From Candidatus Margulisiibacteriota bacterium (lineage in GTDB: Bacteria; Margulisbacteria; WOR-1; O2-12-FULL-45-9): a stretch of 64,000 nt of DNA. The position numbers were made by a program, and so were the translations under genes. The DNA lies in the NCBI GenBank assembly GCA_034723395.1, contig JAYEOW010000029.1:73293-137292 (forward strand). Direction: 5' to 3'. Positions within the stretch are counted from its first letter, which is position 1, and every line of letters begins with the position of its first letter. This document shows positions 1-64,000 of this stretch, piece after piece. The notes under the pieces were generated by a model that was not told the origin of the DNA, searched no databases, and saw only the letters and a list, made by a program, of their open reading frames with translations.

Positions 1-667
1 GTGAGCTGCCGACTATTTTTATTTCGCCAAAATCAAAATATGAAGCGAAGGGAGAGGGATTTATCTTTCGTAATCGTTTGTATATCTCGAACGGATGTTC
101 TTCGATCTCTTTTTCGAACCTTTGAGATAAGTTTACCTGGTAGATGTCGCCGGATGAAATGTATTCTTTAGCCTGGCGGACGATCTCTTCGAACTCTTCT
201 TTTTTTAGGTTTGATGTTGGCAGGCTATCCCCATCCCCCTTCCCCCTTAGTAAGGGGGAAGGGGAGAAAGGGGTTAGGGGTTGATTAATTTTATCCGCAA
301 TCGCCTTAGGATTCTTGGCGCGTATCTCAACTTCCTGTTTTTGATGATCAAAAATGGCTAATGTTTCCGGCGCTATAAAATTAACCTTAGGAATTCCTAA
401 ATCATCTTTTGCCAAATTTGGTAGATCCTCGATCTCCCAGGCAAAATCGTAGCTAAAAAATCCAAAGGCGCCGTTTTTTAGGTATGCTTTCTCTAGTTCT
501 TCAAATGAGGAAATAGTCTGGACAGGATCGATCCCGATAAATGAGTATTGCTCGAGCCTGCCTTGACCGAGGGGACTTTCCAAAAGAAAGGATCCTGGCC
601 CGTTATAAAGGGATTCAAAGATTGATAATGGTGTTAAATTTTGAGCTTTGAGCTTTAAGTTTTGCAT
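1..667 (-). CDS. Anthranilate/aminodeoxychorismate synthase component I family (TrpE/PabB-like), 5' part only (N-terminal ~222 aa); 3' end lies beyond the left edge
   Basis: Hand translation of the minus strand from ATG at 667..665 gives MQNLKLKAQNLTPLSIFESLYNGPGSFLLESPLGQGR...SGDIYQVNLSQRF, the classic chorismate-utilising enzyme N-terminal region. The frame stays open down to position 1. It is absent from the ORF track because it has no stop inside the window. Confidence 0.75.
   Translation of the reverse strand, partial: MQNLKLKAQNLTPLSIFESLYNGPGSFLLESPLGQGRLEQYSFIGIDPVQTISSFEELEKAYLKNGAFGFFSYDFAWEIEDLPNLAKDDLGIPKVNFIAPETLAIFDHQKQEVEIRAKNPKAIADKINQPLTPFSPSPLLRGKGDGDSLPTSNLKKEEFEEIVRQAKEYISSGDIYQVNLSQRFEKEIEEHPFEIYKRLRKINPSPFASYFDFGEIKIVGSS
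229..280. repeat. Palindromic GC-rich hairpin repeat (CCCCCTTCCCCC-ttagtaa-GGGGGAAGGGG) lying in-frame inside the trpE/pabB-like CDS
   Basis: Near-perfect inverted repeat seen directly. On the minus strand it translates as ...PLTPFSPSPLLRGKGDGDS... without a stop, between the conserved N-terminal and GDIYQVNLSQRF segments. Confidence 0.7.
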
Positions 668-726
668 TTTAAAAGTGAGGTTTGGATGTCCGCTTTTACA
701 GGACTAGGGCATAACCTAAAATAAAT

Positions 727-747
727 TGGGCCCAGTTGGATTCGAAC
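727..747 (-). repeat. 21-bp direct repeat identical to the 3' end of tRNA-Met (tgggcccagttggattcgaac); partial tRNA copy, att-site-like
   Basis: Exact 21/21 match to 835..855. The flanking sequence does not fold into a complete tRNA. Confidence 0.6.
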
Positions 748-834
748 TCCCTCGACTCACTACGTTCGCTCGGGAGTCTTTGATCACACTCTATTTTACC
801 AATTAATATCGAGCGAGTGAAACGAGTCGAGATA

Positions 835-906
835 TGGGCCCAGTTGGATTCGAACCAACAACCAATCGGTTATGAGCCGAGCGCTCCACCATTGAGCTAT
901 GGGCCC
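835..906 (-). tRNA. tRNA-Met (anticodon CAT; could be initiator or elongator Met, or the Ile-lysidine type)
   Basis: The reverse complement reads GGGCCCATAGCTCAATGGTGGAGCGCTCGGCTCATAACCGATTGGTTGTTGGTTCGAATCCAACTGGGCCCA. It has a 7-bp acceptor stem, D and T arms (TTCGAAT loop) and an anticodon loop CTCATAA. Confidence 0.85.
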
Positions 907-969
907 GTCGCGAAATTTAAGTCTAGCCTAACTTGCGACGGTAGTCAAGGCGTGGTAAGATTTAGCGAA

Positions 970-1043
970 GGGCGGTTAGTTCAGCTGGTTAGAATGCCTC
1001 GCTTACACCGAGGAGGTCGTAGGTTCGACTCCTACACCGCCCA
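970..1043 (+). tRNA. tRNA-Val (anticodon TAC)
   Basis: Sequence GGGCGGTTAGTTCAGCTGGTTAGAATGCCTCGCTTACACCGAGGAGGTCGTAGGTTCGACTCCTACACCGCCCA forms a cloverleaf. The anticodon stem-loop is CCTCG-CTTACAC-CGAGG. Confidence 0.88.
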
Positions 1044-1064
1044 TTCTAAAGTCGTAGAGCGCGG

Positions 1065-1136
1065 GGGCGTGTAGTTTAGTGGTAGAACGCTTCCTTCACA
1101 CGGAAGAGGTCGCAGGTTCGATCCCTGCCGCGCCCA
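1065..1136 (+). tRNA. tRNA-Val (anticodon CAC)
   Basis: Sequence GGGCGTGTAGTTTAGTGGTAGAACGCTTCCTTCACACGGAAGAGGTCGCAGGTTCGATCCCTGCCGCGCCCA. The acceptor pairs GGGCGTG with CGCGCCC, and the anticodon stem-loop is CTTCC-TTCACAC-GGAAG. Confidence 0.85.
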
Positions 1137-1158
1137 TTCTTACTAAGAGGTGATAAAA

Positions 1159-1326
1159 ATGGGAGAAGAGACCAAAAATGTTGATGATTTATTAAAGCAG
1201 ATCGGGGAGTTTGAGAAGACATTAGACGGATTGAAGCAGAATGTCGGGAGTTTAAAGACAAAACTTTTAGAAAGCAAAGAGAAATTCGGCATAGATATCA
1301 ATAAGTGGCCGAAAGACGCTCAGTAG
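1159..1326 (+). CDS. Small hydrophilic protein (55 aa, predicted coiled coil), translationally coupled to the downstream NSS transporter gene
   Basis: ATG at 1159 is preceded by AAGAGGTGA at a 6-7 nt spacing. It reads MGEETKNVDDLLKQIGEFEKTLDGLKQNVGSLKTKLLESKEKFGIDINKWPKDAQ. The stop at 1324-1326 is 3 nt before the transporter ATG at 1330. Shorter than the ORF-track cutoff. Confidence 0.4.
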   Translation: MGEETKNVDDLLKQIGEFEKTLDGLKQNVGSLKTKLLESKEKFGIDINKWPKDAQ

Positions 1327-1329
1327 AAG

Positions 1330-2865
1330 ATGGCTGAAAAACGCGAAAAGTGGGGGACCAAGATCGGGGTGATCCTGGCGGTAGCTGGATCAGCCGTCGG
1401 TCTCGGAAACTTTCTCCGCTTCCCGGTCCAGGCCGCCCAGAACGGTGGCGGCGCCTTCATGATCCCCTATTTCATCTCCTTTCTCCTTTTAGGTATTCCT
1501 CTGATGTGGATCGAATGGGCGATCGGACGGCACGGCGGTCTTTTTGGCCACGGAACTGCCCCTTTTATCTTCAATAAACTGGCCAAGAATAGAATTGTTA
1601 AATATCTTGGAACGATCGGGATCTTTGGCCCGATGGTAATTTTCATCTACTATACATATATTGAATCGTGGCTTCTTGGGTATGCATTTTTTGCGCTGAC
1701 GGGAAAGCTCCTTTCGATGGCAACCAGTGATGGGATGAAAGAGTTCCTGACCGCTTATCAGGGATTATCTCCCCAAAGCAATATCTGGACCGCATATGTA
1801 TTTTTTCTTGTAACTTTTGGCATAAATTTTTATATTATCCGGCAGGGAATTAAAAAAGGGATCGAAAGGCTGTGTAAAATTGCATTGCCTCTGCTGTTTA
1901 TGTTTGCGATCATTATTGCGGTAAGAGTATTAAGTTTGGGAGCTCCGGTCCCGGGGAATCCAAACTGGAATATCTTAAATGGGATCGGATTTCTCTGGAA
2001 CGCGGATTTTTCCGCTTTGACCAACGCCAAAGTTTGGCTGGCTGCGGCTGGCCAGATATTCTTTACCCTTAGCGTCGGTATCGGGGCGATCTTAACTTAC
2101 GCGAGTTATCTGAGCCATGGGGATGATGTGGTCCTCTCCGGCCTAACTTCTGCTTCGATGAACGAATTTGCCGAAGTTATTCTGGGAGGATCGATCGTTA
2201 TCCCCGCTGCTTTTGCCTTTTTTGGAATGGTTGGGGCGCAAGAGGTCGCGGCTGGCGGGGCGTTTAACCTTGGCTTTGTAACAATGCCGCTGATCTTCGG
2301 ACAGATCCCGTTCGGCCAGGTATTTGCGGTCCTCTGGTTTACCCTTCTGTTTTTAGCGGGAATAACTTCTTCCGTATCGCTGATCGAGCCGGCAGTTGCT
2401 TTTGTTAAAGATGAGTTTAAGCTCGATCGCAAAGCTGCCGTCCGCTGGATAATGATCGTTACCTTTATTCTTTGCCAGTTCCCGGTCTTTTTCCTGGGGC
2501 AGGGGGTGGTGGATGAGATGGACTTTTGGGGAGGGACATTCTGCTTAGTCCTTTTTGCCACGATTGAAACGGTTCTTTTCGTTTGGGTATTTGGGATCGA
2601 TAAGGCGTGGGAGGAGATCCATCACGGCTCTGAACTTACTATCCCAAAATTCTATAAATTTATCATGAAATATGTTACCCCGGCATTCTTATTCTTTATC
2701 CTCGGTTTCTGGTTTATCCAGCAGGGAATACCGACAATAATGATGGAAGGGGTGCCGGCGGCAAATGTCCCCTATGTCCTGGCAACCAGGCTGGGGTTGA
2801 TCGGATTGTTTGCCGGGCTGGCGATCATGGTTAGGATCGCGTGGAAGAGGAGGCAACAAGTATGA
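1330..2865 (+). CDS. Neurotransmitter:sodium symporter (NSS/SNF) family Na+-dependent transporter
   Basis: N-terminal GVILAVAGSAVGLGNFLRFPVQAAQNGGGAFMIPYFISFLLLGIPLMWIEWAIGR is the NSS signature. The protein is 511 aa and multi-TM. Confidence 0.93.
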   Translation: MAEKREKWGTKIGVILAVAGSAVGLGNFLRFPVQAAQNGGGAFMIPYFISFLLLGIPLMWIEWAIGRHGGLFGHGTAPFIFNKLAKNRIVKYLGTIGIFGPMVIFIYYTYIESWLLGYAFFALTGKLLSMATSDGMKEFLTAYQGLSPQSNIWTAYVFFLVTFGINFYIIRQGIKKGIERLCKIALPLLFMFAIIIAVRVLSLGAPVPGNPNWNILNGIGFLWNADFSALTNAKVWLAAAGQIFFTLSVGIGAILTYASYLSHGDDVVLSGLTSASMNEFAEVILGGSIVIPAAFAFFGMVGAQEVAAGGAFNLGFVTMPLIFGQIPFGQVFAVLWFTLLFLAGITSSVSLIEPAVAFVKDEFKLDRKAAVRWIMIVTFILCQFPVFFLGQGVVDEMDFWGGTFCLVLFATIETVLFVWVFGIDKAWEEIHHGSELTIPKFYKFIMKYVTPAFLFFILGFWFIQQGIPTIMMEGVPAANVPYVLATRLGLIGLFAGLAIMVRIAWKRRQQV

Positions 2866-2969
2866 ATGTTTTTGGCTGGATTTTTATTACTACCTCTTGG
2901 GTAATTATTATTGCGCTTAATATCTTCTGTTTTTATCGTGTCTTTACCGAACCTGAAGAAGAGCTGTGA
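2862..2969 (+). CDS. 35-aa single-TM micro-protein overlapping both neighbours (ATGA with the transporter, GTGA with the deacetylase); candidate small subunit of the NSS transporter
   Basis: MNVFGWIFITTSWVIIIALNIFCFYRVFTEPEEEL is hydrophobic. Its start overlaps the transporter stop and its stop overlaps the next start. The arrangement resembles the MetP-MetS (NSS plus small subunit) pairing. Confidence 0.45.
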   Translation: MNVFGWIFITTSWVIIIALNIFCFYRVFTEPEEEL

Positions 2970-3772
2970 AGAAGTATCTTGCCTTTTTCCTGTTTTTGTT
3001 CTTTGTTTTATCAATTCCTTCATCCGCGAAGTTTAATTATTTCCCGGTATTGGAATATCACCTGATCAGCCGTCCAGAGGCGCGTTGGAGCCGGTCGCCG
3101 GACAACTTTCGCAAAGATCTCGAATGGCTACATCAAAACAATTACTATCCAATGAACGTAAAAGATATTCTGACCAACTTTAAAGGGTTGCCTAAAGGAA
3201 AAAAACCGGTAGTTCTCACTTTTGACGACTCATCTTCCAGCCAGTTTCGTTATCTAAAGGATGGATCGATCGATCCAAATTGTGCGGTCGGGATTATGAA
3301 GGCTTTTTGCGATAAACATCCGGGCGAATGGCCGATGCGGGCGACCTTTTTTGTGCTGATCGAGACCAACAATCCGGACCGTGATCTTTTTGGCCAGAAA
3401 AAATATGCAAAGAAGAAGTTAAAAGAATTAATCGAGTGGGGGATGGAGGTTGGTGGGCACTGTTATTCGCACGAGCGGTTGAGTGATATCAGCACAAAAG
3501 CGGCGAAGTATGCTTTGGCGCGTTCATCGTATTATTTGGAGAAGATAACCGGACAGAAAATTGTCAGCATGGCGACGCCGATGGGGCTTTATCCAGAGGA
3601 CGATTCGATTTTTTCGGGAAGATACCAAAAGATCAAATATGATTATAAACTGGTTTGTGAAGTAGCGGGCGGATTCCAGGTCGTTCCCTGGTCAAAGAAG
3701 TTCAATCCCCGGCATATTAATCGGATTCAAACGATTTCTTCGGAATGGAAGAAATGGTTTGAGCGGGACTAA
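2966..3772 (+). CDS. Polysaccharide deacetylase (NodB/CE4 homology) family protein, secreted
   Basis: Signal peptide MKKYLAFFLFLFFVLSIPSSA. The segment PVVLTFDDSSSSQ resembles the NodB TFDD motif. Confidence 0.75.
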   Translation: MKKYLAFFLFLFFVLSIPSSAKFNYFPVLEYHLISRPEARWSRSPDNFRKDLEWLHQNNYYPMNVKDILTNFKGLPKGKKPVVLTFDDSSSSQFRYLKDGSIDPNCAVGIMKAFCDKHPGEWPMRATFFVLIETNNPDRDLFGQKKYAKKKLKELIEWGMEVGGHCYSHERLSDISTKAAKYALARSSYYLEKITGQKIVSMATPMGLYPEDDSIFSGRYQKIKYDYKLVCEVAGGFQVVPWSKKFNPRHINRIQTISSEWKKWFERD

Positions 3773-4728
3773 AACCGATACTGTGTTAAGGCCCTAGCCC
3801 CGCTTTTATTAATGATTTTATGTTTTATTCCGAAGAGAAGGTCCCGACTGGCGGTTGCGGTCGAGATATCTTTGTGGAAAGCCAGGTAGTCTTTTCTGGA
3901 AAAAAGCTTCTTTTGAAAATGGTCCCTGACCGACCTTAACCTGGTTTTTGCCGTCTGGACCTGCGGCCTAATATTGACCAAGAGCTTGCTAACCGCCTGT
4001 AAAATAACTTTTAACATAAACTCAATGAACCGGGTCGAGTTCCCGGCTTTATCCGCTTCCGCCAGGGATCTATAATATTCTTTTTGTTTTTCGCGGATGA
4101 TTGATTCGACCGGGATATATTCAAAAAGCGGGTGGTATTTGCGTAAAATAACGGTTTGCCAAAGGCGGCCCATTCGCCCGTTGCCATCTGAAAAAGGGTG
4201 GATAAATTCAAGTTCATAATGGAAAACGCTCGATTTTATCAGGGGATTTAAATTGTCTTTTCTTTTTAAGAAATTAAAAAGCTTGCCCATTAATTTTGGG
4301 ACCAGTTGATGCTTGGGGGCCATATGGGCAACTTTTGTCCCTTGAAAAATCCCGACGTTCCTGGAGCGCAGGAAACCCGCGTCTTCGGCCAGGCTGTTCA
4401 GTAGCGTTTGATGAGCTTTAAGTAAAGAATCAAGCCGATTAACCTTATAGCTATGGATTAAATCGTAGGCCATGATGGCATTTTTTACCTCGAGAATGTC
4501 TTTTTGTGGGCCGATCACCCGCTTGTGGTTTACCAGGTCTGTTACCTGTTGTTCGGTTAGCTGGTTTCCTTCAATTGCCAGTGATGAAAAAATTGTTTTT
4601 ATCCGGTTTTTTTTGCGCAGCTGCGGTTGAGGGATCGGGCCCTTTAATCCTTCGAACCGGCCCAGGAGGCGGTTGATCTCCGCGCAGAGGTTTAGGCTTC
4701 CAGCGGTAATTTTGAAAGGTGGATACAT
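3769..4728 (-). CDS. Fic/Doc family protein (class II, with N-terminal inhibitory motif)
   Basis: HPFSDGNGRMGRLW matches the Fic motif HxFx(D/E)GNGRxxR. The N-terminal SSLAIEGN fits the inhibitory (S/T)xxxE(G/N) helix. Confidence 0.9.
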   Translation of the reverse strand: MYPPFKITAGSLNLCAEINRLLGRFEGLKGPIPQPQLRKKNRIKTIFSSLAIEGNQLTEQQVTDLVNHKRVIGPQKDILEVKNAIMAYDLIHSYKVNRLDSLLKAHQTLLNSLAEDAGFLRSRNVGIFQGTKVAHMAPKHQLVPKLMGKLFNFLKRKDNLNPLIKSSVFHYELEFIHPFSDGNGRMGRLWQTVILRKYHPLFEYIPVESIIREKQKEYYRSLAEADKAGNSTRFIEFMLKVILQAVSKLLVNIRPQVQTAKTRLRSVRDHFQKKLFSRKDYLAFHKDISTATASRDLLFGIKHKIINKSGARALTQYRF

Positions 4729-4733
4729 TCCGT

Positions 4734-4755
4734 GATAGTATCATATGATACTATC
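4734..4755. promoter_or_regulatory. 22-bp perfect AT-rich palindrome GATAGTATCATATGATACTATC, a candidate operator
   Basis: Perfect dyad seen directly, 6 bp upstream of the Fic start at 4728. Confidence 0.4.
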
Positions 4756-4782
4756 ATAGTCAAGCGGTTCGATTGAAAAACA

Positions 4783-4857
4783 TGGTAGCCCCACGGGGAA
4801 TCGAACCCCGGTTCTCAGCTTGAAAAGCTGGTGTCCTAACCCCTAGACGATGGGGCC
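4783..4857 (-). tRNA. tRNA-Glu (anticodon TTC), CCA encoded
   Basis: The reverse complement GGCCCCATCGTCTAGGGGTTAGGACACCAGCTTTTCAAGCTGAGAACCGGGGTTCGATTCCCCGTGGGGCTACCA has the typical tRNA-Glu D-arm. Confidence 0.9.
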
Positions 4858-4873
4858 ATGTCAGAACATCGGA

Positions 4874-4893
4874 CCTGCCTGCCGGCAGGCAGG
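4874..4893. repeat. 20-bp perfect GC palindrome CCTGCCTGCCGGCAGGCAGG; a second copy lies at 34402-34417
   Basis: Direct observation. Both copies sit in 5' regions of genes. Confidence 0.5.
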
Positions 4894-4942
4894 ATATCAG
4901 ATTACCAGAATATCAGAGGGAATTCAAGTTTTCAAGATTTGC

Positions 4943-4970
4943 TTGCCATCTCTTTTCCAAATGTTATAAT
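4943..4970 (+). promoter_or_regulatory. Sigma-70-like promoter: TTGCCA, 16-nt spacer, extended -10 TGTTATAAT
   Basis: Hexamers and spacing were read directly, about 20 nt upstream of the GTG at 4990. Confidence 0.4.
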
Positions 4971-4989
4971 TCTACCCAAGGGAAAACTT

Positions 4990-6192
4990 GTGAATATTCG
5001 CTATATTATATGCTCATTAATGGTTTTGTTTGTGATTGCCGGCTCATCCTTTTCTGCTACAACCTCTGTCGATCCTCTCCGGATTGGTGTCGGCGCCCGC
5101 TCGCTGGCTATGGGACGGACCAATCTAGTAGCCCCGGGCGATATTAACGCCATCTTTGTTAATCCTGCTAACGCCGCCTATATCGATGGATGGGGATTAA
5201 CCAGCATGTACACCTCCCTGATGGATGGAGATATTAACTATACGTTAATGGGTGGGGGAAAGAAGTTTGATTTTGGCGGGATGGGGGTCGCTTACTTGAG
5301 CGGTGGAACGACCGGGATCTCAGTTACAACCAGAGATGCGAATGGAAGGGTGGTTTCGGCCGGAACAAGCTTTGACTATGCAAATTCGGTGATCGCGTTA
5401 AGCTGGGGTAGGATGCTGCGCGAAAATATTGCCGGCGGCGCTGTCTTAAAATCATTTTCTAAAGGATTTACCGGTGGATATTCATCCGGATCTGGATTTG
5501 ATCTCGATCTTGGGATCCTTTTTAAACCGAGACCAAACCTAACTGCCGGGATCGCGATCCAAAATGTTCTTCCGACCGGTATTTCGTGGAATACGGGGAC
5601 GAACGAAGATGTCCCGATGCTAATTAAGGCAGGATTGACCAGCCGGATAAAAGAGAATATTTTGCTGGCTGCAGATGCAGACCTCTCACCTTTTGCTTTA
5701 CATAGTGGGGTGGAGTGGCAATTAAACAGGATGTTTGTCCTGCGCGGCGGATTAGACCAGGTGCCGAGCGGATCTGAGAGCGCTTTAAATCTTGGCGTTG
5801 GCGTGGGAATAGATTTCCGGCGCTTTAAGTTTGATTACGCTTACTACAAAGATAATACGCTGGATGCGAATTCAACCCATTATTTTACCTTGGGATTTGC
5901 CGCTCCACAATTTGGGAAGAAAACGAAAAAAAACCTTGACTCCGCTCGGGGGAACCAAGCCCGGGGCAAAGAAGTGAAGAAAAAACTCCCTCCGCCGCCA
6001 ATTAAAAAAGTTCCTGAGCCGACGCCGAAACCGCGAATTAAGTCGGTTAAAGAGAAAAAGATCGAGGCTTATATCGATCTTTTAGAAAATAAACTGAGAA
6101 GCGCAAAAAAACCCGCTCGCAGAGTAAAACTAAAATCAATGATCGACCAGCAGAAAGCCCGTCTTGAACAGGTTACTTCAAATACTCCCTAA
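4990..6192 (+). CDS. Outer-membrane beta-barrel protein, PorV/FadL-like (UPF0164-like) family, with a Lys/Pro-rich C-terminal tail
   Basis: Signal peptide followed by [20 protein letters not shown]...FVNPANAAY. The barrel ends FKFDYAYY. It is a paralogue of the N-terminal domain of 47655..49598. The start was moved to GTG 4990 (RBS AAGGGA) because the track start at 4858 overlaps tRNA-Glu. Confidence 0.7.
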
Positions 6193-7228
6193 GTTTTCGG
6201 GCCCGGGTCGGATGTTTTAATTTCCGCAGCGCTTTGGCTTCGATCTGGCGGATTCGTTCACGTGTAACATTGAATACCCGCCCTACCTCTTCTAACGTCC
6301 GCGGATGGCCGTCGTCCAGGCCAAAACGAAGTTTAAGTACGATCTTTTCGCGCTCAGTAAGGGTGTTCATTACATTTTCAAGATCATCACGCAAAAGCCC
6401 TTGCATTACGATATCGTCCGGAGCTTGCACGCTCCCATCCTCAACAAAATCGCCCAGACGCGAACTCTCTTCGTCGCCGATCGGCATTTCCAGCGATAGG
6501 GGGACCTGGGAGATCTTGATGATCTCGCGCACCTTTTCTACCGTGATATGTGCTTTCTTGGCAATCTCTTTTTCGGTCGGTTTACGGCCCAATTTTTGCA
6601 GCAGCTGGCGCGAAGTCTTGCGCAGCCGGTTGATGGTCTCGACCATGTGTACCGGGATACGGATCGTGCGCGCCTGGTCGGCAATCGCTCGGGTGATCGC
6701 CTGGCGGATCCACCAGGTCGCGTAAGTTGAGAACTTGTACCCTTTGCGGTAATCGAATTTCTCAACCGCACGGATCAGGCCAAGATTTCCTTCTTGGACC
6801 AGATCGAGGAAGAGCATTCCGCGGCCGGTATACTTTTTGGCGATCGAGACCACCAATCGCAAATTGGAGTTAACCAGCTTATGTTTGGCGCGGATCTCCA
6901 TCGCTTTGATCTTTTTGGCCAGAACGACCTCTTCTTCTGAGGTTAGAAGCGGGAATTTGCCGATTTCGCGCAGGTACATGCGGACGGTATCATCCACGCC
7001 GACCCCTTTAAGGGCGGCAAGCTCCTTTTTTATCGGTTCGTCTTCTTTATTGTGTTTTACTATCTCCTTTTTTTCGGAGATTTCGATCCCTTTCCCGATC
7101 AGTTGCTCGATCTGGCCGAGATTTTTCTCCGGCTCGGGGATAATCGAAAGGATCTCCTCAGGAGTTAGATAACCCTTGCGGGCTGCGGTTGCTTTTAAGA
7201 ATTCAAATCCATTTCGTTTTGCAATCAT
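6173..7228 (-). CDS. rpoD: RNA polymerase sigma factor RpoD/SigA (primary sigma-70, compact at 351 aa)
   Basis: Regions 2-4 are present: [40 protein letters not shown] and [17 protein letters not shown]. It lies downstream of dnaG. Confidence 0.93.
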
Positions 7229-7245
7229 TACATTCCTCCAAATTA

Positions 7246-8997
7246 TTATCGGACATTACTTTGGGCGATTTCACTTTTTAGGGCAGAAAGTAATTGTGAG
7301 ACTTTTTGGGTCTCACCTTTTTTTTCTGCCTCCCGGATCTCTGTTTTTAAGATCTCTATTTTGTTTTTTTGCCGCACCCCTTTTATTACGTTTATGCAGT
7401 CTTCCATGATCTGTTTGTCGTCGCTGCTATGGACCAATCGATCGCTCATTAATATTCCGGATAAGAACTTCCTGGTCCCTTCTTCCGGCAAGTTGTCCAG
7501 GATAAAATGGGCCGGATTATTGTTTTCTGCTTCCGCAGAAAACATAAGTTCGGCGATCTTTTTTATGTCCGGGATAGAGAAATCGTCCACTTTTAGATGG
7601 TCTCTTAATGTTTTTAACGATCCAGCATTTTGGGCGGCAATGGCAATGATCGTTTTTTCCGCTTCGTGGACCTTTGAGGCCGGCTTCTCGGTTTTTCTAT
7701 GCAGCAACCCTCTTCCCATCCTTTTATATTGTTTAGATCGCTTGGTTTCAGATAAGATCGTGTCCGTGCTTGTTTTGAGAACAGGAGCGATCAGTTTTGC
7801 ATACTCTTTCTGGACAAAGGGATCTTTCTCGGTATTCAGCAAGGCGGAGACTTCTTGGAGTGCCTTTCCTCTCCCTTCGATCTCTTTAAGATTGTGGCGT
7901 AACAAGGTTCGATTGATTTTAAATTCAAGATAGGGGAGGGAAGAATTTAAGCATTGGTCAAATCCTTCCCTTCCCAACTTATTGATTATTTCATCGGGAT
8001 CTTTTCCGCCCGAAAGTTTTGCAACCTTTACCTTTAATCCCTGGCCCCTGAGCAGTTCAATCGAACGCTCGGCCGCGATCCCGCCGGCCGCATCGGCGTC
8101 GAATCCCAGTATTACTGTATCGCAGTAGCGCGACAATAACTTGCACTGGTTAACGGTCAATGCTGTCCCCAAGGTGGCGACGATATTCGTGATCCCTGCT
8201 TGGAACGGGGTGATCAGATCAAAGTACCCTTCGACCATCACTGCGGTTTTGCTCTTCTTAATACTATCTTTCGAAAGATCCAAACCAAAAAGAGTTTCTC
8301 CTTTGTGATAGATCAAGGTGTCGGAGGAATTCATGTACTTGGGCTCTTCATCCCCGAGCGATCTCCCGCCAAAAGCCAAGACCCTTCCGCGCTGGTCGCA
8401 GATGGTAAAGATCAAGCGGTTGCGGAAACGGTCGTAATAACCGCTTTTCCCTTCCCGGGCGAGGATCAAACCGCTCTTTTCGATCAGTTGGGGATCGACT
8501 CCGCGCGATACCAGATGTTTGAAAAGATTATCCCAGCCGGGCAGGGCAAAACCCAAGCGGAAGGCTTCTTTTGTTTTATCGGTTATCTTTCTCTTCTTTA
8601 AATATGCCAGGGCCTCATCATTTAGATTACTTTGAAAATAATCGGCGGCGAGCTTCATGACCTGATAGAGCTTGTCTTTTTCGCCGCGCGAACGGCCTGC
8701 GGTCTTTGGCTTTGGAACATCTATCCCAACTTTTATCCCAAGTTCTTCAACTGCTTCGACAAAGCTGATATTTTCGATCTTCATTAAGAAGGCAAACGCG
8801 TTGCCCCCCTCGTTGCAGCCGAAACAATGGAAGATCTGTTTCTCAGGGGATACTGTAAACGAGGCATCCTTTTCCGCGTGAAAAGGGCAGAGACCGAGGT
8901 AGTTCTTCCCCCGCTTTTTTAACTGGACAAATTCGGATATCACTTTTACGATATCCGATTTATTTCTTATCTCTTCAATTATATGAGCTGGAATCAT
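7246..8997 (-). CDS. dnaG: DNA primase DnaG
   Basis: Zinc-binding motif [11 protein letters not shown]...[11 protein letters not shown]. The TOPRIM region reads EGYFDLI...GFDADAAG. Confidence 0.93.
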
Positions 8998-9000
8998 AGA

Positions 9001-9998
9001 TTAGTTTTCGGTTCTCCATTCAACAGGGACGAACAGCTCGGAGAATTTGTTAATGGCATAGCGGTCGGTCATTCCGGCGATAAAATCTATCGTGTGTTGG
9101 AGTTGGCGGTCTTCACCTCGGATCCCCTTTTGGAAATATTTATCATAGTGATAGTGCCTAAAAAGATGGCGCATCAGGATCGGGACCTTGGATTCTTCTC
9201 TTTTAGCGACCGGATTGGTATAAACGTTCTTATACATAAAATCATAAAGTCCATCCATTGCGTTTTGTACGTTTCTGCTCATTTTTATTTTATTTTTTTC
9301 AAGCGAGTGTTTGATAATATCCGGTACGATAGAATCTAAAATATTTTCACCTAAAACCTTCATGTGTTTTCGCGGGAGATCTTTTTTGGCCAAAACTCCC
9401 GCGGTGATCGCGTCTTCAATATCGTGCCTCAGATATGCGATCCGGTCGGCCAGCCGAACAATGCATCCTTCAAGCGTTTTCGGCCAGGGATCGTTGGGGG
9501 TGTGATTTCTGATCCCATCGATTACCTCACAGGTTAAGTTGAGCCCTTTACCATGTTTTTCTAACACTTCAACCACCCGAGCGCTTTGTTCGTTATGAAA
9601 AAAGCGCTTCCCGTAATTTTCGCGCAATATATCGTCGAGAGCAAATTCCCCGGCGTGCCCAAACGGGGTGTGTCCAAGGTCGTGTCCCAGGGCGATCGCT
9701 TCGGCCAAGTCTTCGTTCAGTGCCAGGGCGCGGGCGATCGTGCGTGCGATCTGGGCAACCTCGATCGTATGGGTAAGCCGTGTCCTAAAGTGATCCTCGG
9801 CGGGAGAGATGAATACCTGAGTTTTATGTTTGAGCCTCCGGAATGATTTACAATGAAGGATCTTATCCCGATCGCGCTGGTAGGCGGTCCGGATATCGCA
9901 CTCTTTTTCCGGCCGCTTCCTCCCTTTACTTTGGGATGAGAGGGCCGCATAGCGCGAGAGCTCTTTTTTCTCTCGCGCTTCTAACTCTTTGCGGATTA

Positions 9999-10002
<4 letters not shown>
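9001..10002 (-). CDS. dgt: dGTP triphosphohydrolase-like HD-domain protein
   Basis: [18 protein letters not shown]...[13 protein letters not shown] is the dGTPase HD motif. Confidence 0.88.
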
Positions 10003-12701
<2,699 letters not shown>

Positions 12702-12729
12702 TTTTCCTTACCTTCCTTTCTTTTTATTG

Positions 12730-12801
12730 TGGAGCTGAGGGGATTTGAACCCCTGACCTCTTGACTGCCAGTCAAGCGTTCTCCCGCTGAACTACAGCCC
12801 C
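12730..12801 (-). tRNA. tRNA-Ala (anticodon GGC), CCA encoded
   Basis: The reverse complement GGGGCTGTAGTTCAGCGGGAGAACGCTTGACTGGCAGTCAAGAGGTCAGGGGTTCAAATCCCCTCAGCTCCA carries the G3:U70 Ala identity pair. Confidence 0.9.
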
Positions 12802-12811
12802 ACGGTTTTGT

Positions 12812-13153
12812 CTAATAGTGATAAATGATCGCTTCTTTTTCCCAAAGTTCTTCTAAATTGTAATATTCGCGCTCTTCTTTGCCCATTACATGGACAACGA
12901 TATTGCCTAAGTCGAGGATTATCCAGCCTGATTTGACCAATCCTTCCCACCGGAAACCTCTAATTTTATTCGATCTGAGCTGTTTGTCAATCTCTTTCTC
13001 GATTGCCCTGATTTGCACGCTCGAATCACCGCTGCAGATGATCAGGTAATCCAGAATGTTCGAAACCTTACGAACGTCCAGGATCTTAAGGTTGTTGGCC
13101 TTTTTACCTTCGGCTGCTTTGGCAATTATTTCGATAACCGTCTCTCTTTTCAC
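12812..13153 (-). CDS. rsfS: Ribosome silencing factor RsfS (Iojap family)
   Basis: 113 aa. DYLIICSGDSSVQIRAIEKEI matches Iojap/RsfS. Confidence 0.88.
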   Translation of the reverse strand: MKRETVIEIIAKAAEGKKANNLKILDVRKVSNILDYLIICSGDSSVQIRAIEKEIDKQLRSNKIRGFRWEGLVKSGWIILDLGNIVVHVMGKEEREYYNLEELWEKEAIIYHY

Positions 13154-14022
13154 GTTTTTGAACCTGCCTTAAAGATTTCGGTCATATTTTTAATCTTATT
13201 TAAGTTTGGTTTTAGATAATAAATCCCATCTACCATCATGTCCGATCCGGGGAGGGTTTTCATTGATATATTTCCGAGCTCTACCGCATCCCTGACTCCC
13301 AGACCAAGTCCGAGAGACTGTCTCGAATTCAGATTAGTATGGAGATAGGAGAGTAGGGTCAAAAACAACTTGGGCGAGCGGAGGATATTGTCCCTTTTTA
13401 ACATCTCTTTCGCCATTGACCGTAAGAAATGCTGTTGGCGCCCGATGCGTTTGAAATCCCCCCCATCTTTACGATATCTAAGATAGCCCATAACCTGTTT
13501 GCCGGATAATCTCTGCTGTCCCGGTTTCAAATCAATGTATAATCCGCCGGCATAATCGACGTAATACATCCGCTTCTCAACATTAACCGGGACTCCGCCC
13601 AGGTCGTCGATAATATTGACGATCCCGGCTAGATCGACCACAATGTGGTAGGGGATTTTGATTTCCAATAGGTTCTCGACAGTTTTTTTAGAGAGCTCTA
13701 CTCCGCCGTAGGCATAAGCATGGTTTATTTTATCTAACCCCCGCCCCGGCAGGACGGCAAGCGTATCTCTAGGGATCGAGATCAGGGTCGCTCTTTTGGC
13801 TGCCGGATCGGAATTTAATACCATGATCGTATCGGAACGGTGTCCATAGGCGCTGTCAACTCCGAGGACTAAAATGTTCGCTTTGGAAAAAGATTGATTT
13901 GAGGGGGCAAGGCTCAAAAAAAGCTCGAACAGGGCCAGTTTTGAGGCGATCGCCATAGTAAAACCGATAACTATTGAGAAGACGATGGTAATTGACAAGC
14001 TTATTATTACAAATTTCTTCAT
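13150..14022 (-). CDS. LytR-CpsA-Psr (LCP) family cell-envelope phosphotransferase
   Basis: N-terminal TM anchor, then LVLGVDSAYGHRSDTIMVLN...ISIPRDT. Confidence 0.85.
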   Translation of the reverse strand: MKKFVIISLSITIVFSIVIGFTMAIASKLALFELFLSLAPSNQSFSKANILVLGVDSAYGHRSDTIMVLNSDPAAKRATLISIPRDTLAVLPGRGLDKINHAYAYGGVELSKKTVENLLEIKIPYHIVVDLAGIVNIIDDLGGVPVNVEKRMYYVDYAGGLYIDLKPGQQRLSGKQVMGYLRYRKDGGDFKRIGRQQHFLRSMAKEMLKRDNILRSPKLFLTLLSYLHTNLNSRQSLGLGLGVRDAVELGNISMKTLPGSDMMVDGIYYLKPNLNKIKNMTEIFKAGSKT

Positions 14023-14582
14023 GTTTTTAGTAAATAATGGTTTCGGGTCTCAACCGTGCCGGGATGGAACGGAAGCCCTTTTTTTAATAAAAAGCTGAGC
14101 ATTTGTGTTGATGTCTCAACTACCGCCCGATCAAGGTCTTTAAAGGCCAAGCGCCTGCTTTTATTAACGCCGGGAAGGTTTCGTCCTTCTTCGATGTGGT
14201 CGGCGAGGTAGATGATCTTCTCAATTTTGCTCATCCCCGGAGCGCCGATCGTGTGCCTCCTTATCGCATCAAGGATATCTCTTGACCTTACCCCAAAATC
14301 TTTTTTTGCCAAACGCGCGCTCAGTTCGGCGTGCAGGAGCTTTGGCTCGAATCGGCTGATCGGGTCGATCTTCATTTTAAACCGGCGTGCTTCCTTTAAC
14401 ATTCCGCTTCTTGAAAATTTTCGGGCGTAATCGTGTAAAAGGGCGGCCAAACTAGCTTTTTGGATGGAGACTTTATGGCGTTTAGCAAGTGCAACGGCAG
14501 TTTTTTCTACCCTTAAACTATGTTCAAATCTATCCCGCGCAAGCGCTTCCCTTAGTTTGTTAATTATTTCTGGTTTTTTCAC
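14019..14582 (-). CDS. yqeK: HD-domain protein YqeK-like (Ap4A hydrolase family); usual nadD/yqeK/rsfS neighbourhood
   Basis: RFEHSLRVEKTAVALA...AALLHDYAR (HD motif). Located next to rsfS. Confidence 0.75.
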   Translation of the reverse strand: MKKPEIINKLREALARDRFEHSLRVEKTAVALAKRHKVSIQKASLAALLHDYARKFSRSGMLKEARRFKMKIDPISRFEPKLLHAELSARLAKKDFGVRSRDILDAIRRHTIGAPGMSKIEKIIYLADHIEEGRNLPGVNKSRRLAFKDLDRAVVETSTQMLSFLLKKGLPFHPGTVETRNHYLLKT

Positions 14583-14651
14583 AAAAAATAAACCAAGACT
14601 AGCGCCCTGGCAAGGTTGATATTATAACAGCTTTAAAGATTATCTGTCAAT

Positions 14652-14721
14652 CCCTCACCCCCTTTTTCCCCCTAGAGGGATGTTGAAGAAACGTAATCAT
14701 TATGTAATAATTGGGTGAGGG
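14652..14721. repeat. MITE-like repeat copy (CCCTCACCC...cccctttttcccc...GGGTGAGGG); its right arm supplies the RBS of the downstream gene
   Basis: Inverted terminal motifs CCCTCACCC and GGGTGAGGG, shared with the elements at 36308, 42724, 43188 and 47463. Confidence 0.6.
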
Positions 14722-14725
14722 CAAA

Positions 14726-15466
14726 ATGAACGATTTAGCAGTTATTATATTAGCAGCTGGTAAGGGGTCACGGATGAGATCGGACCTCCCAAAGGTGTTC
14801 CATGAGATACTGGGAGAGCCGATGCTTACCTATACCCTGGAATCGGTAAAAAAGCTCTCTCCGCAGCGGACGTTATTGGTGGTTGGCCATAAGCGGGAGC
14901 TGATTATGGATTATTATAAGGATTGGGAGCTAAAATTCGTCGTTCAGGATGAGCAATTGGGTACCGGACACGCGGTTATGCAGGCGAAGCCGTTCCTGGA
15001 CGATTTTGATGGGAGAGTCCTGATCGTAAACGGCGATGTTCCTTTGATCACTGATGTCACCCTCCGAAAACTGGTCGATTTTCATATCGAAAACAAGGCG
15101 GCGGCGACCGATCTTACCGCGGTTTTGGATGATGCCGGAAATTACGGGCGAATTGTTCGAAAAGAGAATGGGGAGGTTGTTAAGATCGTTGAAAAAAAGG
15201 ATGCCTCGCCCGAAGAGTTAAAGATCAACGAGATCAATACGGGCACTTTCTGTTTTAATAAAAAGGCTTTATATCTCGCTTTGGCTGAAGTCCGCGCCGA
15301 AAACGCGCAAAAAGAGTATTATTTAACCGATACGATCGAAATTTTACAGAAGAAGAACCTTCCGGTTTATGCGTTCCGTGCGGATGATCCAAATGAGACT
15401 TTGGGAGTTAATACCAAAGAAGAATTAGTTGGGATCGAAAAGATCCTTTTAAGCCGCGAAACGTAA
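14726..15466 (+). CDS. Sugar-phosphate nucleotidyltransferase (GlmU N-terminal-like, single domain)
   Basis: LAVIILAAGKGSRMRSDLPKVFHEILGEPML is the NTP-transferase G-x-G-x-R motif. The start was set at ATG 14726, 4 nt after the GGTGAGGG RBS. The track uses TTG at 14711. Confidence 0.8.
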   Translation: MNDLAVIILAAGKGSRMRSDLPKVFHEILGEPMLTYTLESVKKLSPQRTLLVVGHKRELIMDYYKDWELKFVVQDEQLGTGHAVMQAKPFLDDFDGRVLIVNGDVPLITDVTLRKLVDFHIENKAAATDLTAVLDDAGNYGRIVRKENGEVVKIVEKKDASPEELKINEINTGTFCFNKKALYLALAEVRAENAQKEYYLTDTIEILQKKNLPVYAFRADDPNETLGVNTKEELVGIEKILLSRET

Positions 15467-15479
15467 TTTCCCCAAAAGC

Positions 15480-15507
15480 TGAAATTTTTTCCTGAACTTT
15501 CCGAAAG
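15480..15507 (+). promoter_or_regulatory. Weak copy of the sigma-28-like motif (TGAAATTT-N12-TCCGAAAG)
   Basis: The -35 box and 12-nt spacer are conserved. The -10 box matches 5 of 8 positions. Confidence 0.25.
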
Positions 15508-15516
15508 TTATTTGCC

Positions 15517-18500
15517 ATGTCACGTATAACAAAAAACAATGGTGGAAGAGCTGTGTTTCCTCGGGCAATAGCTCTTCATGCTAGAAGAGGATTGTTTAAC
15601 GATCCAACTGCGCGAAAATTCCTCAAGCCGATCTTAAAATTTTGGAAAACGGGCAGAATGGAGCCTTCCTCAAAAGATCTGTTGGCGGTTGAGCGGGAGG
15701 CAATTCTTACGGTTGGAGTTGAAGCGGATTTGAGGAATCTGGCAACCTGCCGCCGAAAAGCCTTAGAAGGATTAGGGTCGAAAAACAGAGAAGAGTATAT
15801 TAACTTATTAATTTCCCTTGGCGCGTGTTACAGGAAAGAGGGGGAACTTGAGGATGCACAACGTCTGCTCCAGGGAATCAGCTTAGTAGAGCCGGGGAAT
15901 TGGTTGGTAAAAGCAGAGTTGGGAATTGTTTGTGGATTGCGAGGAAAGTTAGAATTATCTGTCCGATATTTTAAAGAAGCAGACTCGGTCCTGGAAGCAT
16001 ATGATCGGGAATATGAGGTGGAGGTGGCGGAAAGATGGGAGGCAGCCTCTTTTCGAGCGCGTTTTGAGGCCTTACTTGCGATAGAAAATGATAAAGGAAT
16101 TAGCCAAGCGCGACTCTCCGACATCCTTGCTCCGGTTTTAACTTTTCCCGAGGGATTGGAACTTAACGGTATCAAACAATTTTTTTACCAAAAGTTTGAG
16201 CGTGCATTTATCGCTTTGCTGCAAAGCAAAGCTCCGTTCGACCTGTTTTTTAACCTGTTTTATCGAGGAATAAAAGGAGAAAAAGATGGGGTGGCCGCAA
16301 TGGCCTCGGGAGAGTGGCCGGTCGATGGGAATAGGCTGCTAAAAGAGAGCCAGATGGTTGTGCTTAAGGTGTTGACAAAAAGCGAGAGGGAGATTGATGC
16401 GGTCCAGTTGAAGGATTTATTCGGCGCCGAAAAAGATAGCAAATCGGCGATAACGGTTTATGTTCGGATGAGAGTGCGCGCACTATTAGGAAAGGGGCGG
16501 CTAGATGCCGCTTGTGTGCTTTGGCAGGAAGTCAAAAACAATAAATTGGTTTCTCCCGCCGTGTTGAAGGCCCTCCGTTCCGAATTGAGGGCTGGGGAAA
16601 AGAAGCTGCGGCAGGATGCGGTGATGGACCAGGCTTCGGAATTTCTGCGCCAATTGGAGTTTTTTCAGAAAGCCGGGAATGAAGAGAAACTGCTTAATGA
16701 GCATGGGAAGCTGGCGGACCAAGCTGCTAGATTGTTGGAGGTTGCCGAGGAAGAGACAAAGGATGCGGTAAGAGAAGCGTTGATCGAGTTTGTCGAGTTT
16801 AACCTCCGGACGGCAAAGACTTTGCAGGGAGCGGTCCTATTGGCAGACCGCCTGATCGAATTTGGAGATGAAATTGCGCAAGGAGTTAAAAAGATTTTTA
16901 ATGAAAAGCTTAGCCATGATGGATCAAGAAAGCTTTTCATGGCGGGCCTGGCTAGCGCGAAGGTACAGGTGATCTCGCTTGGGACTATGCTGGCAAAGGG
17001 CAATATCCCGGTAGACGTTACATTTAAAGCTGTGAAAATTTCTAAGAAGAAGAGCCTAAAAATTCCCAATAACGCGGAGTTTAACAAAGTAAAAAGGTTC
17101 TTTGATTTCTTTTTTGTCCGTTTTAGAGAGCATCCCAGGATGCGGACAATGGCGGGAAAGATCGATGTCCCTTTTGCCGAGCCGATTAGCATGGAATCTT
17201 TCTGGTTTTGTTTTATGGCCGCTTTTGACAGCAACATCCATGACCGGACCCATACCTTTGAACTGGCGTTAAGGCTGGACCCAAATAATGTTGTTGCCAA
17301 AATGGAGATAGCGCGCCAATATCTTGCCCTTAAACAGGCCGTCCGCGCTGAGAGGCAGATCGATGAGGTGTTGGAAAAACTTGATCACCCTGCCGGTGTT
17401 TTTAAGGCGCTTACCATTAAGATAATGGCGGTTTGCCAGAAGCTGGCTGCGGCTAATGTCCGGGGTGAGAGATTGGTTGGGATGGTTGGGGAAAATGAAA
17501 AGCTTTTTCAAAGAGCGGAAAGGGAATACGAAAAAATTGCTCCGGAGTTGCGCAGCTCGCCGCTGATTGCGGATGAACTGCGGGGGCTCAACCAGACCCT
17601 TGGACAGATATATACGATGGCGCGTGATTTTGGTAAGGCAGTGGCCTATTACGACAAGACCTTGGAGAGCCGTCCGGGCGGCAAGGTCTATGAGTTGGCG
17701 ATGCGGGCCAAAACCCATTCGCTTTTACTTGAAGGGAAATTTCCGCGGGCGGTCGACTTCTTGTCCCGTCAGATCGCGGAGCTGGCCAAGGACGTGAACC
17801 GCCCGATCCCGGCATCTTTGTATTTTTATTTCGCGGAGGCGATGTTCCATGTAAAATCGCACAAACACGCGCTGACCGCGATCAACCGCGCGCTCGGGAT
17901 TAAAAAGAGGCTCGACCTCATACTTGCGAAGGTCCGTATATTGGCGGCGGCAGGGAAAGTTAGACAGGCGGAGATGATGCTTGATCTTTATGCCGGCCAG
18001 GATGCTCAAGAAACCGGCAAAAAGGGGGAAGAAGGTTCCAAATTTCTTAGGGGACTGCGTGCTTTAGCGGACGCGGAGATCTATCTGGCCAAGGATCGTC
18101 CGCAAGCGGCCATTAAAGCGTTTGAACTGGCGATCAAACTTTTTTCCGGTAATTACAATACGGAGTTTAGGGAGATAGAGTCGAGGTACTATCTGGTTAA
18201 TCTTATTTCGCGGATGGCTGTGGAGGCCGGGAACCAAGGACTTGTCCGCCGCGCGGTCGAAGAGGGAGAGAAGCTTTTGCGAAAATATCCTTTTTTTCCG
18301 CCGGCCCGTCAAGTTATGGTTGGTCCGCTGATGATCTTCGGTAAAGAGTCGGAGGCGTTGGGGCACATCCAATGGCTGGTAAAGCAATCTGGCCGGGGGG
18401 TATCGAGCGATATCCTGGCAAACTTGATCATCAGCGTATTTTCGGAGAACGAGGCAATACAAGAAAAGGCGATTGCGCTCTTTGTCCAGGTAAGGAAGGA

Positions 18501-18636
18501 TACGGCGGATGAGGCGTTCCCGGGAATTTACAAAGCGGCTAAACAGGCGGTCAGATTAATTGCAGCGGACTGGAGCGAAATGCATGACCGGCGGCTGGAC
18601 GATGTCCTGGCGGCGGATACTGCACCCAGGCAATAA
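15517..18636 (+). CDS. Large all-helical TPR-like hypothetical protein (1039 aa)
   Basis: Long ORF with coding-like composition and TPR-like segments such as AELGIVCGLRGKLELSVRYFKEA. No catalytic motif recognised. Confidence 0.7.
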   Translation: MSRITKNNGGRAVFPRAIALHARRGLFNDPTARKFLKPILKFWKTGRMEPSSKDLLAVEREAILTVGVEADLRNLATCRRKALEGLGSKNREEYINLLISLGACYRKEGELEDAQRLLQGISLVEPGNWLVKAELGIVCGLRGKLELSVRYFKEADSVLEAYDREYEVEVAERWEAASFRARFEALLAIENDKGISQARLSDILAPVLTFPEGLELNGIKQFFYQKFERAFIALLQSKAPFDLFFNLFYRGIKGEKDGVAAMASGEWPVDGNRLLKESQMVVLKVLTKSEREIDAVQLKDLFGAEKDSKSAITVYVRMRVRALLGKGRLDAACVLWQEVKNNKLVSPAVLKALRSELRAGEKKLRQDAVMDQASEFLRQLEFFQKAGNEEKLLNEHGKLADQAARLLEVAEEETKDAVREALIEFVEFNLRTAKTLQGAVLLADRLIEFGDEIAQGVKKIFNEKLSHDGSRKLFMAGLASAKVQVISLGTMLAKGNIPVDVTFKAVKISKKKSLKIPNNAEFNKVKRFFDFFFVRFREHPRMRTMAGKIDVPFAEPISMESFWFCFMAAFDSNIHDRTHTFELALRLDPNNVVAKMEIARQYLALKQAVRAERQIDEVLEKLDHPAGVFKALTIKIMAVCQKLAAANVRGERLVGMVGENEKLFQRAEREYEKIAPELRSSPLIADELRGLNQTLGQIYTMARDFGKAVAYYDKTLESRPGGKVYELAMRAKTHSLLLEGKFPRAVDFLSRQIAELAKDVNRPIPASLYFYFAEAMFHVKSHKHALTAINRALGIKKRLDLILAKVRILAAAGKVRQAEMMLDLYAGQDAQETGKKGEEGSKFLRGLRALADAEIYLAKDRPQAAIKAFELAIKLFSGNYNTEFREIESRYYLVNLISRMAVEAGNQGLVRRAVEEGEKLLRKYPFFPPARQVMVGPLMIFGKESEALGHIQWLVKQSGRGVSSDILANLIISVFSENEAIQEKAIALFVQVRKDTADEAFPGIYKAAKQAVRLIAADWSEMHDRRLDDVLAADTAPRQ

Positions 18637-18678
18637 AGCGGCTGTTTACCTCGGGGCTCCGCTTATTTTAAAATAAAG

Positions 18679-18706
18679 TGAAATTTCCTGTGAATCAGCC
18701 CGATAA
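18679..18706 (+). promoter_or_regulatory. Sigma-28 (FliA/SigD)-like promoter TGAAATTT-N12-CCCGATAA
   Basis: Matches the motif consensus found at five other sites. Located 21 nt upstream of the ATG at 18728. Confidence 0.5.
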
Positions 18707-18727
18707 TAATTTGGAGGCTGTTTAAAT

Positions 18728-19135
18728 ATGAGTGTAGTTAATTTAGCTATAACCGCTACGACTATTCATAGGGCGTTAGCTAAAAGAAAAATGTCTTATC
18801 CCTATTCGTGCCTTTTGAACCATCGTCTTTCGCCGACGATAAGGGCGCTGAAAAAATTGGCCAATATAGATCCGGTAAGATATACTGCCTATCAGGAGAT
18901 GATTGATTTTCTGGTCAATATCGCGAAAAGCCAAAAAGTCAAGGTAAAGCTTACCTTGCATATTCCAGGCCTTGCCGCGTTACGGGTAATTGATGTGGAG
19001 AGATTGATGGAAGATTCGGATGCCCGCAGGGATATTGTTAAACGTTGCTACCTCCCGACCAAAGGGATAATCGATCTCAGACCGCTGATTTTTATCAATA
19101 AATTATACACTCCAGGGATCAAGGCCGCGCTTTAA
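18728..19135 (+). CDS. Hypothetical protein (135 aa)
   Basis: ORF preceded by the sigma-28-like motif and a GGAGG RBS. Confidence 0.6.
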   Translation: MSVVNLAITATTIHRALAKRKMSYPYSCLLNHRLSPTIRALKKLANIDPVRYTAYQEMIDFLVNIAKSQKVKVKLTLHIPGLAALRVIDVERLMEDSDARRDIVKRCYLPTKGIIDLRPLIFINKLYTPGIKAAL

Positions 19136-19154
19136 ATATATTTGCTATTTTACC

Positions 19155-19182
19155 TGAAATTTTTGTTGTAACCCCACGATGA
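19155..19182 (+). promoter_or_regulatory. Degenerate copy of the sigma-28-like motif (TGAAATTT-N12-CACGATGA)
   Basis: The -35 box and spacer are conserved. The -10 box matches 5 of 8 positions. It lies very close to the ATG at 19190. Confidence 0.3.
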
Positions 19183-19189
19183 ATGTTAT

Positions 19190-21052
19190 ATGGCTATTTA
19201 CCAGCGTCCAGTATCAAGTGTTAAATTAGATCTTGGCCTGTTAGGGGTTAAAGGAAGGCTAATTACGCGGCATCGGCTTGCCCGCATGGAGAAGGGGGCT
19301 TATCGAGGGGTAATTGATTTAGTCAACCGTTTATCCGGCCAAACCGTTGTCGATCGATTAAAACTGGACCCTCCAGGCAAGCTTTCTGCTGGGACTTTAA
19401 AAGATATTCCGTTAGCTTTAGTTGCGGAAAAATTTGTAAGTGGAAGCAATGTCCAAACATTAGATCTGCGCGGGATCGAAAAGTTCTGGGCTAGAGAAGG
19501 GGCAGAGAGAGCAAAAAAACAATATCTCGGGGTTACTGCGGAACGGATAGAAGGGTTGTTTCCTGATCCGAAGACTTTACAGGTTGGCCACCTCTTGGAT
19601 GTCCTTCTTGAAGAAAGACAGTATTTTGACCGCCTCGCTCGCGATCCGCAAGCAACGGTTGATAAAGTATTTAAAGCAATCGATCATGGAAAGGAGAAAT
19701 TAGGATTCTTGAATGTTACTGTTTATCGCCCGATAGAGGATGGCAAGTGGGTGAGAACACAGCGGACCCGGCAATGGAGATCTTCTCAAACCTTAAAATA
19801 TGATCCGGTAAAGGGAGGGGGTTTTCCGGAGACCACGCTAAAAAGTGTGATTGAAGGTGATAAATTGATCTATGACGTGATGATCAATGATCCAAAAACG
19901 TTTAGGCGTGAGGGGTTGGTGCCCGATTTTAGTTCGATCCGTAATGATCTAAAACAATCCAAGGGATCGGACCGGATGCTTTTTGTAAAATTGGTTTCAA
20001 GTTCGGGAGAGGTCGAAGGGGTGGTGCAGCTTCATAATCGGGTAAGTGTTGATGAGCCGATCGATTCGTTGCCTTTGCTGCCAAAAGAACCGCAAGACGC
20101 CCGCCGCATCAAAACAGAATTGCTACTTTATTTTGATCAAGCGGTGCAGGCGATCGAAGCGATCAGGAATCGTGAAAGGTTAAGGGCTGCCGCTGTCTTC
20201 CCGGGCCAAGAGAGAAAAGATCCGACCGGAGAAGTTTATAGCCCGCTCCAATTTCACCGCTCAAGTGGTGACCCGGAACCGTATCTTGATCTAAAGATCG
20301 AGATCAACCGGAGCCCATCGCTAAATTTTGAAAAGATCGAAGCCCGTGTAGTTGAACAGCTGACCGCGTTGGCCGAAGCTTGCGGCATTCTCCATATGAG
20401 TCCTGCGGAGATGCGGGAGCACGTCATACGGGTAAGCCGGGCAGAGATCGTGAGGAAAAAAGAGGAGATCGTCGGTTTTGGAACTTCACGGTATTTTGAT
20501 AATTATGTTAACCATAAGGGGAAAAAAGAGACCTTAACCCTGCTTTGGGGGACGATGGTAAGGCCCGATATGCGCAGAAGGGGATTAATGATTAAGCTAA
20601 ACTTTGATCTGATCAAGGCGGCCAAAGAGGCGGTCCAACTTGCGATAACCGGTTTGTTCAAGAGTATAAGGCGGCTTTTTGTCCCGGCCCCGATCACGGT
20701 AAGGACTCAAAGTGTTGCCGTCCTTAATGCTTGTTCCCGGCATTTTAGCGGAGTAGCAAGAGTGGGGCAAACACCAAAAGATAGATATGGCCATATGACC
20801 AAGTTTGTTGCCGAACGGGAGAGCTGGGTGATCGATGGGAAGAATATCCAGCGAAATGCTTACGATCGGATGAGAGTTGATAGCAAAGGGGACCTGATCC
20901 CGGGATTGGGCCCTAATGATGCTTACGTCTTTTCGGGGGATTTTACCGCGTGGAAAGAATTTTTAACCTGGGTGGCGATTAAAATTATCTATCCAGCCAA
21001 ATCTTGGTGGAAAAGGAAAGGTGGAAAAAAGAAGATCAGTTCTATTATTTAA
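19190..21052 (+). CDS. Hypothetical protein (620 aa), possible GNAT-like C-terminal region
   Basis: Long ORF. The C-terminal region LWGTMVRPDMRRRGLMIKL resembles GNAT motif A only weakly. Confidence 0.65.
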   Translation: MAIYQRPVSSVKLDLGLLGVKGRLITRHRLARMEKGAYRGVIDLVNRLSGQTVVDRLKLDPPGKLSAGTLKDIPLALVAEKFVSGSNVQTLDLRGIEKFWAREGAERAKKQYLGVTAERIEGLFPDPKTLQVGHLLDVLLEERQYFDRLARDPQATVDKVFKAIDHGKEKLGFLNVTVYRPIEDGKWVRTQRTRQWRSSQTLKYDPVKGGGFPETTLKSVIEGDKLIYDVMINDPKTFRREGLVPDFSSIRNDLKQSKGSDRMLFVKLVSSSGEVEGVVQLHNRVSVDEPIDSLPLLPKEPQDARRIKTELLLYFDQAVQAIEAIRNRERLRAAAVFPGQERKDPTGEVYSPLQFHRSSGDPEPYLDLKIEINRSPSLNFEKIEARVVEQLTALAEACGILHMSPAEMREHVIRVSRAEIVRKKEEIVGFGTSRYFDNYVNHKGKKETLTLLWGTMVRPDMRRRGLMIKLNFDLIKAAKEAVQLAITGLFKSIRRLFVPAPITVRTQSVAVLNACSRHFSGVARVGQTPKDRYGHMTKFVAERESWVIDGKNIQRNAYDRMRVDSKGDLIPGLGPNDAYVFSGDFTAWKEFLTWVAIKIIYPAKSWWKRKGGKKKISSII

Positions 21053-21054
21053 CT

Positions 21055-21759
21055 ATGAAAATCAGCGGGCAAAAAATATTCTGGGGTACCTATTGGAAGA
21101 TCTACCGGTCTTTGGCTGCAGTACGGCCCTATAAAAAAACGGTAGATCGGGGGATAAACCTGCTTGAGGTCAAAGATGGGGGACGTTATCTTGATCTTGC
21201 TTGCGGACCGGGGATTACCAGCCGGAAGCTGAAAGACGCGGGCAGGAACTTGAGCGTGCTTGGCATAGATTCTTCTAAGTCGGGCCTGGCAATAGCGCGC
21301 GCGGATAATCCCGATATCCATTTTGCGGTGGCTGATTTTAATATGCCTTTACCGATAAAATCCCGATCGATGGATGGCGTTTTTGCCAATAATGCTTTTT
21401 ACCTGGTAAAAGACCCAGTAACAACGTTAGGCCGTATTCGCGATATTTTAAGGCCGGGCGGGATGTTTGTAATGTCAACGCCAAAAGAGGGGGCCAGGCC
21501 TTTTGCGATCGTCAGGGAGCATTTAAAAGGGAGCAGGGGGATCTTCGAGCCCTTCAGGGTATTTGCCATGTTCTTAGCGTTCCTCCCGTTCCAGATCGCG
21601 CTCAAAGGCAGTGCGGGCGGAGCGGCAAATTTCTGGTCGCAAGAGAAATGGGAGGCAGTTTTAGAGGATGCCCGATTGAAGGGGATTGAATTTGAAGTTG
21701 TAGCGGCTGAACCATCGTACGCGGACCAGAATACAACCTTTGCCTTGCGTCGCACATAA
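21055..21759 (+). CDS. Class I SAM-dependent methyltransferase
   Basis: LDLACGPGITSRKL is the SAM-binding motif I. The start was set at ATG 21055, just after the upstream stop. The track ORF starts at 21004, overlapping the previous gene. Confidence 0.8.
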   Translation: MKISGQKIFWGTYWKIYRSLAAVRPYKKTVDRGINLLEVKDGGRYLDLACGPGITSRKLKDAGRNLSVLGIDSSKSGLAIARADNPDIHFAVADFNMPLPIKSRSMDGVFANNAFYLVKDPVTTLGRIRDILRPGGMFVMSTPKEGARPFAIVREHLKGSRGIFEPFRVFAMFLAFLPFQIALKGSAGGAANFWSQEKWEAVLEDARLKGIEFEVVAAEPSYADQNTTFALRRT

Positions 21760-21774
21760 TGTATAATTGATTCT

Positions 21775-24700
21775 ATGCTTGAATATCTGATTCAAGTGCA
21801 AAATTTTTTACTTTTGCTTGCCCTCGTTTTAAACCTCGGGTTAAGTAGCTTTATTTTTGCTAAAAACAGCAAAAGCGAGATCAACCGCTCATTTTCTGCC
21901 ATGCTTTTTTGGACGGCGGTATGGGTGGTCAGTTTGTTGGTCTTTTTAAACTTAAAAAACGGCGATTGGATACTTTTCGTCCGCCGGCTGACCCCGGTAG
22001 GCGCGTCGATCCTGGTGGGGTATTTTCTCTGCTTTGCGAAGGTATTTCCCAAAAGCGAAGGAACATGTCCCTGGCAAAAACGGATATTCATCTTAGCGCC
22101 GGGATACGTTTTTGCGGCTCTATCCGTGACCACTCCCTGGATGATCGCCGGGTTTTCCATTGGTGATCCGCGCTACCTTTTTCTGGGAAAGCCTAGCTTT
22201 GGGTTTTTGTATTTTGTCTGGGCGCTTTATTTTATAAGTTATTTTGTCTTGGCCTCATATATTTTATATAGCAAGTTTAAAGACAGCGAAGGTCGGCAGA
22301 AACTCCAGGTTTGGTATGTGTTGTTTGGAACGGTTTTGGCCGGAGGGGGGGGCGCTTCGTTAAGCTTGTTACTGCCGCTTTTTAAGGTCCCGCAATTTTT
22401 TACAATTGGTCCGTTGGCAGCCCTGATCCTTGCCGGATTTACCGCGTATACAATTATCAAGTATAGGCTGCTCCAGATAGAGGATTTTTTGACCCGGGGA
22501 GTATATTTAATTATCGGCTTAAGCGCAATAATCGGGACAATGGTCTTTATGATGACCGGCCAGGTTGCTTTTGTGCCGACCTTTATCCTGATCTTTGTCC
22601 AGGGCGTGCTGGGGTTCTTGATATATATACGCAACAATAAAAGCGAGATCAATCTCTCTTATTCAGCGATCGTCTTCTTCTTCGCTTTTTGGAATTACTA
22701 TGCGTATCAGGTTACCCACCGGATATCGTCGGAGATGGTCTGGGCGGACAAGCTGATTTTTGTGGTGGCCTCTTTTCTGGTCGCCTTCTTTTTGCATTTT
22801 TCGAATGTCTTTCCCCGCGCGCGCAAAGGGTTTAGCAGTTTTAACCGGGCCTTGATATTTATCTTCCCGTTAATATTATCCGCGCTGGTGCCGTTTAACC
22901 TGATCATCAAGAATATCAGCATTGTGAACAATACGATCTTTCCGGTCTTTGGCCCGGCCTATCCGTTTTTTATGGTCTACGCGATCGCCTATGTGGGATT
23001 TGGATTATTTAACCTGATCAGAAGTTCTCTTTCTTCGACCGGGATCGAAAAACTACAGGTCCGCTATGTCCTTTTTGGACTCTTTTCAAGTTCGACCTTA
23101 ATCTTAGTTTCCAACCTTATCCTCCCCTGGCTGGGAGAAGCGCGGCTGGCCCCTTTTGGTCCGTTCTTTACCCTCTTTTTTGTCTTTGCAACTTCTTATG
23201 CAATATTAAAGCACAGGTTAATGAGCATTGAGATTATTGTGCAGCGCGGTTTTGTTTATGGGATCGTTACTGTAATTATTATGGCGCTTTATGCGCTGGC
23301 GGTGATCATATCCGAAACCTTCTTGCGGCAGATAATGGGCTACAGCTCTCTTATAATTACTGCCGCAGCCGCGCTTTTGATCGCTGTCTTGTACCAGCCG
23401 ATGATTAGGGCTTTTCAAGGGGGAACCGACCGTATCTTTTTCCGCGGCCGTTATGATTACCGCAAAACATTACGGGAGATCAGCCAACGGATAGCGTCGG
23501 TAATTAAGCTGGAAGAGCTTACCCAGCTGATTGTCTCCTCTTTTATTGATATGATGAAGATATCGGAAATATCTTTCTTATTATCAGATAAGGAGAAAGA
23601 GCACTTTCGCTCGGTGCCAATATCGCTGCCCCGCTACAACAAGATCGAGATTGATGTGGATAGCCCGATTGTCTCCTGGCTAAATTCGGCAAAGGATATC
23701 CTGGTGCGTGATGAGATCGAAGATGAGATCGGGAGGCAGGAGGCACTGGGAGAAGTTGGCAATATCCGCCGCCAGAGCTTGGAAGAAGTGCGGGATGAAA
23801 TGGAACGGTTGGGGATTTCGGTCTGGGTCCCGATTATTTCTAAAGAAGAGTTGATCGGAATTATCGCCCTGGGGAACAAGCTCTCCGGAGATATTTTTTC
23901 AACCGAAGACATTGGTCTTTTAAGCACCTTGGGAAACCAGACCGCGGTCGCGCTCGATAACGCGCGCCTTTATGACGAAGTTGTGAATATGAAGGACTAT
24001 AACGAAGAGATCCTGCAATCGATGGTCACCGGCGTGATGACCGTTGATACGCGCGGCAAGATTGTCACTTTTAATTCGATGGCCGAAAGGATCACGGGGA
24101 GGAACCGGGAGGAGGTATTGGCGAAGGGTTGTGAAGATATTTGGGGGAGGAGGGGGACAATCCCGAATGTTATTGCCAATTCCCTTAAGGACCGATGTTA
24201 TGTTAATTTCGAATCAAGTATCGCTTCTCCGGAAAGAGGATTAGTTCCGGTCGCTTTTACCTCAACCGTCCTGCGCGATCACCTAGGCAAAAAGATCGGC
24301 GCCCTCTTGACGGTCCGCGACCTGTCCGAAGTAAAAGAGCTTGAAGAAAAGGTCCGCCGGGCGGATAAGCTGACCGCATTGGCGACGATGTCGGCGGGGA
24401 TGGCGCACGAGATCAAAAATCCGCTCTCTTCGATGAAGGTCCTTTCCCAGCTGCTGCCTAAAAAATACGATGATATGGAGTTTAGAAAAAAATTCGAAGA
24501 GATTGTTCCCCGAGAAATTAACCGGATCGACCGGATTGTCGAGAGCCTGCTTAGTTTCGCGCGGGCGACCGCGCTAACTTTTGAAAAAGCGAATGTGAAT
24601 GAGCTTTTAGAAGAGAATGCAAGATATTTCCAGGATCAAGCCAAGGCGGTTGATGTAAAGATAACAACAATTTATGCTGACCTTCCCGAGATCGAACTTG

Positions 24701-25047
24701 ATAAAGGGCAGCTCTCCCAGGTCTTTTCGAATTTGATGTTAAACGCGATCCAGGCGATGTCCGAAGGCGGAGAGCTTAAGGTCGTTAGCATGCCGGGGAA
24801 AAGGGTTATGGACCAGCTGCAAACGGTAAGCATTAAAATATCGGATACCGGGCACGGTATGCCGGGGGAAACAGTTAATAAACTCTTCGATCCCTTCTTT
24901 ACTACAAAATACGGAGGGACTGGATTAGGGCTTACCATTTCGCATAATATAGTGGATGGGCATCGCGGCTATATAGACGTCGAGAGCAAGGTTGGCAAAG
25001 GGACGAGCTTTATAATCACTTTACCGGTTTCCCAAGGATTGCTATAA
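21775..25047 (+). CDS. Multi-TM sensor histidine kinase with GAF, PAS, HisKA and HATPase domains
   Basis: About 14 TM helices at the N-terminus. GAF region ELIGIIALGNKL...DNARLYDEV. H-box MAHEIKNPLSSM. G-box GTGLGLTISHNIV. Confidence 0.9.
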   Translation: MLEYLIQVQNFLLLLALVLNLGLSSFIFAKNSKSEINRSFSAMLFWTAVWVVSLLVFLNLKNGDWILFVRRLTPVGASILVGYFLCFAKVFPKSEGTCPWQKRIFILAPGYVFAALSVTTPWMIAGFSIGDPRYLFLGKPSFGFLYFVWALYFISYFVLASYILYSKFKDSEGRQKLQVWYVLFGTVLAGGGGASLSLLLPLFKVPQFFTIGPLAALILAGFTAYTIIKYRLLQIEDFLTRGVYLIIGLSAIIGTMVFMMTGQVAFVPTFILIFVQGVLGFLIYIRNNKSEINLSYSAIVFFFAFWNYYAYQVTHRISSEMVWADKLIFVVASFLVAFFLHFSNVFPRARKGFSSFNRALIFIFPLILSALVPFNLIIKNISIVNNTIFPVFGPAYPFFMVYAIAYVGFGLFNLIRSSLSSTGIEKLQVRYVLFGLFSSSTLILVSNLILPWLGEARLAPFGPFFTLFFVFATSYAILKHRLMSIEIIVQRGFVYGIVTVIIMALYALAVIISETFLRQIMGYSSLIITAAAALLIAVLYQPMIRAFQGGTDRIFFRGRYDYRKTLREISQRIASVIKLEELTQLIVSSFIDMMKISEISFLLSDKEKEHFRSVPISLPRYNKIEIDVDSPIVSWLNSAKDILVRDEIEDEIGRQEALGEVGNIRRQSLEEVRDEMERLGISVWVPIISKEELIGIIALGNKLSGDIFSTEDIGLLSTLGNQTAVALDNARLYDEVVNMKDYNEEILQSMVTGVMTVDTRGKIVTFNSMAERITGRNREEVLAKGCEDIWGRRGTIPNVIANSLKDRCYVNFESSIASPERGLVPVAFTSTVLRDHLGKKIGALLTVRDLSEVKELEEKVRRADKLTALATMSAGMAHEIKNPLSSMKVLSQLLPKKYDDMEFRKKFEEIVPREINRIDRIVESLLSFARATALTFEKANVNELLEENARYFQDQAKAVDVKITTIYADLPEIELDKGQLSQVFSNLMLNAIQAMSEGGELKVVSMPGKRVMDQLQTVSIKISDTGHGMPGETVNKLFDPFFTTKYGGTGLGLTISHNIVDGHRGYIDVESKVGKGTSFIITLPVSQGLL

Positions 25048-25057
25048 TTATCCTGAA

Positions 25058-26284
25058 ATGATGAAAAAATTAATCCTGTTGGTCGAAGATGATCATAAGA
25101 GCGAAGCGGCGGTAAAAGATATAATTGGACGCGATTATAATCTTAAGCTCGTAAAAGATAAAGAAGGGGCGGCCGATTTTCTCTCGTCCCATGTCCCGGA
25201 CCTGATTTTGATCGATTTTGACCTCAAGAAAAAAGATGGTTTACAGGTCTATCGTGAGCTTCGGCCAAACTTCAAGGTAATTATGCTCTCTGCTTCGGGG
25301 AATATCCCCTTAGCGGTAACCGCTACTAAACAGGGGATAGTCGATTTTCTCCGCAAGCCGATTAATGCGGATGAGCTTAGAGAGGCGATCGAAAGAAATA
25401 TAGAGGAGCATGAAAAGCGGCTTTACTTTGTAAAGGACGCTGGTTGGCTTAAAGGAGAAAGTGCCGGGATAAAAGATGCCTTAAAAGGGATTGCGGATGT
25501 GGTAAGAGGAAAGAAGGATGTGGTGTTGGTTGGCGAGAGGGGGGTACCTTTGGAGGCGGTAGCGGAGTTTATCCATTTTAATGGGGCAAATAACCGCAAG
25601 AAATTGTTAACGCTCAACCTGGTTTCTTACGCAAGCGAAAATCTGGAGAGCCATTTCTGGACCAGTTTAAAGGCGATTTTGGAAATTCCCGACGCTAATT
25701 CGCTGCGGAGAGAAGCCGACCTTTGCGGGACCCTTTATCTGGAAAACCTTGATAGTTTAGGAGCGAGTTTTAAAGAGAGCGTATTGGGCTATTTTAAAAA
25801 AGCAAAAAAGGATGTTCAGCTGATTTTTGGCTCGGCATCGAAGGTAAACGGATATTCGAATATAAAAATCCCTGGTATCGCGGAAAGAAAAGAAGACCTC
25901 CCGTCCCTTTTGGAATATTTTCTAGGTAAGATATCGATAAAATACAATAAAATGGTGAGATTTATCTCATCTGATCTTTTGAAATATTTAGCAGGTTATG
26001 CTTTCCCCGGAAATTATGTTGAGCTGGAAAAGATGATCGAAGAAGCGGTTCTGGCCGCAAAGGATGTAAATATTGGGCCAAAGAATTTTCCGCTTTCGAA
26101 TAATGGCTTGATCGAATCATCCCTGAAAAGATCATTAAACGAACAGCTCACTTTGGAGGAGGCAAGAAGGGGATATGAGAAATGCCTCTTCGGGGTCTTA
26201 ATGCAGAAAACGGGAGGGGAAGAGGGCGCGGTGGCCCGGTTTATCGACCTTCCACGCTCAAGAGTCAAGGACCTGATCGATTAG
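25058..26284 (+). CDS. NtrC-family response regulator with REC domain, degenerate AAA+ domain and C-terminal HTH
   Basis: REC domain LILLVEDDHKS...LILIDFDL. The central AAA-like region lacks a canonical Walker A (GERGVPLE) and has no GAFTGA motif. C-terminal Fis-like HTH. Confidence 0.8.
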   Translation: MMKKLILLVEDDHKSEAAVKDIIGRDYNLKLVKDKEGAADFLSSHVPDLILIDFDLKKKDGLQVYRELRPNFKVIMLSASGNIPLAVTATKQGIVDFLRKPINADELREAIERNIEEHEKRLYFVKDAGWLKGESAGIKDALKGIADVVRGKKDVVLVGERGVPLEAVAEFIHFNGANNRKKLLTLNLVSYASENLESHFWTSLKAILEIPDANSLRREADLCGTLYLENLDSLGASFKESVLGYFKKAKKDVQLIFGSASKVNGYSNIKIPGIAERKEDLPSLLEYFLGKISIKYNKMVRFISSDLLKYLAGYAFPGNYVELEKMIEEAVLAAKDVNIGPKNFPLSNNGLIESSLKRSLNEQLTLEEARRGYEKCLFGVLMQKTGGEEGAVARFIDLPRSRVKDLID

Positions 26285-27601
26285 ATCTTTTGCTTCCTGC
26301 TTCTTTTTTCCTTCGGCGATCAGGCGAATAACCGGTTCGGTATTCGATGCCCTCACGTGGATCCAGCTTTGCGGCAATAAGACCTTAACTCCGTCGGTTA
26401 CGATCAGCTCTTCCCCCTTAAAAATGAGTTTTACCTTATTTAACATTTTTTCTACTTCATCCTGGTTTTTGCATTTAATTTTCTCTTTTACCATATGATA
26501 TGCGGGGAGATCGTTGATTAATTCAGCTAAGCTTTTTCCTGAAGCAGCCATGTAGTCTAAGACCAGCGCAAGTGCGGTCTGTCCGTCACGGTTGAGGCCG
26601 ATCGGGGGATAGATCACTCCGCCATTTCCTTCTCCGCCGATCAGCCCGTCCAGTTTTTCCATCTCTTCCGCGATATGGACCTCGCCAATCTTGGTGCGAA
26701 TTAAGGTCCCGTTATACTCTTTTGCGATATCATCGATCGCCTTGGTTGTAGATAGATTTGTTATTACGATGTTTTTAACCGGGCTTTTGCTGTTTTGTTT
26801 TGCAAGAATGGACTTGACCACTAGGACGAGGGTAGTCTCTTCGCCGATCGGGGTCCCGTCGCTGGATATGATAGCGAGGCGGTCAGCGTCCGAATCGAGC
26901 GCAAACCCGATATCCGCGCGCTCTTTTTTTATCAGGCTTGATAGTTCGGTAAGATTTTCGGCGATCGGTTCGGGAGGGTGGGGAAAAGGTCTTTTAACGT
27001 CGCAATTGATCGCCTTTAATTGGCAGCCCAATCCCTCAAGGAGTTTAATGCAAATCTCCGATCCGGCGCCGTTGCAGCAGTCGAGGGCGACTTTGTACTT
27101 TTTACGGCGGATCGCGGGGACATCTACGATTTTTAATATCTTTTTTAAATGGGTCTCGATGGCGGATGGATCAGGAGTTATAGTCCCTGGCCCGCTTTTT
27201 GCAAACGCTTTGTTCTCGTATATATTGATTAACTTTTCAAGTTGTTTTTCATTGAGGAATATCCCATTCCCGCGGATAAATTTTAACCCATTCCAGGGGA
27301 GGGGGTTATGCGAAGCGGTAATGATCATCCCCCCGTCTGCTTTTAACTTTCGAACCATGATACCAACGGTTGGAGTGGGGCAGATACCAAGGTCGATAAC
27401 TTTACAGCCGGTAGAAAGGAGCCCTGCAAAGACGCTCTCTTTGATGGTCTTGGAAGAGGCGCGGGGATCGGTCCCGACAATGACCAGCTTTGATCCCCCC
27501 AGGAAGGTCCCAAAGGCCTTGGCAAAATCGGCGCAGATCTCCGGAGTGAGATCCTCCGGAACATATCCACGTATACCGGAAATGCTGATTTTTAGCGACA
27601 T
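26258..27601 (-). CDS. glmM: Phosphoglucosamine mutase / phosphohexomutase family
   Basis: GMIITASHNP is the active-site phosphoserine motif. 447 aa, four-domain phosphohexomutase architecture. Convergent 27-nt overlap with the response-regulator gene. Confidence 0.85.
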   Translation of the reverse strand: MSLKISISGIRGYVPEDLTPEICADFAKAFGTFLGGSKLVIVGTDPRASSKTIKESVFAGLLSTGCKVIDLGICPTPTVGIMVRKLKADGGMIITASHNPLPWNGLKFIRGNGIFLNEKQLEKLINIYENKAFAKSGPGTITPDPSAIETHLKKILKIVDVPAIRRKKYKVALDCCNGAGSEICIKLLEGLGCQLKAINCDVKRPFPHPPEPIAENLTELSSLIKKERADIGFALDSDADRLAIISSDGTPIGEETTLVLVVKSILAKQNSKSPVKNIVITNLSTTKAIDDIAKEYNGTLIRTKIGEVHIAEEMEKLDGLIGGEGNGGVIYPPIGLNRDGQTALALVLDYMAASGKSLAELINDLPAYHMVKEKIKCKNQDEVEKMLNKVKLIFKGEELIVTDGVKVLLPQSWIHVRASNTEPVIRLIAEGKKKQEAKDLIDQVLDS

Positions 27602-27642
27602 GTTGACTATTATAACACAAACTGTTAAACTCTAAAAACGCC

Positions 27643-28431
27643 ATGGAAAATATTATTTTAGGGTCGATAATGCCGCATCCTCCGATACTGATCCCGGATA
27701 TCGGTAAAAACCGGATCGAAGATGCGGGAGCGAGTAAGAAGGCGCTGGAAAACGTGGCAAAAAAGATAAAAGAGCTCGATTTTGACACGATCATTGTTAT
27801 TACTCCTCACGGAGAGGTTGGTCGGGCGTCGGTCCCAGTATACACCGGACACATTTTTGAGGGAAGTTTTAGTATGTTCGGGATGCCCAAGCCGGTCTTT
27901 AACTTTAAGGGGGACCCGGAGCTTGGTTTGGCGATCGTCAAGGGGTCGGAGTTGGCTTCGAACTGTGCAGAGACACTATTGGATCACGGCGCTCTGGTCC
28001 CGCTTTATTATCCATTTACGATGGGGGTAAAGAACCCGGTCCTTCCGGTTGGAATTGGATTTATGCCGCTTACAAAGTTGTATGAGTTCGGAAAAAATAT
28101 GGCCAGGACGATAAAAGAGTTAAACCGGAAGGTAGTGATTGTTGCTTCGGCAGATATGTCGCATCGATTAACTCCCGATGCCCCTTCTGGATATAGCCCG
28201 AAAGGGAGAGAATTCGACAAGGAGCTGGTTAAGCTGGTTGAGAACTATGATGTTAAGGGGATATTAAACTTTGATGAGGCATTAGCCGAAGAGGCGGGCC
28301 AGGACGCGCTCTGGTCGATCGCGATCCTTTTTGGAGCTTTGGACGGGATGGACGTAAAACAGGAGCTGTTGTCATATGAAGGTCCGTTTGGCGTCGGATA
28401 TATGGTAGCCACTTTTGAGATAAAAAACTAA
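27643..28431 (+). CDS. Memo-like / LigB-superfamily protein (AmmeMemoRadiSam system protein B-like)
   Basis: IMPHPPILIP, ITPHGE and VIVASADMSHR match the Memo family SxDxSH motif. Located next to an AMMECR1 gene. Confidence 0.7.
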   Translation: MENIILGSIMPHPPILIPDIGKNRIEDAGASKKALENVAKKIKELDFDTIIVITPHGEVGRASVPVYTGHIFEGSFSMFGMPKPVFNFKGDPELGLAIVKGSELASNCAETLLDHGALVPLYYPFTMGVKNPVLPVGIGFMPLTKLYEFGKNMARTIKELNRKVVIVASADMSHRLTPDAPSGYSPKGREFDKELVKLVENYDVKGILNFDEALAEEAGQDALWSIAILFGALDGMDVKQELLSYEGPFGVGYMVATFEIKN

Positions 28432-28443
28432 AAATAAAAAACG

Positions 28444-28953
28444 ATGGAACATCTATTAGTACAACTGGCCAGGAAAACGATCGATACTTATATTAAAGAG
28501 AAAAAAGTAATCGATTTCCCGGTTGACTTAACTCCAGAGATGAAAGCTAAGGCGGGGGTATTTGTGTCTCTGCATCGACAAGGTAAATTGCGTGGTTGTA
28601 TCGGTACCTTTACGCCGACGACCGAGAATGTGGCCAAAGAGATTATTCGTAATGCGATCGAATCTTCAACGCAGGATCCGCGTTTTCCGCCGGTGGAAAA
28701 GGATGAATTAGCAGATCTTGAGATCTCGGTGGATCTTTTGGGGATCCCGGAGCCGGTTAAATCGGTTAAAGAGCTTGATGCAGAAAAGTATGGCGTTATA
28801 ATAAAGTCAGGAGTAAGAAGAGGGCTTCTGCTTCCCGATCTTCCCGGAGTGGATACTCCTGAGGAGCAGATCGAAATATGTCGACAAAAGGCGGGGATCG
28901 GGGACGATGAACCACTGGAATTATTTAAATTTGAAGTTAGGAGGTTTCACTGA
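28444..28953 (+). CDS. AMMECR1-domain protein (AmmeMemoRadiSam system protein A-like)
   Basis: VFVSLHRQGKLRGCIGTFTPT includes the conserved CIG motif. 169 aa. Confidence 0.85.
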   Translation: MEHLLVQLARKTIDTYIKEKKVIDFPVDLTPEMKAKAGVFVSLHRQGKLRGCIGTFTPTTENVAKEIIRNAIESSTQDPRFPPVEKDELADLEISVDLLGIPEPVKSVKELDAEKYGVIIKSGVRRGLLLPDLPGVDTPEEQIEICRQKAGIGDDEPLELFKFEVRRFH

Positions 28954-30005
28954 TGATTAAAATAGGAATAGTAGGAGCAGGGGGATACGCGGGTATCACT
29001 CTGATCCAGATATTATTACGGCATCCGGAAGCAAAGATCGTCTGGGCGATGTCTGAAGATGCACATAAGGGGAAAAAGTTGGACGAATTATATCCCCATT
29101 TGCAGGGAGAGATCGACCTTACCATCCAGACCTTAGCTGATTTAGATAAGGTTTTAAACAAGATAGATTTAGTTTTCCTGGCTCTTCCTCACGGGATCGC
29201 GCTAAATTATGTCCCACAAATGTTAAAGGCCGGCAAAAAAGTTGTCGACTTGGGGGCAGATTACCGGTTTAATGACGAAGCGGTATTTAAAAAATGGTAT
29301 AACGTCGACCATAAGGACAAAGGGTTGCTAAAAGAGGCGGTCTTTGGTCTTCCCGAGTTTTACCGGAAAGAGATCAAGCAAGCGAAGCTGATCGCTAATC
29401 CGGGCTGTTATCCTACAGCGGCTATTTTAGGGTTAGCGCCGCTAATAAAGGATAAATTGATCGAGGCCGATGGTATCGTAGTTAATGCCGCATCTGGAAC
29501 AACGGGAGCTGGCCGAGGAGTTTCGATCAAGACCCATTTTTGTGAGCGCAACGAAGGGTTTGAAGCGTACAATGTTACCGGCCATCGGCATATGGGAGAG
29601 ATAGATTATCAGTTGACCCGAATATCCTCCGGTCCAGTTAAGGCTACTTTTGTTCCGCATCTGCTGCCGATGAACCGCGGCATTTTATCGACAATTTATG
29701 CCGATATAAAAAATGAAAAACAAAAGATAAAAAACAATGAATTAATTAATTTATATAAGAAATTTTATAAGAATGAGCCATTTGTTCGTATTCGAGAGGG
29801 ACAATTGCCGAATACCAAGTTTGTTGCCGGGACCAATTTCTGCGATATAGCGGTACAGGTCAATGAAGAAAAAGGGAAGGTAATCGTTATCGCCGCGATC
29901 GATAATCTGGTAAAAGGAGCTGCCGGCCAGGCGGTCCATAACATGAACCTTATGTGTGGATTTGAAGAGACTACCGGGCTGAAACAGATTGCGCTTTATC
30001 CATGA
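28953..30005 (+). CDS. argC: N-acetyl-gamma-glutamyl-phosphate reductase
   Basis: MIKIGIVGAGGYAGITLIQ Rossmann fold. Active-site region NPGCYPTA. Confidence 0.92.
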   Translation: MIKIGIVGAGGYAGITLIQILLRHPEAKIVWAMSEDAHKGKKLDELYPHLQGEIDLTIQTLADLDKVLNKIDLVFLALPHGIALNYVPQMLKAGKKVVDLGADYRFNDEAVFKKWYNVDHKDKGLLKEAVFGLPEFYRKEIKQAKLIANPGCYPTAAILGLAPLIKDKLIEADGIVVNAASGTTGAGRGVSIKTHFCERNEGFEAYNVTGHRHMGEIDYQLTRISSGPVKATFVPHLLPMNRGILSTIYADIKNEKQKIKNNELINLYKKFYKNEPFVRIREGQLPNTKFVAGTNFCDIAVQVNEEKGKVIVIAAIDNLVKGAAGQAVHNMNLMCGFEETTGLKQIALYP

Positions 30006-31090
30006 GCTCTTTACCAAAGGGATTTAAGGCGGCCGGGATCGCCTGCGGGATAAAAAAATCGGGCAAGCCGGACCTTTCGTTGATATATTCCGAGGTCCCT
30101 GCAATTGCCGCCGGTGTTTTTACCTCCAATCAAGTTAAAGGGAATCCGGTAATTGTTTCCAAGGCTTTTCTGAAAAACGGGATTGCCCAGGCAATAATTT
30201 CTAATGCCGGGAACGCTAACACCTGGACGGGGAAGCAAGGTCTGGGAGATGCGTTTGAAATGACCAAACTTACCGCGGACGCTTTGGGAATTCCCCAAAA
30301 CAATGTCTTGGTCACCTCAACCGGAGTTATTGCCAAGCCGTTGCCGTTGCCTAACATCCGCAAGGGGATTGAAAAGGTCACGAAAAAACTTTCTAAAACC
30401 GGATTAAAGGCGGCGGCTAAAGCGATTCTCACCACCGATACGCGGGTGAAAATGATTTCAGTTAAAGTCGGTAGGATCACAATCTCAGGGATTGCTAAAG
30501 GGTCGGGGATGATCGAGCCGAATATGTGCACCATGCACGCCTTTATTGCTACCGATGCCAAGATCGGTAAACGATCGTTGAATAAGCTTCTGAGGAATGC
30601 GGTAAACAAAAGTTTTAATCTGGTGTCGGTAGATGGTTGTATGTCGACCAGTGATTGTGTGATCGTATTGGCAAACGGAGAATCAGGAAAACCCGCAGGG
30701 AAAGAATTCATTAAGGCATTCGAAAAAATTTGCGAGTATTTGGCTAAAGAGATCGCTCGCGATGGGGAGGGAGCTTCAAAGTTGATGACGATAAAGGTTA
30801 AGAATGCCTGTAATGATAAAGATGCAAAGGCTGTGGTAAAGGCGATCGTTAACAATCATCTCTTAAAGGCGGCAGTTTATGGGCGGGATAAAAATGTCGG
30901 GCGAATTCTTCAGGCAGTTGGCGCAACCAAGGCAAAGGTTAATTGGAAAAAATTTAAATTCGATTGGAAAATCGGGAAGAAAGAAGATACTATAATGGTT
31001 GACCTTAAAGCCGGAAAAAAATCGGCTGCCGGCTGGGGATGCGATCTGACCGAAGGATACGTTAAGATCAATGCGAGGTACCATACTTAG
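30002..31090 (+). CDS. argJ: Bifunctional glutamate N-acetyltransferase / amino-acid acetyltransferase ArgJ
   Basis: GMIEPNMCTMHAFIATDA is the ArgJ autoproteolytic ATML-like site. Confidence 0.9.
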   Translation: MSSLPKGFKAAGIACGIKKSGKPDLSLIYSEVPAIAAGVFTSNQVKGNPVIVSKAFLKNGIAQAIISNAGNANTWTGKQGLGDAFEMTKLTADALGIPQNNVLVTSTGVIAKPLPLPNIRKGIEKVTKKLSKTGLKAAAKAILTTDTRVKMISVKVGRITISGIAKGSGMIEPNMCTMHAFIATDAKIGKRSLNKLLRNAVNKSFNLVSVDGCMSTSDCVIVLANGESGKPAGKEFIKAFEKICEYLAKEIARDGEGASKLMTIKVKNACNDKDAKAVVKAIVNNHLLKAAVYGRDKNVGRILQAVGATKAKVNWKKFKFDWKIGKKEDTIMVDLKAGKKSAAGWGCDLTEGYVKINARYHT

Positions 31091-31959
31091 TGTTTAAAAA
31101 AGAGATCAAACGCGCCAAAACGGTAATTGAAGCTCTCCCTTACCTGCGTGAGTTCCACAACAAGATTGTCGTCATAAAATATGGCGGTTCAGCGATGATC
31201 GATCCAGAGCTGAAAACCAATCTTTTACGGGATGTGGTTTTTTTGAAATTGGCGGGGATGCATCCGGTGATCGTCCACGGCGGCGGCCCGGAGATCAGCA
31301 AACGCCTAAAACGAAAAAAGATCGAATCGCATTTTGTCCAGGGATTGCGGGTAACCACCAAAGAGGTCATGAAAATTGTCGAATATGTCCTCGGTAATCG
31401 AGTTAATCGCGAGATCTGTTCTTTAATTAAAAAACATGGCGGTAAAGCCAAGGGGTTTTATGGTGCGAAGGGGTGTGTGATCAAAGCCCATAAGCATATG
31501 GTTAAAGCCGAAAATGGGAATTATATCGATTTAGGATATACCGGGAGTGTAGCCGGCATACGCTATCGATTGTTAAATAAATGGATAAAAAAGGGTTATA
31601 TTCCCGTTCTATCTCCGATCGGAGTAGGGCCAAGAGGAAAGTCTTATAATATAAATGCCGATAGCGCCGCCGCGGCGATCGCTTCTCATCTTAACGCGGT
31701 AAAACTGATCCTGCTAACCGACGTCCGTGGGGTTATGGACAAAGAGGGTGAATTGGTCTCGGAGATTGATGCCAGCCATATTAAACGGATGATCAAGCGT
31801 AAAGTAATTAAAGGGGGGATGATCCCCAAGGTCCAATGCTGCCTGCAGGCTTTGGGCCATGGAGTGGAACAGGTCCACATTTTAGATGGCCAAATTCCTC
31901 ACGTCTTACTCCTAGAATTATTTACCAACCGTGGTATCGGCACCATGGTAGTTAAATAA
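31090..31959 (+). CDS. argB: Acetylglutamate kinase
   Basis: VVIKYGGSAM...VIVHGGGP are the amino-acid-kinase motifs. Confidence 0.92.
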   Translation: MFKKEIKRAKTVIEALPYLREFHNKIVVIKYGGSAMIDPELKTNLLRDVVFLKLAGMHPVIVHGGGPEISKRLKRKKIESHFVQGLRVTTKEVMKIVEYVLGNRVNREICSLIKKHGGKAKGFYGAKGCVIKAHKHMVKAENGNYIDLGYTGSVAGIRYRLLNKWIKKGYIPVLSPIGVGPRGKSYNINADSAAAAIASHLNAVKLILLTDVRGVMDKEGELVSEIDASHIKRMIKRKVIKGGMIPKVQCCLQALGHGVEQVHILDGQIPHVLLLELFTNRGIGTMVVK

Positions 31960-34326
31960 CTAGCCCATTATCACTTCAATGTGGTGCTCGTTCCCTCCCT
32001 TATCCGGTGGGATAAGGTTTGAGCCGAGGCGCTTGTTGTCCATCGTTACCGACTTGACACCTTTCGAAACATTTTCTGGATTTCTTACCGTTATATAATA
32101 GGTGGACCCTCTAAATACTCGTTTAACCTGGAATCCTTTCCACGTTTTCGGGATACAAGGATCGACCAAAAGACCGTTATAATCTGGCCGAATACCGAGG
32201 ATCCAGTTCGATACCGCTACAAAGTTCCAGCAGGCAGCGCCGGTTAACCAGGAGTTTTTTCCTTCTCCGAAATCTTTGTGATGTTTACCTGCGATCATCT
32301 GGCAGTAGATATAAGGCTCGGTCTTGTGGGTGTCGGCGATCTCATTCCTTGCCGCTGGCTGGATCGCTTTATAATATTCATAAGCGATATCACCGCGTCC
32401 GATAATACACTCGGCGATCATTGCCCACGGATTAGGGTGGCAAAAGATCCCGCCGTTCTCTTTTAATCCTGGAGGATAGACACAGATCGATCCGTATTTT
32501 GGGATAAAGTTTGCATAGGGCGGGGTCATGAGGATAATCCCATGTTTGGTCCAGAGATGTTTGCGGACAGCATCCATGCATTTTAATGCCTGGTCGTCTT
32601 CTGCGGTTCCCGACATAACTCCCCACGATTGGGTTTCAAGATAAATTTGTCCCTCTTTGTTTTTGCTGGACCCCATCGGTTCTTCATCCTCGTCAAAGGA
32701 GCGCATATACCAACTGCCGTCCCAGGCGACCTTGTTGATCCGTTTTTTCATGTCTTCGGCGATATCGTTATATTTTTTAACATCCTCTTTCTTATCGATC
32801 AATTCGGCCATCTTAGCCATCTCTCTAGCCCCATAGACAACCATTTGGGCGACCATGACCGATTCGGCCTTCTCCTTGCCGTGGGTCAGGTTTAAGCAAT
32901 CGTTCCAGTCGGCGAAATAGATCTTAGGGAGGTTGTGCGGACCGCAATGGTTAAGCGAAAAGTCGATCGCGCGCGCCATATGGTCATAGATCGTCCCTTT
33001 TTCTCCACCGACATAAGGGACCTCGGTCTCCAAAAATCGGATGTCTCCAGCCTCTTTAATATAAGCGGGGATCGAAACAGTTAACCAGAGATGATCGTCC
33101 GAATAGCCGGAACCATTTCCCTTCTTAGTTAACGGCGAATATTGGTGGTAAGCGGACCCATCTTCAAATTGATTAGATGCCAGGTCAATTATCCGCTCTT
33201 TTACTTTTTCGGGGATCATATGGACAAAACCGAGCGTATCCTGGTTTGAGTCCCTAAATCCCATGCCGCGGCCGATCCCTGATTCATAATAGGAGGCAGA
33301 GCGCGACCAGTTAAAAGTGGTGCGGCATTGGTACTGGTTCCAGGTGTTTACCATAAGGTCTAATTCGGGATCTTCGGATTGTACGGAGAAATTGCTGAGC
33401 CCATCATCCCAATGTTTTTTTAACTTTTCCAGCTCGGATTTTACAATTTCCGGATCTTTAAATTGTGCGATCTTTTTTGGTGGATCGTCGATATCTTCGC
33501 TAAAACCTAGAACAAAGATAAAGGTTTTAGTCTCGCCCGCTTTAAGTTTAAAATTAAACATCTGCGATCCGATCGGCGACCAGCCGCAAGCGATCGAGCC
33601 GTTCATTTTTCCTTCGATAACATTCTTTGGGGCAGAAAAGTCTCCGTAGTTGCCAAGAAAATCCCTGCGTTGGGTATCAAATCCTTTGGCGGTAATGTTG
33701 CTGCATCCAAAATAGCCGACCAGATTCTTTTCTACCCGATATCTTGAGAGATGGTAGATAATATTGTCTTTATAGTCGGTCTGGCCGATGTTTAGATTAT
33801 ATTGGTAGTCGGTCATGTCGTTAAGCGCGTCCCAGAGGCAGAATTCGACAAAAGAAAAAAGCGAGAGATCTTTGCTCTTTACTCCGATTGCTCCTTTGGC
33901 CGGCTCATATTTCAATTCGACCATCCAAACTTCTAGATTCTCACCAAGGGGGACAAAGTAAGTAGTTTTGCTCTGGACGCCGGAATATTCGGATGAGATA
34001 ACAGTATAACCCATTCCGTGGCGGCACTCGTATTTATAATCTTTCAGATCTTTTAAGACCGGCTGCCAGGAGAGTGACCAGTAGTCTTTGGTCGTGTTAT
34101 CACGAAGGTAGAGATACCTTCCCCCGCGGTCCATCGGGACATTGTTGTAGCGGTAGCGTAAAATTCTTCTCTCGCGGGGATCTTTGTAAAAGCTGTATCC
34201 TCCTGCAGTATTGCTCATCAGAGCGCAGTACTCTTCGGATCCCAGATAGTTGATCCATGGTAGTGGAGTTTTGGGACTGGTAACCACATACTCCTTATTT
34301 TCTTTATCAAAATATCCATATTTCAT
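31960..34326 (-). CDS. Glycoside hydrolase family 94 cellobiose/cellodextrin phosphorylase-like
   Basis: N-terminal MKYGYFDKENKEYVVTSPKTPLPWINYLGSEEYCALMSNTAGGYSFYKDPRERRILRYRYNNVP matches the start of cellobiose phosphorylase. 788 aa. Confidence 0.85.
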   Translation of the reverse strand: MKYGYFDKENKEYVVTSPKTPLPWINYLGSEEYCALMSNTAGGYSFYKDPRERRILRYRYNNVPMDRGGRYLYLRDNTTKDYWSLSWQPVLKDLKDYKYECRHGMGYTVISSEYSGVQSKTTYFVPLGENLEVWMVELKYEPAKGAIGVKSKDLSLFSFVEFCLWDALNDMTDYQYNLNIGQTDYKDNIIYHLSRYRVEKNLVGYFGCSNITAKGFDTQRRDFLGNYGDFSAPKNVIEGKMNGSIACGWSPIGSQMFNFKLKAGETKTFIFVLGFSEDIDDPPKKIAQFKDPEIVKSELEKLKKHWDDGLSNFSVQSEDPELDLMVNTWNQYQCRTTFNWSRSASYYESGIGRGMGFRDSNQDTLGFVHMIPEKVKERIIDLASNQFEDGSAYHQYSPLTKKGNGSGYSDDHLWLTVSIPAYIKEAGDIRFLETEVPYVGGEKGTIYDHMARAIDFSLNHCGPHNLPKIYFADWNDCLNLTHGKEKAESVMVAQMVVYGAREMAKMAELIDKKEDVKKYNDIAEDMKKRINKVAWDGSWYMRSFDEDEEPMGSSKNKEGQIYLETQSWGVMSGTAEDDQALKCMDAVRKHLWTKHGIILMTPPYANFIPKYGSICVYPPGLKENGGIFCHPNPWAMIAECIIGRGDIAYEYYKAIQPAARNEIADTHKTEPYIYCQMIAGKHHKDFGEGKNSWLTGAACWNFVAVSNWILGIRPDYNGLLVDPCIPKTWKGFQVKRVFRGSTYYITVRNPENVSKGVKSVTMDNKRLGSNLIPPDKGGNEHHIEVIMG

Positions 34327-34346
34327 CTTATCTTCTCCTTCCTGAC

Positions 34347-34417
34347 GGAACCTGCGAATGAAATTCGCGGTTCCCCGGGAAATCGGAACCGAGACTTTCA
34401 GCCTGCCTGCCGGCAGG
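34347..34417. promoter_or_regulatory. 5' leader of the GH94 gene carrying two dyads: GGAACCTGCGAATGAAATTCGCGGTTCC (34347-34374) and CCTGCCTGCCGGCAGG (34402-34417)
   Basis: Palindromes seen directly in the 188-bp gap between the GH42-like and GH94 genes. Confidence 0.35.
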
Positions 34418-34514
34418 TCTCAGGTTTCGATTTTACATTCTAATTTTTACCGTCCAAAGGCTATATTTTAGCATAAAATTAGTAGAGATGCGAGATGCGA
34501 TATGTGGAATGTGA

Positions 34515-36314
34515 TTATATAGATTTTCTAACGAATTGGAGCCACTTCTTGCTCCCTTTTCGGATCGCTAAGAAGATTGAAAAGTTGGCATAAATTACTT
34601 TACCTTTGCCGATCTTTTTGGTAATAATTTGTTCTTTTTTAGGCTTGTCTTTTAGCCCATCGATTAGACCATTTATAGTTGGTTCGGTATATTCGTATTT
34701 GACTCCTAGCAAATCTTCCATTAAAGCATTAGCATAAAGATGCCCGTTCTCGTCTTTTACTCCAAAGCGGGCTTCGGTGATCAACTTGCCTCCCGATTTG
34801 ATCCATTTCTTAACATTACTATATTGTTTTTTTGATAATAGATAAGGATTTGGCATAAGGATCGTTTTATAAGGGAGTTTTCCAGAATCGATGTCTTGTT
34901 CGAAAATAAAATCGATCGGTTCTCCTTTTTTGTGAATTGCCATATGCGCAGCGGCGGTCGAATCCATGGTATGCACTAAACCTATATCTCCGCGAACACT
35001 TTCCCATTGGCCAGAAACACCGCGGGCGGGGCCCTGTTCCTGGTAGCTTTGGATCTCGCTTGAGCGGAGGTAGGCGATTGCAATATTAGAGCGGGTAATG
35101 CGTAATGGGTAATGCGTAATGAGTTTTTTTGCTAACTTTTTGATTGTCTCCAGCCTGGGAGTCGAGCTGCCATCGGATTTTAGGATGCCAAAGCCCTGGG
35201 TTTCGGCGCCGAACAAGGGCGGCAGCCAGTTGTGGTAGAGGATTGCCTCCGCGCCGTGCTTGACTGCCATCTCGGTCCATCCTTTGATCTCGGGCCCTTT
35301 TACATATTTAGGGTTCCCCCAGCGGACATTCTGCCCCCCCTGGAGTTCAGTAATATGGAATTCAGCCTTATTTGACCGGCAATAACTTCTCCACAGATCG
35401 TAAGTGTAAGCGAGATGCTGATCGCTCATATTTCCGCCAGCTGGATACACATCGAGACCGAAGAAATCTAAATTTTCTGCAATCATGCTATGATCGGGAA
35501 CACGGGTACAGATACCGATAAAGCCATTAGTACCGACCTTATGTTTTTTATCGATTGCTTTTACAACCTTTGCCAGACGGCTGACCCAATCTTTAATACT
35601 ATCAGTTTTAAACCTGAACCAGTCGAGAAAGATATGCGGCGAAACCGCGTCCCAGATACCAGCCTTTGGTGTTGTAATATCTTCAAAGCGGGAAAAGGTC
35701 GTCGTCCAGAACTTTGCTCCCCATACTTCGTTTAATTTATCGATTGTTTTATATCTCTCTTTTGCCCATTTAATAAATGCTTTTTTGCTGTGATCGCAGT
35801 GGCAGAAATCGTTTGAGGTTGTGCTGTCGAGCGGCGGGTAGACCGGTTCGTTATCGACTTGCCAGTAAAGCACTGCTGGATGATCTTTGTAGCGCGCAAC
35901 CATTTTCCTGGCCACAATTTCTGCGTGTTTACGGTAGTTAGGGTTATCTTTACAAACATTCGGCCGCGGGCCGTAATCCGGATAGAGCGTTCCGTCGTTA
36001 GCGACGGAGCGGCTGTCAGGATAGAGCCTAAAAAACCAGGTGGGGACCTGCGAGGTTGGGATGCCGAGAAGGACTTTGATCTTATGCTTGGCGCAGAGAT
36101 CAAGCGCCTCGTCGAGCTCTTCAAACTTGAAGTTTCCCGGTTCCGGCTCGATCCAATCCCAGGCCATCTCGCCGAAGCGGACGATATTGAGCCCCGCCTG
36201 TTTTATCTCCTTAAAGGTTTTATCCCAGGTTTCTTTGGGCCATTGGTCAGGATAATATGTTACGCCAAATGGAAACATGGTTGGGATTATAACATAATTA
36301 TTATAAGCCCTCAC
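34515..36314 (-). CDS. Glycoside hydrolase, GH42-like (beta-galactosidase-type TIM barrel)
   Basis: FGVTYYPDQWPKETWDKTFKEIKQAGLNIVRFGEMAWDWIEPEPG resembles the GH42 N-terminus. The GTG start at 36314..36312 lies inside the repeat element. Confidence 0.72.
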   Translation of the reverse strand: MRAYNNYVIIPTMFPFGVTYYPDQWPKETWDKTFKEIKQAGLNIVRFGEMAWDWIEPEPGNFKFEELDEALDLCAKHKIKVLLGIPTSQVPTWFFRLYPDSRSVANDGTLYPDYGPRPNVCKDNPNYRKHAEIVARKMVARYKDHPAVLYWQVDNEPVYPPLDSTTSNDFCHCDHSKKAFIKWAKERYKTIDKLNEVWGAKFWTTTFSRFEDITTPKAGIWDAVSPHIFLDWFRFKTDSIKDWVSRLAKVVKAIDKKHKVGTNGFIGICTRVPDHSMIAENLDFFGLDVYPAGGNMSDQHLAYTYDLWRSYCRSNKAEFHITELQGGQNVRWGNPKYVKGPEIKGWTEMAVKHGAEAILYHNWLPPLFGAETQGFGILKSDGSSTPRLETIKKLAKKLITHYPLRITRSNIAIAYLRSSEIQSYQEQGPARGVSGQWESVRGDIGLVHTMDSTAAAHMAIHKKGEPIDFIFEQDIDSGKLPYKTILMPNPYLLSKKQYSNVKKWIKSGGKLITEARFGVKDENGHLYANALMEDLLGVKYEYTEPTINGLIDGLKDKPKKEQIITKKIGKGKVIYANFSIFLAIRKGSKKWLQFVRKSI

Positions 36315-36432
36315 CCCCTTTGTCCCCCTCTCCCAGAGGTAGAGGGGGAGTGTGTATAAAAGCCTTTCCCTCTCCCTTTGGGAGAGGGACGCTAAAAAAA
36401 AGGTAAAGGATAGAAAAATACCAGGGTGAGGG
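36308..36432. repeat. Composite MITE-like repeat (CCCTCACCC...CCCTCTCCC-tttg-GGGAGAGGG...GGGTGAGGG)
   Basis: Terminal inverted motifs plus an internal GGGAGAGGG hairpin. It supplies the GTG start of the GH42-like gene. Confidence 0.65.
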
Positions 36433-36435
36433 TTG

Positions 36436-39400
36436 TTAACCTAGGGTTACAATTATCTTTTTAACTTTGCGCTCGCGGATCATTTTGGAATACGGTTCGG
36501 GAATATACGGCTTGGTTAGCTCGATCTCCTGGCTGTCAAAAATGATCTTATAAGAGACCGGTCTTAACCCATCGAAAGTATTCTTCTTGGTTTTATTAAT
36601 ATAAGTTACCTCGATCGAGCCGAGCAGGTTAAAACTGAATTTATCTTTTTTAAAGAGCCATTTTGGGAGGATGGGGGAGAGGGTAAAAACAAGCTTTCCG
36701 TTATCGTCGAGAGAAAAGACCTTTTTGCCGGTGGTCATGATGATCCAGATATCGATGAATTCGGCGGAGGCGCCCGAAAGCCGGGCGACAAAGCCGCGGC
36801 CGTGGTCGTCCTTGTTAGGATGCGCGCTGCTGACCAGGAACGACGAGTTTTCGAGGATGCTCCTTCGATATTTTTTCGGATCGAGGAACGGGATAAGGAC
36901 ATTTTTGAAATCACCGAAGAATTCTTTGTATAATCCGGCTTTTAATAACTCCAGCATATACTTATATTCCATATGGAGCCAGACCGATTCGTTCTCCAGC
37001 CAGCCGGGGGTAAATATCCGGGCGCGGCCGATCTCGATCGGTTCCCCTTCAAGCGGTGAATTAACTTTATACATCTTAAGTGCCTTATCGTAAAGAGTGC
37101 TTTTTTTGACCAGACCGTAGATCTTCTTGTCATGCTCAACCTTTAGCGCGTGCACAAACCCTTCGAGGAATAGAGGAAGCGGCTTTTGGGCGAACTTTTT
37201 AACTTCGATCTTATCTTTATGTTTTTCGTAATCGGTTACTTCGTTGATGAAATAAGTATAATAATTCTTGTACTTACTGAGACACTTTCTAATCCCCCGG
37301 TCGCATTTGTTAATAATATTTCCGAGAAAAGCCAGAAGGTCCTTCGCGCTTAACCTTTCTTCCTTCCCGCTGACGCCGAACCGGGTCTTTTTACGGTACG
37401 CTTCCTTTAACTTGTAGCTGTTCTCCCAGTATTTAAAGGGATCGGCGGCATGAGAAAGCTCATTGTTAAGCAGATTGATAAACTCCATTACTTCTGCCGG
37501 CAAGGATACTTCGCTTTTGTCACTAATTTTTGTTTTGAAGTATTGGGCGAGACGTTTTAATTCTAAGGTTTCAGATAAAGATGAACCGAAAAGGGCGGGG
37601 AGGCCGTTTAACGCATCGTACCAGTCGGGTTTTTCTGCCTCCATCTCGAGGCCGATCCCTTCCGCGTCGAAGGAGGCGGCTTTATTGACCAGAATGGTCA
37701 AGATCTTAGCGGCGAGGGTAGTTTTATATTTTTGCGGCCCGGCCGCTTTGTCGGATTTTCTTACCGACCGGTATTGCCGGACATTGCCTTTATTCAGGCA
37801 GTATTTTTCTTTCCGGTCGGCGACGTAGTGGTCATTCTGGAAAAAAGAAAATATCTTCTTATCAAAGAACAGGCCTTTGACCCTTTCAGGGTAGATCGCT
37901 TCAAAACTTTCGAGCAGGTCGGTATTATATGAGAAATGATCGATCCAGAATCCTTCTCCGTGGCAGGCGCTATCTTCGATTTCGGAGGCTTCGATGATCT
38001 CTTCGGCCGCTTTTTTTGGGGAAGCGGTGAGTTTTAGCAGTGGGCCGAGCAGGAATGGTTTGCTTAGATCGATTTCTTTCCCTTTGAAATATTTAGCGGC
38101 AATATCGCCTGCTTTACTTTTGGATTTTATATAAAGTTGTGATCCGAGGACGACTAACGGATTAAACCCGTCAAGCTGGACAAGGTTATAGAAGCGCTTG
38201 ATGTTGTCATCTGCCACGGTTGGATTAAAAAAGATGTCGTTCCGGCGGTTCTGGTTGATGTCGCGGTAATTCCCGTTCCCCTGCGAATAGAAGGTCGGCA
38301 TTAGTTTAAAATTGTTGTAGTCGCGCTCCATATCGCCGTGTTTGCGGTAATACAGGTAGATTATCTTTCCGTCGATATTTACGGGGAAGCCGCCGCGCAT
38401 AACGTTATCAAGAAAGTTTTGGCGGCAGTAGAGGTCGAATTGTTTGGATGCGCTTTGGGTCCCCGCTGATCCACAGAGGCTGTCGACCAGCTTTTTGTTC
38501 TCTTCCGCTTTTTTAGCAAAGAAACCGGCTTCGCCGCTATTTTTCTTGATCTGATTGAGGGCGGCAATGCTGTCGGCTTGCCCGAGGAGCGACCCTAACG
38601 AAAAACTGTCTTTTGCTTTAATGTTCAACTTTTTATAGGCAAAAGCGCACGGAGTAAATCCCTGGGTATGCTGTTTTTTTGGGATAGAGAAGTTCTTTTG
38701 GCCGATAAAAACCGAAGGGGAACCAAAGCTCCGGGTTTCGCCAAAGACAAGCTTTGGTTCAACAATAACCGCTGAACTGTCAGGTGAAACAAAGAAATTA
38801 CCTTTGCTGATAAGCTGGGTTTCCGAGACATCGGCTGGCGATACCTTTAGTTTGCAGAAGGCGGTCCCGCTATCAAGGTTTTTCACGACACACCACGATT
38901 CGATGGTGCGGCTGATCCTTTTTAAAAGGTCATCGGCAAAACCGTATGGGATAATGACCGGGATCCCGTCCAGCAGCTCAACCTTTTTGCTTTTGCCCGA
39001 AAGGTTAATGATCTTTATTGTGCGAGCGAGCGCCGGATAAGGCTCGTTGGCGATGGTGAAAAAATTTACTTCAACCCTGATCTTGAGTTTTTGATTTTCT
39101 TCAACTAGTGTAAGGTCGTGTGGAGTAATGCGCATTTCGTTTTTATTGCCGGAATTTTCGAGGAATGGTTCATAGAATTTTCCGTCGATCTTAATAAATG
39201 TCCGAAAGCCGGTGAGGGAAACGGTGCGGTAAGCCTTATTTGCCGGTAGAAATTCCATGATCGCCCCATCTTTGTCATTTACTCCCGCGGAGGTAATGCA
39301 CTGTCCGCGGTTAGCATAAAAGACCCACATTGGACAGCCAAAGACGCCGGCGATCCCGGGGAAAAAACTCGAAAAGGCAGGGGATAAATTATAGTTTTCG

Positions 39401-39447
39401 ATTACGAACCCATCGTTTGCCGATATATGGTATTTGGGCTTTTTCAT
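36436..39447 (-). CDS. Large hypothetical protein (1003 aa); possibly a glycoside hydrolase or phosphorylase, judged only from its operon context
   Basis: Long ORF between glmS and the GH42-like gene. No family could be assigned by eye. Confidence 0.7.
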   Translation of the reverse strand: MKKPKYHISANDGFVIENYNLSPAFSSFFPGIAGVFGCPMWVFYANRGQCITSAGVNDKDGAIMEFLPANKAYRTVSLTGFRTFIKIDGKFYEPFLENSGNKNEMRITPHDLTLVEENQKLKIRVEVNFFTIANEPYPALARTIKIINLSGKSKKVELLDGIPVIIPYGFADDLLKRISRTIESWCVVKNLDSGTAFCKLKVSPADVSETQLISKGNFFVSPDSSAVIVEPKLVFGETRSFGSPSVFIGQKNFSIPKKQHTQGFTPCAFAYKKLNIKAKDSFSLGSLLGQADSIAALNQIKKNSGEAGFFAKKAEENKKLVDSLCGSAGTQSASKQFDLYCRQNFLDNVMRGGFPVNIDGKIIYLYYRKHGDMERDYNNFKLMPTFYSQGNGNYRDINQNRRNDIFFNPTVADDNIKRFYNLVQLDGFNPLVVLGSQLYIKSKSKAGDIAAKYFKGKEIDLSKPFLLGPLLKLTASPKKAAEEIIEASEIEDSACHGEGFWIDHFSYNTDLLESFEAIYPERVKGLFFDKKIFSFFQNDHYVADRKEKYCLNKGNVRQYRSVRKSDKAAGPQKYKTTLAAKILTILVNKAASFDAEGIGLEMEAEKPDWYDALNGLPALFGSSLSETLELKRLAQYFKTKISDKSEVSLPAEVMEFINLLNNELSHAADPFKYWENSYKLKEAYRKKTRFGVSGKEERLSAKDLLAFLGNIINKCDRGIRKCLSKYKNYYTYFINEVTDYEKHKDKIEVKKFAQKPLPLFLEGFVHALKVEHDKKIYGLVKKSTLYDKALKMYKVNSPLEGEPIEIGRARIFTPGWLENESVWLHMEYKYMLELLKAGLYKEFFGDFKNVLIPFLDPKKYRRSILENSSFLVSSAHPNKDDHGRGFVARLSGASAEFIDIWIIMTTGKKVFSLDDNGKLVFTLSPILPKWLFKKDKFSFNLLGSIEVTYINKTKKNTFDGLRPVSYKIIFDSQEIELTKPYIPEPYSKMIRERKVKKIIVTLG

Positions 39448-39451
39448 TTAA

Positions 39452-41281
39452 CTATTCTACAGTTACGCTCTTTGCCAGATTTCTCGGCTGGTCCACATGA
39501 CAGCCTCGTTTTACCGCAATGTAATAAGCTAATAATTGAAGCGGGACCGCGGCTAAAATTGGCGAGAGCATCTCGGAGCTCTTGGGGATAGTTACGATCC
39601 CGTCCGCTTTTTCTGACAAGGAGTTGTTTCCCTCGGTAGCGACCGCGATCACGATCCCCCCGCGTGCTTTTACCTCTTCAATATTACCTAATATCTTCTC
39701 ATATCTCCTGCCGGCCAGGGCCAGGACTACTACCGGCATGTTTTTGTCGATCAGGGCGATCGGGCCATGTTTCATCTCGGCGGCGGGATAGCCCTCGGCA
39801 TGAATATATGAGACCTCTTTGAGTTTTAACGCCCCTTCCAGTGCGACCGGAAATCCTTTGCCGCGGCCGAGATAGAGCGCATTGTTAGCTTTGTATAATT
39901 TTTCAGCGATCTTTTCGACCTCTTTTTCCCGAAGGAGGGCTTGTTCGAGCTTTTCCGGGATCCCGATCAGGTCATTGACCAGTTTTAGCGATTCCGGTTC
40001 GCTAATTATCCCTTTCCTTTTTCCGAAAAGGATTGCCAGCAGGTAGATAACAGTCAATTGGGTGGTAAATGCTTTGGTCGAAGCGACCCCGATCTCCGGC
40101 CCGGCATTGGTATAAACCACGCCATGTGATTCACGGGCGATCGAGGAATCGATCACATTGCAGATCGAAATAACTTTGGCGTTCTGTGCTTTTGCCTCCC
40201 AGACCGCGCCTAAGGTATCGGCAGTTTCTCCTGACTGGGTAATAGCGATTACCAGGGTGTTCTCGTCGATGATCGGATGCCGGTACCTGAATTCGGCCGC
40301 GTACTCGACCTCTGCCGGGATTTTAGCAAATTGTTCGAACAGATATTCACCGACTAATCCGGCATGCCAGGATGTCCCGCAGGCGGTAAAGACGATGCGG
40401 TTAATCTTTCTGATCTCTTCATCGGTTAAATTTAATTCGTCAAAATGGATCTTGTGGCTTTCGGCGGTAATCCTCCCTTTGATAGTTTTGCGAATAGCGT
40501 TGGGCTGTTCGTGGATCTCTTTGAGCATGAAGTGTGTGTATCCGCCCTTTTCGGCCGATTCCGGGTCCCAGGAAATCAGCTCAACGTTAACGTCTGCGTT
40601 CTTCCCCTCGTGGTCAAAGATCTCAGCCTCATTAGCGCTTATGATCCCCATCTGGCCGTTATCAAGCTTTACGATCTTGCTGGTATACTTGAGAAGGGCG
40701 GGGATATCGGACGAGATAAAGGTCTCTTTTTCGCCAAAGCCGATGATCAGCGGGCTGCCGTGGCGGGCGATGAAGATCTTTTCCGGATCATGCTCTGAAA
40801 TAACCGCTAAAGCATACGATCCGCGGATCCGGTTTAATGTTTTAGCAATTGCTTTAAATAAGTTGCCGTCAAAGTTCTCCTCGATCAAATGGGCAACAAC
40901 TTCGGTATCGGTAGCCGAATCAAACTTGTGTCCTTTGTTGGCCAGTTCACGGCGAAGTTCCAGGTAATTTTCAATGATCCCGTTATGGACAACGGTGATC
41001 TTGCCGGTACAGTCCTGGTGGGGGTGAGAGTTAAGGTGGGACGGCCTTCCATGAGTTGCCCAGCGGGTGTGGCCGATCCCGATCCCGCCGCCGATCGGTT
41101 TTTGTTTGAGGATCTCTTCGAGGTCGACGATTTTCCCTGCGCATTTTGAAACAAACAGTTTTTTATTGTCCAGGGTCGCGACGCCGGCAGAATCGTAGCC
41201 GCGGTATTCGAGCTTCTTCAGCCCTTCGACGATAAAGGGGACCGCCTCTTTGTTTCCAATATATCCGAAGATTCCGCACAT
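39452..41281 (-). CDS. glmS: Glutamine--fructose-6-phosphate aminotransferase (isomerising)
   Basis: N-terminal MCGIFGYIG (catalytic Cys2). Two SIS domains. 609 aa. Confidence 0.95.
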   Translation of the reverse strand: MCGIFGYIGNKEAVPFIVEGLKKLEYRGYDSAGVATLDNKKLFVSKCAGKIVDLEEILKQKPIGGGIGIGHTRWATHGRPSHLNSHPHQDCTGKITVVHNGIIENYLELRRELANKGHKFDSATDTEVVAHLIEENFDGNLFKAIAKTLNRIRGSYALAVISEHDPEKIFIARHGSPLIIGFGEKETFISSDIPALLKYTSKIVKLDNGQMGIISANEAEIFDHEGKNADVNVELISWDPESAEKGGYTHFMLKEIHEQPNAIRKTIKGRITAESHKIHFDELNLTDEEIRKINRIVFTACGTSWHAGLVGEYLFEQFAKIPAEVEYAAEFRYRHPIIDENTLVIAITQSGETADTLGAVWEAKAQNAKVISICNVIDSSIARESHGVVYTNAGPEIGVASTKAFTTQLTVIYLLAILFGKRKGIISEPESLKLVNDLIGIPEKLEQALLREKEVEKIAEKLYKANNALYLGRGKGFPVALEGALKLKEVSYIHAEGYPAAEMKHGPIALIDKNMPVVVLALAGRRYEKILGNIEEVKARGGIVIAVATEGNNSLSEKADGIVTIPKSSEMLSPILAAVPLQLLAYYIAVKRGCHVDQPRNLAKSVTVE

Positions 41282-41282
41282 G

Positions 41283-42626
41283 TTACTGGTTTAATATCGC
41301 TTCTACCTCTTTCTTGGCAAGTTGAAGCTGTTTCCTTATTTTTTCCGGTTTATAATCGGATCCCGAAGTTACATAATCCCACATGATCCCGAACCTTCGG
41401 GTCAAGATCGGCTCAAGCAATCCCCAGCTTGGCACCGGCGGATAGGTACGGCCGATGAGCACCGCTTTTTTAAATATTTTTCGATGAGGATCCCTGGCGA
41501 AGAAGGGATCGTCAAAAGCATCCATTCTGGCGGGTAAGAATCCAGACACTTTTGTGTATGCGATCTGGGCTTTTCTGGAGGTCAAATATTTTATGACCTT
41601 AAAGGCCCCCGCCTTATTTTTAGCATGTTTAAAGATGGCCAGGTTCGATCCGCCGACAAAAGTATACCTTCCCTTGGGCCCTCTCGGATATTCGGTGACC
41701 GCGAAATTCCTGGAAGTGAGCGAGCCGGCCGCGCCCCCTTCGGCAGCGGGGCGGGTCAGGGTCTTAACCTCGTATGGCCCGTCGAAATACATCGCACAGG
41801 TACCGTCGTTAAAGTTGCCGGAGACCTGGGCGGTGTTTAGCTCGAGGTATGATATTGGGACAAAACTGTCGCGGACCAGGCTGATATAAAAAGAGATCCC
41901 GTTAAATACCGCATCACTGTCCAAGACGCAGGTCTTTCGGTCGGCCCCTAAAAAATCTCCGCCAGCCATCCAGATCCATGGGGCAAGCGAGTGGATAACG
42001 TTCCAGTCGTTCTTTCCCGACATGCCGAGCGGAGCGATCGATTGGTCATCGATCACCACATCTGCATCGTAGATCTTCTTGAGTGAACGTTTAAATGAAT
42101 TCCAGGTGTTTAATTCGTAGGGACGGACACCTGCCTTCCTTAAAACGTCCCTCCTATAGTAGAGGGCGCGGGCGTCTACGATCCAGGGGATTGCGGTAGT
42201 CTTGCCCGAGTTTTCGATCCCGGTCGTTTTCCAGGCTACCGGGACAAAGGTCTTTCTTCCGCCAAGGTCAGCAATCGCTTCTTTGGAAAGGACTTCAAGC
42301 GCCCCCATTCCGGTAATTGCCGAGACCCAGGTCGAGCCCAACTGAACTACATCTGGAACGTCTCCGGAAGTCGCGGCGGTGGTTATTTTTGACCAGGCGG
42401 CACCCCAGTCGACCGAGGTGATCTTAACTTTGATACCGGTCTCTTTCTCAAATGGTTCCAGGAGCTCTTTGAGATCGCTGACCGGATCGAGTGAGTTGGG
42501 CATGACCCACATTTCGACAACTTTGCTGTCACTTTTTTTGGCGCCGTTATTGCAGCCGGTGATATTGAGAAGTAGGATGGTAGTTAGTAGTATAGCGGGA
42601 AGCAGAATTAGCAGTCTCTTTTTCAT
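41283..42626 (-). CDS. ABC transporter extracellular solute-binding protein (family 1, sugar-type); no permease or ATPase genes adjacent
   Basis: MKKRLLILLPAILLTTILLLNITGCNN is a lipoprotein signal, followed by an SBP fold. The start was set at ATG 42626 (RBS GAGGAG) rather than the track start at 42764. Confidence 0.85.
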   Translation of the reverse strand: MKKRLLILLPAILLTTILLLNITGCNNGAKKSDSKVVEMWVMPNSLDPVSDLKELLEPFEKETGIKVKITSVDWGAAWSKITTAATSGDVPDVVQLGSTWVSAITGMGALEVLSKEAIADLGGRKTFVPVAWKTTGIENSGKTTAIPWIVDARALYYRRDVLRKAGVRPYELNTWNSFKRSLKKIYDADVVIDDQSIAPLGMSGKNDWNVIHSLAPWIWMAGGDFLGADRKTCVLDSDAVFNGISFYISLVRDSFVPISYLELNTAQVSGNFNDGTCAMYFDGPYEVKTLTRPAAEGGAAGSLTSRNFAVTEYPRGPKGRYTFVGGSNLAIFKHAKNKAGAFKVIKYLTSRKAQIAYTKVSGFLPARMDAFDDPFFARDPHRKIFKKAVLIGRTYPPVPSWGLLEPILTRRFGIMWDYVTSGSDYKPEKIRKQLQLAKKEVEAILNQ

Positions 42627-42723
42627 GTATAGGCTCCTCTCAGTTTTATAGCGAACACAAAACGTAATTATACCATAAATAGGGGGGATTTTCAAGGTAA
42701 GACAGCAAAAAAATAACGTCAAA

Positions 42724-42812
42724 CCCTCACCCAGAGATTTCTCTAATGCCCTCATCCAAGTCATTCTAAACGTTTGGTTTATTCTAAACTTCCCTCTCCC
42801 GAAGGGAGAGGG
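42724..42812. repeat. MITE-like repeat copy upstream of the DUF559 gene (CCCTCACCC...CCCTCTCCC-gaag-GGGAGAGGG)
   Basis: Same motif family as the other copies. Confidence 0.6.
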
Positions 42813-42844
42813 AGTTAATGGTATAATAATAGTATTAAATAGAT

Positions 42845-43225
42845 ATGAGAGAAAAGAAGAAGATATTTGCCAGAAGATTGAGAAAAGAGCAAACGAAAGT
42901 GGAGAAGGTTGTTTGGGAGCTTATAAGAAATCGCAAGTTTATGGGTTTAAAATTTAGAAGACAGCATGTTATTGAAGGATTTGTAGTAGATTTTTATTGT
43001 AACAATCTAAGGCTTGGAATTGAAATCGATGGAGGTATTCATTTAAGGCAGAAGGAATACGATCGATTGCGACAAGAAATTATTGAATCAGAAGATATTA
43101 AAATAGTCAGAATAACCAATAAAGAAATCAAAGCAAATAAGAGAATAATCCTTAAAAAGATAAAGCAATTTATCGATAACCATATTGCCCCTCTCCCTTT
43201 TAGCCCTCACCCAAGCGCTCATTAA
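42845..43225 (+). CDS. DUF559 (Vsr/endonuclease-like fold) protein; its C-terminal codons are part of the repeat element
   Basis: ARRLRKEQTKVEKVVWELIRNRKFMGLKFRRQHVIEGFVVDFYCNNLRLGIEIDGGIH matches DUF559. The protein ends ...PLPFSPHPSAH, encoded by CCCTCTCCC...CCCTCACCC. Confidence 0.85.
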   Translation: MREKKKIFARRLRKEQTKVEKVVWELIRNRKFMGLKFRRQHVIEGFVVDFYCNNLRLGIEIDGGIHLRQKEYDRLRQEIIESEDIKIVRITNKEIKANKRIILKKIKQFIDNHIAPLPFSPHPSAH

Positions 43226-43323
43226 CCAATAGTTTTTTAATCACTCCCTCTCCCATGGGGAGAGGGACGTTTAAGAAGATTGAGCAGTAAGGAATACCTT
43301 GGGTGAGGGCTGTTGCCCCTCCC
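43188..43323. repeat. MITE-like repeat copy at the 3' end of the DUF559 gene (CCCTCTCCC...CCCTCACCCaagcgctcattaaccaa...CCCTCTCCC-atgg-GGAGAGGG...GGGTGAGGG)
   Basis: It shares the segment ttggttaatgagcgcttgggtgag, in reverse orientation, with the element at 47463-47607. Confidence 0.65.
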
Positions 43324-43359
43324 AAAAAAAAATAACGCCGGAAACAGGCGTCCGGCGTT
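43321..43359 (-). terminator. Rho-independent terminator for the minus-strand operon ending at 43388
   Basis: On the minus strand: AACGCCGGA-cgcctgtt-TCCGGCGTT followed by ATTTTTTTTTT. Confidence 0.6.
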
Positions 43360-43387
43360 ATATAAAACACTAAACTATTGAACTAGG

Positions 43388-45655
43388 TTATTTCGAAGTT
43401 GGCAATAACTTTAATACATCTATCCCCACGATACCCCGGCCAAAGTGTTTTCCGGCAACACTATCGTATTGAATTTCGCCAAAGAGGGCCTGCCTTAGGA
43501 TTGGCAGGTTATACCTCAGGGAGACTGAGTGAGACTGTTCTCCATAATGGAGGGTAGGGTTATCAGTATATGTATAGCGCAAGTCAAACCTTCCCAGCTT
43601 TTTGCTGTCCAAGCCGACGATCGCCTGGTACTGGGTCCTAAGGTCCCATCCCTGCTGGTGGAGACCGCTTGACCTAAATCCGGCAAACGGTTTGAAGTCA
43701 GGGATATTTAACCACTGTGCGGTCAAAAGGATGTTCCATCCCATAACGTTTTCCGGGGTTGTTCCGGTAAGGCCGACCCCTTCTGAATATTCAGGGACCG
43801 AGCGTTTTCCGGCAACTGTTCCGCCGGCTTCGAGCCAGATGTTTGGAACGCCTTTATTCTTGAATTTGCGGTTTAGCGAAAGCGCCAGTTGTAATCCTGT
43901 GTTTACCGCATAATCACCGCCGCCATTGTTGAATGAGAACCCATAAGTATCGTTGCTATAATTTCTCCATGAGTTCTCAAATTCGGCATATGCTTTTAAA
44001 TAAGCGAATTTGGTAGCCAGGTTGCTGCCGAAAGCGATCCCGCCGGTTAATACGTTGTCCATCCCGCTGAACAGGAGGCGGTTTGGATCTATGTAGTTGG
44101 TCCCGCGGAAGGCAAAGTGTCCGTAGGCATCGATATCAAGTTGAGAAATAGGGGAGAAGATAAAATTTGTACCAATTCCCGCCATTCCCAGTATGGTGTC
44201 TTTTGGGTTGTAGTCGAATGCCAACTGCAGGTTCGCACCGACGGTCAGCCAGCTTGGGAAACTTTTGTACTTTTTACCGGAGAGGGCGTTAACGAGAGTG
44301 TTTTCTCTGCCCATGACCGGGGTTGGATGGTGCCGATCTCCCAAAGTGATCCTTCCTGAAAGAAGTGATATCCGTTCGGTGGTCGCCCTTAAATTAGCCG
44401 GAACGTTATCCCGCTGTGATTCTAAAGCAGAGCTTGAGAATCCACCGGTGAATTTAGCGGTTAATGCTTCACTTCCGGCGATCGGCCCGTATCTTAACGG
44501 AAAAGCGGTTGCCGGATTGGTATATGCAAAGTCTCCGATTCTTTGCGCCGTAGTTTTGTCATCCGCGACTTCGGCAATATTAAAACTTCCTTGCGCCAGA
44601 ACCCTGTTTCCGTCCATGACCTTGATGGTCCTGTTCCCTGCCGTTGCGTCATTAGGCGCGCTGGCGGTAAATTTAAGTGTAGTATCATTGATCCGCCTAA
44701 CGTTGCTTACACTGACTCCGGCTGGAGAAACGAGGATCGCCGGATTTGCCGGCAGCTTGCGGCAATCAACTGTGACGGTAACTTCCTTAGTTTCACCTTT
44801 CTTGAGGGAGCTGGGGGACACGCTAAGAGTTGGTGAACATTGAGGGGGAACGATGGTCAATGCGTTCGCCTTGGTAGTAGCGAGCTTTGGATACCGCTGC
44901 ACATGTGTTTTATGGGCGATACGGAGATCGCGTGCGCCAAGCTTGGCGTCTGAAGCGATCTTTATCTTAAAGGTCACGGTTTTTCCGTCAGCCTTGACAT
45001 CCACCGAGTTGGGGACGATCGTAATTTTACCATCAACATCGCTTCCGTTTAGAAAACTGATCTGAAGATCTTTAACTTTAGGGATATGCTTACCTTTAAC
45101 GGTTACCGTAATTTCTCCGCCCTGGGTAGCGTCTGCGGAAGTGGTGACTGTGCTGATAATTGGAATGAATATTTTCTTTAATGCACAGCGTTTAAAAACT
45201 ACTCTTTTCTCGGCAGCCACGTAAGCATAGAATGCCTTTGCGTTTTGAGTTTTTAGTTTATAGACTAATCTGCTAAGTCGGGCAATCTCTCTCCTGGCAG
45301 TAATATTTGTTCTGCCGGTAAGGGCTTTGCCGGTATTTTTGTTTTTATAGGCACCATTTTTGATCATCTCAATGGCTTTAGCGAAGATCTTCTTAAGGAG
45401 GGCTCTTTTTGGCGGTCTCAGGCTGCACTGTTCGGCTACAACCACTTTTTGAGCAGCTTGGAAGGCATAAAACGCATCTGGATTTTTGGTCTTTAGCTTG
45501 TAGATCGCGCGGGTGATCTTGCTAAGTTCCCCGGTAGTTGAACTAACATCCGAACCGCCAGATGTCCGCACATCCGTAATGGCAGTGCCGAAGATCTCTT
45601 TAAGCAGAGCTCTTTTTGGGTCGCTGACTTGTACTGTTAATGATGCATCTGGCAT
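43388..45655 (-). CDS. Hypothetical 755-aa protein: N-terminal tandem ~65-aa duplication, Ig-like middle, beta-barrel-like C-terminus, no signal peptide
   Basis: Internal repeat PKRALLKEIFGTAI...IYKLKTKNPDAFYAFQAAQKVVV paired with PKRALLKKIFAKAI...VYKLKTQNAKAFYAYVAAEKRVV. Strong RBS AAGGAAGG upstream of ATG 45655. Confidence 0.7.
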   Translation of the reverse strand: MPDASLTVQVSDPKRALLKEIFGTAITDVRTSGGSDVSSTTGELSKITRAIYKLKTKNPDAFYAFQAAQKVVVAEQCSLRPPKRALLKKIFAKAIEMIKNGAYKNKNTGKALTGRTNITARREIARLSRLVYKLKTQNAKAFYAYVAAEKRVVFKRCALKKIFIPIISTVTTSADATQGGEITVTVKGKHIPKVKDLQISFLNGSDVDGKITIVPNSVDVKADGKTVTFKIKIASDAKLGARDLRIAHKTHVQRYPKLATTKANALTIVPPQCSPTLSVSPSSLKKGETKEVTVTVDCRKLPANPAILVSPAGVSVSNVRRINDTTLKFTASAPNDATAGNRTIKVMDGNRVLAQGSFNIAEVADDKTTAQRIGDFAYTNPATAFPLRYGPIAGSEALTAKFTGGFSSSALESQRDNVPANLRATTERISLLSGRITLGDRHHPTPVMGRENTLVNALSGKKYKSFPSWLTVGANLQLAFDYNPKDTILGMAGIGTNFIFSPISQLDIDAYGHFAFRGTNYIDPNRLLFSGMDNVLTGGIAFGSNLATKFAYLKAYAEFENSWRNYSNDTYGFSFNNGGGDYAVNTGLQLALSLNRKFKNKGVPNIWLEAGGTVAGKRSVPEYSEGVGLTGTTPENVMGWNILLTAQWLNIPDFKPFAGFRSSGLHQQGWDLRTQYQAIVGLDSKKLGRFDLRYTYTDNPTLHYGEQSHSVSLRYNLPILRQALFGEIQYDSVAGKHFGRGIVGIDVLKLLPTSK

Positions 45656-45676
45656 AATTTTATCGCCTTCCTTTTA

Positions 45677-46315
45677 TTATTGGTCTATGACGAAAGTCCT
45701 CCCGGTCATTCCGGTCATCCCAGAGCGAATAACTCTTGTTCGCTTCTTAACGACCCTAAAATAATTTTTTACAGTTACCGTTTTTCCCTTAATTGTTACT
45801 GCTAAATCTCTTGATCCAGGAGTAGCGCTGGCTGAAATCGAGATATCTCCTCTGATTACTCCATTAGTAATAGTTAGATTGCTAACGGTGATCCCCGATC
45901 CCAGCGAAATGGAGAGGTCGCCGGTTTGAGCTAAGGCCGTTGGAGAAGAGAGCTTACAATTTGCTTTCTGCTCGATCTCTTGTACTGAAATGCCAAGGAT
46001 TTTACCTGCAAATGACTGGCCTTGAGTAGCGCCTTTTAGAACTTCAATGCGAGTGCCATTGCGTGTGATCCTTTTAATGATAGGAGCAACGCTTACTGAT
46101 ATGGCATGAAGAGTTGTTGGCTTACAGCTAGCTGCAGTCGCCATGGTCGGAGTCATCGGCGAAGGCCGTGTCCCTTGCGCCTTTTTGATCAACGCATTGC
46201 AATCCTTTTTTGAAATGCTGTCCGCTACAGGCTTTGGGGCCTTTTTTGCTCCGCAAGCCGCCAGGAAACCCACTCCTATTAAAGATGCTAATCTAACCAT
46301 TCTTCCTAATCTCAT
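45677..46315 (-). CDS. Lipoprotein (LAAC lipobox), Ig-like
   Basis: MRLGRMVRLASLIGVGFLAACG signal with lipobox. Confidence 0.7.
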   Translation of the reverse strand: MRLGRMVRLASLIGVGFLAACGAKKAPKPVADSISKKDCNALIKKAQGTRPSPMTPTMATAASCKPTTLHAISVSVAPIIKRITRNGTRIEVLKGATQGQSFAGKILGISVQEIEQKANCKLSSPTALAQTGDLSISLGSGITVSNLTITNGVIRGDISISASATPGSRDLAVTIKGKTVTVKNYFRVVKKRTRVIRSGMTGMTGRTFVIDQ

Positions 46316-46344
46316 TTTTTCCCTCCTAATTATTTCCTATATTA

Positions 46345-46372
46345 TTATCGGCACTTTAAGTGATAAATTTCA
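46345..46372 (-). promoter_or_regulatory. Sigma-28 (FliA/SigD)-like promoter TGAAATTT-N12-GCCGATAA
   Basis: Perfect GCCGATAA -10 box. Lies 30 nt upstream of the start at 46315. Confidence 0.55.
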
Positions 46373-46384
46373 CTTTTTTACAAA

Positions 46385-47317
46385 TTATTGCGGGATCTCA
46401 AAAATCGGCTTTTTCCTCGGCGGCTTTCTCTTCATGGGAGGCTTCCGCTTCATCGGCGGTTTTTTCTTCATGGGAGGTTTCCGCTTCATTGGTGATCTCC
46501 GCGGAGTTTCTCTCATCGGAGCCTTCATTGCTGGTCTTGGCGCAGGTGCTGTCCTGGTAGTAGGCTTGCCGCATTTATCTATGGTTTTTTCTATCTCATT
46601 AGCAACTTTAAGCAGAAATTCTGGCGTAAGCCCTTTTAAAACGACCTTTGAGGAGTTTAATCCAAGGTATTTAACCCGAAAATCGCCAACACCTTTAACG
46701 ACCCGGTTGCAAGCTTTCTTTTGGGATTCGGTTAAGATGCCGGATAAACCGGAAACCACGTCAAACAGAGGGTTGTGGACAGCTTTCTCCCCGATCGTAA
46801 TAGTTTCAGATGAAAGCATTGTGATCATTGCTTCGCGTTGAGCAGGGGAGAGGGAAGCTATTTTGTTCTGCAGAGCCTTATGGGCAGAGCCGATTAAAAA
46901 CTCTCGCTTGTTTTGGGATGGATCAGCATAGATAGTATTAACTAATCTTTTCGCAAAAGACCTGGCTAAAACAGGCTTTCTTTGGTTGTCTTTGTTGGTA
47001 TTCAATCCCAGTCGATTATCAATCAGCAGATTCTTGGGGTTACATATCTCATTGCTAACTTTAGGGCTTGCGTCGGAGATTATCGCTGTCAGGTCCGCAA
47101 AGGAGATCTCAACAAACTTGCCTGCTTTGTTTTTGCTTCCCGCAACCTCAACTTGTTTAGGCCCGCAAGAAGAAAGGATTCCAAGGCCCGATAAAGCCAG
47201 GGCAGCCGTTGCGCCCGCTGCGGCGCTCTGTTTTAAAAATCCACGTCTTTGTTCTAAGGTGACCGTTTGTCTTTGCTGGGGACGGAAAAACGATCTTATT
47301 CTGGTTAGTAATTTCAT
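46385..47317 (-). CDS. Tat-signal lipoprotein with a C-terminal basic Pro/Lys repeat tail
   Basis: QRRGFLKQSAAAGATAALALSG is a twin-arginine motif, followed by lipobox LSSCG. The C-terminus has four KRKPPMK repeats, encoded by a 36-bp tandem DNA repeat at 46419-46490. Confidence 0.75.
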   Translation of the reverse strand: MKLLTRIRSFFRPQQRQTVTLEQRRGFLKQSAAAGATAALALSGLGILSSCGPKQVEVAGSKNKAGKFVEISFADLTAIISDASPKVSNEICNPKNLLIDNRLGLNTNKDNQRKPVLARSFAKRLVNTIYADPSQNKREFLIGSAHKALQNKIASLSPAQREAMITMLSSETITIGEKAVHNPLFDVVSGLSGILTESQKKACNRVVKGVGDFRVKYLGLNSSKVVLKGLTPEFLLKVANEIEKTIDKCGKPTTRTAPAPRPAMKAPMRETPRRSPMKRKPPMKKKPPMKRKPPMKRKPPRKKPIFEIPQ

Positions 47318-47348
47318 CTCATAATCCTCCCTATTTTCTCCTATATAT

Positions 47349-47376
47349 ATATCGGCACTTTTTTAGGTAAATTTCA
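47349..47376 (-). promoter_or_regulatory. Sigma-28 (FliA/SigD)-like promoter TGAAATTT-N12-GCCGATAT
   Basis: The -10 box equals the Bacillus SigD-type GCCGATAT. Confidence 0.55.
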
Positions 47377-47462
47377 CTATTTTTAAAGATTTGTCCGGGC
47401 CGTTTTGGCCCTTTCAGCTATCTTATTATCGGGAGGATTTGGGAGAAATTTCAGGTTATTTT

Positions 47463-47607
47463 TCCTCACTCCGGAACTCTCACCCAAACAATTCCCTACT
47501 GTACAAACTTCTTAAACGGCCCTCTCCCTATGGGAGAGGGAGCGATAGAAAAGCTGTTGGTTAATGAGCGCTTGGGTGAGAGTTCCGGGGTGAGGACAAA
47601 AAAATAG
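47463..47607. mobile_element. 145-bp MITE with 25-bp terminal inverted repeats (TCCTCACTCCGGAACTCTCACCCAA); its interior derives from the DUF559-element 3' end
   Basis: TIRs were verified by reverse complement. The interior carries CCCTCTCCC-tatg-GGAGAGGG and ttggttaatgagcgcttgggtgag. Confidence 0.65.
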
Positions 47608-47654
47608 GGCTAACCAATTAAGGTTAGCCCTAAGTTAAGTCTAACTAAACTAGA

Positions 47655-49598
47655 TTACAGTGAAGCGACCGGCAATGAACCTCGCAGCTGCGGCCGGGTT
47701 GGGATGTTTTCCCTGCGGAATCCCTTTTCCCAGGTATAAAGATCTTTGATCTTTCCGCCAGCCAGCGCGGTGGTTGAGAGCATCTCTACCGATTCGGACC
47801 TGGGCAGATTGGTCTTCGGATGGAGATAGTTTCTCTTTACGAACTTTAACATTCCGGCTCCCTTAGCCGCCTGGATATATTTGGACGCCCAGTAGTTGGC
47901 CGGCACGTCCCAGTAAGGTTTTTCAAATACTTCAGAAGCGACTTTTAAGTTGTCAAAGCGGACCAGGACCGCGATCCCTTCAGCCTTGTTGATCTTGTTG
48001 TTCGGCCTAAAGGTCTTGTCCGGATAACCTTTTACCAACCCTTCGCGTTTGGCAACTTCGATATATTTAGCTGCCCAGAAGGTAGGTTTAACATCCTTGA
48101 AGACTTTTCTGGCAGAGCGATTAGGGAGCTTGAGCCCTTTGGCACGGACCAGCAGGGTAGCTAATTCGGCGCGGGTAAGCGCTCTTTCCGGTTTGAATGT
48201 ACCGTCAGGGTATCCTTCGACCAGCCCGACTGTTCCGGTATTTTCGATTGGAGCCTGCGCCCAGTAGCCTTCCGGAACGTCGTCAAAGTTGACCAGCCTT
48301 ACCATCCGGAAATCCTTAGCGGTATAATCCCCCGCGGTATCGGTAGCTTCGAAAACAACTAATTTCTTTCCGACCTTGTCTACCGGGATATCAGCGGAAA
48401 ACTTAAGATCTTTGCCAAGCGGAATGCTCACGCCGTTGGCTTTAATCGCGATCCTGCCCGGGGCAGCCTGGGTCTCATCTCCGGCGATAACTTCGACATA
48501 CCCTGAAACCTCGACGTGATCATCATAAATGACCGATTTGTCTTTCGGGCTGTCGATATGCACCCGTAATTCACGCTTTCTCGCTTCTCCCATATAGCTG
48601 ATCGAGAAGAAAGAGGTGGCGTTATCAGGTATCCCCGAATAAGGGTGATAAGCGTAGTTAAATTCGATCCCGGCCAACCTGACACCTATGCCGGCGGTGA
48701 TATCCTGTCCGTCAACCCCGGTGCGGAAAGCGAGATTGCTTACCGGCCAGAACTCCAGCCCGTAATGCATCCTGTCATTATCGTTGATGTTTGCTCCGGT
48801 ATCGTAGTCGAGGTTCAGATAAAGCCTTCGGGTGTTGTGGGTGGTGTAAGATTCTCCTTCTCTGCCTAAGACATTGAATTTAGCGCCCAGCTTCAGGTTT
48901 GACGGAATATCTTCGTTTCTCCCGGTTGAACGGGTCAGCTTACTGGCTAAAACGTTTTGATAGTTAAGTCCCAGGGTCAGGTAATCGGTTGCTGGATAAA
49001 GCAGTCCGAGGTCCGCGCTGTAGCCGGTACCGGCGGCGTCGCCTAGGCTCGCAACGTCGTTTGATCCCGATCCGCCAACGCTATGGTACTTAAAGCTTCC
49101 ACCGATAAGGACGTCCTTATCGACGTTCCTTAAGGCCGGGAAAGTATTGAGGTAGGTAGCTCCGGAGATAAAAAGGACCGTACTGCTCCAGGCTCCGTCT
49201 CCAGCCAGGGTCCCGTCTGAATCGGTCAACGAGATCCCGCCGGTATAAGAATTGATAATCCCGGCTCCGATCGCGCTCTTGTCGCCGTAAGGATAAACTC
49301 CGCCGACGACCGCGTAATTTACATCATTTAAGAGTGAGCAGTACATGCTGGATAGCTTTGGGTTTACCGCCCGGGCGATGCCAGCCGGATTCATGAAGAG
49401 AGCGTCACTCCCCTCGGCGACACCGACATAGGACCTGCCCATGCCGATACTGCGGGCGCCGACGCCGATCGACATCGGGTCCGACACCATTCCGCCCTGG
49501 GCCAGCGCCCCGGGAATGACAAATGTCAAATAACAAATGACAAATAAAATTCCAATAATAAATTTTGGATTTTGGATTTTGGATTTTGGTTTTTTCAT
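47655..49598 (-). CDS. Outer-membrane protein: N-terminal PorV/FadL-like beta-barrel domain fused to three C-terminal SLH domains
   Basis: Signal peptide, then DPMSIGVGARSIGMGRSYVGVAEGSDALFMNPAGIA (paralogous to 4990..6192). C-terminal GYWAQAPIENTGTVGLVEGYPDGTFKPERALTRAELATLLVRA, FWAAKYIEVAKREGLVKGYPDKTFRPNNKINKAEGIAVLVRF and YWASKYIQAAKGAGML are SLH repeats. Confidence 0.85.
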   Translation of the reverse strand: MKKPKSKIQNPKFIIGILFVICYLTFVIPGALAQGGMVSDPMSIGVGARSIGMGRSYVGVAEGSDALFMNPAGIARAVNPKLSSMYCSLLNDVNYAVVGGVYPYGDKSAIGAGIINSYTGGISLTDSDGTLAGDGAWSSTVLFISGATYLNTFPALRNVDKDVLIGGSFKYHSVGGSGSNDVASLGDAAGTGYSADLGLLYPATDYLTLGLNYQNVLASKLTRSTGRNEDIPSNLKLGAKFNVLGREGESYTTHNTRRLYLNLDYDTGANINDNDRMHYGLEFWPVSNLAFRTGVDGQDITAGIGVRLAGIEFNYAYHPYSGIPDNATSFFSISYMGEARKRELRVHIDSPKDKSVIYDDHVEVSGYVEVIAGDETQAAPGRIAIKANGVSIPLGKDLKFSADIPVDKVGKKLVVFEATDTAGDYTAKDFRMVRLVNFDDVPEGYWAQAPIENTGTVGLVEGYPDGTFKPERALTRAELATLLVRAKGLKLPNRSARKVFKDVKPTFWAAKYIEVAKREGLVKGYPDKTFRPNNKINKAEGIAVLVRFDNLKVASEVFEKPYWDVPANYWASKYIQAAKGAGMLKFVKRNYLHPKTNLPRSESVEMLSTTALAGGKIKDLYTWEKGFRRENIPTRPQLRGSLPVASL

Positions 49599-49614
49599 AA
49601 TGGTTTTCACTCCT

Positions 49615-52005
49615 TTACTGTTTGATCACGAGGATCTTACCTTTGGATATTAAGCTCTTGTTTTCCTCGTTAACGACTCTTAAGATATAGAGGCCATCGG
49701 CCACATGGTTACCGTTCATATCCTTTCCGTCCCAGGTTGTACTTACCTGATCGGAAGTTGTCTGGTGGTAGGCCAGGCGGGCGGTCGCATCGTAGATATA
49801 GATACCGATGACGGTTGCGTTAGTGTTGTAACCGATAGTCGCGGTATTATGGGTCGGATCTGCAGATCGCGGATTGAACGGGTTTGGATAGATGGTTGCG
49901 TTCCCGGTCGAAGACGAACCTGAGGTCACCTTAAAGGCGGCCGGGTTCGATTCGTAAGCCTGGATAGTTCCCTGCGCGATCGCTAATCTGATTACTTTCA
50001 GCGTATAGTCGCCAGCCGGCGCCAGTCTTGGGACGATCGCTTCGATCGAAGTATCGCTCCACGAAAGGACGTCGCACTGGTAACTGGTATGGGTAGTATT
50101 GTTTTCGAAGACCAGGACACTCTGGCCTTGAGAATTGCCGAATCCGGAACCGATACCGGTGAACTTGGTCCCTGCCGGTCCGGCATTCGGTTCGATCTGG
50201 GTAATGACCACTTCACTTTCGCCGGTCGGAACAACCGGTCCATCAGGGAAGTTTACAGTTCCCGCGTAGAAACTGTCGATATTCTGGTAGTTTGCGTTGG
50301 TCCCCTGCGACGGGTAGGAGAAACCGTAAGATACGATTTGGCTCCAATCGAGGGTTCCCTGGACGTTTGCAGGATCGTCGGCATCCCAAACGAGGGATGA
50401 TCCGGCAACCTGGATGGCGTGATAGCCAGCCTGGTTTAATGACATGTTAGAGACGCTCGCGGCGTAAACCACGTCGTTGGCATCTTTTAAGCTGAGCTTA
50501 ATGACGTTAGACGATCCGTCCCAGTTTACATAGAAGGTAAGGGTGTCGCTCGCGTAAGCGCTCAGGTCCAATCTATTTGATACCGAAGCTCCCCATCCGC
50601 CTCCCCAATCACTGGTGTAAGAGTAGAGGATATTCATCCCTCTTGACCCGTGAGAGGCTGCGGAGGCCTGCGGCCCGTCCGCGTTAATCGTGCTGTTATC
50701 CGGAGTTATTCCGGTCCCGTAGGTGTAGTATCCAGAGTCAGCCATCCCCTGGGCATAGCTGCCTACTGAACCGCCTTCGAAGTCATCGATGATAACTCCT
50801 CCGGCTGTAATAGTAATTGCTCCGTCGTCTGCCCCGATAACAACATTTCCAGAGGTTGCTCCGGATGGGACAGCGCAGGTGACAGAATTGTCGCTCCACG
50901 CGGTCGGGTTGGCAGTCGCGCCGCCGACGGTGATCGTTCCCGGATTTGCGCCAAAGCCTGATCCGGTGACGACGATAGTCTGGCCGACATAGGCATTGCT
51001 TGGTGTTACGGTAATTCCGCCGCCGCCGTTTTGGTTAACGGTAAAGGTTGCCGAACCTTGGGCGCCAGAAACTGTTATGGTTCTAGCGGTTAATGGAGCG
51101 GTTGCGTCGATAACAAAGTCGGCAGTTAGAGACGTTCCCGATCCACCCACGTTGCTAACAGTTATTCCGGTATCAGGGGCAACCGTTATAGTTTCGCCTC
51201 CGGTCCAAGTGGTGTTTGATCCGCTGATAGTTACAGGGACAGTAGCTCCCTGGTTTCCGCTGGTCGGGCTGATGCCGGTAACGGTAGGTTGAGCAGCAGT
51301 ACCAATATTTATTGATAATGCTTGAGTATCGGTTTGTGCTCCAGAATCTGAACACTGAACAGTAAAGTTTGATGTTCCAGTTCCGGTCGGTGTTCCAGAG
51401 ATCAATCCGCTAGAAGCATTTAAGCTTAATCCGGCCGGCAGAGATCCAGCAGAAATTGACCATGTATAAGGAGCTGTTCCGCCAGTTGCTGAAACGGAAC
51501 GACTATAGGATACTCCCTGAGTTCCGCCAGCTAAGCTGGTGGTAGTAATGTTAAGCGTAGTAACTCCGTATTGAGTAGTGGTTGAGAAAGCTGGGGGATT
51601 GTATCCACTCGGCAGCATGATAAATCCTGTGCCGACATTTTCTGGCGTACTTGTGCCATAATAGGCCCCGACGGGTGGAGTTCCGGTGCCATCCCAGTTT
51701 TCCCAGACGCGAATATAAACATAATTACCAGCGGTTATGTTTCTTATGCCCGAAAAACCGCCGCTAATTGTAACTCCGACTGGTGGTTCAATAACAGTAT
51801 CTCCTTGTGGAAGTCCGTTTGCGTCTGGTGCTCCAGCGTTTGCGTCAGCAGAGTCAATAACTTGTACATATGCCCCGGGTGCAATTGGCGTTCCAGAGTG
51901 GTTTGTTACATCGGTGGCAGTTACTGTAACAGAAGTCGCAAATGCCGCGCTTGCACAAAGGACCAACCCGACTGCAATCAATATTTTTGAGAATCTTTTT
52001 AACAT
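49615..52005 (-). CDS. Large surface adhesin with He_PIG and IPT/TIG-like Ig domains and a C-terminal T9SS-type/FlgD-Ig-like sorting domain
   Basis: LPAGLSLNASSGLISGTPTGTGTSNFTVQCSD matches He_PIG. C-terminal IYPNPFNP...IYIYDATARL...TWDGKDMNGNHVADGLYILRVV...KGKILVIKQ matches the Por_Secre_tail/FlgD_ig pattern. Confidence 0.85.
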   Translation of the reverse strand: MLKRFSKILIAVGLVLCASAAFATSVTVTATDVTNHSGTPIAPGAYVQVIDSADANAGAPDANGLPQGDTVIEPPVGVTISGGFSGIRNITAGNYVYIRVWENWDGTGTPPVGAYYGTSTPENVGTGFIMLPSGYNPPAFSTTTQYGVTTLNITTTSLAGGTQGVSYSRSVSATGGTAPYTWSISAGSLPAGLSLNASSGLISGTPTGTGTSNFTVQCSDSGAQTDTQALSINIGTAAQPTVTGISPTSGNQGATVPVTISGSNTTWTGGETITVAPDTGITVSNVGGSGTSLTADFVIDATAPLTARTITVSGAQGSATFTVNQNGGGGITVTPSNAYVGQTIVVTGSGFGANPGTITVGGATANPTAWSDNSVTCAVPSGATSGNVVIGADDGAITITAGGVIIDDFEGGSVGSYAQGMADSGYYTYGTGITPDNSTINADGPQASAASHGSRGMNILYSYTSDWGGGWGASVSNRLDLSAYASDTLTFYVNWDGSSNVIKLSLKDANDVVYAASVSNMSLNQAGYHAIQVAGSSLVWDADDPANVQGTLDWSQIVSYGFSYPSQGTNANYQNIDSFYAGTVNFPDGPVVPTGESEVVITQIEPNAGPAGTKFTGIGSGFGNSQGQSVLVFENNTTHTSYQCDVLSWSDTSIEAIVPRLAPAGDYTLKVIRLAIAQGTIQAYESNPAAFKVTSGSSSTGNATIYPNPFNPRSADPTHNTATIGYNTNATVIGIYIYDATARLAYHQTTSDQVSTTWDGKDMNGNHVADGLYILRVVNEENKSLISKGKILVIKQ

Positions 52006-52021
52006 TTCTATTTCCTCCCTT

Positions 52022-55000
52022 TTAGTATGGTCTTACCATGTTCCAATTGATTGAGCTCTGAACAGGTTCGGTTAGCATGTAACCTTTACCTGGGATCAAC
52101 TGTAATGTCGTTGGAGCAGCCAATGTTCCATCTAACCATGTTGCTGATTCGGTATGGACAGCGACGCCATCTACGCCGCCAATTGTGTCGGCGTTTGCGT
52201 CGAAATGATAAGCCATAGCTGCGACTGTCGGACTTGGGGCATAGGATGAGGCATTTAATCCAGCATTAACAATATCAACTGGTATTGGATAAGGGTTAGC
52301 CATCCAGTTGGCAGGCATGGAGGCCCCGCCATCTAAGGTGCGGTCGTAATCGGCTTCTCGGACCATACCTACAAGAGTGATAAATCTACTGGTCATCGTG
52401 AAATAACCATAGGTGTAACCAATTTCAATATCGGTAATTGGGCCTGTGGCGCCAGGATAAGTATCCCAAACACCACCAGAAAAGATCGATCCTTCGGTTA
52501 CGTTTTTGCCGATGTCGAAAGACATGATCATATCCGTATCCGCGGCCTGATTTCCTATTACGTTTTCAAGCGTGGTATCACTTAGCTCTAAAGGACTTGA
52601 GATGAAAAATCTTTCAATTTCGGTCCCAACCGCAATATCAAACTTCCCGGCCACATTGGTCTCCAGGTCGCTATCTTGCAGTGTATTTCCGGTAGGTATA
52701 ATTTTGTAGTATTCTGCGGTTCCTTGTCCAACCTGGTTTTGGATCGTTATGGAGCCAATTGTAACATTGGCCTGTTCCAAAGTCCAATCCGCGGCGGCAG
52801 TCGTAAAATACGAAGTATAGTTGCCATCCGTGTCGGTAGGGCAGGTCAATTTATAAACATCCACGCCGAGTCCCGGAGGGATCGTGTCCCAGGTAATAGT
52901 TATTCCAGAACCTGGATCATCGCCATCGCGGGTGATCTCGATATTTACGATCGGATCTCCGGCAGTAGAGCCGGTTTCAAAAGTAAACGGATTTGGCTGG
53001 GTGCCGGGGATCAAGGCGTGTCCGTTAGCCCCGTCTGCCGCAGTCACGTCAAATTCATATAAAGTATCGATAGCAAAAGGAGTATCGTGGACCAGCGTTA
53101 CCTGGGTAGGTGAATTCCACTCGGCAGCTCTCCATCCTGTTGGATCCGGATTGATCGAATAGGTAAAGGTTGCCGGGTTAATATCCTGGTTAAAGGTGAT
53201 AATAACTTCCTGGTTTAAGGTTACATCGGTTGAAGATTCAACCGGAGTAGTATTAATTATGTATGGAGCTAACTTGCTGGGATCGGTTGACGCCGTAAAA
53301 GTAAACTGGGTTGTGCCAGTTAAAGTTTCTGCCAGGGTGCTTTGCGCGCCGACATCAAATGTATATTCTGTGCCGACAGTGAATAGTTCACCGGCGTGAG
53401 GCAGGCTTGCCCGCGTATTCCCTTCGGTCCAGATAATGCCGTCAAAGTTCACGTTTGGCGTAATGTTCATGCTGAATGTGCTGGTGTCGACCGCGCGGTT
53501 GAACTTGATCGTGACCGGCGCGTTTAACGCGACATCCGTTTCGTTATTAGTCGGATAAGTCTCGGTGACCTGGAACTCTCCGCCGCCGGTGTTAATTACA
53601 AAGTCGGCAGGCCCGGTCCCCCCATTTCCGAGGCCGTCACCACCATAAGGGGTGGTAGGGACCATAAGGTTCCCATCATCGGCTACGGCCATCCATTCGT
53701 ATGCGCCGTCCGCTAGTCCGTCAAAAGTGATCCTTACCGTGGTCCCTGAAGGGACGGGATCGATAGAAATTCTGGTCGGGGGGTCCATCGTCTCCGCTAT
53801 CCGGTATCCGGCGCTTGGAATAATTTCGTCTCCATCCGGATCGATAACTGTGAACTCGACGATTACCGTATTATTATCTGTCTCTTCCCCTTTTTGGAGC
53901 ACAGTTGTCCCGTCATGCGCGTACTGCACCAGGTTTGTCGGATTATTGGGATATTGATTTCCGGCATAGATACTATAATCTTCAAAATTCCCGTCCGGGC
54001 TGTTGCTTAATCCCGCGTATTCCCCATTGTTGTCAACAGAGAGCCCGTCGGCCTTAATGGCGCTGGTTATCTCGGTCCCTGCTCCAGGGATACTGGAGGT
54101 ATTGATCCTGTATATTTTAGTGGTGTTTTCGCCGGCATCCTGCGCCTTTTTGAATACCACTTTGCTGCCGTCCCGGGTAACGTCAAAGGCATTCCATCCG
54201 TACGACCCGGAGACATCACAGGTGACATTTCCGACCAATGATTCGTCGGATGTGTTGTAAGCCTTCACGACAACATCATCGTAACCGTTGACCGCGGCAT
54301 AGAGCCGGTCGTTGCTGAACTTAAGATAAGTAGGGTAGGTAAGATCGGTGTTAATGACCTTCTCGTAAACCACAGTGTCGTTTACGTCTCCGTAGGTAAA
54401 GACGTAGATCTCTCCAGCCGAAACTTTACGGGAAAGATATACCTTGTACGAAGTGGCGCTGGTCGAAGTGACCGCGATATCATAAAGATTGGTCTTTCCA
54501 GCGAGATTAGTGATAACCGCTTTAACATAGGTGTCGTTTAAGGTATCGAAGATAAGCATTCTGCCGATACCCTGATCAGCGACAAAGAGGCGGTTGTTGC
54601 CGCCAACAGCCATTCCGGCAGGAGAAGATGCGGACGCCCAATAGGCGCCGGTCATCTCATTGACGGTCCCGGTAGGAATACCGGTAGAAGGGGTTAACCC
54701 ATGAGCCTGGACGGCAGAGTTTTTACCGTTGCTGATGCTTATATATAATGTATCCCCGTTTGGTGAAACGGCGAGCCCGTAACATTTGGAACCGGCCGGA
54801 AGTGGGATCGTGCCCGCGACAGTACCTTTCCATTCGTAAGGAATGGTCGCGGATTTCGCGTATATTTTAATTTGCGGGACTGAGTTGTCGACGATATAAA
54901 GCGTATCGGAGATCGGGTTGATCGCGCTTTTGGCGGGGGTAACCGCGGTAATTGCGTGAGCTGAAGCGCTAAGGCCGATCAGCAGGGCCGTTAAAAAGAG

Positions 55001-55030
55001 CAGATATTTAAAATACTTTTTTATCTTCAT
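52022..55030 (-). CDS. Secreted 1002-aa surface protein with beta-propeller-like repeats and Big/SbsA-type Ig domains
   Basis: Signal peptide MKIKKYFKYLLFLTALLIGLSASAHA. TPVESSTDVTLNQEVIITFNQDINPATF is SbsA_Ig-like. Confidence 0.8.
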   Translation of the reverse strand: MKIKKYFKYLLFLTALLIGLSASAHAITAVTPAKSAINPISDTLYIVDNSVPQIKIYAKSATIPYEWKGTVAGTIPLPAGSKCYGLAVSPNGDTLYISISNGKNSAVQAHGLTPSTGIPTGTVNEMTGAYWASASSPAGMAVGGNNRLFVADQGIGRMLIFDTLNDTYVKAVITNLAGKTNLYDIAVTSTSATSYKVYLSRKVSAGEIYVFTYGDVNDTVVYEKVINTDLTYPTYLKFSNDRLYAAVNGYDDVVVKAYNTSDESLVGNVTCDVSGSYGWNAFDVTRDGSKVVFKKAQDAGENTTKIYRINTSSIPGAGTEITSAIKADGLSVDNNGEYAGLSNSPDGNFEDYSIYAGNQYPNNPTNLVQYAHDGTTVLQKGEETDNNTVIVEFTVIDPDGDEIIPSAGYRIAETMDPPTRISIDPVPSGTTVRITFDGLADGAYEWMAVADDGNLMVPTTPYGGDGLGNGGTGPADFVINTGGGEFQVTETYPTNNETDVALNAPVTIKFNRAVDTSTFSMNITPNVNFDGIIWTEGNTRASLPHAGELFTVGTEYTFDVGAQSTLAETLTGTTQFTFTASTDPSKLAPYIINTTPVESSTDVTLNQEVIITFNQDINPATFTYSINPDPTGWRAAEWNSPTQVTLVHDTPFAIDTLYEFDVTAADGANGHALIPGTQPNPFTFETGSTAGDPIVNIEITRDGDDPGSGITITWDTIPPGLGVDVYKLTCPTDTDGNYTSYFTTAAADWTLEQANVTIGSITIQNQVGQGTAEYYKIIPTGNTLQDSDLETNVAGKFDIAVGTEIERFFISSPLELSDTTLENVIGNQAADTDMIMSFDIGKNVTEGSIFSGGVWDTYPGATGPITDIEIGYTYGYFTMTSRFITLVGMVREADYDRTLDGGASMPANWMANPYPIPVDIVNAGLNASSYAPSPTVAAMAYHFDANADTIGGVDGVAVHTESATWLDGTLAAPTTLQLIPGKGYMLTEPVQSSINWNMVRPY

Positions 55031-55033
55031 CGA

Positions 55034-56071
55034 TTATTCCCCCTGCGACAGATTGAGCGTGACCGACACCGGCGCGTAATAGGTGGCGTCGACCGCTGAT
55101 CTGGCGTCGATATAAACTTTGTAGCCGAACTCGACACCGGTCTCTCCGGTTTCGTTGCATACCGGAGGGATGTCAATGACATACGGAGCCATATTGCTCG
55201 CGTCTTCGGTGCAAACCGTGCCGATTCTTTGAGAATTCGAAGGGTCAAAACCTGGGTTGAGTAAGTCTTCCGGGCTGAAGTACCGGTTATCTTCGAAGTG
55301 TGTGGGTTCTCCATCAGCATAACATATCAGGTAGTAATATGCCAGGTATAGGGGGAGCCGGTTGTTGGCGTCATCCGGGCAAGACCAAAGCTTATCGTAT
55401 TCCGGGGTTTCGCATCCCGAAATTCCCCAGAGCTCACGGTTTTCATACTCTTCGGCGGTTAACATGCCGAGATTGATCAAACCGTCAAAACAACCCATCA
55501 CGATGTCAGGGCTGTCGATGATCCCGTTGCCGTCCCAGTCGATCTGGATAGCGAGCGGGTTGCTAGCGACCCTGATCTCGAGGTCAACACTTTGCAGGCC
55601 GGAGCCGACTAGACGGCCGGACCTTACTGCAAGTAATCCAGTTCCCTGGATAAGATCGGTTCCTGAACTTTCGATATGATCGACAAAACCGCTCCCGATA
55701 AATAAGTTGCCGCCATCATCGGTCGGGTGGGGGATCGATCCATCCATGACACCGCCGTCGCTGGGGTCCATTACATGTCCGTCGCCAATATGGTCGACAA
55801 TGTTGTCCCCTGACGCTCCGCCGCATCCCACGGCGCTGATCTCAGATTTGCTGGACCATATATCACTGACCCAGTTGATCGCTCTTTTGTAAAAGGGCTC
55901 TTCAGCCTTAAGTTTAAACGCGATAGAAGGCAGATCAATATTGGCGGCTGGTTTCGGCTCTGCGGCCGGCTCGTTTGCGATACACATTCCTTCGTCAGCG
56001 CTGTACTGCCCGACGACATCTCCGCTCCTTTTGCTCACCACATTGTAATTCATTGATAGATCGAAACTCAT
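55034..56071 (-). CDS. Signal-peptide-less protein (paralogue A): conserved ~100-aa N-terminal domain plus an EF-hand/dockerin-like Ca-binding loop
   Basis: Its N-terminus aligns with paralogue B at 61467..63068 (YN..Y.R.G.LV..Y...C...EP.APE...YKR..N.V...W.SKS...AVGCG). DWDGNGIIDSPD is an EF-hand loop. Strong RBS AAGGAGGA. Confidence 0.8.
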   Translation of the reverse strand: MSFDLSMNYNVVSKRSGDVVGQYSADEGMCIANEPAAEPKPAANIDLPSIAFKLKAEEPFYKRAINWVSDIWSSKSEISAVGCGGASGDNIVDHIGDGHVMDPSDGGVMDGSIPHPTDDGGNLFIGSGFVDHIESSGTDLIQGTGLLAVRSGRLVGSGLQSVDLEIRVASNPLAIQIDWDGNGIIDSPDIVMGCFDGLINLGMLTAEEYENRELWGISGCETPEYDKLWSCPDDANNRLPLYLAYYYLICYADGEPTHFEDNRYFSPEDLLNPGFDPSNSQRIGTVCTEDASNMAPYVIDIPPVCNETGETGVEFGYKVYIDARSAVDATYYAPVSVTLNLSQGE

Positions 56072-56118
56072 TTTGTTTCCTCCTTAATTAGGCCGTATGG
56101 CCGTTCTTACCTAATGTA

Positions 56119-56146
56119 TTATCGATACCTTTTGGCAATAATTTCA
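56119..56146 (-). promoter_or_regulatory. Sigma-28 (FliA/SigD)-like promoter TGAAATTA-N12-ATCGATAA
   Basis: Matches the motif consensus. Upstream of the paralogue A operon. Confidence 0.5.
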
Positions 56147-56164
56147 CTTTTCGGGCAAATCGTA

Positions 56165-58336
56165 TCAGGTCTTTTTTCCGGCATTCGGGTTTAATGTGTT
56201 TATGTCATTTACTCCCAGGTAATCGAGTATATCTTTTGCCCCTTTTGCAAGCCTTAGCGCCGTTTGCTGCATATCCCAGGCTGTTTGCCCGAGCCGCGCG
56301 TCGATCTTATCGGCATTAGCGATTATTTTTTCCGCTTGTGCTGAAACTTTTTCGGTCTCCAAAGATAACATCCGCATACCGTCTTTAACGCTGCCGGGTT
56401 TGCTGGCCGGATCGATATCCTGAAGAATGGTTGCCATGTCTGTAAAAATTCGCTTTTTTTCTGCCTCGTATTTGGAGCTAAGCGATGCACGGCTGCTGTC
56501 TAATAATCTTTGGGTTATTCCCAATCGTTTTTCTTTCATGGTTATGAGTCGGGAATTTTTGTCTGGATCGGAGCTCAGTTCAGCGATCTCTTTTTTAAGG
56601 CTGTCCACGGTTTGCCCTAGTTCCGGTATGTTTTCGTCTTTGGCTAAAGCATTTTTATACCATTTATCTAACTGGTCAAGCTGGAATTTAAAAGACATCC
56701 TTGCGCCTTCGATGGTCTCTTTTAGGGCGTCGGTTTCGGAGGCAAGGTTACCAAGGGCATGGGCTCGGGCCATAAGGTCCCGGTTTTTTGCCCTGAGCGC
56801 ATCAGCAGTTTTGCCTTCGGCGGCTTCTTTTGCGGCAGTTGCCTGACCAAGATCATGTTCGGCGACCTGCAGAGCGGTTTTGAGGTCGACGACTTGATTG
56901 CGGGCAATTTTTAGTTTCGCTTCCAGCGAAGCGGTCGCCTCTCTAATAGCCGCCTGCGTATCTACTATTTTTGCCGCTTCGTTTATTGCTCCTGACGGAA
57001 ACGTCTTTGTCGCGCTCGATCCTGTTTCTACCTTGATACCCATTTCATCGACTCCATGAATCTTTTCCTTTTCGAAAAGGAAAAGGGTAATATTATCTTT
57101 TGAGGTTAAAACTGCTTTATTCATTAATTCTCGCGCGGTTTCGGCGACCGGCGATAATTTATTTTCGGTCAATATTTCTTTTATCCTTTTAAACGTCATT
57201 TCCTGCAGGCCGTCAGAAAGGACCAGGAAACGGTCCCCTTCCTTGATTGCCACTTCTGTGACAGTGATATCAATTTCATCCTTTCCCAGGGATTGAAGAA
57301 TAACGTTAGCCCTGAGGTTGTTTTTTCCGGCATCGAGCTTTTTAAGATAATCCTCTCCGTATGGGGCTCTTGTATCTTTTTCTCCGCTCTTTTCCTCTAC
57401 TTCGAGGCGTGCTAATCCTCCTATTACTGAATCGGGGGCGGTCAGGAGCTCCAATTCCCCGCCATATTTCGAACGAACGATCAAGCTGTCCCCGATATGC
57501 GCGACGCGGGCGCTCTTTTCGCCGATCTCAAGGATCGCCAATGTGGTATCGGGACAATGTGCTTCATGCGGAGCATAGCCGTACTCAGTTTTATATGAGG
57601 TTTTAAAATCAGAAATGTATTTTCTTAGTCCTTTGCTGGCGGCATCGACAATATTGGGCAGATCTAATCCATTTTCGATCGCGAGCATGGCCGCGGAAAG
57701 GGCGATATCCGAAGCGACCTCTCCATTTGCCGCTCCGCCCACGCCGTCGGCGACCAGGAGATATTTTTTTCCGTTCGCTTCAACATAAGCCATTCCATCC
57801 TGATTATTTTTCCTTCCGCCTACATTAGTGATGCCGTATATTCCTTTGTCCGATAGGTCTATCTCTCCGTTTTTTATGCCGCCGGAGCGGATGTCACAGT
57901 TGGGAAGGCGGGCATATAGTTCACCTATCAGTTCCTCTATTGCCTTATCTTCATGTCCGATCCAGTTTCGGGCGGCCACAAAGATATGCACGGGTTGCTC
58001 ATAACTCTCCTGCGCAAGCAATGCCCTTAGGGCTTTTTTGGTGCTTTCCGGATTACCGTTTTCAAGTACCTTTATTTGCGCTTCTTCGGGGCGGGGAGGG
58101 GGAATGTTCGCAGGTTTTTCCGCGGGCAGCTTCATTAATGCTAATGTGAGTTGTCCTTGTAATGCAAGGGCCTCCATTTTTATTTTCCCGTCAACTTGCG
58201 CCTGTCCCAATGCGATCGGCTGGATAACATTTTGTAGAAGTTTTGCGAGAGGGCCCCTCCACCTTGCTTGTGGTATTGTTTTTTTCCTGATGTTGCGCAA
58301 GTGGGCTAAAGTTATTTTTCCAAAATTAACAGGCAT
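56165..58336 (-). CDS. PP2C-family Ser/Thr phosphatase with a long C-terminal coiled coil
   Basis: LVADGVGGAANGEVASDIALSAA is the PPM motif. Its start overlaps the kinase stop. Confidence 0.85.
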   Translation of the reverse strand: MPVNFGKITLAHLRNIRKKTIPQARWRGPLAKLLQNVIQPIALGQAQVDGKIKMEALALQGQLTLALMKLPAEKPANIPPPRPEEAQIKVLENGNPESTKKALRALLAQESYEQPVHIFVAARNWIGHEDKAIEELIGELYARLPNCDIRSGGIKNGEIDLSDKGIYGITNVGGRKNNQDGMAYVEANGKKYLLVADGVGGAANGEVASDIALSAAMLAIENGLDLPNIVDAASKGLRKYISDFKTSYKTEYGYAPHEAHCPDTTLAILEIGEKSARVAHIGDSLIVRSKYGGELELLTAPDSVIGGLARLEVEEKSGEKDTRAPYGEDYLKKLDAGKNNLRANVILQSLGKDEIDITVTEVAIKEGDRFLVLSDGLQEMTFKRIKEILTENKLSPVAETARELMNKAVLTSKDNITLFLFEKEKIHGVDEMGIKVETGSSATKTFPSGAINEAAKIVDTQAAIREATASLEAKLKIARNQVVDLKTALQVAEHDLGQATAAKEAAEGKTADALRAKNRDLMARAHALGNLASETDALKETIEGARMSFKFQLDQLDKWYKNALAKDENIPELGQTVDSLKKEIAELSSDPDKNSRLITMKEKRLGITQRLLDSSRASLSSKYEAEKKRIFTDMATILQDIDPASKPGSVKDGMRMLSLETEKVSAQAEKIIANADKIDARLGQTAWDMQQTALRLAKGAKDILDYLGVNDINTLNPNAGKKT

Positions 58337-60663
58337 TATACTGGACCTCCCTTGAGAACAAGGCTGGATACTTTGGCCATTAGCATAGGATATTGTAATT
58401 GGACATCCGGATCGGATGAATATTCGGCAAGTATCCTGCTGAGATTTTGCACGACAGTTTGTAGGTCTTTTGCAGTTAACATGTCAGGTTTTGTGAATAG
58501 ATCCTGCTGGACAGTTAACATATAAGTGATCACGCTTGCCCGGTTTTGGAGATCAAATTCGCCAGCTTTAGGCAGTAACGTTACATCATCAAGCGTGCTC
58601 TCGGGTATTTCCGGCGCCTTGGGGGCGGCAGGCTTGAATGATGGCTGAAGGGTTCTTTTTGCGATCGCCGCTCCACTTGGCCTTGGTTCCACCCCTTTTT
58701 TTGCCGGTTTTTGGCCAGCCAGGGCATCTTCTTCAGGGACCTTTTGCATCGCAGTCGGCTCAAATGCCGCCGGAGCAAAGGATCCCGGGGTTCTTGGGGT
58801 AGCTTCGGTTTTTGTTTTACCATTTGAACCGCTCAGGGGTTTAAAGGCGGATGAGACGTCGGCCATAGAGTGGAAGTTGTGTTCCGGATCGTGCGATATC
58901 ATCTTGGTTACGATCTTGCGCAATCCCTCATGAGGAATGTCTTCTAGAGGAATGTCTTCTAGGGCTTTTTGAAGCATTGCCTGATATTTTGGCTCACCCG
59001 GATTTACCAAATATTTCATGTAGAATTCAGATTGTTTCAGGCTTTTTAACGGATTTTCTCCGGTTATACATTCGAGCATGGTAATTCCAAGCTCGTAGAT
59101 GTCAATTAAAGCGTTCAATCCTTTTTGGGTCTTTGCTATTACAGAGTAGGCGTAAGGGGCCATATAGTACGGGCTCCCGACGACATGCTGTCCGGCGGTC
59201 AGGGTCGCTTCGGTAGTATCTTTGGCAATACCAAAATCGATAATAACCACTTTTTCTTTGCCTTGAGCGTCTTTGGTGAGCACCAGGTTTTTTGGTTTAA
59301 TATCCCGGTGATAAATGTCGTGTTGATGGGCATAACTTAAGGCGTCGATTACCGGAGCAAAGAGCTTGATGGCGCGTTTGTGGGTAAGGCCGGTTTTGGC
59401 GATGCCATCGAGGTTTGGCGCCGGATCGTCTGAACCGGGCTTATCAGGGACAAACTCGGTTACGATAAAAATATCCCCCGCCTCCTTGAGCTGGCTGATC
59501 TCGAAGGTGTGTTTAAATTTTTCCGGTCTAGTAATGTTTGGAAATTTAACGTCTATATTTGTGTCTACGGTCGAACAGATATTAGGATGCTTTATTTTCT
59601 TGCCAGAGGTGAATTCGAGCCATGCGCGCTGTAAAAATGCCATGACCGTGTTTTTTGATTCTTCGGATTCCGAAATAGCCCCTTTTGCGGCAGTTGATAC
59701 CTTTAGCGCGTATTTGTGCCCGGTTACGTTTTCAACCAGAAGGACTTCGCCCATTCCGCCTTTTCCAATAACGCCTAACTCTTTATAATGGGAGAGGGTC
59801 CCCGAATAATCGAAAGCGGCCTGGTCAACGCCTCCAGTTTGAGGCAGGTCCATGCTATCAAGCGGGATAATTTCATCCGCAGCAGTTTTTCCGCCGGTAA
59901 CCGCCCTGTCGACTGCGGCATCCAGTTTTTCTCTATGCTCAGGAATAAACAGTTCGGTTACTTTGGTCCCTGCTTCGGTTGTTTTTGGTCTTCCATCAGC
60001 TCTGGTATAAGGGAGAAGCGCCTTCGCGAGAATATCCTCGTTATCAGTAAATGCATCATAAATTACTTTTTCTGCTTTTGATTTGATAATTTTTGTCGCG
60101 GCAAAATGGGTTATTCCGCCCAGGATAGCGCCAAGAAGCGCGTTGCTTCCAACAAGAACTCCAGCTGCGGCGGCCGCGCTTTTTCCTAATATTAACGGAA
60201 AGAATATTCCAACGCTGGCAAAAACGCTGACAAAAGGGAGGGCCGCCCCGATCGCGATCGGAAGGGCATATATTAAGGCTTTCCATTTTCCCGCCAACTT
60301 CGGTCCTGAAAAATTAGTGATCGCCTGGTCTATTTCTGCTACTTTTGCTTCTTGTCCGGGTGGGGGGAGGGGATCCACTTTCATAGTAGTTTTTGCGGGC
60401 GGATGTGGTGCTGTTGTAGTTGCGCCGGTTTTGGTGTTTATCTCTCCGCTTACCGATATGTTTGGGTTGCCTTTTAAAAGCGAATCAGGAGCTTTTGGAC
60501 CGCCGGATGAAGGAACGGTTCCCATTATCATCCAAAGCGGAGCGGTTAATAGCTGAAATAATTTTGGGTGGCGCTGAGAAAAAGGATTTCTCTGTTGTTT
60601 TGGCGGCGCCATTTTCTTTTGCAACTGATTTAATCTTACCGGGCTAATATATCTTCCGATCAT
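58336..60663 (-). CDS. Hanks-type Ser/Thr protein kinase with N-terminal TM segments and a C-terminal extension
   Basis: GVIGKGGMGEV (Gly loop), YHRDIKPKNLVL (catalytic loop), DFGIA and GSPYYMAP. The start was set at ATG 60663 (MIGRYISP, RBS GGGAGG) rather than the track start at 60708. Confidence 0.85.
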   Translation of the reverse strand: MIGRYISPVRLNQLQKKMAPPKQQRNPFSQRHPKLFQLLTAPLWMIMGTVPSSGGPKAPDSLLKGNPNISVSGEINTKTGATTTAPHPPAKTTMKVDPLPPPGQEAKVAEIDQAITNFSGPKLAGKWKALIYALPIAIGAALPFVSVFASVGIFFPLILGKSAAAAAGVLVGSNALLGAILGGITHFAATKIIKSKAEKVIYDAFTDNEDILAKALLPYTRADGRPKTTEAGTKVTELFIPEHREKLDAAVDRAVTGGKTAADEIIPLDSMDLPQTGGVDQAAFDYSGTLSHYKELGVIGKGGMGEVLLVENVTGHKYALKVSTAAKGAISESEESKNTVMAFLQRAWLEFTSGKKIKHPNICSTVDTNIDVKFPNITRPEKFKHTFEISQLKEAGDIFIVTEFVPDKPGSDDPAPNLDGIAKTGLTHKRAIKLFAPVIDALSYAHQHDIYHRDIKPKNLVLTKDAQGKEKVVIIDFGIAKDTTEATLTAGQHVVGSPYYMAPYAYSVIAKTQKGLNALIDIYELGITMLECITGENPLKSLKQSEFYMKYLVNPGEPKYQAMLQKALEDIPLEDIPHEGLRKIVTKMISHDPEHNFHSMADVSSAFKPLSGSNGKTKTEATPRTPGSFAPAAFEPTAMQKVPEEDALAGQKPAKKGVEPRPSGAAIAKRTLQPSFKPAAPKAPEIPESTLDDVTLLPKAGEFDLQNRASVITYMLTVQQDLFTKPDMLTAKDLQTVVQNLSRILAEYSSDPDVQLQYPMLMAKVSSLVLKGGPV

Positions 60664-60723
60664 TCTAATTATTCCTCCCAATCTATATTGTTCTTGCCCT
60701 AAAGGCACACTATCTCTATGTAT

Positions 60724-60751
60724 TTATCGGTAAGTTATCCATATAATTTCA
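60724..60751 (-). promoter_or_regulatory. Sigma-28 (FliA/SigD)-like promoter TGAAATTA-N12-ACCGATAA
   Basis: Matches the motif consensus. Lies about 60 nt upstream of the kinase start. Confidence 0.5.
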
Positions 60752-60867
60752 CTTTTTCGTCAAATTCTTTTTGGAAATTTTCCCGCGTTCATTATATATG
60801 TTGATGTTACGCGGGATCCCGCAGAGCGGGACACTTTTATGGGAAATAATTGTTAAGTAGTTTTGTA

Positions 60868-60904
60868 GTATTGTAGTGTTGTAGTTTTGGGGGTAATTGT
60901 CGAG
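60868..60904. repeat. GTAGT(N)TTGTAGT oligorepeat forming the left inverted repeat of the four-helix-bundle cassette
   Basis: gtagttttgtagtattgtagtgttgtagtttt is the reverse-complement partner of 61431-61460. Confidence 0.5.
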
Positions 60905-61008
60905 ATATTTTAGGTTTCAGCTGTGTTTGTGAGGGGGCAATGGGATTGCTATTCTATTCTTAAGTAGGATCGTAGTGTTGCAGTTAATAGTATAGGAGGA
61001 GATGGGAG

Positions 61009-61344
61009 ATGAATGGTTTTAAGGATTTGATAGTGTGGCAGAAGGGGTATGAGTTGTCGTTGTTGGTATATAAAATAACTAATAATTATCCAATGCGCTC
61101 CTGTTCAATTTCGGTTCCTGCTAACATTTCCGAGGGTTATGAGAGAAGAAGTAAAAAGGAGTATCTCTATTTTCTAAATGTAGCTAAGGGATCATTAGGT
61201 GAGCTGGAAACCTATTTATTGCTTTCTCGGGATTTGAATTTTATTAATGAGAATGAATGGAGAGAGCTAGAAGATCTGCGAGAAATAACTCTGCGCCTCC
61301 TAAGGGGTTTGATGAGGTCCGTTAGAGACAAGCTTAACCTTTAA
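61009..61344 (+). CDS. Four-helix-bundle protein (23S rRNA intervening-sequence protein family, Avd-like)
   Basis: FKDLIVWQKGYEL...SVPANISEGYERRSKKEYLYFLNVAKGSLGELETYLLLSRDL matches the TIGR02436-type pattern. Confidence 0.8.
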   Translation: MNGFKDLIVWQKGYELSLLVYKITNNYPMRSCSISVPANISEGYERRSKKEYLYFLNVAKGSLGELETYLLLSRDLNFINENEWRELEDLREITLRLLRGLMRSVRDKLNL

Positions 61345-61394
61345 CCGGTACTTTTCCATACTGAGTTTTACATTATATATAAGTGGGGGCGGGG

Positions 61395-61460
61395 ATGTAG
61401 TCTTGTAGTGTTGTAGTGTAGGAACCAATACTACGATACTACCACACTACAGCACTACTA
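61395..61460. repeat. Imperfect long hairpin (gtagtcttgtagtgttgtagtgtagg ... ctacgatactaccacactacagcactac), right end of the four-helix-bundle cassette
   Basis: Reverse-complement comparison done by eye. Confidence 0.5.
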
Positions 61461-61466
61461 AATCGC

Positions 61467-63068
61467 TCAGTCCCCCCAAAGCGAGATTGGGATCGAAGTG
61501 GTGTTTGTCTGATAGTTCTCGTCGGTAATTGTTAAGTATGCGGTGTGGGCAGCGTTGTTTCCCGCTCCCGGATTAGGATAGGCGTGAGAAAATAGTCCGG
61601 TTGCGTTGGATTCGGCCGGTGACCCGTCGCCGTAGAATAGCTCATAATTAATGATGCCGGCGCCAATTGGCGAGTAACTGTGGGTGGCGTCAAAATCGAT
61701 GTTATAGCCGGAACCAGGGCCGCTGGCTGGATTATGGGCAGCGGTGATGGCCGGCATAGGGACAGACTGACCATATACTTCTAATGTCCTGATATAATAA
61801 TTTGTTGTTTCATTATCTCCGGCAGTAACCAGACATTTAAAAGCGTAATTTCCCAGAAGATCAAAAGTATATGGAAGGAGAGTTGCTCCTGCGAAATTTT
61901 CGATCGTCTGTCCGTTGCCGTTTGGCCCCGGACGGGTAATTGTCCAGGAAAAGGTCGCCGCTGGATCGTCGGAATTACAGATAATATTCGGGTTCTCTGC
62001 TGTATCATCCAAACCGTAGGAATAGTTTAAATAACCGATGGTAACTGATGGTATTTCGGTATTAGTTGAAGGGTTGTTAATAACCAAACCTGCAGCGGCC
62101 GATTCGGGAATTAGAAAGGCGTTGGTGGATTTATCCTTAACTTTGATCCCGATCGGATAGTATCCGGGATTCCATTCGTTAGTGGTATTAATATCCGCAT
62201 AAAATGTGTTTAGCCCGGGAGTGGCTTCGTACGACTGATTATTAATAATGAAAAAGACCTGGAGATGGCCAGCTTCGGCCACTGGTGTATCATTGCAGTC
62301 AAAGATCGCTTCCATCGGGAAGAAGAGAGAGGCCGATTCTCCGGGAATGACTTCAGAGGGATCAACCTGAACTCTATATCCGGGGGTGACCTTTGGTTTT
62401 GGATAAAGATCGCAGGTATCTTGAGGCGGAGTAGAAAACTCAAGCTGAGTATAAATGAATTTTTCCAATAGCAGCTCTCCGCTTGAGTCTCTGATCTCAG
62501 CCCTGATCGGCGGGCCCCAGATCTCATTGGCAACGATCGATGCGGAGAAGATTTTCGTATCGGTATCATAGGCCATGGGGACGCCAACCGCAGTATCGCC
62601 GGAATCTAATGAAGAGTTTGCAAATAGGGTAACGGTAAGCGCAGCAGGATCATCAACACATTCGGGCTTGGTAATCGCGAGATCAAAGGAGACGGTTGAA
62701 CCCAGCTCTATCTTTCCCGAAGAGTTGAAGCTTGAAGCGTTGACCGTCAGGTTGCCGAAGGCGGAGTCTAAAGAGGTACAGCTTTCGTTAACATTCCCGC
62801 CGGTGATCCATTCCCCGCAGCCGACGGCTCCATCGGACTTTGAGGTCCAGAGATTCTTAACACCATTTACCAGGCGCTTGTACCAGGCCGGTTTGGCATT
62901 TGATTCGATCGCGGCGTGGAACTCGATCGCGAGCGGAGAGGCATATTTAACGTCTTCCGGAGCGCTCGGTTCTGGAGAAACGCACTGCTGGGAATTCATG
63001 TCGTAGGCGCTGACTAATTCCCCGTTTCTGTAAATATTGTATATTCCATTATCTCCAGCGATATCCAT
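61467..63068 (-). CDS. Signal-peptide-less protein (paralogue B): conserved N-terminal domain plus PKD domains
   Basis: N-terminus is homologous to paralogue A. C-terminal INYELFYGDGSPAESNATGLFSHAYPNPGAGNNAAHTAYLTITDENY matches the PKD motif. Confidence 0.8.
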   Translation of the reverse strand: MDIAGDNGIYNIYRNGELVSAYDMNSQQCVSPEPSAPEDVKYASPLAIEFHAAIESNAKPAWYKRLVNGVKNLWTSKSDGAVGCGEWITGGNVNESCTSLDSAFGNLTVNASSFNSSGKIELGSTVSFDLAITKPECVDDPAALTVTLFANSSLDSGDTAVGVPMAYDTDTKIFSASIVANEIWGPPIRAEIRDSSGELLLEKFIYTQLEFSTPPQDTCDLYPKPKVTPGYRVQVDPSEVIPGESASLFFPMEAIFDCNDTPVAEAGHLQVFFIINNQSYEATPGLNTFYADINTTNEWNPGYYPIGIKVKDKSTNAFLIPESAAAGLVINNPSTNTEIPSVTIGYLNYSYGLDDTAENPNIICNSDDPAATFSWTITRPGPNGNGQTIENFAGATLLPYTFDLLGNYAFKCLVTAGDNETTNYYIRTLEVYGQSVPMPAITAAHNPASGPGSGYNIDFDATHSYSPIGAGIINYELFYGDGSPAESNATGLFSHAYPNPGAGNNAAHTAYLTITDENYQTNTTSIPISLWGD

Positions 63069-63623
63069 TTATACCACGACCTCTCCAATCTTTAACTTTT
63101 TTAACAGTTTTACTTGTAATTTATGCGGAACCTTTTGGGCATCCAGTTCTCTTTTTAACGCTGTAATATCATCATCATTTTTTACGAGCGATTTCAGTTG
63201 ATTTATACTTTTTCGTTTTTTTACAAAACGGACCAGTTTTTCGACCCCCAGGGTCAAGAACCCTCCAACTACGCCGATCGTCCCAATCGCGGCGGCGGCA
63301 AAGCTCGAAGCTGCCAGGAGCAATGCTCCGCCAACGGCGACCCCGGCGGCGCCGATGGCTTTGGCGGTTGAAAACCTGACTTCGGGTTTCTTAGATGGCT
63401 CTACGATGTTTTTTGCGTCCACAATTACTTCGATGCCGGAGAGAACGGTTAAAATAGCGCCTGGAGCGATCGCTCCCAATCCCCAGATACCTACGGCGGC
63501 GGTTGGGATAACAAAGCCGGGTCTTTTCCTGGCAAAACGTACAGTCGCATAAGGAGAACGCGCGCTGTTATTATACTTCCGGACGGCAGTTCTTACTCGT
63601 GATGGTAATGTTGTTGCGATCAT
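63069..63623 (-). CDS. Small membrane protein (2-4 TM) with a C-terminal charged helix
   Basis: Hydrophobic segments FVIPTAAVGIWGLGAIAPGAILTVL and AIGAAGVAVGGALLLAASSFAAAAIGTIGVVGGFL. RBS GGAGGAAACAG. Confidence 0.7.
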   Translation of the reverse strand: MIATTLPSRVRTAVRKYNNSARSPYATVRFARKRPGFVIPTAAVGIWGLGAIAPGAILTVLSGIEVIVDAKNIVEPSKKPEVRFSTAKAIGAAGVAVGGALLLAASSFAAAAIGTIGVVGGFLTLGVEKLVRFVKKRKSINQLKSLVKNDDDITALKRELDAQKVPHKLQVKLLKKLKIGEVVV

Positions 63624-63642
63624 GCTGTTTCCTCCTAATACA

Positions 63643-63670
63643 TTATCGACACTTTTCGGGTAAAATTTCA
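63643..63670 (-). promoter_or_regulatory. Sigma-28 (FliA/SigD)-like promoter TGAAATTT-N12-GTCGATAA
   Basis: Matches the motif consensus. Lies 20 nt upstream of the start at 63623. Confidence 0.5.
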
Positions 63671-63678
63671 GCTAAAAT

Positions 63679-64000
63679 TTAAAAGCGGAGCAGCCAATTG
63701 AAACCGAGTCCCCAGCTCCAATACTTGAAGGTAGTAGTGTTCTGGTGAGATACGTTGCCGGTAAGCTGGATCCTGCCGTATTTTCCCATGTTATACTCAA
63801 GCCCAAGCCCCCACTGCCACGGGCCGGTGCCAATGGTGCGATGGGTGGTTATCCCTTGTGCCGGGTTATATTCCCGCTCATAAATTGGAATATTTACAAA
63901 GGCGCGTATTTTTAGCAAATTATGGCTGATTCTCGGCTTGAGGAGTTCGGCTAAGTCGAGTTCGTAATTTAAGCCGAGGGCCAAGGAGCGCCGATTGCGG
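63679..64000 (-). CDS. C-terminal part of an outer-membrane beta-barrel protein; 5' end beyond the right edge
   Basis: Ends ...WSWGLGFNWLLRF with an aromatic C-terminus, and has alternating hydrophobic residues. The frame remains open to the window edge. Confidence 0.55.
   Translation of the reverse strand, partial: RNRRSLALGLNYELDLAELLKPRISHNLLKIRAFVNIPIYEREYNPAQGITTHRTIGTGPWQWGLGLEYNMGKYGRIQLTGNVSHQNTTTFKYWSWGLGFNWLLRF

Follow-up and report, generated by a model that had tools for sequence, protein, structure and literature searches.

A bipartite motif with the invariant core TGAAAT-N16-CGATA(A/T) recurs immediately upstream of genes across the window, that is, the whole 64,000-nucleotide stretch of DNA from a Candidatus Margulisiibacteriota bacterium analysed here. 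Judged from sequence comparisons, this motif is a genuine alternative-sigma promoter common to uncultured Margulisbacteria and Saganbacteria, and the sigma factor conserved across both groups that reads it is probably a compact protein of the FliA/WhiG clade.

Eight copies of TGAAAT-N16-CGATAA are present in the window, where none is expected, besides two degenerate copies (Table 1). The longer form TGAAATTW-N14-CGATAW shows seven exact matches in the window and none in 100 dinucleotide shuffles, and with up to two mismatches allowed there are 11 matches, compared with an average of 1.53 and never more than 5 by chance. The initial annotation had described six clear copies, and an exact-match scan recovered all of them with the same coordinates and strands, but two further copies had been overlooked, at 47426-47453(-) and 7246-7273(-). 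The two copies regarded as weaker are positionally conserved in relatives, although their -10 half is degenerate (CGATGA at 19155 and CGAAAG at 15480). Intergenic DNA makes up 6% of the window and contains nine of the ten sites, while the tenth is located in the last codons of dnaG. Every copy faces a start codon, which follows at 7-60 nt and at most sites is preceded by GGAGG.

In the window and in relatives, TGAAAT and CGATAA are invariably separated by 16 nt, in agreement with the fixed spacer reported initially: eight window sites have this spacing versus 0-1 for each of the others from N13 to N19, and 113 sites have it in the relatives' loci versus at most one for any other. According to an alignment of 82 independent sites, conservation extends beyond the core to the TTT that follows TGAAAT, and at +6/+7 after CGATAA there is a T (59%) followed by a purine (94%). 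The consensus (G/C)CCGATAA first suggested for the -10 half is accurate for CGATA(A/T), but the two preceding bases are weakly kept (G 41%, C 39%).

Table 1. Motif copies and associated transcription units in the window, with their counterparts in related genomes.
Feature	Position	Strand	Context and basis	Relatives
Copy TGAAATTT-N12-GTCGATAA	63643..63670	-	Exact match; 19 nt upstream of ATG of 184-aa membrane protein gene; GGAGG context	Orthologous sites: L001 5613, L002 7547
Unit: 184-aa two-TM protein, 533-aa PKD-like protein without signal peptide	61467..63623	-	ORFs; no Pfam match for either protein; putative operon, extent read from abutting ORFs	Syntenic in L001 and L002
Copy TGAAATTA-N12-ACCGATAA	60724..60751	-	Exact match; 60 nt upstream of kinase ATG at 60663	Orthologous sites: L001 8344, L002 9903
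Unit: Ser/Thr protein kinase, PP2C phosphatase	56165..60708	-	Pfam Pkinase and PP2C_2	Kinase 100% identical to 775-aa protein of a Candidatus Margulisiibacteriota MAG
Copy TGAAATTA-N12-ATCGATAA	56119..56146	-	Exact match; 47 nt upstream of 345-aa gene	Orthologous sites: L001 14620, L002 15890
Unit: 345-aa paralogue, 1002-aa Big_5, 796-aa He_PIG/TIG/CBM11, 651-aa PorV-like/SLH outer-membrane protein	47655..56071	-	Pfam; PorV similarity of 651-aa protein by tblastn; presumably one operon	Motif directly upstream of SLH/PorV-like orthologue in WOR-1 relative L058
Copy TGAAATTT-N12-CCCGATAA	47426..47453	-	Exact match; in tandem with 47349..47376; hairpin GGGCC-aaaac-GGCCC downstream	
Copy TGAAATTT-N12-GCCGATAT	47349..47376	-	Exact match; 31 nt upstream of 310-aa TAT-signal protein gene (46385-47317)	
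Copy TGAAATTT-N12-GCCGATAA	46345..46372	-	Exact match; 29 nt upstream of 212-aa and 755-aa genes (43388-46315); 212-aa product a putative lipoprotein by its N-terminus	
Copy TGAAATTT-N12-CCCGATAA	18679..18706	+	Exact match; 21 nt upstream of 135-aa gene (18728-19135)	L093 keeps the same order: motif, small ORF, motif, homologue of 620-aa gene
Weaker copy TGAAATTT-N12-CACGATGA	19155..19182	+	One mismatch; 7 nt before ATG of 620-aa gene, followed by methyltransferase, 7TM histidine kinase and sigma-54-type response regulator (19190-26284; Pfam for downstream genes)	Perfect site at equivalent position in L093, at 5561, upstream of 620-aa gene homologue
Degenerate copy TGAAATTT-N12-TCCGAAAG	15480..15507	+	Two mismatches; 9 nt before TPR protein gene (15517-18636)	CGAAATTT-N12-GTCGATAT upstream of TPR-gene homologue in L001; CGAAGA -10 variants at equivalent position in some sigma operons
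Copy TGAAATCG-N12-TCCGATAA	7246..7273	-	Embedded in last codons of dnaG, with CGATAA including the TAA stop; ATG of rpoD (6173-7228) 17 nt downstream	Same embedded promoter upstream of rpoD in a Saganbacteria/WOR-1 genome: L080 7797

The comparison with related genomes proposed in the initial annotation speaks for the motif. Three orthologous intergenic sites are kept in two relatives (L001 and L002) whose proteins are 30-80% identical to those of the window. Moreover, a scan of 185,579 species genomes found the motif in intergenic position almost only in Margulisbacteria, Saganbacteria and WOR-1. From a total of 122 matches, 78 belong to Margulis, Sagan, WOR-1 or Termititenax genomes or to MAGs put in this group by their repeated intergenic matches, and the longest ORF over these sites has a median of ~70 aa, while the 44 matches from other taxa lie within ORFs with a median of 370 aa. 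Further independent core sites amount to 35 in 530 kb of clade DNA versus none in 316 kb of other taxa.

The RpoD encoded in the window has canonical DNA-contact regions, and its regions 2.4 and 4.2 presumably agree with the contact residues of E. coli sigma-70. Textbook TTGACA/TATAAT promoters occur beside the motif, and the control promoter at 4943-4970 has the canonical form TTGCCA-N16-(TGt)TATAAT. Because RpoD is canonical and such promoters coexist with the motif, an alternative sigma factor is needed, and the initial distinction between the motif and housekeeping promoters is well founded. A variant housekeeping promoter read by RpoD, gTGAAA-N18-GATAAt, would profit from a loose resemblance to TTGACA and TATAAT and from a preprint reporting that Margulisbacteria often give incomplete canonical promoter lists (10.64898/2026.09.23.753901). 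Nevertheless, this reading is extremely unlikely, given not only the canonical -10 and -35 reading regions of RpoD and the near-consensus TTGACA-N17-TATAAT promoters of the window, but also the lack of conservation at the would-be T-7 (A 52%, T 34%) beside an invariant C and G before ATAA. It is also very unlikely that the motif serves as an operator bound by a regulatory protein, or as a conserved RNA element of the 5' leader, as might be suggested by a bipartite conserved sequence near start codons and by the short hairpins found downstream of some copies (47426, 56119). The half-sites are unrelated and form neither a palindrome nor a direct repeat, their orientation to the gene is fixed, with a rigid spacing of 16 nt and the T-purine step downstream, and the start codon lies at variable distances (7 to 60 nt); in addition, no Rfam family overlaps any site, and these short intergenic regions show no sign of another promoter.

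No sigma gene besides rpoD is encoded within the window. The clade, however, encodes a very conserved sigma factor of 191-210 aa that lacks domain 3, and we infer from sequence that this compact protein reads the motif and that its gene is present in the source genome. It has 346 homologues, the best 120 of which share 64-100% identity, and every taxon-named match is Margulis, Sagan or WOR-1. By sequence profile its closest relatives are FliA, sigma-28 and WhiG, which account for the top seven matches of a PDB-sequence profile search, followed by SigF and RpoS. The structure model, of moderate confidence (mean pLDDT 67.7), gives group-3 sigma factors as top matches (B. subtilis SigB/SigD models, then WhiG and sigma-28). 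The FliA-group sigma factor postulated initially thus has a counterpart in the clade, but not a canonical FliA: its best specific NCBIfam family is FliA_WhiG, with 71 bits for a cut-off of 189.6, and one domain is missing.

In sigma-28 of P. aeruginosa, the residues Y76, R80 and D87 contact C-13, G-12 and A-11 (PMC12784957). Their equivalents Y82, R86 and D93 are invariant in the compact family, while Val takes the place of R97, the reader of the extended -10 GC, and Arg that of the -35 specificity residue Q228. This combination of kept and changed residues matches the kept CGATAA core, the weak GC and the altered -35 of the motif.

The compact sigma gene either closes a flagellar export operon, as occurs in about half of the relatives' loci (last after flhA in L122, L123, L124, L125, L128 and L129), or stands alone with two small genes (L126 and L127). 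Of 58 loci, 21 have a perfect motif just upstream of this three-gene module, and 25 have one matching at 11 of 12 positions or better, versus 0.55 expected, both with and without flhA upstream. The presence of the motif before the module suggests that the sigma factor activates its own operon. A motif in this position would also be expected from a cascade in which another sigma factor reads it.

An ECF (group 4) sigma factor acting on promoters of the sigma-W layout is an improbable reader. The B. subtilis sigma-W promoter is TGAAAC-N16-CGTATA, and the motif shares with it the rigid 16-nt spacing of the hexamers and a T-rich tail after the -35. The compact sigma factor also has the two-domain size of ECFs and scores 66-80 bits with the generic sigma70-ECF superfamily model, above the cut-off of 42.9, its likely positive autoregulation would fit the ECF style, and the window targets are envelope-related. 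Contrary to ECF promoters, of which AAC in the -35 and CGT in the -10 are hallmarks, the motif has invariant AAT and CGA there. The relatives of the compact sigma factor are FliA and WhiG, with no ECF sigma factor at E<=0.01 in the PDB-sequence profile search; its domain 4 is of the Sigma70_r4 type (40.7 bits) and not r4_2 (14.6 bits), and its gene occupies the fliA/sigD position at the end of the flagellar operon. To our knowledge, a single ECF group conserved over a whole phylum-level clade would be atypical. It is likewise unlikely that a different sigma factor reads the promoter and that the compact FliA-like one is just a target, as in a cascade. The genomes were read as fragments, and what links sigma factor and motif is that they occur together, the resemblance of the promoters and the copies in front of the sigma operon. 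Against this, the -10 core is exactly that of sigma-28, the residues with which sigma-28 reads it in solved complexes do not vary within the family, the distributions of family and motif coincide, and a search of ~1.2 Mb of clade DNA with RpoD and FliA gave no other sigma gene.

The closest known promoters are the late-flagellar ones of sigma-28 (FliA/SigD), TAAAGTTT-N11-GCCGATAA in E. coli and TAAA-N15-GCCGATAT in B. subtilis, a resemblance already recognized in the initial annotation and borne out by the -10 core CGATAA, by a FliA/WhiG-like sigma factor in the clade and by the motif before its operon. The core CGATA(A/T) is identical, the -35 is long and T-rich with AAA at the same distance (GAAA 15 nt upstream of the 8-mer), and the compact gene, like sigD, can be the last of a flagellar operon. 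Unlike those promoters, the motif has TGAAAT instead of TAAAG, a weakly kept extended -10 and invariant spacing, and none of the sites examined had a flagellar gene downstream. Sigma factors of this clade have been re-used elsewhere, as in the case of WhiG of Streptomyces and Rubrobacter, which serves sporulation or type IV pili (PMC8325347). WhiG, which is among the best sequence-profile and fold matches of the compact protein, resembles it in that a FliA-clade sigma factor and promoter type serve a non-flagellar regulon including signalling proteins, but it keeps the standard TAAA/GCCGATAA promoter, from which the -35 and extended -10 differ here, and is controlled by RsiG and c-di-GMP. It also has all three domains, unlike the truncated compact protein. 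Chlamydia sigma-28 represents a second case of re-use. The copy within dnaG recalls the heat-shock promoter PHS of E. coli rpoD, which lies inside dnaG and is read by sigma-32. In both, the primary sigma gene has an alternative-sigma promoter placed toward the 3' end of dnaG; however, sigma factor and consensus differ, and the site described here overlaps the dnaG stop codon with its -10 and is conserved between two classes of the clade.

Regarding the regulon, the envelope function assigned initially fits the surface and signalling genes of the window, but not rpoD, nor the genes preceded by the motif elsewhere in the clade, which include topA, pfk, pgi and genes for RRM and Com-type zinc-ribbon proteins. 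Further clade targets are a GGDEF protein, a LacI regulator and mostly Pfam-less proteins, whose N-termini suggest that they lack signal peptides. Within the relatives' loci examined, no homologue of flagellin, flgKL, fliDS, motAB or flgM was found. The earlier argument that a sigma factor had been recruited because flagellar genes are absent is nonetheless too simple, as the compact gene still ends a flagellar export operon in about half of these loci. Only six perfect sites outside the autoregulatory position occur in 533 kb of loci chosen by the sigma gene, which suggests a regulon that is clustered and smaller than the window density would imply.

According to these data, the promoter begins with an A-rich stretch; the -35 element TGAAATTT and the core -10 CGATA(A/T) follow, held apart by a rigid spacer, and transcription would most likely start at the T-purine step 6-7 nt downstream. 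Its most likely reader would be a sigma factor of ~195 aa belonging to the FliA/WhiG (sigma-28) clade and reduced to domains 2 and 4. Its gene, together with two small ones, either sits at the end of a flagellar-type export operon (fliK...flhA) or forms a stand-alone three-gene module, and the sigma factor may activate its own operon. About nine transcription units of the window, which make up roughly half of its coding sequence, would be under the control of the holoenzyme; they comprise surface and outer-membrane proteins, the Ser/Thr kinase-PP2C pair, the histidine kinase-response regulator operon, rpoD and several hypothetical proteins that appear to lack signal peptides. By predicted function, the motif thus precedes surface, signalling and main sigma-factor genes rather than known flagellar genes.

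The motif TGAAAT-N16-CGATA(A/T) is strongly over-represented in the window. The form TGAAATTW-N14-CGATAW occurs seven times, against none in 100 dinucleotide-preserving shuffles, and when up to two mismatches are allowed there are 11 matches compared with a mean of 1.53 expected. The six copies described as clear in the initial annotation are all present where it placed them, and two further copies have been found, one in tandem with the site at 47349 and the other within the last codons of dnaG. The latter ends 17 nt ahead of the rpoD start, and the TAA of its CGATAA is the dnaG stop codon; the C terminus of DnaG (...LKSEI....VR, followed by the stop) encodes the rpoD promoter, with AAA-AGT-GAA-AT read as K-S-E-I. 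Intergenic DNA makes up about 6% of the window and holds nine of the ten sites; all ten face a start codon 7-60 nt downstream, a GGAGG ribosome-binding site lying ahead of most starts. If operons are taken to be abutting same-strand ORFs, about half of the coding sequence of the window lies downstream of motif sites. Both weaker copies, as well as the site of the sigma operon in L126 (a clade locus), end 6-9 nt before an ATG.

Coordinates of the features discussed, in the window or in loci retrieved from other genomes
Feature	Sequence	Positions	Remark
Motif copy, additional	window	47426-47453 (-)
Motif copy, additional	window	7246-7273 (-)	within dnaG
Motif copy, weaker	window	19155-19182 (+)	degenerate -10 half
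Motif copy, weaker	window	15480-15507 (+)	degenerate -10 half
dnaG C terminus	window	7228-7273
rpoD-proximal copy inside dnaG	L080	7797-7850	Saganbacteria/WOR-1
TTGACA-N17-TATAAT promoter	window	14583-14710 (-)
Promoter of PorV-like gene	window	4943-4970	true start GTG at 4990
Near-consensus sigma-70 promoters	window	27602-27642	divergent, 41-bp gap
Near-consensus sigma-70 promoter	window	42765-42844
GC-rich hairpins	window	36368-36388, 42792-42812, 43246-43266, 47520-47540	intergenic
Hairpin family, further positions	window	14652/14713, 36308/36424, 42724, 43204/43301, 47588
DUF559-type ORF	window	42845-43225	bracketed by hairpins
Gap between motif-driven operons	window	60709-61466	758 bp
Four-helix-bundle ORF	window	61009-61344 (+)	opposite strand to the operons
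Counterpart of this ORF	L001	7725-8102	PF05635
345-aa protein	window	55034-56071
533-aa protein	window	61467-63068
PorV/PorQ-family paralogue	window	47655-49610
PorV/PorQ-family paralogue	window	4858-6192
fliK-flgD-flgE-fliM-fliN-fliO-fliP	L026	1-4574
Small module proteins	L126	9553-10004	precede compact sigma
Small module proteins	L128	9400-10008	precede compact sigma
Small module proteins	L123	15053-15555	precede compact sigma

The motif differs from the sigma-70 consensus TTGACA-N17-TATAAT, which is itself found in the window together with other near-consensus promoters of the same class. As had been claimed, it is absent from the housekeeping promoter of the PorV-like gene, which reads TTGCCA-N16-TGtTATAAT. 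The window encodes a dnaG-rpoD pair, and we take this RpoD, in which regions 2.4 and 4.2 match the DNA-contact segments of E. coli sigma-70, to be canonical. No sigma gene besides rpoD is present in the 64 kb, and an Rfam search of the window returned five tRNAs and nothing else. In the gap with divergent canonical promoters, the TATAAT on the phosphoglucomutase side lies about 9 nt from the ATG, a distance that suggests a leaderless mRNA.

CGATA(A/T) is invariant in the eight strict window sites, in six orthologous sites, and in 82 independent sites of the clade formed by Margulisbacteria, Saganbacteria, WOR-1, and Termititenax. The spacing is exclusively N16, with eight window sites versus 0-1 for any other spacing between N13 and N19, and with 113 sites versus at most one in the loci found by a species-wide motif scan. 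The consensus of the 82 independent sites is aaaaa-g-TGAAATTTt...(A-rich)...T-g-c-CGATAa-N5-T-R-G, with a conserved T and then a purine (94%) at +6/+7 after CGATAA. Transcription from promoters of the sigma-28 class begins about 7-8 nt past the last A of the -10 element, and the purine 7 nt after CGATAA would be compatible with a transcription start. The -35 element of this class is TAAA(GTTT), located 15 nt (TAAA) or 11-12 nt (8-mer) upstream of GCCGATAA. With a spacer of 12 nt, TGAAATTT is identical to TAAAGTTT at six of eight positions; if the standard distance is used instead, GAAA-N15 agrees with TAAA at three of four. Positions 2 (G) and 6 (T) of the -35 element are invariant in motif sites. 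The -10 half had been equated with the sigma-28 element GCCGATAA, which is accurate for the CGATAA core and less so for the preceding GC, which is weakly conserved (G 41%, C 39%).

Comparison with related genomes, proposed in the initial annotation, supports the motif. The kinase encoded downstream of site 60724 is 100% identical to a protein from a Candidatus Margulisiibacteriota MAG. Two syntenic relatives, L002 (about 80% nucleotide identity to the window) and the more distant L001, retain it at three orthologous intergenic regions (ahead of the 184-aa gene, the kinase, and the 345-aa gene), and the bases around it differ in both. The positions of the two weaker window copies are also kept in relatives, and the rpoD-proximal copy inside dnaG recurs in a locus whose DnaG is 53% identical (L080). 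A scan with the pattern AAAGTGAAATT-N15-CGATAA over 185,579 species, each represented by a single genome, gave at least 122 hits on at least 118 stretches. Among the 122 matches listed, 78 belong to Margulisiibacteriota, Saganbacteria, WOR-1, Termititenax, or MAGs with several hits each; at these sites the longest overlapping ORF has a median of about 70 aa, an SD sequence and a start codon come next, and 82% of them have T at the twelfth position, which the pattern left free. The other 44, which come from other phyla, fall within long ORFs (median 370 aa), as chance occurrences would. Independent secondary core sites amount to 35 per 530 kb of clade DNA versus 0 per 316 kb of other taxa. L114, a contig labelled uncultured Dehalococcoidia (SRP077602_co2_112), also has a perfect motif in the usual setting and encodes homologues of the window Big_5 protein and kinase; this label is probably wrong, or the bin mixed.

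No sigma gene was found in the 118 listed motif-triggered loci when these were searched with RpoD and E. coli FliA. A candidate was reached by walking from the flagellar genes in L026, a locus from a motif-rich MAG, in which fliK to fliP are encoded and whose FliP homologues carry the names Margulisiibacteriota and Saganbacteria. This operon continues with fliQ, fliR, flhB, and flhA, and ends in a 70-aa gene and the gene for a compact sigma factor of 191-205 aa, preceded in most loci by a gene for a protein of 80-130 aa. Elsewhere, this module of two small genes and the sigma gene occurs by itself, with no flagellar genes beside it. A search at E<=1e-5 gave 346 family members; the best 120 share 64-100% identity with the query, and all matches that bear a taxon name are Margulis, Sagan, or WOR-1. 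Since the compact sigma occurs on both sides of the clade, the organism of the window probably has it too.

The larger of the two small proteins that precede the sigma factor holds a conserved motif (...FAKMV..LA..(I/V)(V/M)TNP(E/D)LRRQ...), and the gene of the 70-aa protein overlaps the sigma start. The two co-transcribed small proteins had no match in Pfam or PDB sequences, nor did the two 70-aa proteins compared with NCBIfam; both kinds are candidates for an anti-sigma factor or a chaperone. The flagellar cluster of the clade is compact (L122, L124, L128, and L026), running from fliK, sometimes followed by a flgD-like gene, through a short FlgE/G-like gene (about 280 aa) and fliM, fliN, fliO, fliP, fliQ, fliR, and flhB to flhA. 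No fliF/G/H/I, rod, motor, or filament genes were seen near it.

The motif and the compact sigma coincide in taxonomic range. WOR-1 RIFOXYB2_FULL_48_7, for example, has both, and so probably does the MAG holding L026, as one sigma match (P0144) lies on a contig equal in length to that of L026. A metagenome scan with the family alignment yielded 80 sigma loci, 58 of them with enough upstream sequence. A perfect TGAAAT-N16-CGATAA lies just upstream of the first small gene in 21 of these 58 loci, where 0.55 would be expected, and a match of 11/12 or better is found at this position in 25; this site appears with and without flhA ahead of the module. The 533 kb of sigma loci contain 27 perfect sites, 21 of which are the module-upstream one. 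In the open complex of Pseudomonas aeruginosa sigma-28, residues Y76, R80, and D87 contact A-11, G-12, and C-13, R97 reads the extended -10 GC, and Q228 is the -35 specificity residue (PMC12784957). According to the family alignment, the equivalents of the first three (Y82, R86, and D93) are invariant in the compact sigma, while R97 is replaced by Val and Q228 by an invariant Arg, a residue pattern that would agree with the kept CGATAA, the weak GC, and the altered -35. We regard it as very probable that the motif is an alternative-sigma promoter of some kind, and as likely that the compact FliA-like sigma is the factor that reads it.

The best specific family for this sigma factor is FliA_WhiG (NCBIfam TIGR02479), with 71.1 and 71.6 bits, below the cut-off of 189.6 and far from the 292 of E. 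coli FliA. When the family profile was compared with PDB sequences, the top seven matches were FliA, sigma-28, and WhiG (E 7e-13 to 3e-7), followed by SigF and RpoS; no ECF sigma factor was among these matches. Domain 4 scores 40.7 bits with Sigma70_r4 and 14.6 bits, below the cut-off, with r4_2, the type expected of an ECF sigma factor. Domain σ2 comprises residues 24-102 and σ4 residues 136-190, with 33 residues between them versus about 90 in FliA, and the linker (104-135) has a pLDDT below 50. Together, these data point to a FliA-clade sigma factor without domain 3. The compact sigma therefore departs from the strict FliA family in its curated score and in the σ2-σ3-σ4 architecture, while its closest sequence-profile relatives are FliA and WhiG and the -10 contact residues are conserved.

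The two-domain size is, on the other hand, that of ECF sigma factors. A fold search, in which group-3 sigmas came first (SigB and SigD models) and then WhiG and sigma-28, does not by itself separate group 3 from ECF, as the TM-scores are 0.3-0.4, low because the two domains are freely oriented. However, the sequence relatedness of the compact sigma does not fit an ECF identity, and ECF promoters are marked by AAC (-35) and CGT (-10), whereas the motif has invariant AAT and CGA. A further trait of ECF systems is an autoregulated operon with the gene of a cognate anti-sigma factor; in the compact-sigma module, the motif stands ahead of the operon in 21 of 58 loci, and the two small proteins have no recognised family. 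The 184-aa gene downstream of site 63643 was also considered as an autoregulated ECF sigma, but its product has no sigma domains and resembles a two-TM protein. The interpretation given in the initial annotation is largely right; it requires amendment in that the sigma factor lacks domain 3 and the term "envelope" applies to the window only.

In the window, the motif precedes genes for surface and outer-membrane proteins (Big_5, TIG/He_PIG, and PorV-like/SLH), a TAT-signal protein, a putative lipoprotein, a Ser/Thr kinase-PP2C pair, a histidine kinase-response regulator operon, several Pfam-less proteins apparently without signal peptides, and rpoD. The proposed envelope regulon describes this window, but not the whole regulon, because the majority of the 65 first genes downstream of motif sites in the clade encode Pfam-less products; among those that can be recognised are Com-type zinc ribbons, RRM proteins, kinases, TPR proteins, PGI, PFK, a GGDEF protein, a LacI regulator, and topoisomerase I. 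Promoters of the sigma-28 class serve late flagellar or chemotaxis genes; of the 25 families listed for the 65 products, none is flagellar. Late flagellar genes are absent from the loci examined, in which queries with E. coli FliC, FliD, FliS, FlgK, FlgL, FlgM, MotA, and MotB found no homologue, and those with Tar, CheA, and CheW revealed no late gene. Regulon size, estimated from the window at about 1.25 sites per 10 kb, was lowered afterwards because sigma-selected loci have far fewer sites outside the autoregulatory position.

Several products of these genes show features of their own. Small Com-type zinc-ribbon proteins (MKDFRCKFCHRLLAKV...KCPKCKTMNL) are encoded directly downstream of the motif in four clade loci (L015, L082, L086, and L115), and many regulon products of the clade start with basic, Ser/Thr/Arg-rich N-termini. 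An N-terminal region of about 85 aa (…KRxxNxVxxxWxSKS…VGCG), apparently without a signal peptide, is paralogous between the 345-aa and 533-aa proteins. Two PorV/PorQ-family outer-membrane paralogues are encoded in this non-Bacteroidota genome, one with C-terminal SLH domains, and the neighbouring protein of 796 aa has a FlgD_ig-like domain at its end.

Other elements are also found between the genes. GC-rich hairpins of the form CCCTCTCCC-N3-GGGAGAGGG, often flanked by CCCTCACCC or GGGTGAGGG, are REP-like or terminator-like in appearance. The gap between two motif-driven operons holds an ORF for a four-helix bundle of the 23S-rRNA-intervening-sequence type, flanked by short ACTAC-type repeats; it has a counterpart in L001 and none in L002.

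A sigma-A promoter lies upstream of the flagellar-type export operon in L122. From such a promoter the compact sigma would be made; where the motif precedes the module, it would reinforce its own operon, and it would activate a clustered set of promoters, in the window those of surface proteins, two signalling modules, and rpoD. The motif would work like a sigma-28 promoter. A bolder version, which we consider improbable, is that the compact sigma, as a FliA descendant without domain 3, is a global second sigma factor of Margulisbacteria and Saganbacteria, still encoded at the end of the flagellar-type type III export operon and gated by one of the two small proteins as a secreted, FlgM-like anti-sigma factor, so that the state of export switches the promoters. 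If true, the export apparatus would turn on from tens to 100 or more promoters, including those of rpoD and of many lineage-specific proteins, and some of the regulon proteins that apparently lack signal peptides could be export substrates building the cell surface.

In Chlamydia, a sigma factor of the flagellar clade has been re-used for a non-flagellar regulon. The same has been described for WhiG (PMC8325347). A literature search found no description of the motif or of the compact sigma. For Margulisbacteria, flagellins and flagellar operon genes of the FlgV type are on record; this phylum is not named in the supplements of the FlgV paper, and the main Margulis/Sagan genome paper mentions neither flagella nor sigma factors. 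According to a 2026 preprint, Margulisbacteria often yield incomplete shortlists of canonical promoters (10.64898/2026.09.23.753901), which fits a second widely used promoter class without proving it.

We know of no report on the organisation of transcription in Margulisbacteria and Saganbacteria, which are uncultured sister lineages of Cyanobacteria. With one sharply defined promoter and a strong candidate sigma factor, transcription units and a major regulon can be annotated directly in every MAG of the clade; the promoter class may also be a reason why canonical-promoter predictors under-perform there. The promoter and its candidate sigma factor of about 195 aa lend themselves to tests in vitro or to use as orthogonal expression tools. 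They also represent a natural experiment in sigma evolution, in which a relative of sigma-28 would have lost domain 3 as well as its contact with the extended -10 while keeping the core -10 code, and a further case of a flagellar sigma on non-flagellar duties, including control of the primary sigma gene.

Follow-up and report, generated by a model that had tools for sequence, protein, structure and literature searches.

A PorV/PorQ-like barrel fused to SLH repeats and its CTD-bearing partner adhesin: a candidate wall-tethered display module in a Margulisbacterium

The 64-kb window (the whole stretch of DNA that was analyzed) carries two adjoining genes on the same strand, one for an adhesin that ends in a C-terminal sorting/anchoring domain (CTD) and one for a PorV/PorQ-like barrel that continues through an Ig-like spacer into three SLH repeats (Table 1). 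On balance, we consider it probable that these genes form a surface display module of an uncultured, diderm Margulisbacterium, in which the cognate barrel would hold the CTD of the adhesin while the SLH repeats would tie the barrel to the cell wall. An initial annotation, the coordinates of which were all correct, had proposed a hybrid surface-attachment or shuttle arrangement; the conserved and co-diverging gene pair described below favors attachment, whereas a wall-bound barrel would hardly be suited to act as a mobile shuttle.

Table 1. Positions of the features within the window, with the basis of each assignment.
Feature	Positions	Strand	Details and basis
Barrel-only PorV/PorQ-family paralogue	4990..6192	+	400 aa; PorV_fam 97.7 bits, above cut-off 90
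Intrinsic-terminator-like hairpin	47605..47632	-	11-bp stem, 6 G-C pairs, T-run
Gene for PorV/PorQ-like barrel, Ig spacer and three SLH repeats	47655..49598	-	647 aa; ORF, HMM, AF2, PDB fold
Three SLH repeats	47724..48290	-	aa 437-625; motifs LTRAE, INKAE, LPRSE; Pfam SLH, Foldseek
Ig-like beta-sandwich spacer, predicted periplasmic	48291..48578	-	aa 341-436; AF2 strands 343-434, pLDDT 85-90
N-terminal plug (DPMSIGVGARSIGMG...FMNPAGIA), then 14-strand beta-barrel	48579..49499	-	aa 34-340; DSSP, PorV_fam
Signal peptide of barrel-SLH protein (MKKPKSK...VIPGALA/QGG)	49500..49598	-	aa 1-33; read from sequence
AGGAG ribosome-binding site	49610..49614	-	Directly after adhesin stop TAA (49615-49617)
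Surface adhesin, partner gene	49615..52005	-	796 aa; ORF, Pfam, NCBIfam
CTD (IYPNPFNP...IYIYD...WDGKD.NG..VADGLYILRV...KGKILVIKQ)	49618..49902	-	aa 702-796; TIGR04183, PDB profile matches, AF2

Architecture of the two proteins

The start codon of the barrel–SLH gene is the ATG at 49598, which is preceded by the AGGAG motif; the GTG at 49610, an alternative start in the ORF list, lacks a ribosome-binding site. The signal peptide shows a charged N-region and a hydrophobic core before its A-L-A cleavage motif, and residues 11–26 are helical in the AF2 model. Residues 43–335 match the NCBIfam family PorV_fam (NF033709; E = 2.8e-23) with 83 bits, just short of the curated cut-off of 90 bits, and the protein falls far short of the equivalog cut-offs for PorV and PorQ. 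The AF2 model (pLDDT 79) contains 14 long strands between residues 81 and 335 as assigned by DSSP, and the final strand of the barrel, TSFFSISY, resembles an internal β-signal. The strands are followed by a β-sandwich (residues 343–434) and three SLH helix pairs (residues 445–620). In the PDB, the folds nearest to the barrel belong to PorV chains in structures of the SprA translocon (8gl6_F and 6h3i_F; E ~1e-11, TM 0.61–0.64), with TodX and FadL as the next-best matches. Hence, the N-terminal domain, originally described as PorV/FadL-like, falls within the PorV/PorQ family by both HMM and fold, and the 14-strand barrel for which a structure prediction had been suggested is present in the model. 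Residues P41, A48, R49, G54, N70, P71, and G73 are among those that are invariant in the barrel region of the orthologues.

A PF09136 domain is precomputed at the position of the Ig-like spacer in many orthologues. The SLH repeats, which had been recognized from the sequence, score 86 bits with Pfam SLH (E = 1.5e-24; cut-off 20.8). In Foldseek comparisons, this part of the protein resembles the SLH trimers of SpaA and Sap (TM 0.75–0.83), which were solved with pyruvylated wall-polymer ligands. R476, A477, E540, and R600 in the repeats are invariant in the orthologue alignment.

The adhesin comprises, from N to C terminus, a signal peptide, He_PIG, TIG, CBM11-like, and TIG domains, and the CTD. 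TIGR04183 (cut-off 23) gives 23.6 bits with the whole protein and 29 bits when the tail is scored alone, and FlgD_ig scores 22.4 bits, under its cut-off of 27. The AF2 model of the CTD is a β-sandwich, and a fold search alone returns generic Ig sandwiches, with PorZ at rank 28. When a CTD profile was compared with the PDB, the best match was the CTD of PorU (6za2; E = 4.4e-14), followed by that of PorZ (5m11; E = 2.5e-9), and the CTDs of cleaved cargo matched weakly (6e-4 to 5e-2). Among the CTDs of partner proteins in related loci, 28/28 match TIGR04183, 27/28 the PorU C terminus, and 24/28 the PorZ C terminus. [quoted passage not shown]

The stand-alone paralogue reported at the other end of the window is a genuine family member, whose barrel shares 28% identity with that of the fusion protein (E = 7e-32). 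Its gene has a GTG start and lies downstream of a tRNA-Glu gene. In place of SLH repeats, the paralogue shows a linker rich in Lys and Pro and a tail predicted to be helical. Orthologues of the paralogue elsewhere bear SLH or LysM in this position, and in a second barrel clade of the lineage the corresponding C-terminal region holds either LysM or three SLH repeats; a marine member carries six.

Conservation and co-divergence of the gene pair

The CTD adhesin gene lies directly upstream of the barrel–SLH gene, and the 16-nt junction with its ribosome-binding site suggests co-transcription and possibly coupled translation. A strong terminator-like hairpin begins 23 nt past the barrel–SLH stop codon, where the transcription unit ends.

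The barrel–SLH protein is 100% identical to an NCBI protein from a Margulisiibacteriota MAG. More than 100 full-length orthologues of the barrel–SLH protein (38–81% identity) occur in Margulisbacteria, Saganbacteria, and WOR-1, where NCBI automatically names members “PorV/PorQ family protein.” The fusion thus represents a whole Margulis-/Saganbacteria family and is not peculiar to this genome. PorV_fam matches all 34 aligned orthologues (best E = 1.4e-34), and PorP_fam gives a weak match in 1/34.

Neighborhoods of relatives were assessed as 10-kb flanks. A CTD-ending ORF lies directly upstream on the same strand in 18 of the 19 SLH-fused loci with upstream sequence to assess, and in 43/80 when all loci, from many phyla, are taken together; only about 16 CTD matches were found elsewhere in approximately 1.1 Mb of flanking sequence. 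Upon clustering of the neighborhoods, the barrel and the CTD protein were the only conserved gene families. The gene that precedes the barrel gene in relatives conserves the C-terminal half of the adhesin, while the passenger domains of CTD partners vary freely (293 to >3000 aa). Independent CTD matches from the protein database and barrel orthologues also sit on contigs of equal size (8558, 13938, and 68876 bp).

The identity matrices of CTDs and barrels are strongly correlated (Mantel r = 0.84; reached by 0/5000 permutations). Genomes contain several barrel–CTD pairs, in each of which the partner has diverged together with its barrel, and the correlation also holds among such paralogous pairs. 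The sequences suggest that the pairs are inherited as units, although adjacency alone would also give co-divergence. PorV and CTD cargo had been taken as hallmarks of the FCB group, a view that needs widening, as pairs of PorV-like barrels and CTD proteins also occur in Riflebacteria, Elusimicrobia, Coatesbacteria, and others. In two loci, the upstream partner is a full PorU (L037 from Coatesbacteria, 443 bits; L035, 434 bits; cut-off 420).

A proposed wall-tethered anchor and competing readings

Even-stranded outer-membrane barrels have both termini in the periplasm, so the SLH repeats of this 14-strand barrel would be located there. In the mechanism that we propose, both proteins would be exported by Sec, and the outer membrane would receive the barrel–SLH protein as a PorV/PorQ-type barrel, with the Ig-like spacer and SLH repeats in the periplasm. 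The repeats would bind a secondary cell-wall polymer that is linked to peptidoglycan and probably pyruvylated. The adhesin would reach the cell surface, and its CTD, of the PorU/PorZ type and, we infer, uncleaved, would be bound directly and non-covalently by the extracellular face of the cognate barrel. Retention via the CTD would resemble the type IX attachment complex, in which PorV holds PorU and PorQ holds PorZ. A review describes the CTDs of PorU and PorZ as retained and bound to these barrels, and it proposes that CTDs escape cleavage through protection by cognate PorV-like barrels (PMC10202324). Wall polymer, SLH repeats, Ig spacer, barrel, CTD, and adhesin would form a continuous mechanical chain, through which a load-bearing adhesin would be anchored to the wall across the outer membrane, and the barrel would serve as an additional tether between outer membrane and wall.

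The barrel could instead be mainly such a tether, a FadL-like hydrophobic channel, or both, with the adhesin co-expressed but not bound directly, which we regard as unlikely. Terrabacterial diderms depend on SLH-barrel tethers of the OmpM type, and the fusion of SLH or LysM to two barrel clades points to selection for wall attachment as such; moreover, the paralogue has no CTD gene beside it. The NPA hatch motif of FadL-type barrels is invariant in the orthologues, so a channel function may also exist, and FadL and TodX are second-tier folds, but Pfam FadL (PF03349) has no match in the barrel–SLH protein. OmpM has, however, already been reported for Margulis- and Saganbacteria, and a pure tether or channel leaves unexplained why a CTD gene so regularly sits directly upstream, also across phyla and despite variable passengers, and why the CTD belongs to the PorU/PorZ type in particular.

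It is quite unlikely that the organism has a complete canonical T9SS, with the barrel as an SLH-bearing PorV and the adhesin as cargo whose CTD is cut by a PorU encoded elsewhere. The family and fold of the barrel and the above-threshold TIGR04183 score would fit, and true PorU–PorV pairs in little-studied phyla, such as that of L037, indicate that T9SS may exceed its textbook range. However, a wall-pinned barrel could not diffuse as a shuttle, and a fixed anchor fits better. The several co-diverged pairs per genome differ from a single PorV that handles many dispersed cargos, the partner CTDs are of the retained type, unlike those of cleaved cargo, and the Margulisbacterial partners have no PorU-like peptidase part. 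The window has no T9SS core genes and no csaB, and T9SS genes were likewise lacking in all of some 30 Margulis-/Saganbacterial neighborhoods. Reviews confine T9SS to Bacteroidota or the FCB group, and the literature that was searched nowhere links Margulisbacteria with type IX secretion.

Docking of the CTD in the periplasm, for instance on the Ig spacer of the barrel protein, in a module that organizes the periplasm around a periplasmic or wall-associated “adhesin,” appears very unlikely. In its favor, the surroundings of the module show no evident outer-membrane translocon, and the distant barrels P0230, P0231, and P0236 themselves end in a FlgD_ig-like domain; by topology, this C terminus is periplasmic, so that an extracellular binding site is not the sole possibility. 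Against it, these fused domains lack the YPNPF motif of CTDs, solved T9SS complexes (8gl6; also PMC10202324) show the CTD on PorV during or after translocation, and He_PIG, TIG, and CBM-like domains, like the “choice-of-anchor” and adhesin-type domains of related partner proteins, are typical of exposed, sorted surface proteins.

Relation to known barrels and anchors

The proposed wall-tethered anchor has its nearest counterparts in PorV (LptO) and PorQ of Bacteroidota, which share the HMM family and the 14-strand FadL-like fold, and in PorU and PorZ, whose CTDs are the closest solved relatives of the adhesin CTD. The order of CTD gene and barrel gene is the same in porU–porV, which lie 75 bp apart in P. 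gingivalis (PMC5445135). In contrast to PorV and PorQ, the barrel described here extends into a spacer and SLH repeats, and its partner, an Ig/TIG/CBM-type adhesin, has neither a C25 peptidase nor PorZ propellers. The lineage of the host, Margulisbacteria, is sister to Cyanobacteria, and no T9SS has been reported in it. PorP/SprF barrels, as in sprB–sprF of Flavobacterium, likewise adjoin the gene of their own cargo (PMC10202324), but these belong to a different barrel subfamily, serve type B rather than type A/FlgD_ig-like CTDs, and work within a full T9SS without a wall-binding domain.

Within Terrabacteria, OmpM, Mep45, SlpA, and cyanobacterial SLH–OprB porins also join an outer-membrane barrel covalently to SLH, which binds a peptidoglycan-associated polymer in the periplasm. 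As noted initially, the order is reversed here, with SLH at the C terminus. An Ig-like spacer stands where those proteins have a coiled-coil stalk, a 14-strand PorV/FadL-type barrel where they have a general porin, and the gene has a dedicated CTD partner. Placing the barrel before the wall-binding domain is the order of OmpA, which also has an internal β-signal, and is topologically ordinary for a periplasmic tether; OmpA itself differs in its 8-strand barrel, in the direct binding of peptidoglycan by its OmpA_C domain, and in lacking a partner protein. FadL and TodX share the 14 strands, N-terminal hatch, and conserved NPA motif but have neither a CTD partner nor a periplasmic extension.

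The literature that was searched contains no description of such a barrel–SLH/CTD-adhesin module. The module looks like a previously undescribed means of anchoring a surface adhesin to the cell wall through the outer membrane.

Fold and topology of the barrel-SLH protein

The 647-aa protein matched the PorV_fam model NF033709 over residues 43–335 with 83 bits (E = 2.8e-23), under the curated cut-off of 90 bits, and all 34 aligned orthologues matched the same model (best E = 1.4e-34). It scored far under the equivalog models, with 36.6 bits for PorQ (NF033711), 26.9 bits for PorV2, and 18.3 bits for PorV (NF033710), the cut-offs of these three models ranging from 220 to 325 bits (PorQ, 220 bits; PorV, 250 bits). 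Judged by these scores, the protein would not be classed as T9SS PorV proper or PorQ proper. SLH was the only Pfam match (86 bits vs a cut-off of 20.8); FadL (PF03349) gave no Pfam match in this protein at E <= 0.01, and two distant relatives carry a precomputed PF03349 domain.

An AF2 model built from the 34-orthologue alignment (pLDDT 79) comprises, in order, a signal-peptide helix, a poorly ordered N-terminal segment with motifs that are invariant among the orthologues (DP..IGVGAR.LGMG and F.NPAG), 14 long strands (residues 81–335), an eight-strand sandwich (343–434), and three SLH helix pairs (445–620). Foldseek searches of the PDB placed PorV chains of the SprA translocon on top (8gl6_F, E = 2.5e-11; 6h3i_F, E = 6e-11), with TM scores of 0.61–0.64 to the barrel model, followed by TodX, FadL, and OmpG, each a 14-strand barrel. 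The model thus predicts an outer-membrane barrel of the FadL-like type, with 14 strands and a plug segment at its N-terminus, in line with the PorV-like N-terminal domain of the initial annotation. The three C-terminal SLH repeats proposed there were likewise recovered, as a PF00395 domain with three repeats in a pseudo-trimeric fold. This tail matched the SLH trimers of SpaA and Sap, whose structures were solved with pyruvylated wall-polymer fragments, with TM scores of 0.75–0.83 (Foldseek), and the orthologue alignment shows that the TRAE-type Arg and Glu are kept in repeats 1 and 3.

Both termini of even-stranded barrels are periplasmic, and the Ig spacer and the SLH module should therefore be located in the periplasm. 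The order of barrel first and wall-binding domain second is the same as in OmpA and the opposite of that in OmpM/Mep45. In an OmpM-type tether, SLH is N-terminal and is followed by a coiled-coil stalk and then by the porin barrel, whereas the present protein has a PorV/FadL-type barrel, an Ig-sandwich spacer, and then the SLH repeats; it is not a tether of the OmpM type, and the inverted order remarked on initially holds. A por_somb match in the protein spans just one SLH repeat.

The stand-alone paralogue, which had also been recognized from the sequence, begins with a GTG start codon after tRNA-Glu, scores 97.7 bits against PorV_fam (cut-off 90), and is 28% identical to the barrel-SLH protein. 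Its Lys/Pro-rich tail is predicted to be helical, no CTD gene lies beside it, and its close orthologues are likewise barrel-only. More distant members of the paralogue clade have three C-terminal SLH repeats right after the Lys/Pro-rich linker, and three members have LysM in place of SLH, a second type of wall-binding fusion. Hence, PorV-like barrels of this lineage have acquired wall-binding modules at their periplasmic end more than once, which favors the tether reading whatever the CTD evidence. The clade members with wall-binding fusions are the barrel proteins P0146, P0152, P0155–P0163, P0199, P0202, and P0203.

In three distant barrels (P0230, P0231, and P0236; 25–29% identity), a FlgD_ig-like domain containing WNGEDTDGRLV.DG.Y follows the barrel in the same polypeptide. 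A “Rosetta-stone” reading of these fusions was rejected because the extra domain is C-terminal, periplasmic by topology, and devoid of the YPNPF motif.

The adhesin CTD and its genomic pairing with the barrel

TIGR04183 scored 23.6 bits against the whole adhesin, a small margin over the cut-off of 23, and 29 bits against its isolated tail; FlgD_ig scored 22.4 bits, under its cut-off of 27. The domain runs to the final residue of a protein that starts with a signal peptide, and TIGR04183 matched 28 out of 28 partner tails. By score and position, the tail is a T9SS type A C-terminal sorting domain, in keeping with the initial annotation. A profile made from the 28 tails of genes adjoining related barrels found the PorU CTD first in the PDB (6za2, residues 1055–1154 of 1156, E = 4.4e-14), followed by FlgD Ig domains and the PorZ CTD (5m11, E = 2.5e-9), with weak matches to the CTDs of cleaved cargo (8glj, 8glk, and RgpB; 6e-4 to 5e-2). 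Two T9SS proteins, PorU and PorZ, retain their CTDs, which are not cleaved and stay bound to PorV and PorQ (PMC10202324). Foldseek with an AF2 model covering the C-terminal 200 residues of the adhesin (TIG and CTD) returned generic tandem-Ig matches, with PorZ (5m11) at rank 28, and the specificity of the CTD therefore rests on sequence, not fold.

A protein identical to the 647-aa protein (100%) is present at NCBI from a Candidatus Margulisiibacteriota MAG, and more than 100 full-length orthologues (38–81% identity) were found, all from Margulisbacteria, WOR-1, Saganbacteria, or unclassified MAGs. Among them is a subgroup of 840–940 aa. In a marine Margulisiibacteriota single-cell genome (L014:922-3471), the barrel is followed by two full SLH triplets (six repeats), an architecture that the subgroup may share. 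Three barrel-SLH and barrel-only relatives (L017, P0149, and P0194) bear the label “Candidatus Omnitrophota”; they originate in the MAG series with VMD02_ tags and in a second one, and either they were binned wrongly or the family truly extends beyond Margulisbacteria.

All ORFs of the 80 loci obtained in a barrel scan with one genome per species were searched iteratively with the last 100 residues of the adhesin. At 43 of these loci, the next gene upstream of the barrel gene has the same orientation and encodes a protein ending in this CTD; of the 19 SLH-fused loci for which 500 nt or more of upstream sequence is available, 18 show this order. The passenger parts of the partners range from ~290 to >3000 residues and contain adhesin-type or “choice-of-anchor” domains. 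When ~540 ORFs from 31 Margulis/Sagan neighborhoods were clustered, the barrel and the CTD protein were the sole conserved gene families; no further conserved neighbor, such as a translocon, emerged from these neighborhoods, and the remaining recurrent clusters were shadow ORFs antisense to the barrel gene. The identities of CTDs and barrels co-vary (Mantel r = 0.84, 0/5000 permutations), also for paralogous pairs within a single genome: loci L012 and L019 share 37% identity in the barrels and 24% in the CTDs, and L012 and L013 (from another genome) share 68% and 64%. This fits cognate recognition, and linkage alone would yield the same. The gene arrangement of the window recurs on the Logan contig SRR26901924, which was assembled independently; since the same junction occurs there and in dozens of relatives, chance juxtaposition and an assembly chimera were rejected.

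At two loci, the partner gene immediately 5' of the PorV-like barrel gene codes for a full-length PorU sortase, with 443 bits in L037:5692-9951 (Coatesbacteria chromosome CP070755) and 434 bits in L035:4134-10019 (model cut-off 420). These phyla are not usually listed as T9SS carriers. In P. gingivalis, porU and porV also adjoin (PMC5445135).

Genes surrounding the barrel–adhesin pair

According to the ORF listing of the window, the barrel-SLH gene is the fourth and last of four consecutive minus-strand ORFs that are 3–16 nt apart. The 16-nt junction between adhesin and barrel reads TAA-AGGAG-N11-ATG, and a strong hairpin with a T-run lies 23 nt 3' of the barrel-SLH gene, with which the transcription unit therefore terminates. 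The two upstream ORFs appear to belong to the same unit, and portions of the 1002-aa protein reappear 5' of the adhesin in four related loci (L004, L009, L003, and L006).

Features of the window on and around the barrel–adhesin transcription unit
Feature	Position	Strand	Description
Paralogue, 400 aa	4990-6192	+	barrel-only PorV/PorQ family
LytR-CpsA-Psr family ligase	13150-14022	-	
Sugar-utilization cluster	31960-42764	-	GH94 (cellobiose/chitobiose-phosphorylase type), GH42 beta-galactosidase, unannotated 1003-aa protein, GlmS, ABC solute-binding protein
ORF, 755 aa	43388-45655	-	N-terminal ~90-aa segment duplicated; Ig-like repeats; weak “choice-of-anchor Z” and QH-AmDH domain III matches
ORF, 310 aa	46385-47317	-	twin-arginine signal (TIGR01409, 24.3 bits); C-terminal KRKPPMK-like Lys/Pro repeat run
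Hairpin with T-run	47632-47605		
Barrel-SLH, 647 aa	47655-49598	-	
Adhesin, 796 aa	49615-52005	-	signal peptide, He_PIG, TIG, CBM11-like region, second TIG, CTD
ORF, 1002 aa	52022-55030	-	signal peptide, two Big_5 domains, no CTD
ORF, 345 aa	55034-56071	-	no family match, no CTD
Ser/Thr protein kinase (790 aa) and PP2C phosphatase (723 aa)	56165-60708	-	overlapping genes

The kinase and phosphatase genes, immediately upstream in the same orientation, could encode regulators of the surface-protein operon. On the other side, the 310-aa protein is not kept beside the module in relatives, and the 755-aa protein, whose beta-rich C-terminal half might be another outer-membrane barrel, has no homologue in the related loci. 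The pair of solute-binding protein and GlmS is also found 3' of the module in relative L011. The LytR-CpsA-Psr gene bears on the SLH ligand because this family ligates secondary wall polymers to peptidoglycan.

A proposed wall-fixed anchor pair and its implications

The best-supported interpretation is that barrel and adhesin form a cognate anchor pair homologous to PorU–PorV and PorZ–PorQ, in which the barrel would hold the CTD of the adhesin at the cell surface and the SLH domain would pin the barrel to the wall polymer. Of the hybrid attachment or shuttle arrangement suggested in the initial annotation, attachment is favored by the conserved CTD–barrel gene pairing, and a wall-fixed barrel is unlikely to serve as a mobile shuttle.

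The principal gap in the anchor model concerns the route of the adhesin across the outer membrane. One rival reading, which seems improbable, has the CTD dock on the barrel protein in the periplasm. A second rival takes the protein as a pure tether or a FadL-like channel. The SLH and LysM fusions and the structural matches to TodX and FadL are compatible with it, and it leaves aside the CTD partner at 18 of 19 SLH-fused loci. A third rival, the canonical T9SS, has the PorV-type barrel and the CTD in its favor, but a scan of every ORF of at least 150 aa found no sprA/sov, porK/L/M/N (gldKLMN), porT, or porU in the 64-kb window, and T9SS core genes are not conserved near ~30 related loci. The same scan of the window found no csaB, the pyruvyl transferase for the SLH ligand; these negative results from the window carry little weight for a genome of one to a few Mb. 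T9SS is described as limited to Bacteroidota or the FCB group; our literature searches found no work linking Margulisbacteria with type IX secretion and nothing relevant on Termititenax or on secretion systems of Margulisbacteria. TIGR04183 proteins without Por genes posed the same puzzle in Poribacteria, as noted in 2014 (PMC3909097).

Assignment to the PorV/PorQ family is not new, since the NCBI pipeline already labels some orthologues so. The names are inconsistent, several orthologues being called “PorV/PorQ family protein” and others “S-layer homology domain-containing protein,” with partners named “hypothetical” or “IPT/TIG,” and recognition of the pair would improve the annotation of many candidate-phylum genomes. 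We found no work joining PorV with S-layer homology. Undescribed in the searchable literature are the SLH and LysM fusions of PorV-like barrels, the strict association of barrels with adhesins that carry a PorU/PorZ-type CTD, the occurrence of barrel–CTD pairs well outside the FCB group, and the mechanical model built on fusions and pairing.

Gram-positive bacteria anchor surface proteins to the wall via SLH or sortase and, to our knowledge, diderms otherwise couple surface adhesins to the wall only indirectly. Under the anchor model, a two-membrane bacterium would have a mechanical link between a surface adhesin and its own cell wall. It would add a second kind of SLH-barrel tether in Terrabacteria, with reversed order, another barrel family, and LysM variants, which bears on models of outer-membrane tethering and on the diderm-to-monoderm transition. 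It also provides a testable hypothesis to explain why T9SS-type CTD proteins, as has long been noted, occur in phyla lacking Por genes, and how the T9SS attachment complex arose in evolution.

A broader and rather doubtful reading is that the barrel–CTD pair is a self-contained surface anchor that works without translocon, motor, or sortase, each barrel permanently holding one cognate CTD protein. Its range would be Margulis- and Saganbacteria, where the barrel would additionally be fixed to the wall via SLH or LysM, and possibly Riflebacteria, Elusimicrobia, and Poribacteria. If true, this reading would account for the “orphan” TIGR04183 proteins in phyla without Por genes (PMC3909097), and the T9SS attachment complex (PorU–PorV and PorZ–PorQ) would be a specialized descendant of an older, widespread barrel–CTD anchor.

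Follow-up and report, generated by a model that had tools for sequence, protein, structure and literature searches.

Two minus-strand proteins, A and B, encoded beside a membrane Ser/Thr kinase and a PP2C phosphatase in a 64-kb stretch of DNA from a Candidatus Margulisiibacteriota bacterium (hereafter the window), share a conserved N-terminal module that ends in an invariant cysteine. We tentatively read this module as an atypical Cys-anchoring or export leader that works together with membrane modules. An earlier note on this DNA proposed that it is either a non-classical export module or a kinase-regulated intracellular adaptor; the evidence leans toward targeting or anchoring without deciding for either, because the terminal Cys aligns with lipobox-like leaders of relatives, LspA-like and Lgt-like genes neighbor one homologue, and the membrane modules are paired.

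Results

The order of the genes and their coordinates are as previously described. On the minus strand, a 184-aa protein with two transmembrane segments (2-TM protein, 63069-63623), which has no Pfam or NCBIfam match, is followed by B (61467-63068; leader 62817-63068, codons 1-84; body 61467-62816), the kinase (775 aa, 58336-60663), the PP2C phosphatase (723 aa, 56165-58336) and A (55034-56071; leader 55823-56071, codons 1-83; body 55034-55822). The stop of the kinase gene and the start of the PP2C gene overlap by 1 nt. The longest kinase reading frame starts with GTG at 60708, but it is the ATG at 60663 that has a ribosome-binding site and agrees with the start of the orthologue. The rest of the cluster codes for surface proteins and a giant protein. 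Sec-type surface proteins come after A on the minus strand, and the gene directly 3' of A (52022-55030, minus strand), which encodes a 1002-aa Big_5 surface protein with a classical signal peptide, starts 3 nt past the A stop and also follows A in L002. Given this 3-nt gap, A and the Big_5 protein are probably co-transcribed, so that the co-transcription with Sec-secreted surface proteins suggested for both paralogues is probable for A. At the other side, the window end cuts a giant GH26/TPR gene (3' end at 63679-64000, minus strand), a conserved upstream neighbor of the cluster whose DNA is 80% identical to the last part of the GH26/TPR gene of L002, which encodes 1773 aa. We only infer its C-terminus (…GLGFNWLLRF) to be beta-barrel-like, and the C-terminal parts of the giant TPR proteins matched no Pfam barrel family.

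The gap between B and the kinase contains a strain-specific insertion (60857-61462), missed by the earlier note, in which a PF05635 four-helix-bundle gene on the plus strand (61009-61344) lies between TGTAGTNT-type repeats, both direct and inverted (60857-60989 and 61396-61462). The insertion is absent from L002, where the B-kinase spacer is about 217 nt.

The sigma-28-like promoters that had been assigned to each of the three units are real and conserved. The motif GAAA-N17-CGATAA (equivalently GAAA-N15-nnCGATAA) lies on the minus strand before the 2-TM/B unit (63643-63669, at the same position in L002), before the kinase/PP2C unit (60724-60750, conserved in L002 at 11723) and before A (56119-56145, conserved in L002, L003 and L005); a conserved 5' hairpin, GGCCATACGGCC, comes after the promoter of A. 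On the other hand, the motif is lineage-wide and not specific to these units, occurring 7 times in the window versus 0.21 expected, with one copy standing before rpoD, and a σ70-like assignment fits about equally well: a σ70-type scan also calls the promoters of 2-TM/B (CTGAAA-18-GATAAT) and A (GTGAAA-18-GATAAT). The sigma-28 (FliA) consensus is TAAA-N15-GCCGATAA. Neither a FliA-type sigma factor nor a flagellar or motility regulon was seen within the 64-kb window.

The similarity between A and B is limited to their N-termini (BLASTP E = 2e-9, 35% identity over 79 residues) and is significant under a proper alignment statistic (Smith-Waterman z = 19.2; 0 of 1000 shuffles reached the score). 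The shared domain, previously put at about 100 residues, is therefore a real homology but a shorter one of about 84 residues, reaching to the Cys of AVGCG. In B, it comprises a predicted beta-hairpin, the invariant Cys29 (QCV), a Pro-rich linker, the amphipathic helix WYKRLVNGVKNLWT, SKS, and AVGC with the invariant Cys84; the leader of A is laid out in the same way with Cys30, the helix FYKRAINWVSDIWS, SKS, and AVGC with Cys83. With a μH of 0.62 and a mean hydrophobicity near 0, the helix is strongly amphipathic, and the Ser/Thr-rich motif beside it (SKS/TSKS) is conserved. The hairpin and helix come from structure prediction of the domain, whose models are of low confidence.

The leader is under purifying selection, with dN/dS of 0.10 in B, where it is more conserved than the body (0.17), and of 0.16-0.39 in A. 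It has no match in Pfam, NCBIfam or the PDB, and a profile search against 1.84 billion representative proteins recovered A and one B orthologue and nothing else. Its supposed novelty thus holds: no family, structure or database relative was found outside a narrow clade. The leader is found again in A-type as well as B-type proteins from distant lineages (z = 11.4, 6.0, 5.4 and 5.3). Cys84 of B is invariant in 7/7 aligned B-family sequences and is among the few invariant columns, and the leader-end Cys is present in all A-type sequences. The first Cys is kept in every protein with the full module; together with the hairpin it is conserved like the rest of the leader, which one would not expect of a leader destined only for removal.

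As had been claimed, neither protein has a hydrophobic signal peptide. The maximum Kyte-Doolittle mean over 12 residues is 0.8-1.1 in the leaders of A and B, compared with 2.5-3.0 in three downstream Sec-type proteins and 2.2-3.0 for the signal peptides of the window overall, and hydropathy analysis found no hydrophobic stretch anywhere in A or B. With no hydrophobic core, the leader is most likely not a classical signal peptide. One might suspect that the true starts lie elsewhere and add normal signal peptides, or that the genes are decaying pseudogenes, and the single point in favor of such an artefact is that PKD-type proteins lacking a signal peptide are generally rare. However, upstream in-frame starts are impossible for both genes, which have in-frame stops directly upstream: the ATG of B immediately follows the stop of the 2-TM gene, leaving no room for another start, and the open frame of A begins just 4 codons 5' of its ATG. 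The ribosome-binding sites at both starts are good, as previously noted, and the same N-termini are found in orthologues of three independent assemblies, which excludes a frameshift artefact. Together with the purifying selection acting on the leader and the lack of a hydrophobic segment in either protein, these observations effectively refute the artefact, which we regard as hardly credible.

The leaders also differ from ordinary lipoprotein signals. The lipobox rule requires [LVI][ASTVI][GAS]C, uncharged residues immediately before it and a Cys no later than about residue 35. A and B fail the PROSITE lipoprotein rule (PS51257 type), AVGC fitting its last positions only, and they lack the h-region of 7-22 hydrophobic residues before the lipobox; K and D/E stand at -5 to -9 from the terminal Cys, which is at residue 83 or 84. 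The same pattern finds a genuine lipoprotein of the window (45677-46315). The lack of an h-region and the charges near the Cys make textbook handling by Sec, Lgt and LspA hard to envisage, and the invariant Cys at the leader end is the one lipoprotein feature that A and B do have. Two other export signals were rejected. A double-glycine leader does not fit, as the GG/GA/GS cleavage motif varies, with GCGG in A, GCGE in B and ACDG in P0016. Nor does a Tat signal, which has S/T-R-R-x-F-L-K before an h-region, since A and B have YKR, P0016 has YES, and there is no h-region; a genuine Tat-type signal lies elsewhere in the window (46385-47317).

The bodies of A and B look extracytoplasmic. B carries Cys-bracketed Ig-like modules and, at its end (residues ~340-533), PKD-like domains. 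The PKD domains ascribed to B are supported at the level of family and structure: the B-family profile matches the ColH PKD domain (E = 1.6e-12), the C-terminal domain of the B model resembles ColH PKD 4jgu_A in Foldseek (target-normalised TM-score 0.68; pLDDT 80-92 for residues 440-533 only), and B homologues carry precomputed PF00801/PF18911 matches. B itself gave no Pfam PKD match, even at E <= 10 on separate pieces. The body of A, a Cys-rich orphan domain, contains a Ca-loop-like segment, DWDGNGIIDSPD (residues 178-189, window 55505-55540). The EF-hand loop pattern of PROSITE (PS00018) matches this segment and the corresponding ones of two orthologues, so the loop described earlier stands as a pattern match only. 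The distant A-type protein L005_347 does not match the pattern, Pfam and NCBIfam searches detected no EF-hand or dockerin domain in A, and each protein has a single loop. The A body has no Pfam, NCBIfam or PDB relative and is homologous to L005_347 (E = 2e-25); its AF2 model is unusable (pLDDT 27). A and B each contain 8 Cys, whereas the cytoplasmic kinase and PP2C have 2 apiece. However, the true Sec-type neighbors are Cys-poor (0.3-0.5 per 100 aa), which makes Cys richness an ambiguous sign of export.

The cysteines allow another reading, to which we give a rather low probability, namely that the module serves proteins exported by a non-classical route as their long pro-region or intramolecular chaperone. 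The two conserved Cys would then form a disulfide loop, the terminal Cys would be structural, pairing within the mature protein, and no lipid would be attached. Cys counts are even (6, 8 or 10) in all family members listed, Cys97 of B is as invariant across the B family as Cys84, the first Cys accompanies the full module throughout, and bodies of extracellular type argue for export. Yet P0013 and P0010 keep the terminal Cys without the first one, the window contains no C39-peptidase ABC transporter or other candidate dedicated exporter, and the leaders show no conserved GG cleavage site and, where twin arginines would stand, have KR (A and B) or ES (P0016).

The kinase consists of an N-terminal region, a membrane module (~127-185), a catalytic domain (~293-600; Pkinase PF00069, E = 2.6e-31) and a C-terminal tail. 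Its catalytic motifs GKGGMG, YALK, HRDIK and DFG are all present, so that by sequence it qualifies as a Hanks-type Ser/Thr kinase. The phosphatase has a PP2C domain at residues ~174-420 (PP2C_2 PF13672, E = 1.3e-16; Stp1-type match, E = 2.8e-25) and then a long helical, coiled-coil-like tail with a weak SMC-like match at residues 466-612; the metal-binding motifs NQDG, ADGVGG, GDS, SDG and DNIT are all present, as expected of a PP2C (PPM) phosphatase, which it is predicted to be. In the 2-TM protein, long hydrophobic stretches span residues ~38-70 and ~87-127, and the C-terminal tail is charged. This protein appears to be a free-standing copy of the N-terminal membrane module of the kinase by a link that is transitive only: it resembles the N-terminus of the L006 kinase (z = 9.6) and L006_369 (z = 5.4), L006_369 resembles the N-terminus of the window kinase (z = 6.4), and the paralogy with the kinase membrane module reaches E = 3e-43 in L006, while the window 2-TM protein and kinase module gave z = 1.5 when compared directly. 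Sequence comparison found the 2-TM protein unrelated to the LspA-like or Lgt-like proteins.

In relatives, the position of the terminal Cys is occupied by lipobox-like leaders (…LLPGC, …VLPGC). P0010 has a hydrophobic leader there, …AILAGMALLPGC (Kyte-Doolittle mean 1.99 over 19 residues), P0013, which lacks the leader module altogether, and P0014 have …IPGC and …VPGC, respectively, and the A-type L005_347 consists of the N-domain and …LPVPGLLVLPGC. In L006/L007, a B homologue with a long hydrophilic leader is encoded directly behind LspA-like and Lgt-like genes. Their equivalog scores are about one third of the cut-offs (28.8 vs 73.95 and 39.3 vs 118.9 bits, respectively), and since housekeeping proteins of this organism clear their cut-offs easily, the scores suggest that the two are specialised paralogues. 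Of the two, the LspA-like protein retains the pair of catalytic Asp positions, and the Lgt-like protein apparently has no equivalent of H103. As the pair is seen in one lineage only, it could also be the housekeeping pair of that lineage. At other loci a small membrane protein occupies the slot of these genes; the sole locus without it is L004, whose B has its own hydrophobic leader.

The idea that the N-domain co-occurs with STK/PP2C pairs was borne out: it always lies beside a membrane Ser/Thr kinase, which follows B in 5/5 lineages found, and PP2C is present wherever the contig extends far enough. Such strict linkage also suits the main rival to Cys anchoring, a possible but less probable reading in which A and B stay at the cytoplasmic face. 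There the leader would serve for docking or regulation, its helix binding the kinase, the phosphatase or the membrane modules, and the leader might itself be phosphorylated at the conserved SKS/TSKS, with the Ig-like bodies as intracellular scaffolds. It would explain why A and B have neither signal peptide nor transmembrane segment and why the leader is better conserved than the B body, as for a retained functional domain, and it accommodates the two invariant Cys inside the module and the Ser/Thr-rich motif adjoining the helix. On the other hand, proteins with tandem PKD/Ig-like modules, pairs of bracketing Cys and a Ca-loop are typically extracytoplasmic, relatives have a truly hydrophobic lipobox-like leader at the same position (P0010) or no module (P0013), LspA-like/Lgt-like genes adjoin the B homologue in L006, and the gene for A is apparently transcribed together with those for Sec-secreted surface proteins.

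Discussion

The leaders of A and B resemble type II (Lgt/LspA) lipoprotein signal peptides in ending with small residues and an invariant Cys ([LVA]-x-G-C), and the hydrophobic leader before the Cys in relatives and the LspA-like/Lgt-like genes beside one homologue strengthen the likeness. They differ in their length of 83-84 residues, which puts the Cys far past position 35, in having charges near the Cys and no hydrophobic core, and in the hairpin with its second Cys. N-terminally extended signal peptides are also known, and in the extended signal peptide region (ESPR) of autotransporters about 25 residues precede a normal n-h-c signal peptide. The A/B leader is likewise a conserved N-terminal extension before a targeting element of large surface proteins, but no h-region comes after it.

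Threonine phosphorylation controls type VI secretion in Pseudomonas through the TagQRST-PpkA-PppA pathway. There too, a membrane Hanks kinase and a PP2C encoded with accessory envelope or lipoprotein components control an envelope process. Unlike that system, the present cluster has no T6SS genes or FHA protein, its accessory proteins are unrelated, and the membrane module of its kinase is N-terminal to the catalytic domain, with no sizeable periplasmic sensor. Outer-membrane proteins that combine TPR and a beta-barrel are encoded near their cargo in Slam (surface lipoproteins) and BcsC/PgaA (polysaccharides). Similarly, a TPR giant with a beta-barrel-like C-terminus lies directly upstream of the putative Cys-anchored protein at every locus. 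This likeness appears to be architectural only, and the giants, unlike those proteins, carry GH26 or GH8, which points more to polysaccharide handling. Finally, PKD surface proteins such as Clostridium ColH collagenase resemble the B family, whose C-terminal domains match ColH PKD by profile and fold, while B itself lies below Pfam detection and lacks a signal peptide.

The Cys-anchoring reading is also favored by the PKD/Ig-like body of B and the Cys richness of both proteins, by a leader that is constrained and recurs in A-type and B-type proteins of distant lineages, and by the membrane-protein slot, which is filled except in L004, where B has a hydrophobic leader. According to this reading, both proteins would belong to the envelope, B as a series of Ig/PKD-like modules and A as a Cys-rich orphan domain that bears the Ca-loop-like segment. 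In the leader, a linker would join a hairpin that carries one conserved Cys to a basic amphipathic helix, and a Ser-rich SKS segment would lead on to a terminal [LVA]-x-G-Cys, whose Cys would be the counterpart of the lipobox Cys and the site of anchoring or processing, possibly by lipidation. The helix may dock on a dedicated membrane module and so bring the protein to the membrane; this module would come in two forms, one free-standing (the 2-TM protein, whose gene precedes B) and one that makes up the N-terminal part of the kinase, whose gene precedes A. The anchoring step may then be under phosphorylation control by the membrane kinase and its PP2C partner.

In its most specific form, which we consider improbable as a whole, the cluster would encode a dedicated pathway, independent of Sec, for delivering two specific envelope proteins and anchoring them through Cys. 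Leader docking would take place on a small hairpin module, free-standing or fused to a Ser/Thr kinase, phosphorylation of SKS would act as a gate, and processing would fall to specialised LspA-like/Lgt-like enzymes, which one lineage would still encode within the cluster.

Results

The leader shared by A and B

The minus-strand genes follow one another in the order and at the coordinates first read from the sequence, namely a membrane protein with two predicted transmembrane segments (2-TM protein, 184 aa, 63623-63069), B (533 aa, 63068-61467), a Hanks kinase (775 aa, 60663-58336), a PP2C phosphatase (723 aa, 58336-56165) and A (345 aa, 56071-55034). The same strand goes on with a Big_5 surface protein of 1002 aa, which has a classical signal peptide and starts 3 nt past the stop of A, then a TIG/He_PIG protein (796 aa) and an SLH protein (651 aa). 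The kinase start at ATG 60663 has a ribosome-binding site and agrees with the start of its orthologue. An Rfam search of the block gave no match.

A and B can be aligned over their first ~84 residues only, with 35% identity (BLASTP E = 2e-9; Smith-Waterman z = 19.2, the real score being equalled by none of 1000 shuffles). The common N-terminal domain proposed in the earlier note is thus significant, but shorter than the ~100 residues it had been given. No further reading frame of the window contains the module. Upstream in-frame starts are ruled out, the ATG of B abutting the prior stop codon and the frame of A opening just 4 codons ahead of its ATG, and the suspicion of an upstream frameshift is answered by identical N-termini of A and B in independent assemblies. 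In a comparison of the window with L002, a strain of 80% identity, dN/dS is 0.10 in the leader of B against 0.17 in its body, and 0.16-0.39 in the leader of A against 0.16-0.19 in its body. Because the starts are fixed, the N-termini recur across assemblies and dN/dS indicates constraint, the leader is a translated and constrained module, and an annotation artefact is essentially excluded as its source. That the 2-TM protein and B might be fused or joined by readthrough was rejected, since other loci separate the two genes by 15-20 nt.

In order, the module comprises a predicted hairpin, in which QC[IV] is conserved, then a linker, a basic helix of amphipathic character (WYKRLVNGVKNLWT; mean hydrophobicity ~0, μH 0.62), the Ser/Lys motif [LI][WF]x[SK]K[S] and a final [LVA]-x-G-C. 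The hairpin comes from the structure prediction suggested in the earlier note, made with AF2 and of low confidence only; the model of A was unusable (pLDDT 27). Related loci belong to about five lineages, some of them from metagenomes: the window clade (L001-L003), L004, L005/L011, L006/L007 and L008-L010. A and B of the window clade have the full module before the Cys, ending in AVGC, and the B-type protein of L008 (P0012) has the full module ending in …LWGSKSSPARLTGC. In the A-type protein of L005 (L005_347), whose body is homologous to that of A (E = 2e-25), the module is followed by …LPVPGLLVLPGC before the Cys. Three further forms occur among B-type proteins: a divergent module ending in …TSRTSRC in P0011 of L006, a degenerate hairpin with a truly hydrophobic stretch (…AILAGMALLPGC) in P0010 of L004, and only MDI(M/K)GLLFGKK(I/V)GG(I/V)PGC in P0013 and P0014 of L005. 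Irrespective of the preceding sequence, two Cys are invariant among the seven aligned B proteins, C97 and the terminal C84, and C84 falls in the same column as the Cys of the lipobox-like leaders. The invariance of both is consistent with a non-lipidated export propeptide with a Cys-Cys loop, a third reading that we regard as improbable. A thioester motif was rejected: B has GCGEW, without the Gln that CGEQ would require, and in A the residues are GCGG.

The leader is an orphan module. Pfam and NCBIfam gave no match for A, B or the 2-TM protein, nor did Pfam at E <= 10 for A and B divided into fragments, the PDB for the leader profile, or a word-indexed search of 5.8 billion proteins for the N-domain profile. 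The profile search proposed in the earlier note, run exhaustively with HMMER on 1.84 billion representatives, returned A and one B orthologue as the only credible matches and revealed no wider family; six weaker matches were judged spurious, since these are repetitive proteins scoring by many summed weak stretches. Full-length searches added orthologues of A (two) and of B (one) and five remoter B relatives, a B-family scan of genome contigs found none, and a metagenome scan recovered only the lineages already known. A five-sequence profile of the close leaders reached the remote ones only at a borderline E = 0.14, and the link between near and distant leaders is therefore made by pairwise shuffle statistics (L008_B vs L005_347, z = 11.4; B vs L008_B, 6.0; L005_347 vs P0011, 5.4; A vs L008_B, 5.3).

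Absence of a hydrophobic signal core

That A and B have no signal peptide is borne out by hydropathy: the highest Kyte-Doolittle mean over 12 residues is 0.8-1.1 in their leaders against 2.5-3.0 in three Sec-type neighbours, and no 19-residue window of either protein exceeds 1.2. The organism does use ordinary signals, since the same window encodes a textbook lipoprotein (45677-46315, …SLIGVGFLAAC) and a protein with a Tat-type signal (46385-47317, …QRRGFLKQSAAAGATAALALSGL), neither of which A and B resemble. A Tat signal and a double-glycine leader were considered for them and rejected. In the literature we found no precedent for a lipobox-type Cys after a long non-hydrophobic leader; where candidate papers say 'unusually long', the term carries another sense.

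We tentatively read the module as an atypical, Cys-ended targeting or anchoring leader of two envelope proteins, working through a lipobox-type Cys, a helix with membrane modules, and kinase/PP2C control. The missing hydrophobic core is among the strongest objections, as is the high conservation of the hairpin and first Cys, which would be odd if the leader were discarded. Both features could be accommodated if A and B were adaptors at the cytoplasmic face or substrates of the kinase; given the lipobox-like leaders of their relatives, we consider this main alternative rather unlikely.

Paired membrane modules and the conserved cluster

The 184-aa protein is related to the membrane module at the N-terminus of the L006 kinase (z = 9.6) and to a free-standing L006 protein, L006_369 (z = 5.4), which in turn is related to the N-terminus of the window kinase (z = 6.4) and to the module of its own kinase (41% identity, E = 3e-43); direct comparison of the 184-aa protein with the window kinase module was not significant (z = 1.5). 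From these shuffle comparisons, the cluster contains two pairs of modules, the leader in A and B and a membrane hairpin in the small protein and the kinase, and each leader protein is encoded directly after a membrane-module protein. Small membrane proteins as LspA-like or Lgt-like remnants were rejected (z ~0). In L005, the kinase (11810-14482) and a separate 530-aa coiled-coil protein (16363-17955) have near-identical first ~50 residues (MG[FY]GMKTG…WYQNRVEG…GVWGGG), a third N-terminal module common to two cluster genes.

The conserved order is giant proteins, a variable slot, B, a membrane kinase, PP2C with coiled coil, A and Ig-like surface proteins. A membrane-module kinase follows B in five of five lineages, and PP2C and an A-type protein are present in both lineages whose contigs are long enough; L002 and L003 have a second kinase (428 aa) besides the membrane kinase. 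In four lineages a small membrane protein (184, 200, 108 or 86 aa) occupies the slot before B; the slot is empty in L004, where B itself has a hydrophobic leader.

In L006/L007 the slot contains an LspA-like and an Lgt-like gene, which score far under the curated equivalog cut-offs (28.8 vs 73.95 and 39.3 vs 118.9 bits, respectively); housekeeping proteins of the window organism are comfortably above theirs. By the reference sequences and numbering of E. coli, the LspA-like protein retains both catalytic Asp positions and the Lgt-like protein the equivalents of R143, Y235, R239 and E243, with H103 apparently missing and the N146-G154 segment not alignable. A contig scan of species-representative genomes found no relatives of the L006 Lgt-like protein. 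That the LspA-like/Lgt-like link comes from a single lineage is a further strong objection to an anchoring leader.

The giants (1100-1900 aa; L002 638-9348, L004 71-9948, L005 1483-9595, L006 565-8168, window 63679-64000) always lie on the upstream side of the cluster. They join TPRs to a GH26 or GH8 domain and to a C-terminal region that ends in an aromatic residue, as outer-membrane beta-barrels do. They may be a component of polysaccharide or lipoprotein export; a Slam- or BcsC-type barrel was dropped, the barrel part being without Pfam match.

Enzymes and protein bodies

The kinase and the phosphatase are intact, ordinary members of known families. The kinase has complete catalytic motifs (GKGGMG, YALK, HRDIK, DFG); its membrane module precedes the catalytic domain, and a sizeable external sensor is missing. 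PP2C has its metal-binding motifs and a long helical tail. The flanks (2-TM protein with B; A with Big_5) are 77-80% identical in DNA between the window and L002; the kinase catalytic domain and PP2C have no nucleotide similarity and 31-40% protein identity. The diverged stretch (catalytic domain, kinase C-terminus and PP2C) covers ~56151-60131 of the window and 12331-17704 of L002, and the sequence comparison identifies it as a replaced or hypervariable cassette inside a conserved cluster.

The body of B is a string of Ig-like modules bracketed by Cys pairs. The PKD domains ascribed to B find support in the family profile (E = 1.6e-12 against ColH PKD) and in the fold of its C-terminal domain, the sole usable and confident part of the AF2 model (target-normalised TM-score 0.68 to ColH PKD), but B alone lies under Pfam detection. 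The body of A is an orphan in Pfam, NCBIfam and PDB searches; three orthologues match the EF-hand pattern of PROSITE in the DWDGNGIIDSPD loop noted as EF-hand or dockerin-like, and L005_347 does not match it. Each of A and B contains 8 Cys, and each of the two enzymes 2.

Promoter motifs and neighbouring features

The motifs noted as sigma-28-like promoters lie exactly where the earlier note placed them (63643, 60724 and 56119), but they are not specific to this operon and can also be read as σ70-like. The window has 7 copies of GAAA-N17-CGATAA where 0.21 are expected; allowing CGATA[AT] raises this to 8 sites, six within the envelope region at 46-64 kb. The σ28 consensus is TAAA-N15-GCCGATAA. 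The extended motif aaaa(g/c)tGAAATtt…aaa(g)tg(c/t)CGATA(A/T)tat fits it, and can equally be read as GTGAAA, an 18-nt spacer and GATAAT; two of the three sites are also picked up by a σ70 scan. As a motif it is real and conserved, and since it precedes nearly every transcription unit of all related loci, the LspA-like gene included, we take it as a lineage-wide type. Further copies (tGAAAT-N~16-CGATA[AT]; 7246-7272, 18680-18706, 46345-46371, 47349-47375 and 47426-47452) precede rpoD, which itself follows dnaG, a short ORF at ~18.74 kb, the canonical lipoprotein gene and the Tat-signal gene. Short GC-rich hairpins just 3' of promoter motifs (56089-56100, 47400-47415 and about 60695-60712) suggest 5'-UTR stem-loops; they have no Rfam match, and the one before A (GGCCATACGGCC, 56089-56100) is kept in L002 and L003.

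The minus-strand description had overlooked a plus-strand PF05635 gene (23S rRNA intervening-sequence protein, four-helix bundle; 61009-61344) between B and the kinase. It has TGTAGTNT-type octamer repeat blocks, direct and inverted, on both sides within 60857-61462, and the window has no further copy of the repeat. The element looks like a small strain-specific insertion, since it is present in the window and the identical contig L001 and missing from L002. A diversity-generating retroelement was rejected, as no reverse transcriptase was found in the window. Elsewhere the window encodes the ordinary housekeeping functions of a chromosome (dnaG-rpoD, PPDK, arg genes, glmS, glycoside hydrolases). 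A Fic/DOC-family gene and a 7TM-PAS-GAF histidine kinase adjoining a sigma-54-type response regulator (3769-4728 and 21775-26284) showed no connection to the leader.

Discussion

If the leader directs anchoring, its terminal Cys would be the counterpart of the lipobox Cys, its amphipathic helix would act together with the membrane modules of the cluster, and both would be under the control of the kinase/phosphatase pair. What the analysis establishes is the module and its constraint, the invariant Cys with its lipobox-like counterparts, the gene associations, the related modules and the intact enzymes; export, lipidation, docking and control by phosphorylation are inferred. In this most likely role it would be a variant lipoprotein-type signal and no separate category. 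What would surprise a specialist in protein export is that the leader breaks the rules, that the LspA-like/Lgt-like pair is divergent and that modules are paired.

Should A and B instead be cytoplasmic adaptors, the leader would be a new kinase-linked domain on Ig-like scaffolds, of narrower interest. On either reading, reach and testability are limited by the restriction of the family to few uncultured lineages. If the leader does direct anchoring or export, lipoprotein-like membrane targeting would be possible without a hydrophobic signal core, a partner membrane module being needed and kinase control perhaps involved, and the rules behind all signal-peptide and lipoprotein predictors would broaden. 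For the Margulisbacteria, an uncultured sister lineage of Cyanobacteria, it would offer a first functional way into a conserved cluster of envelope genes.
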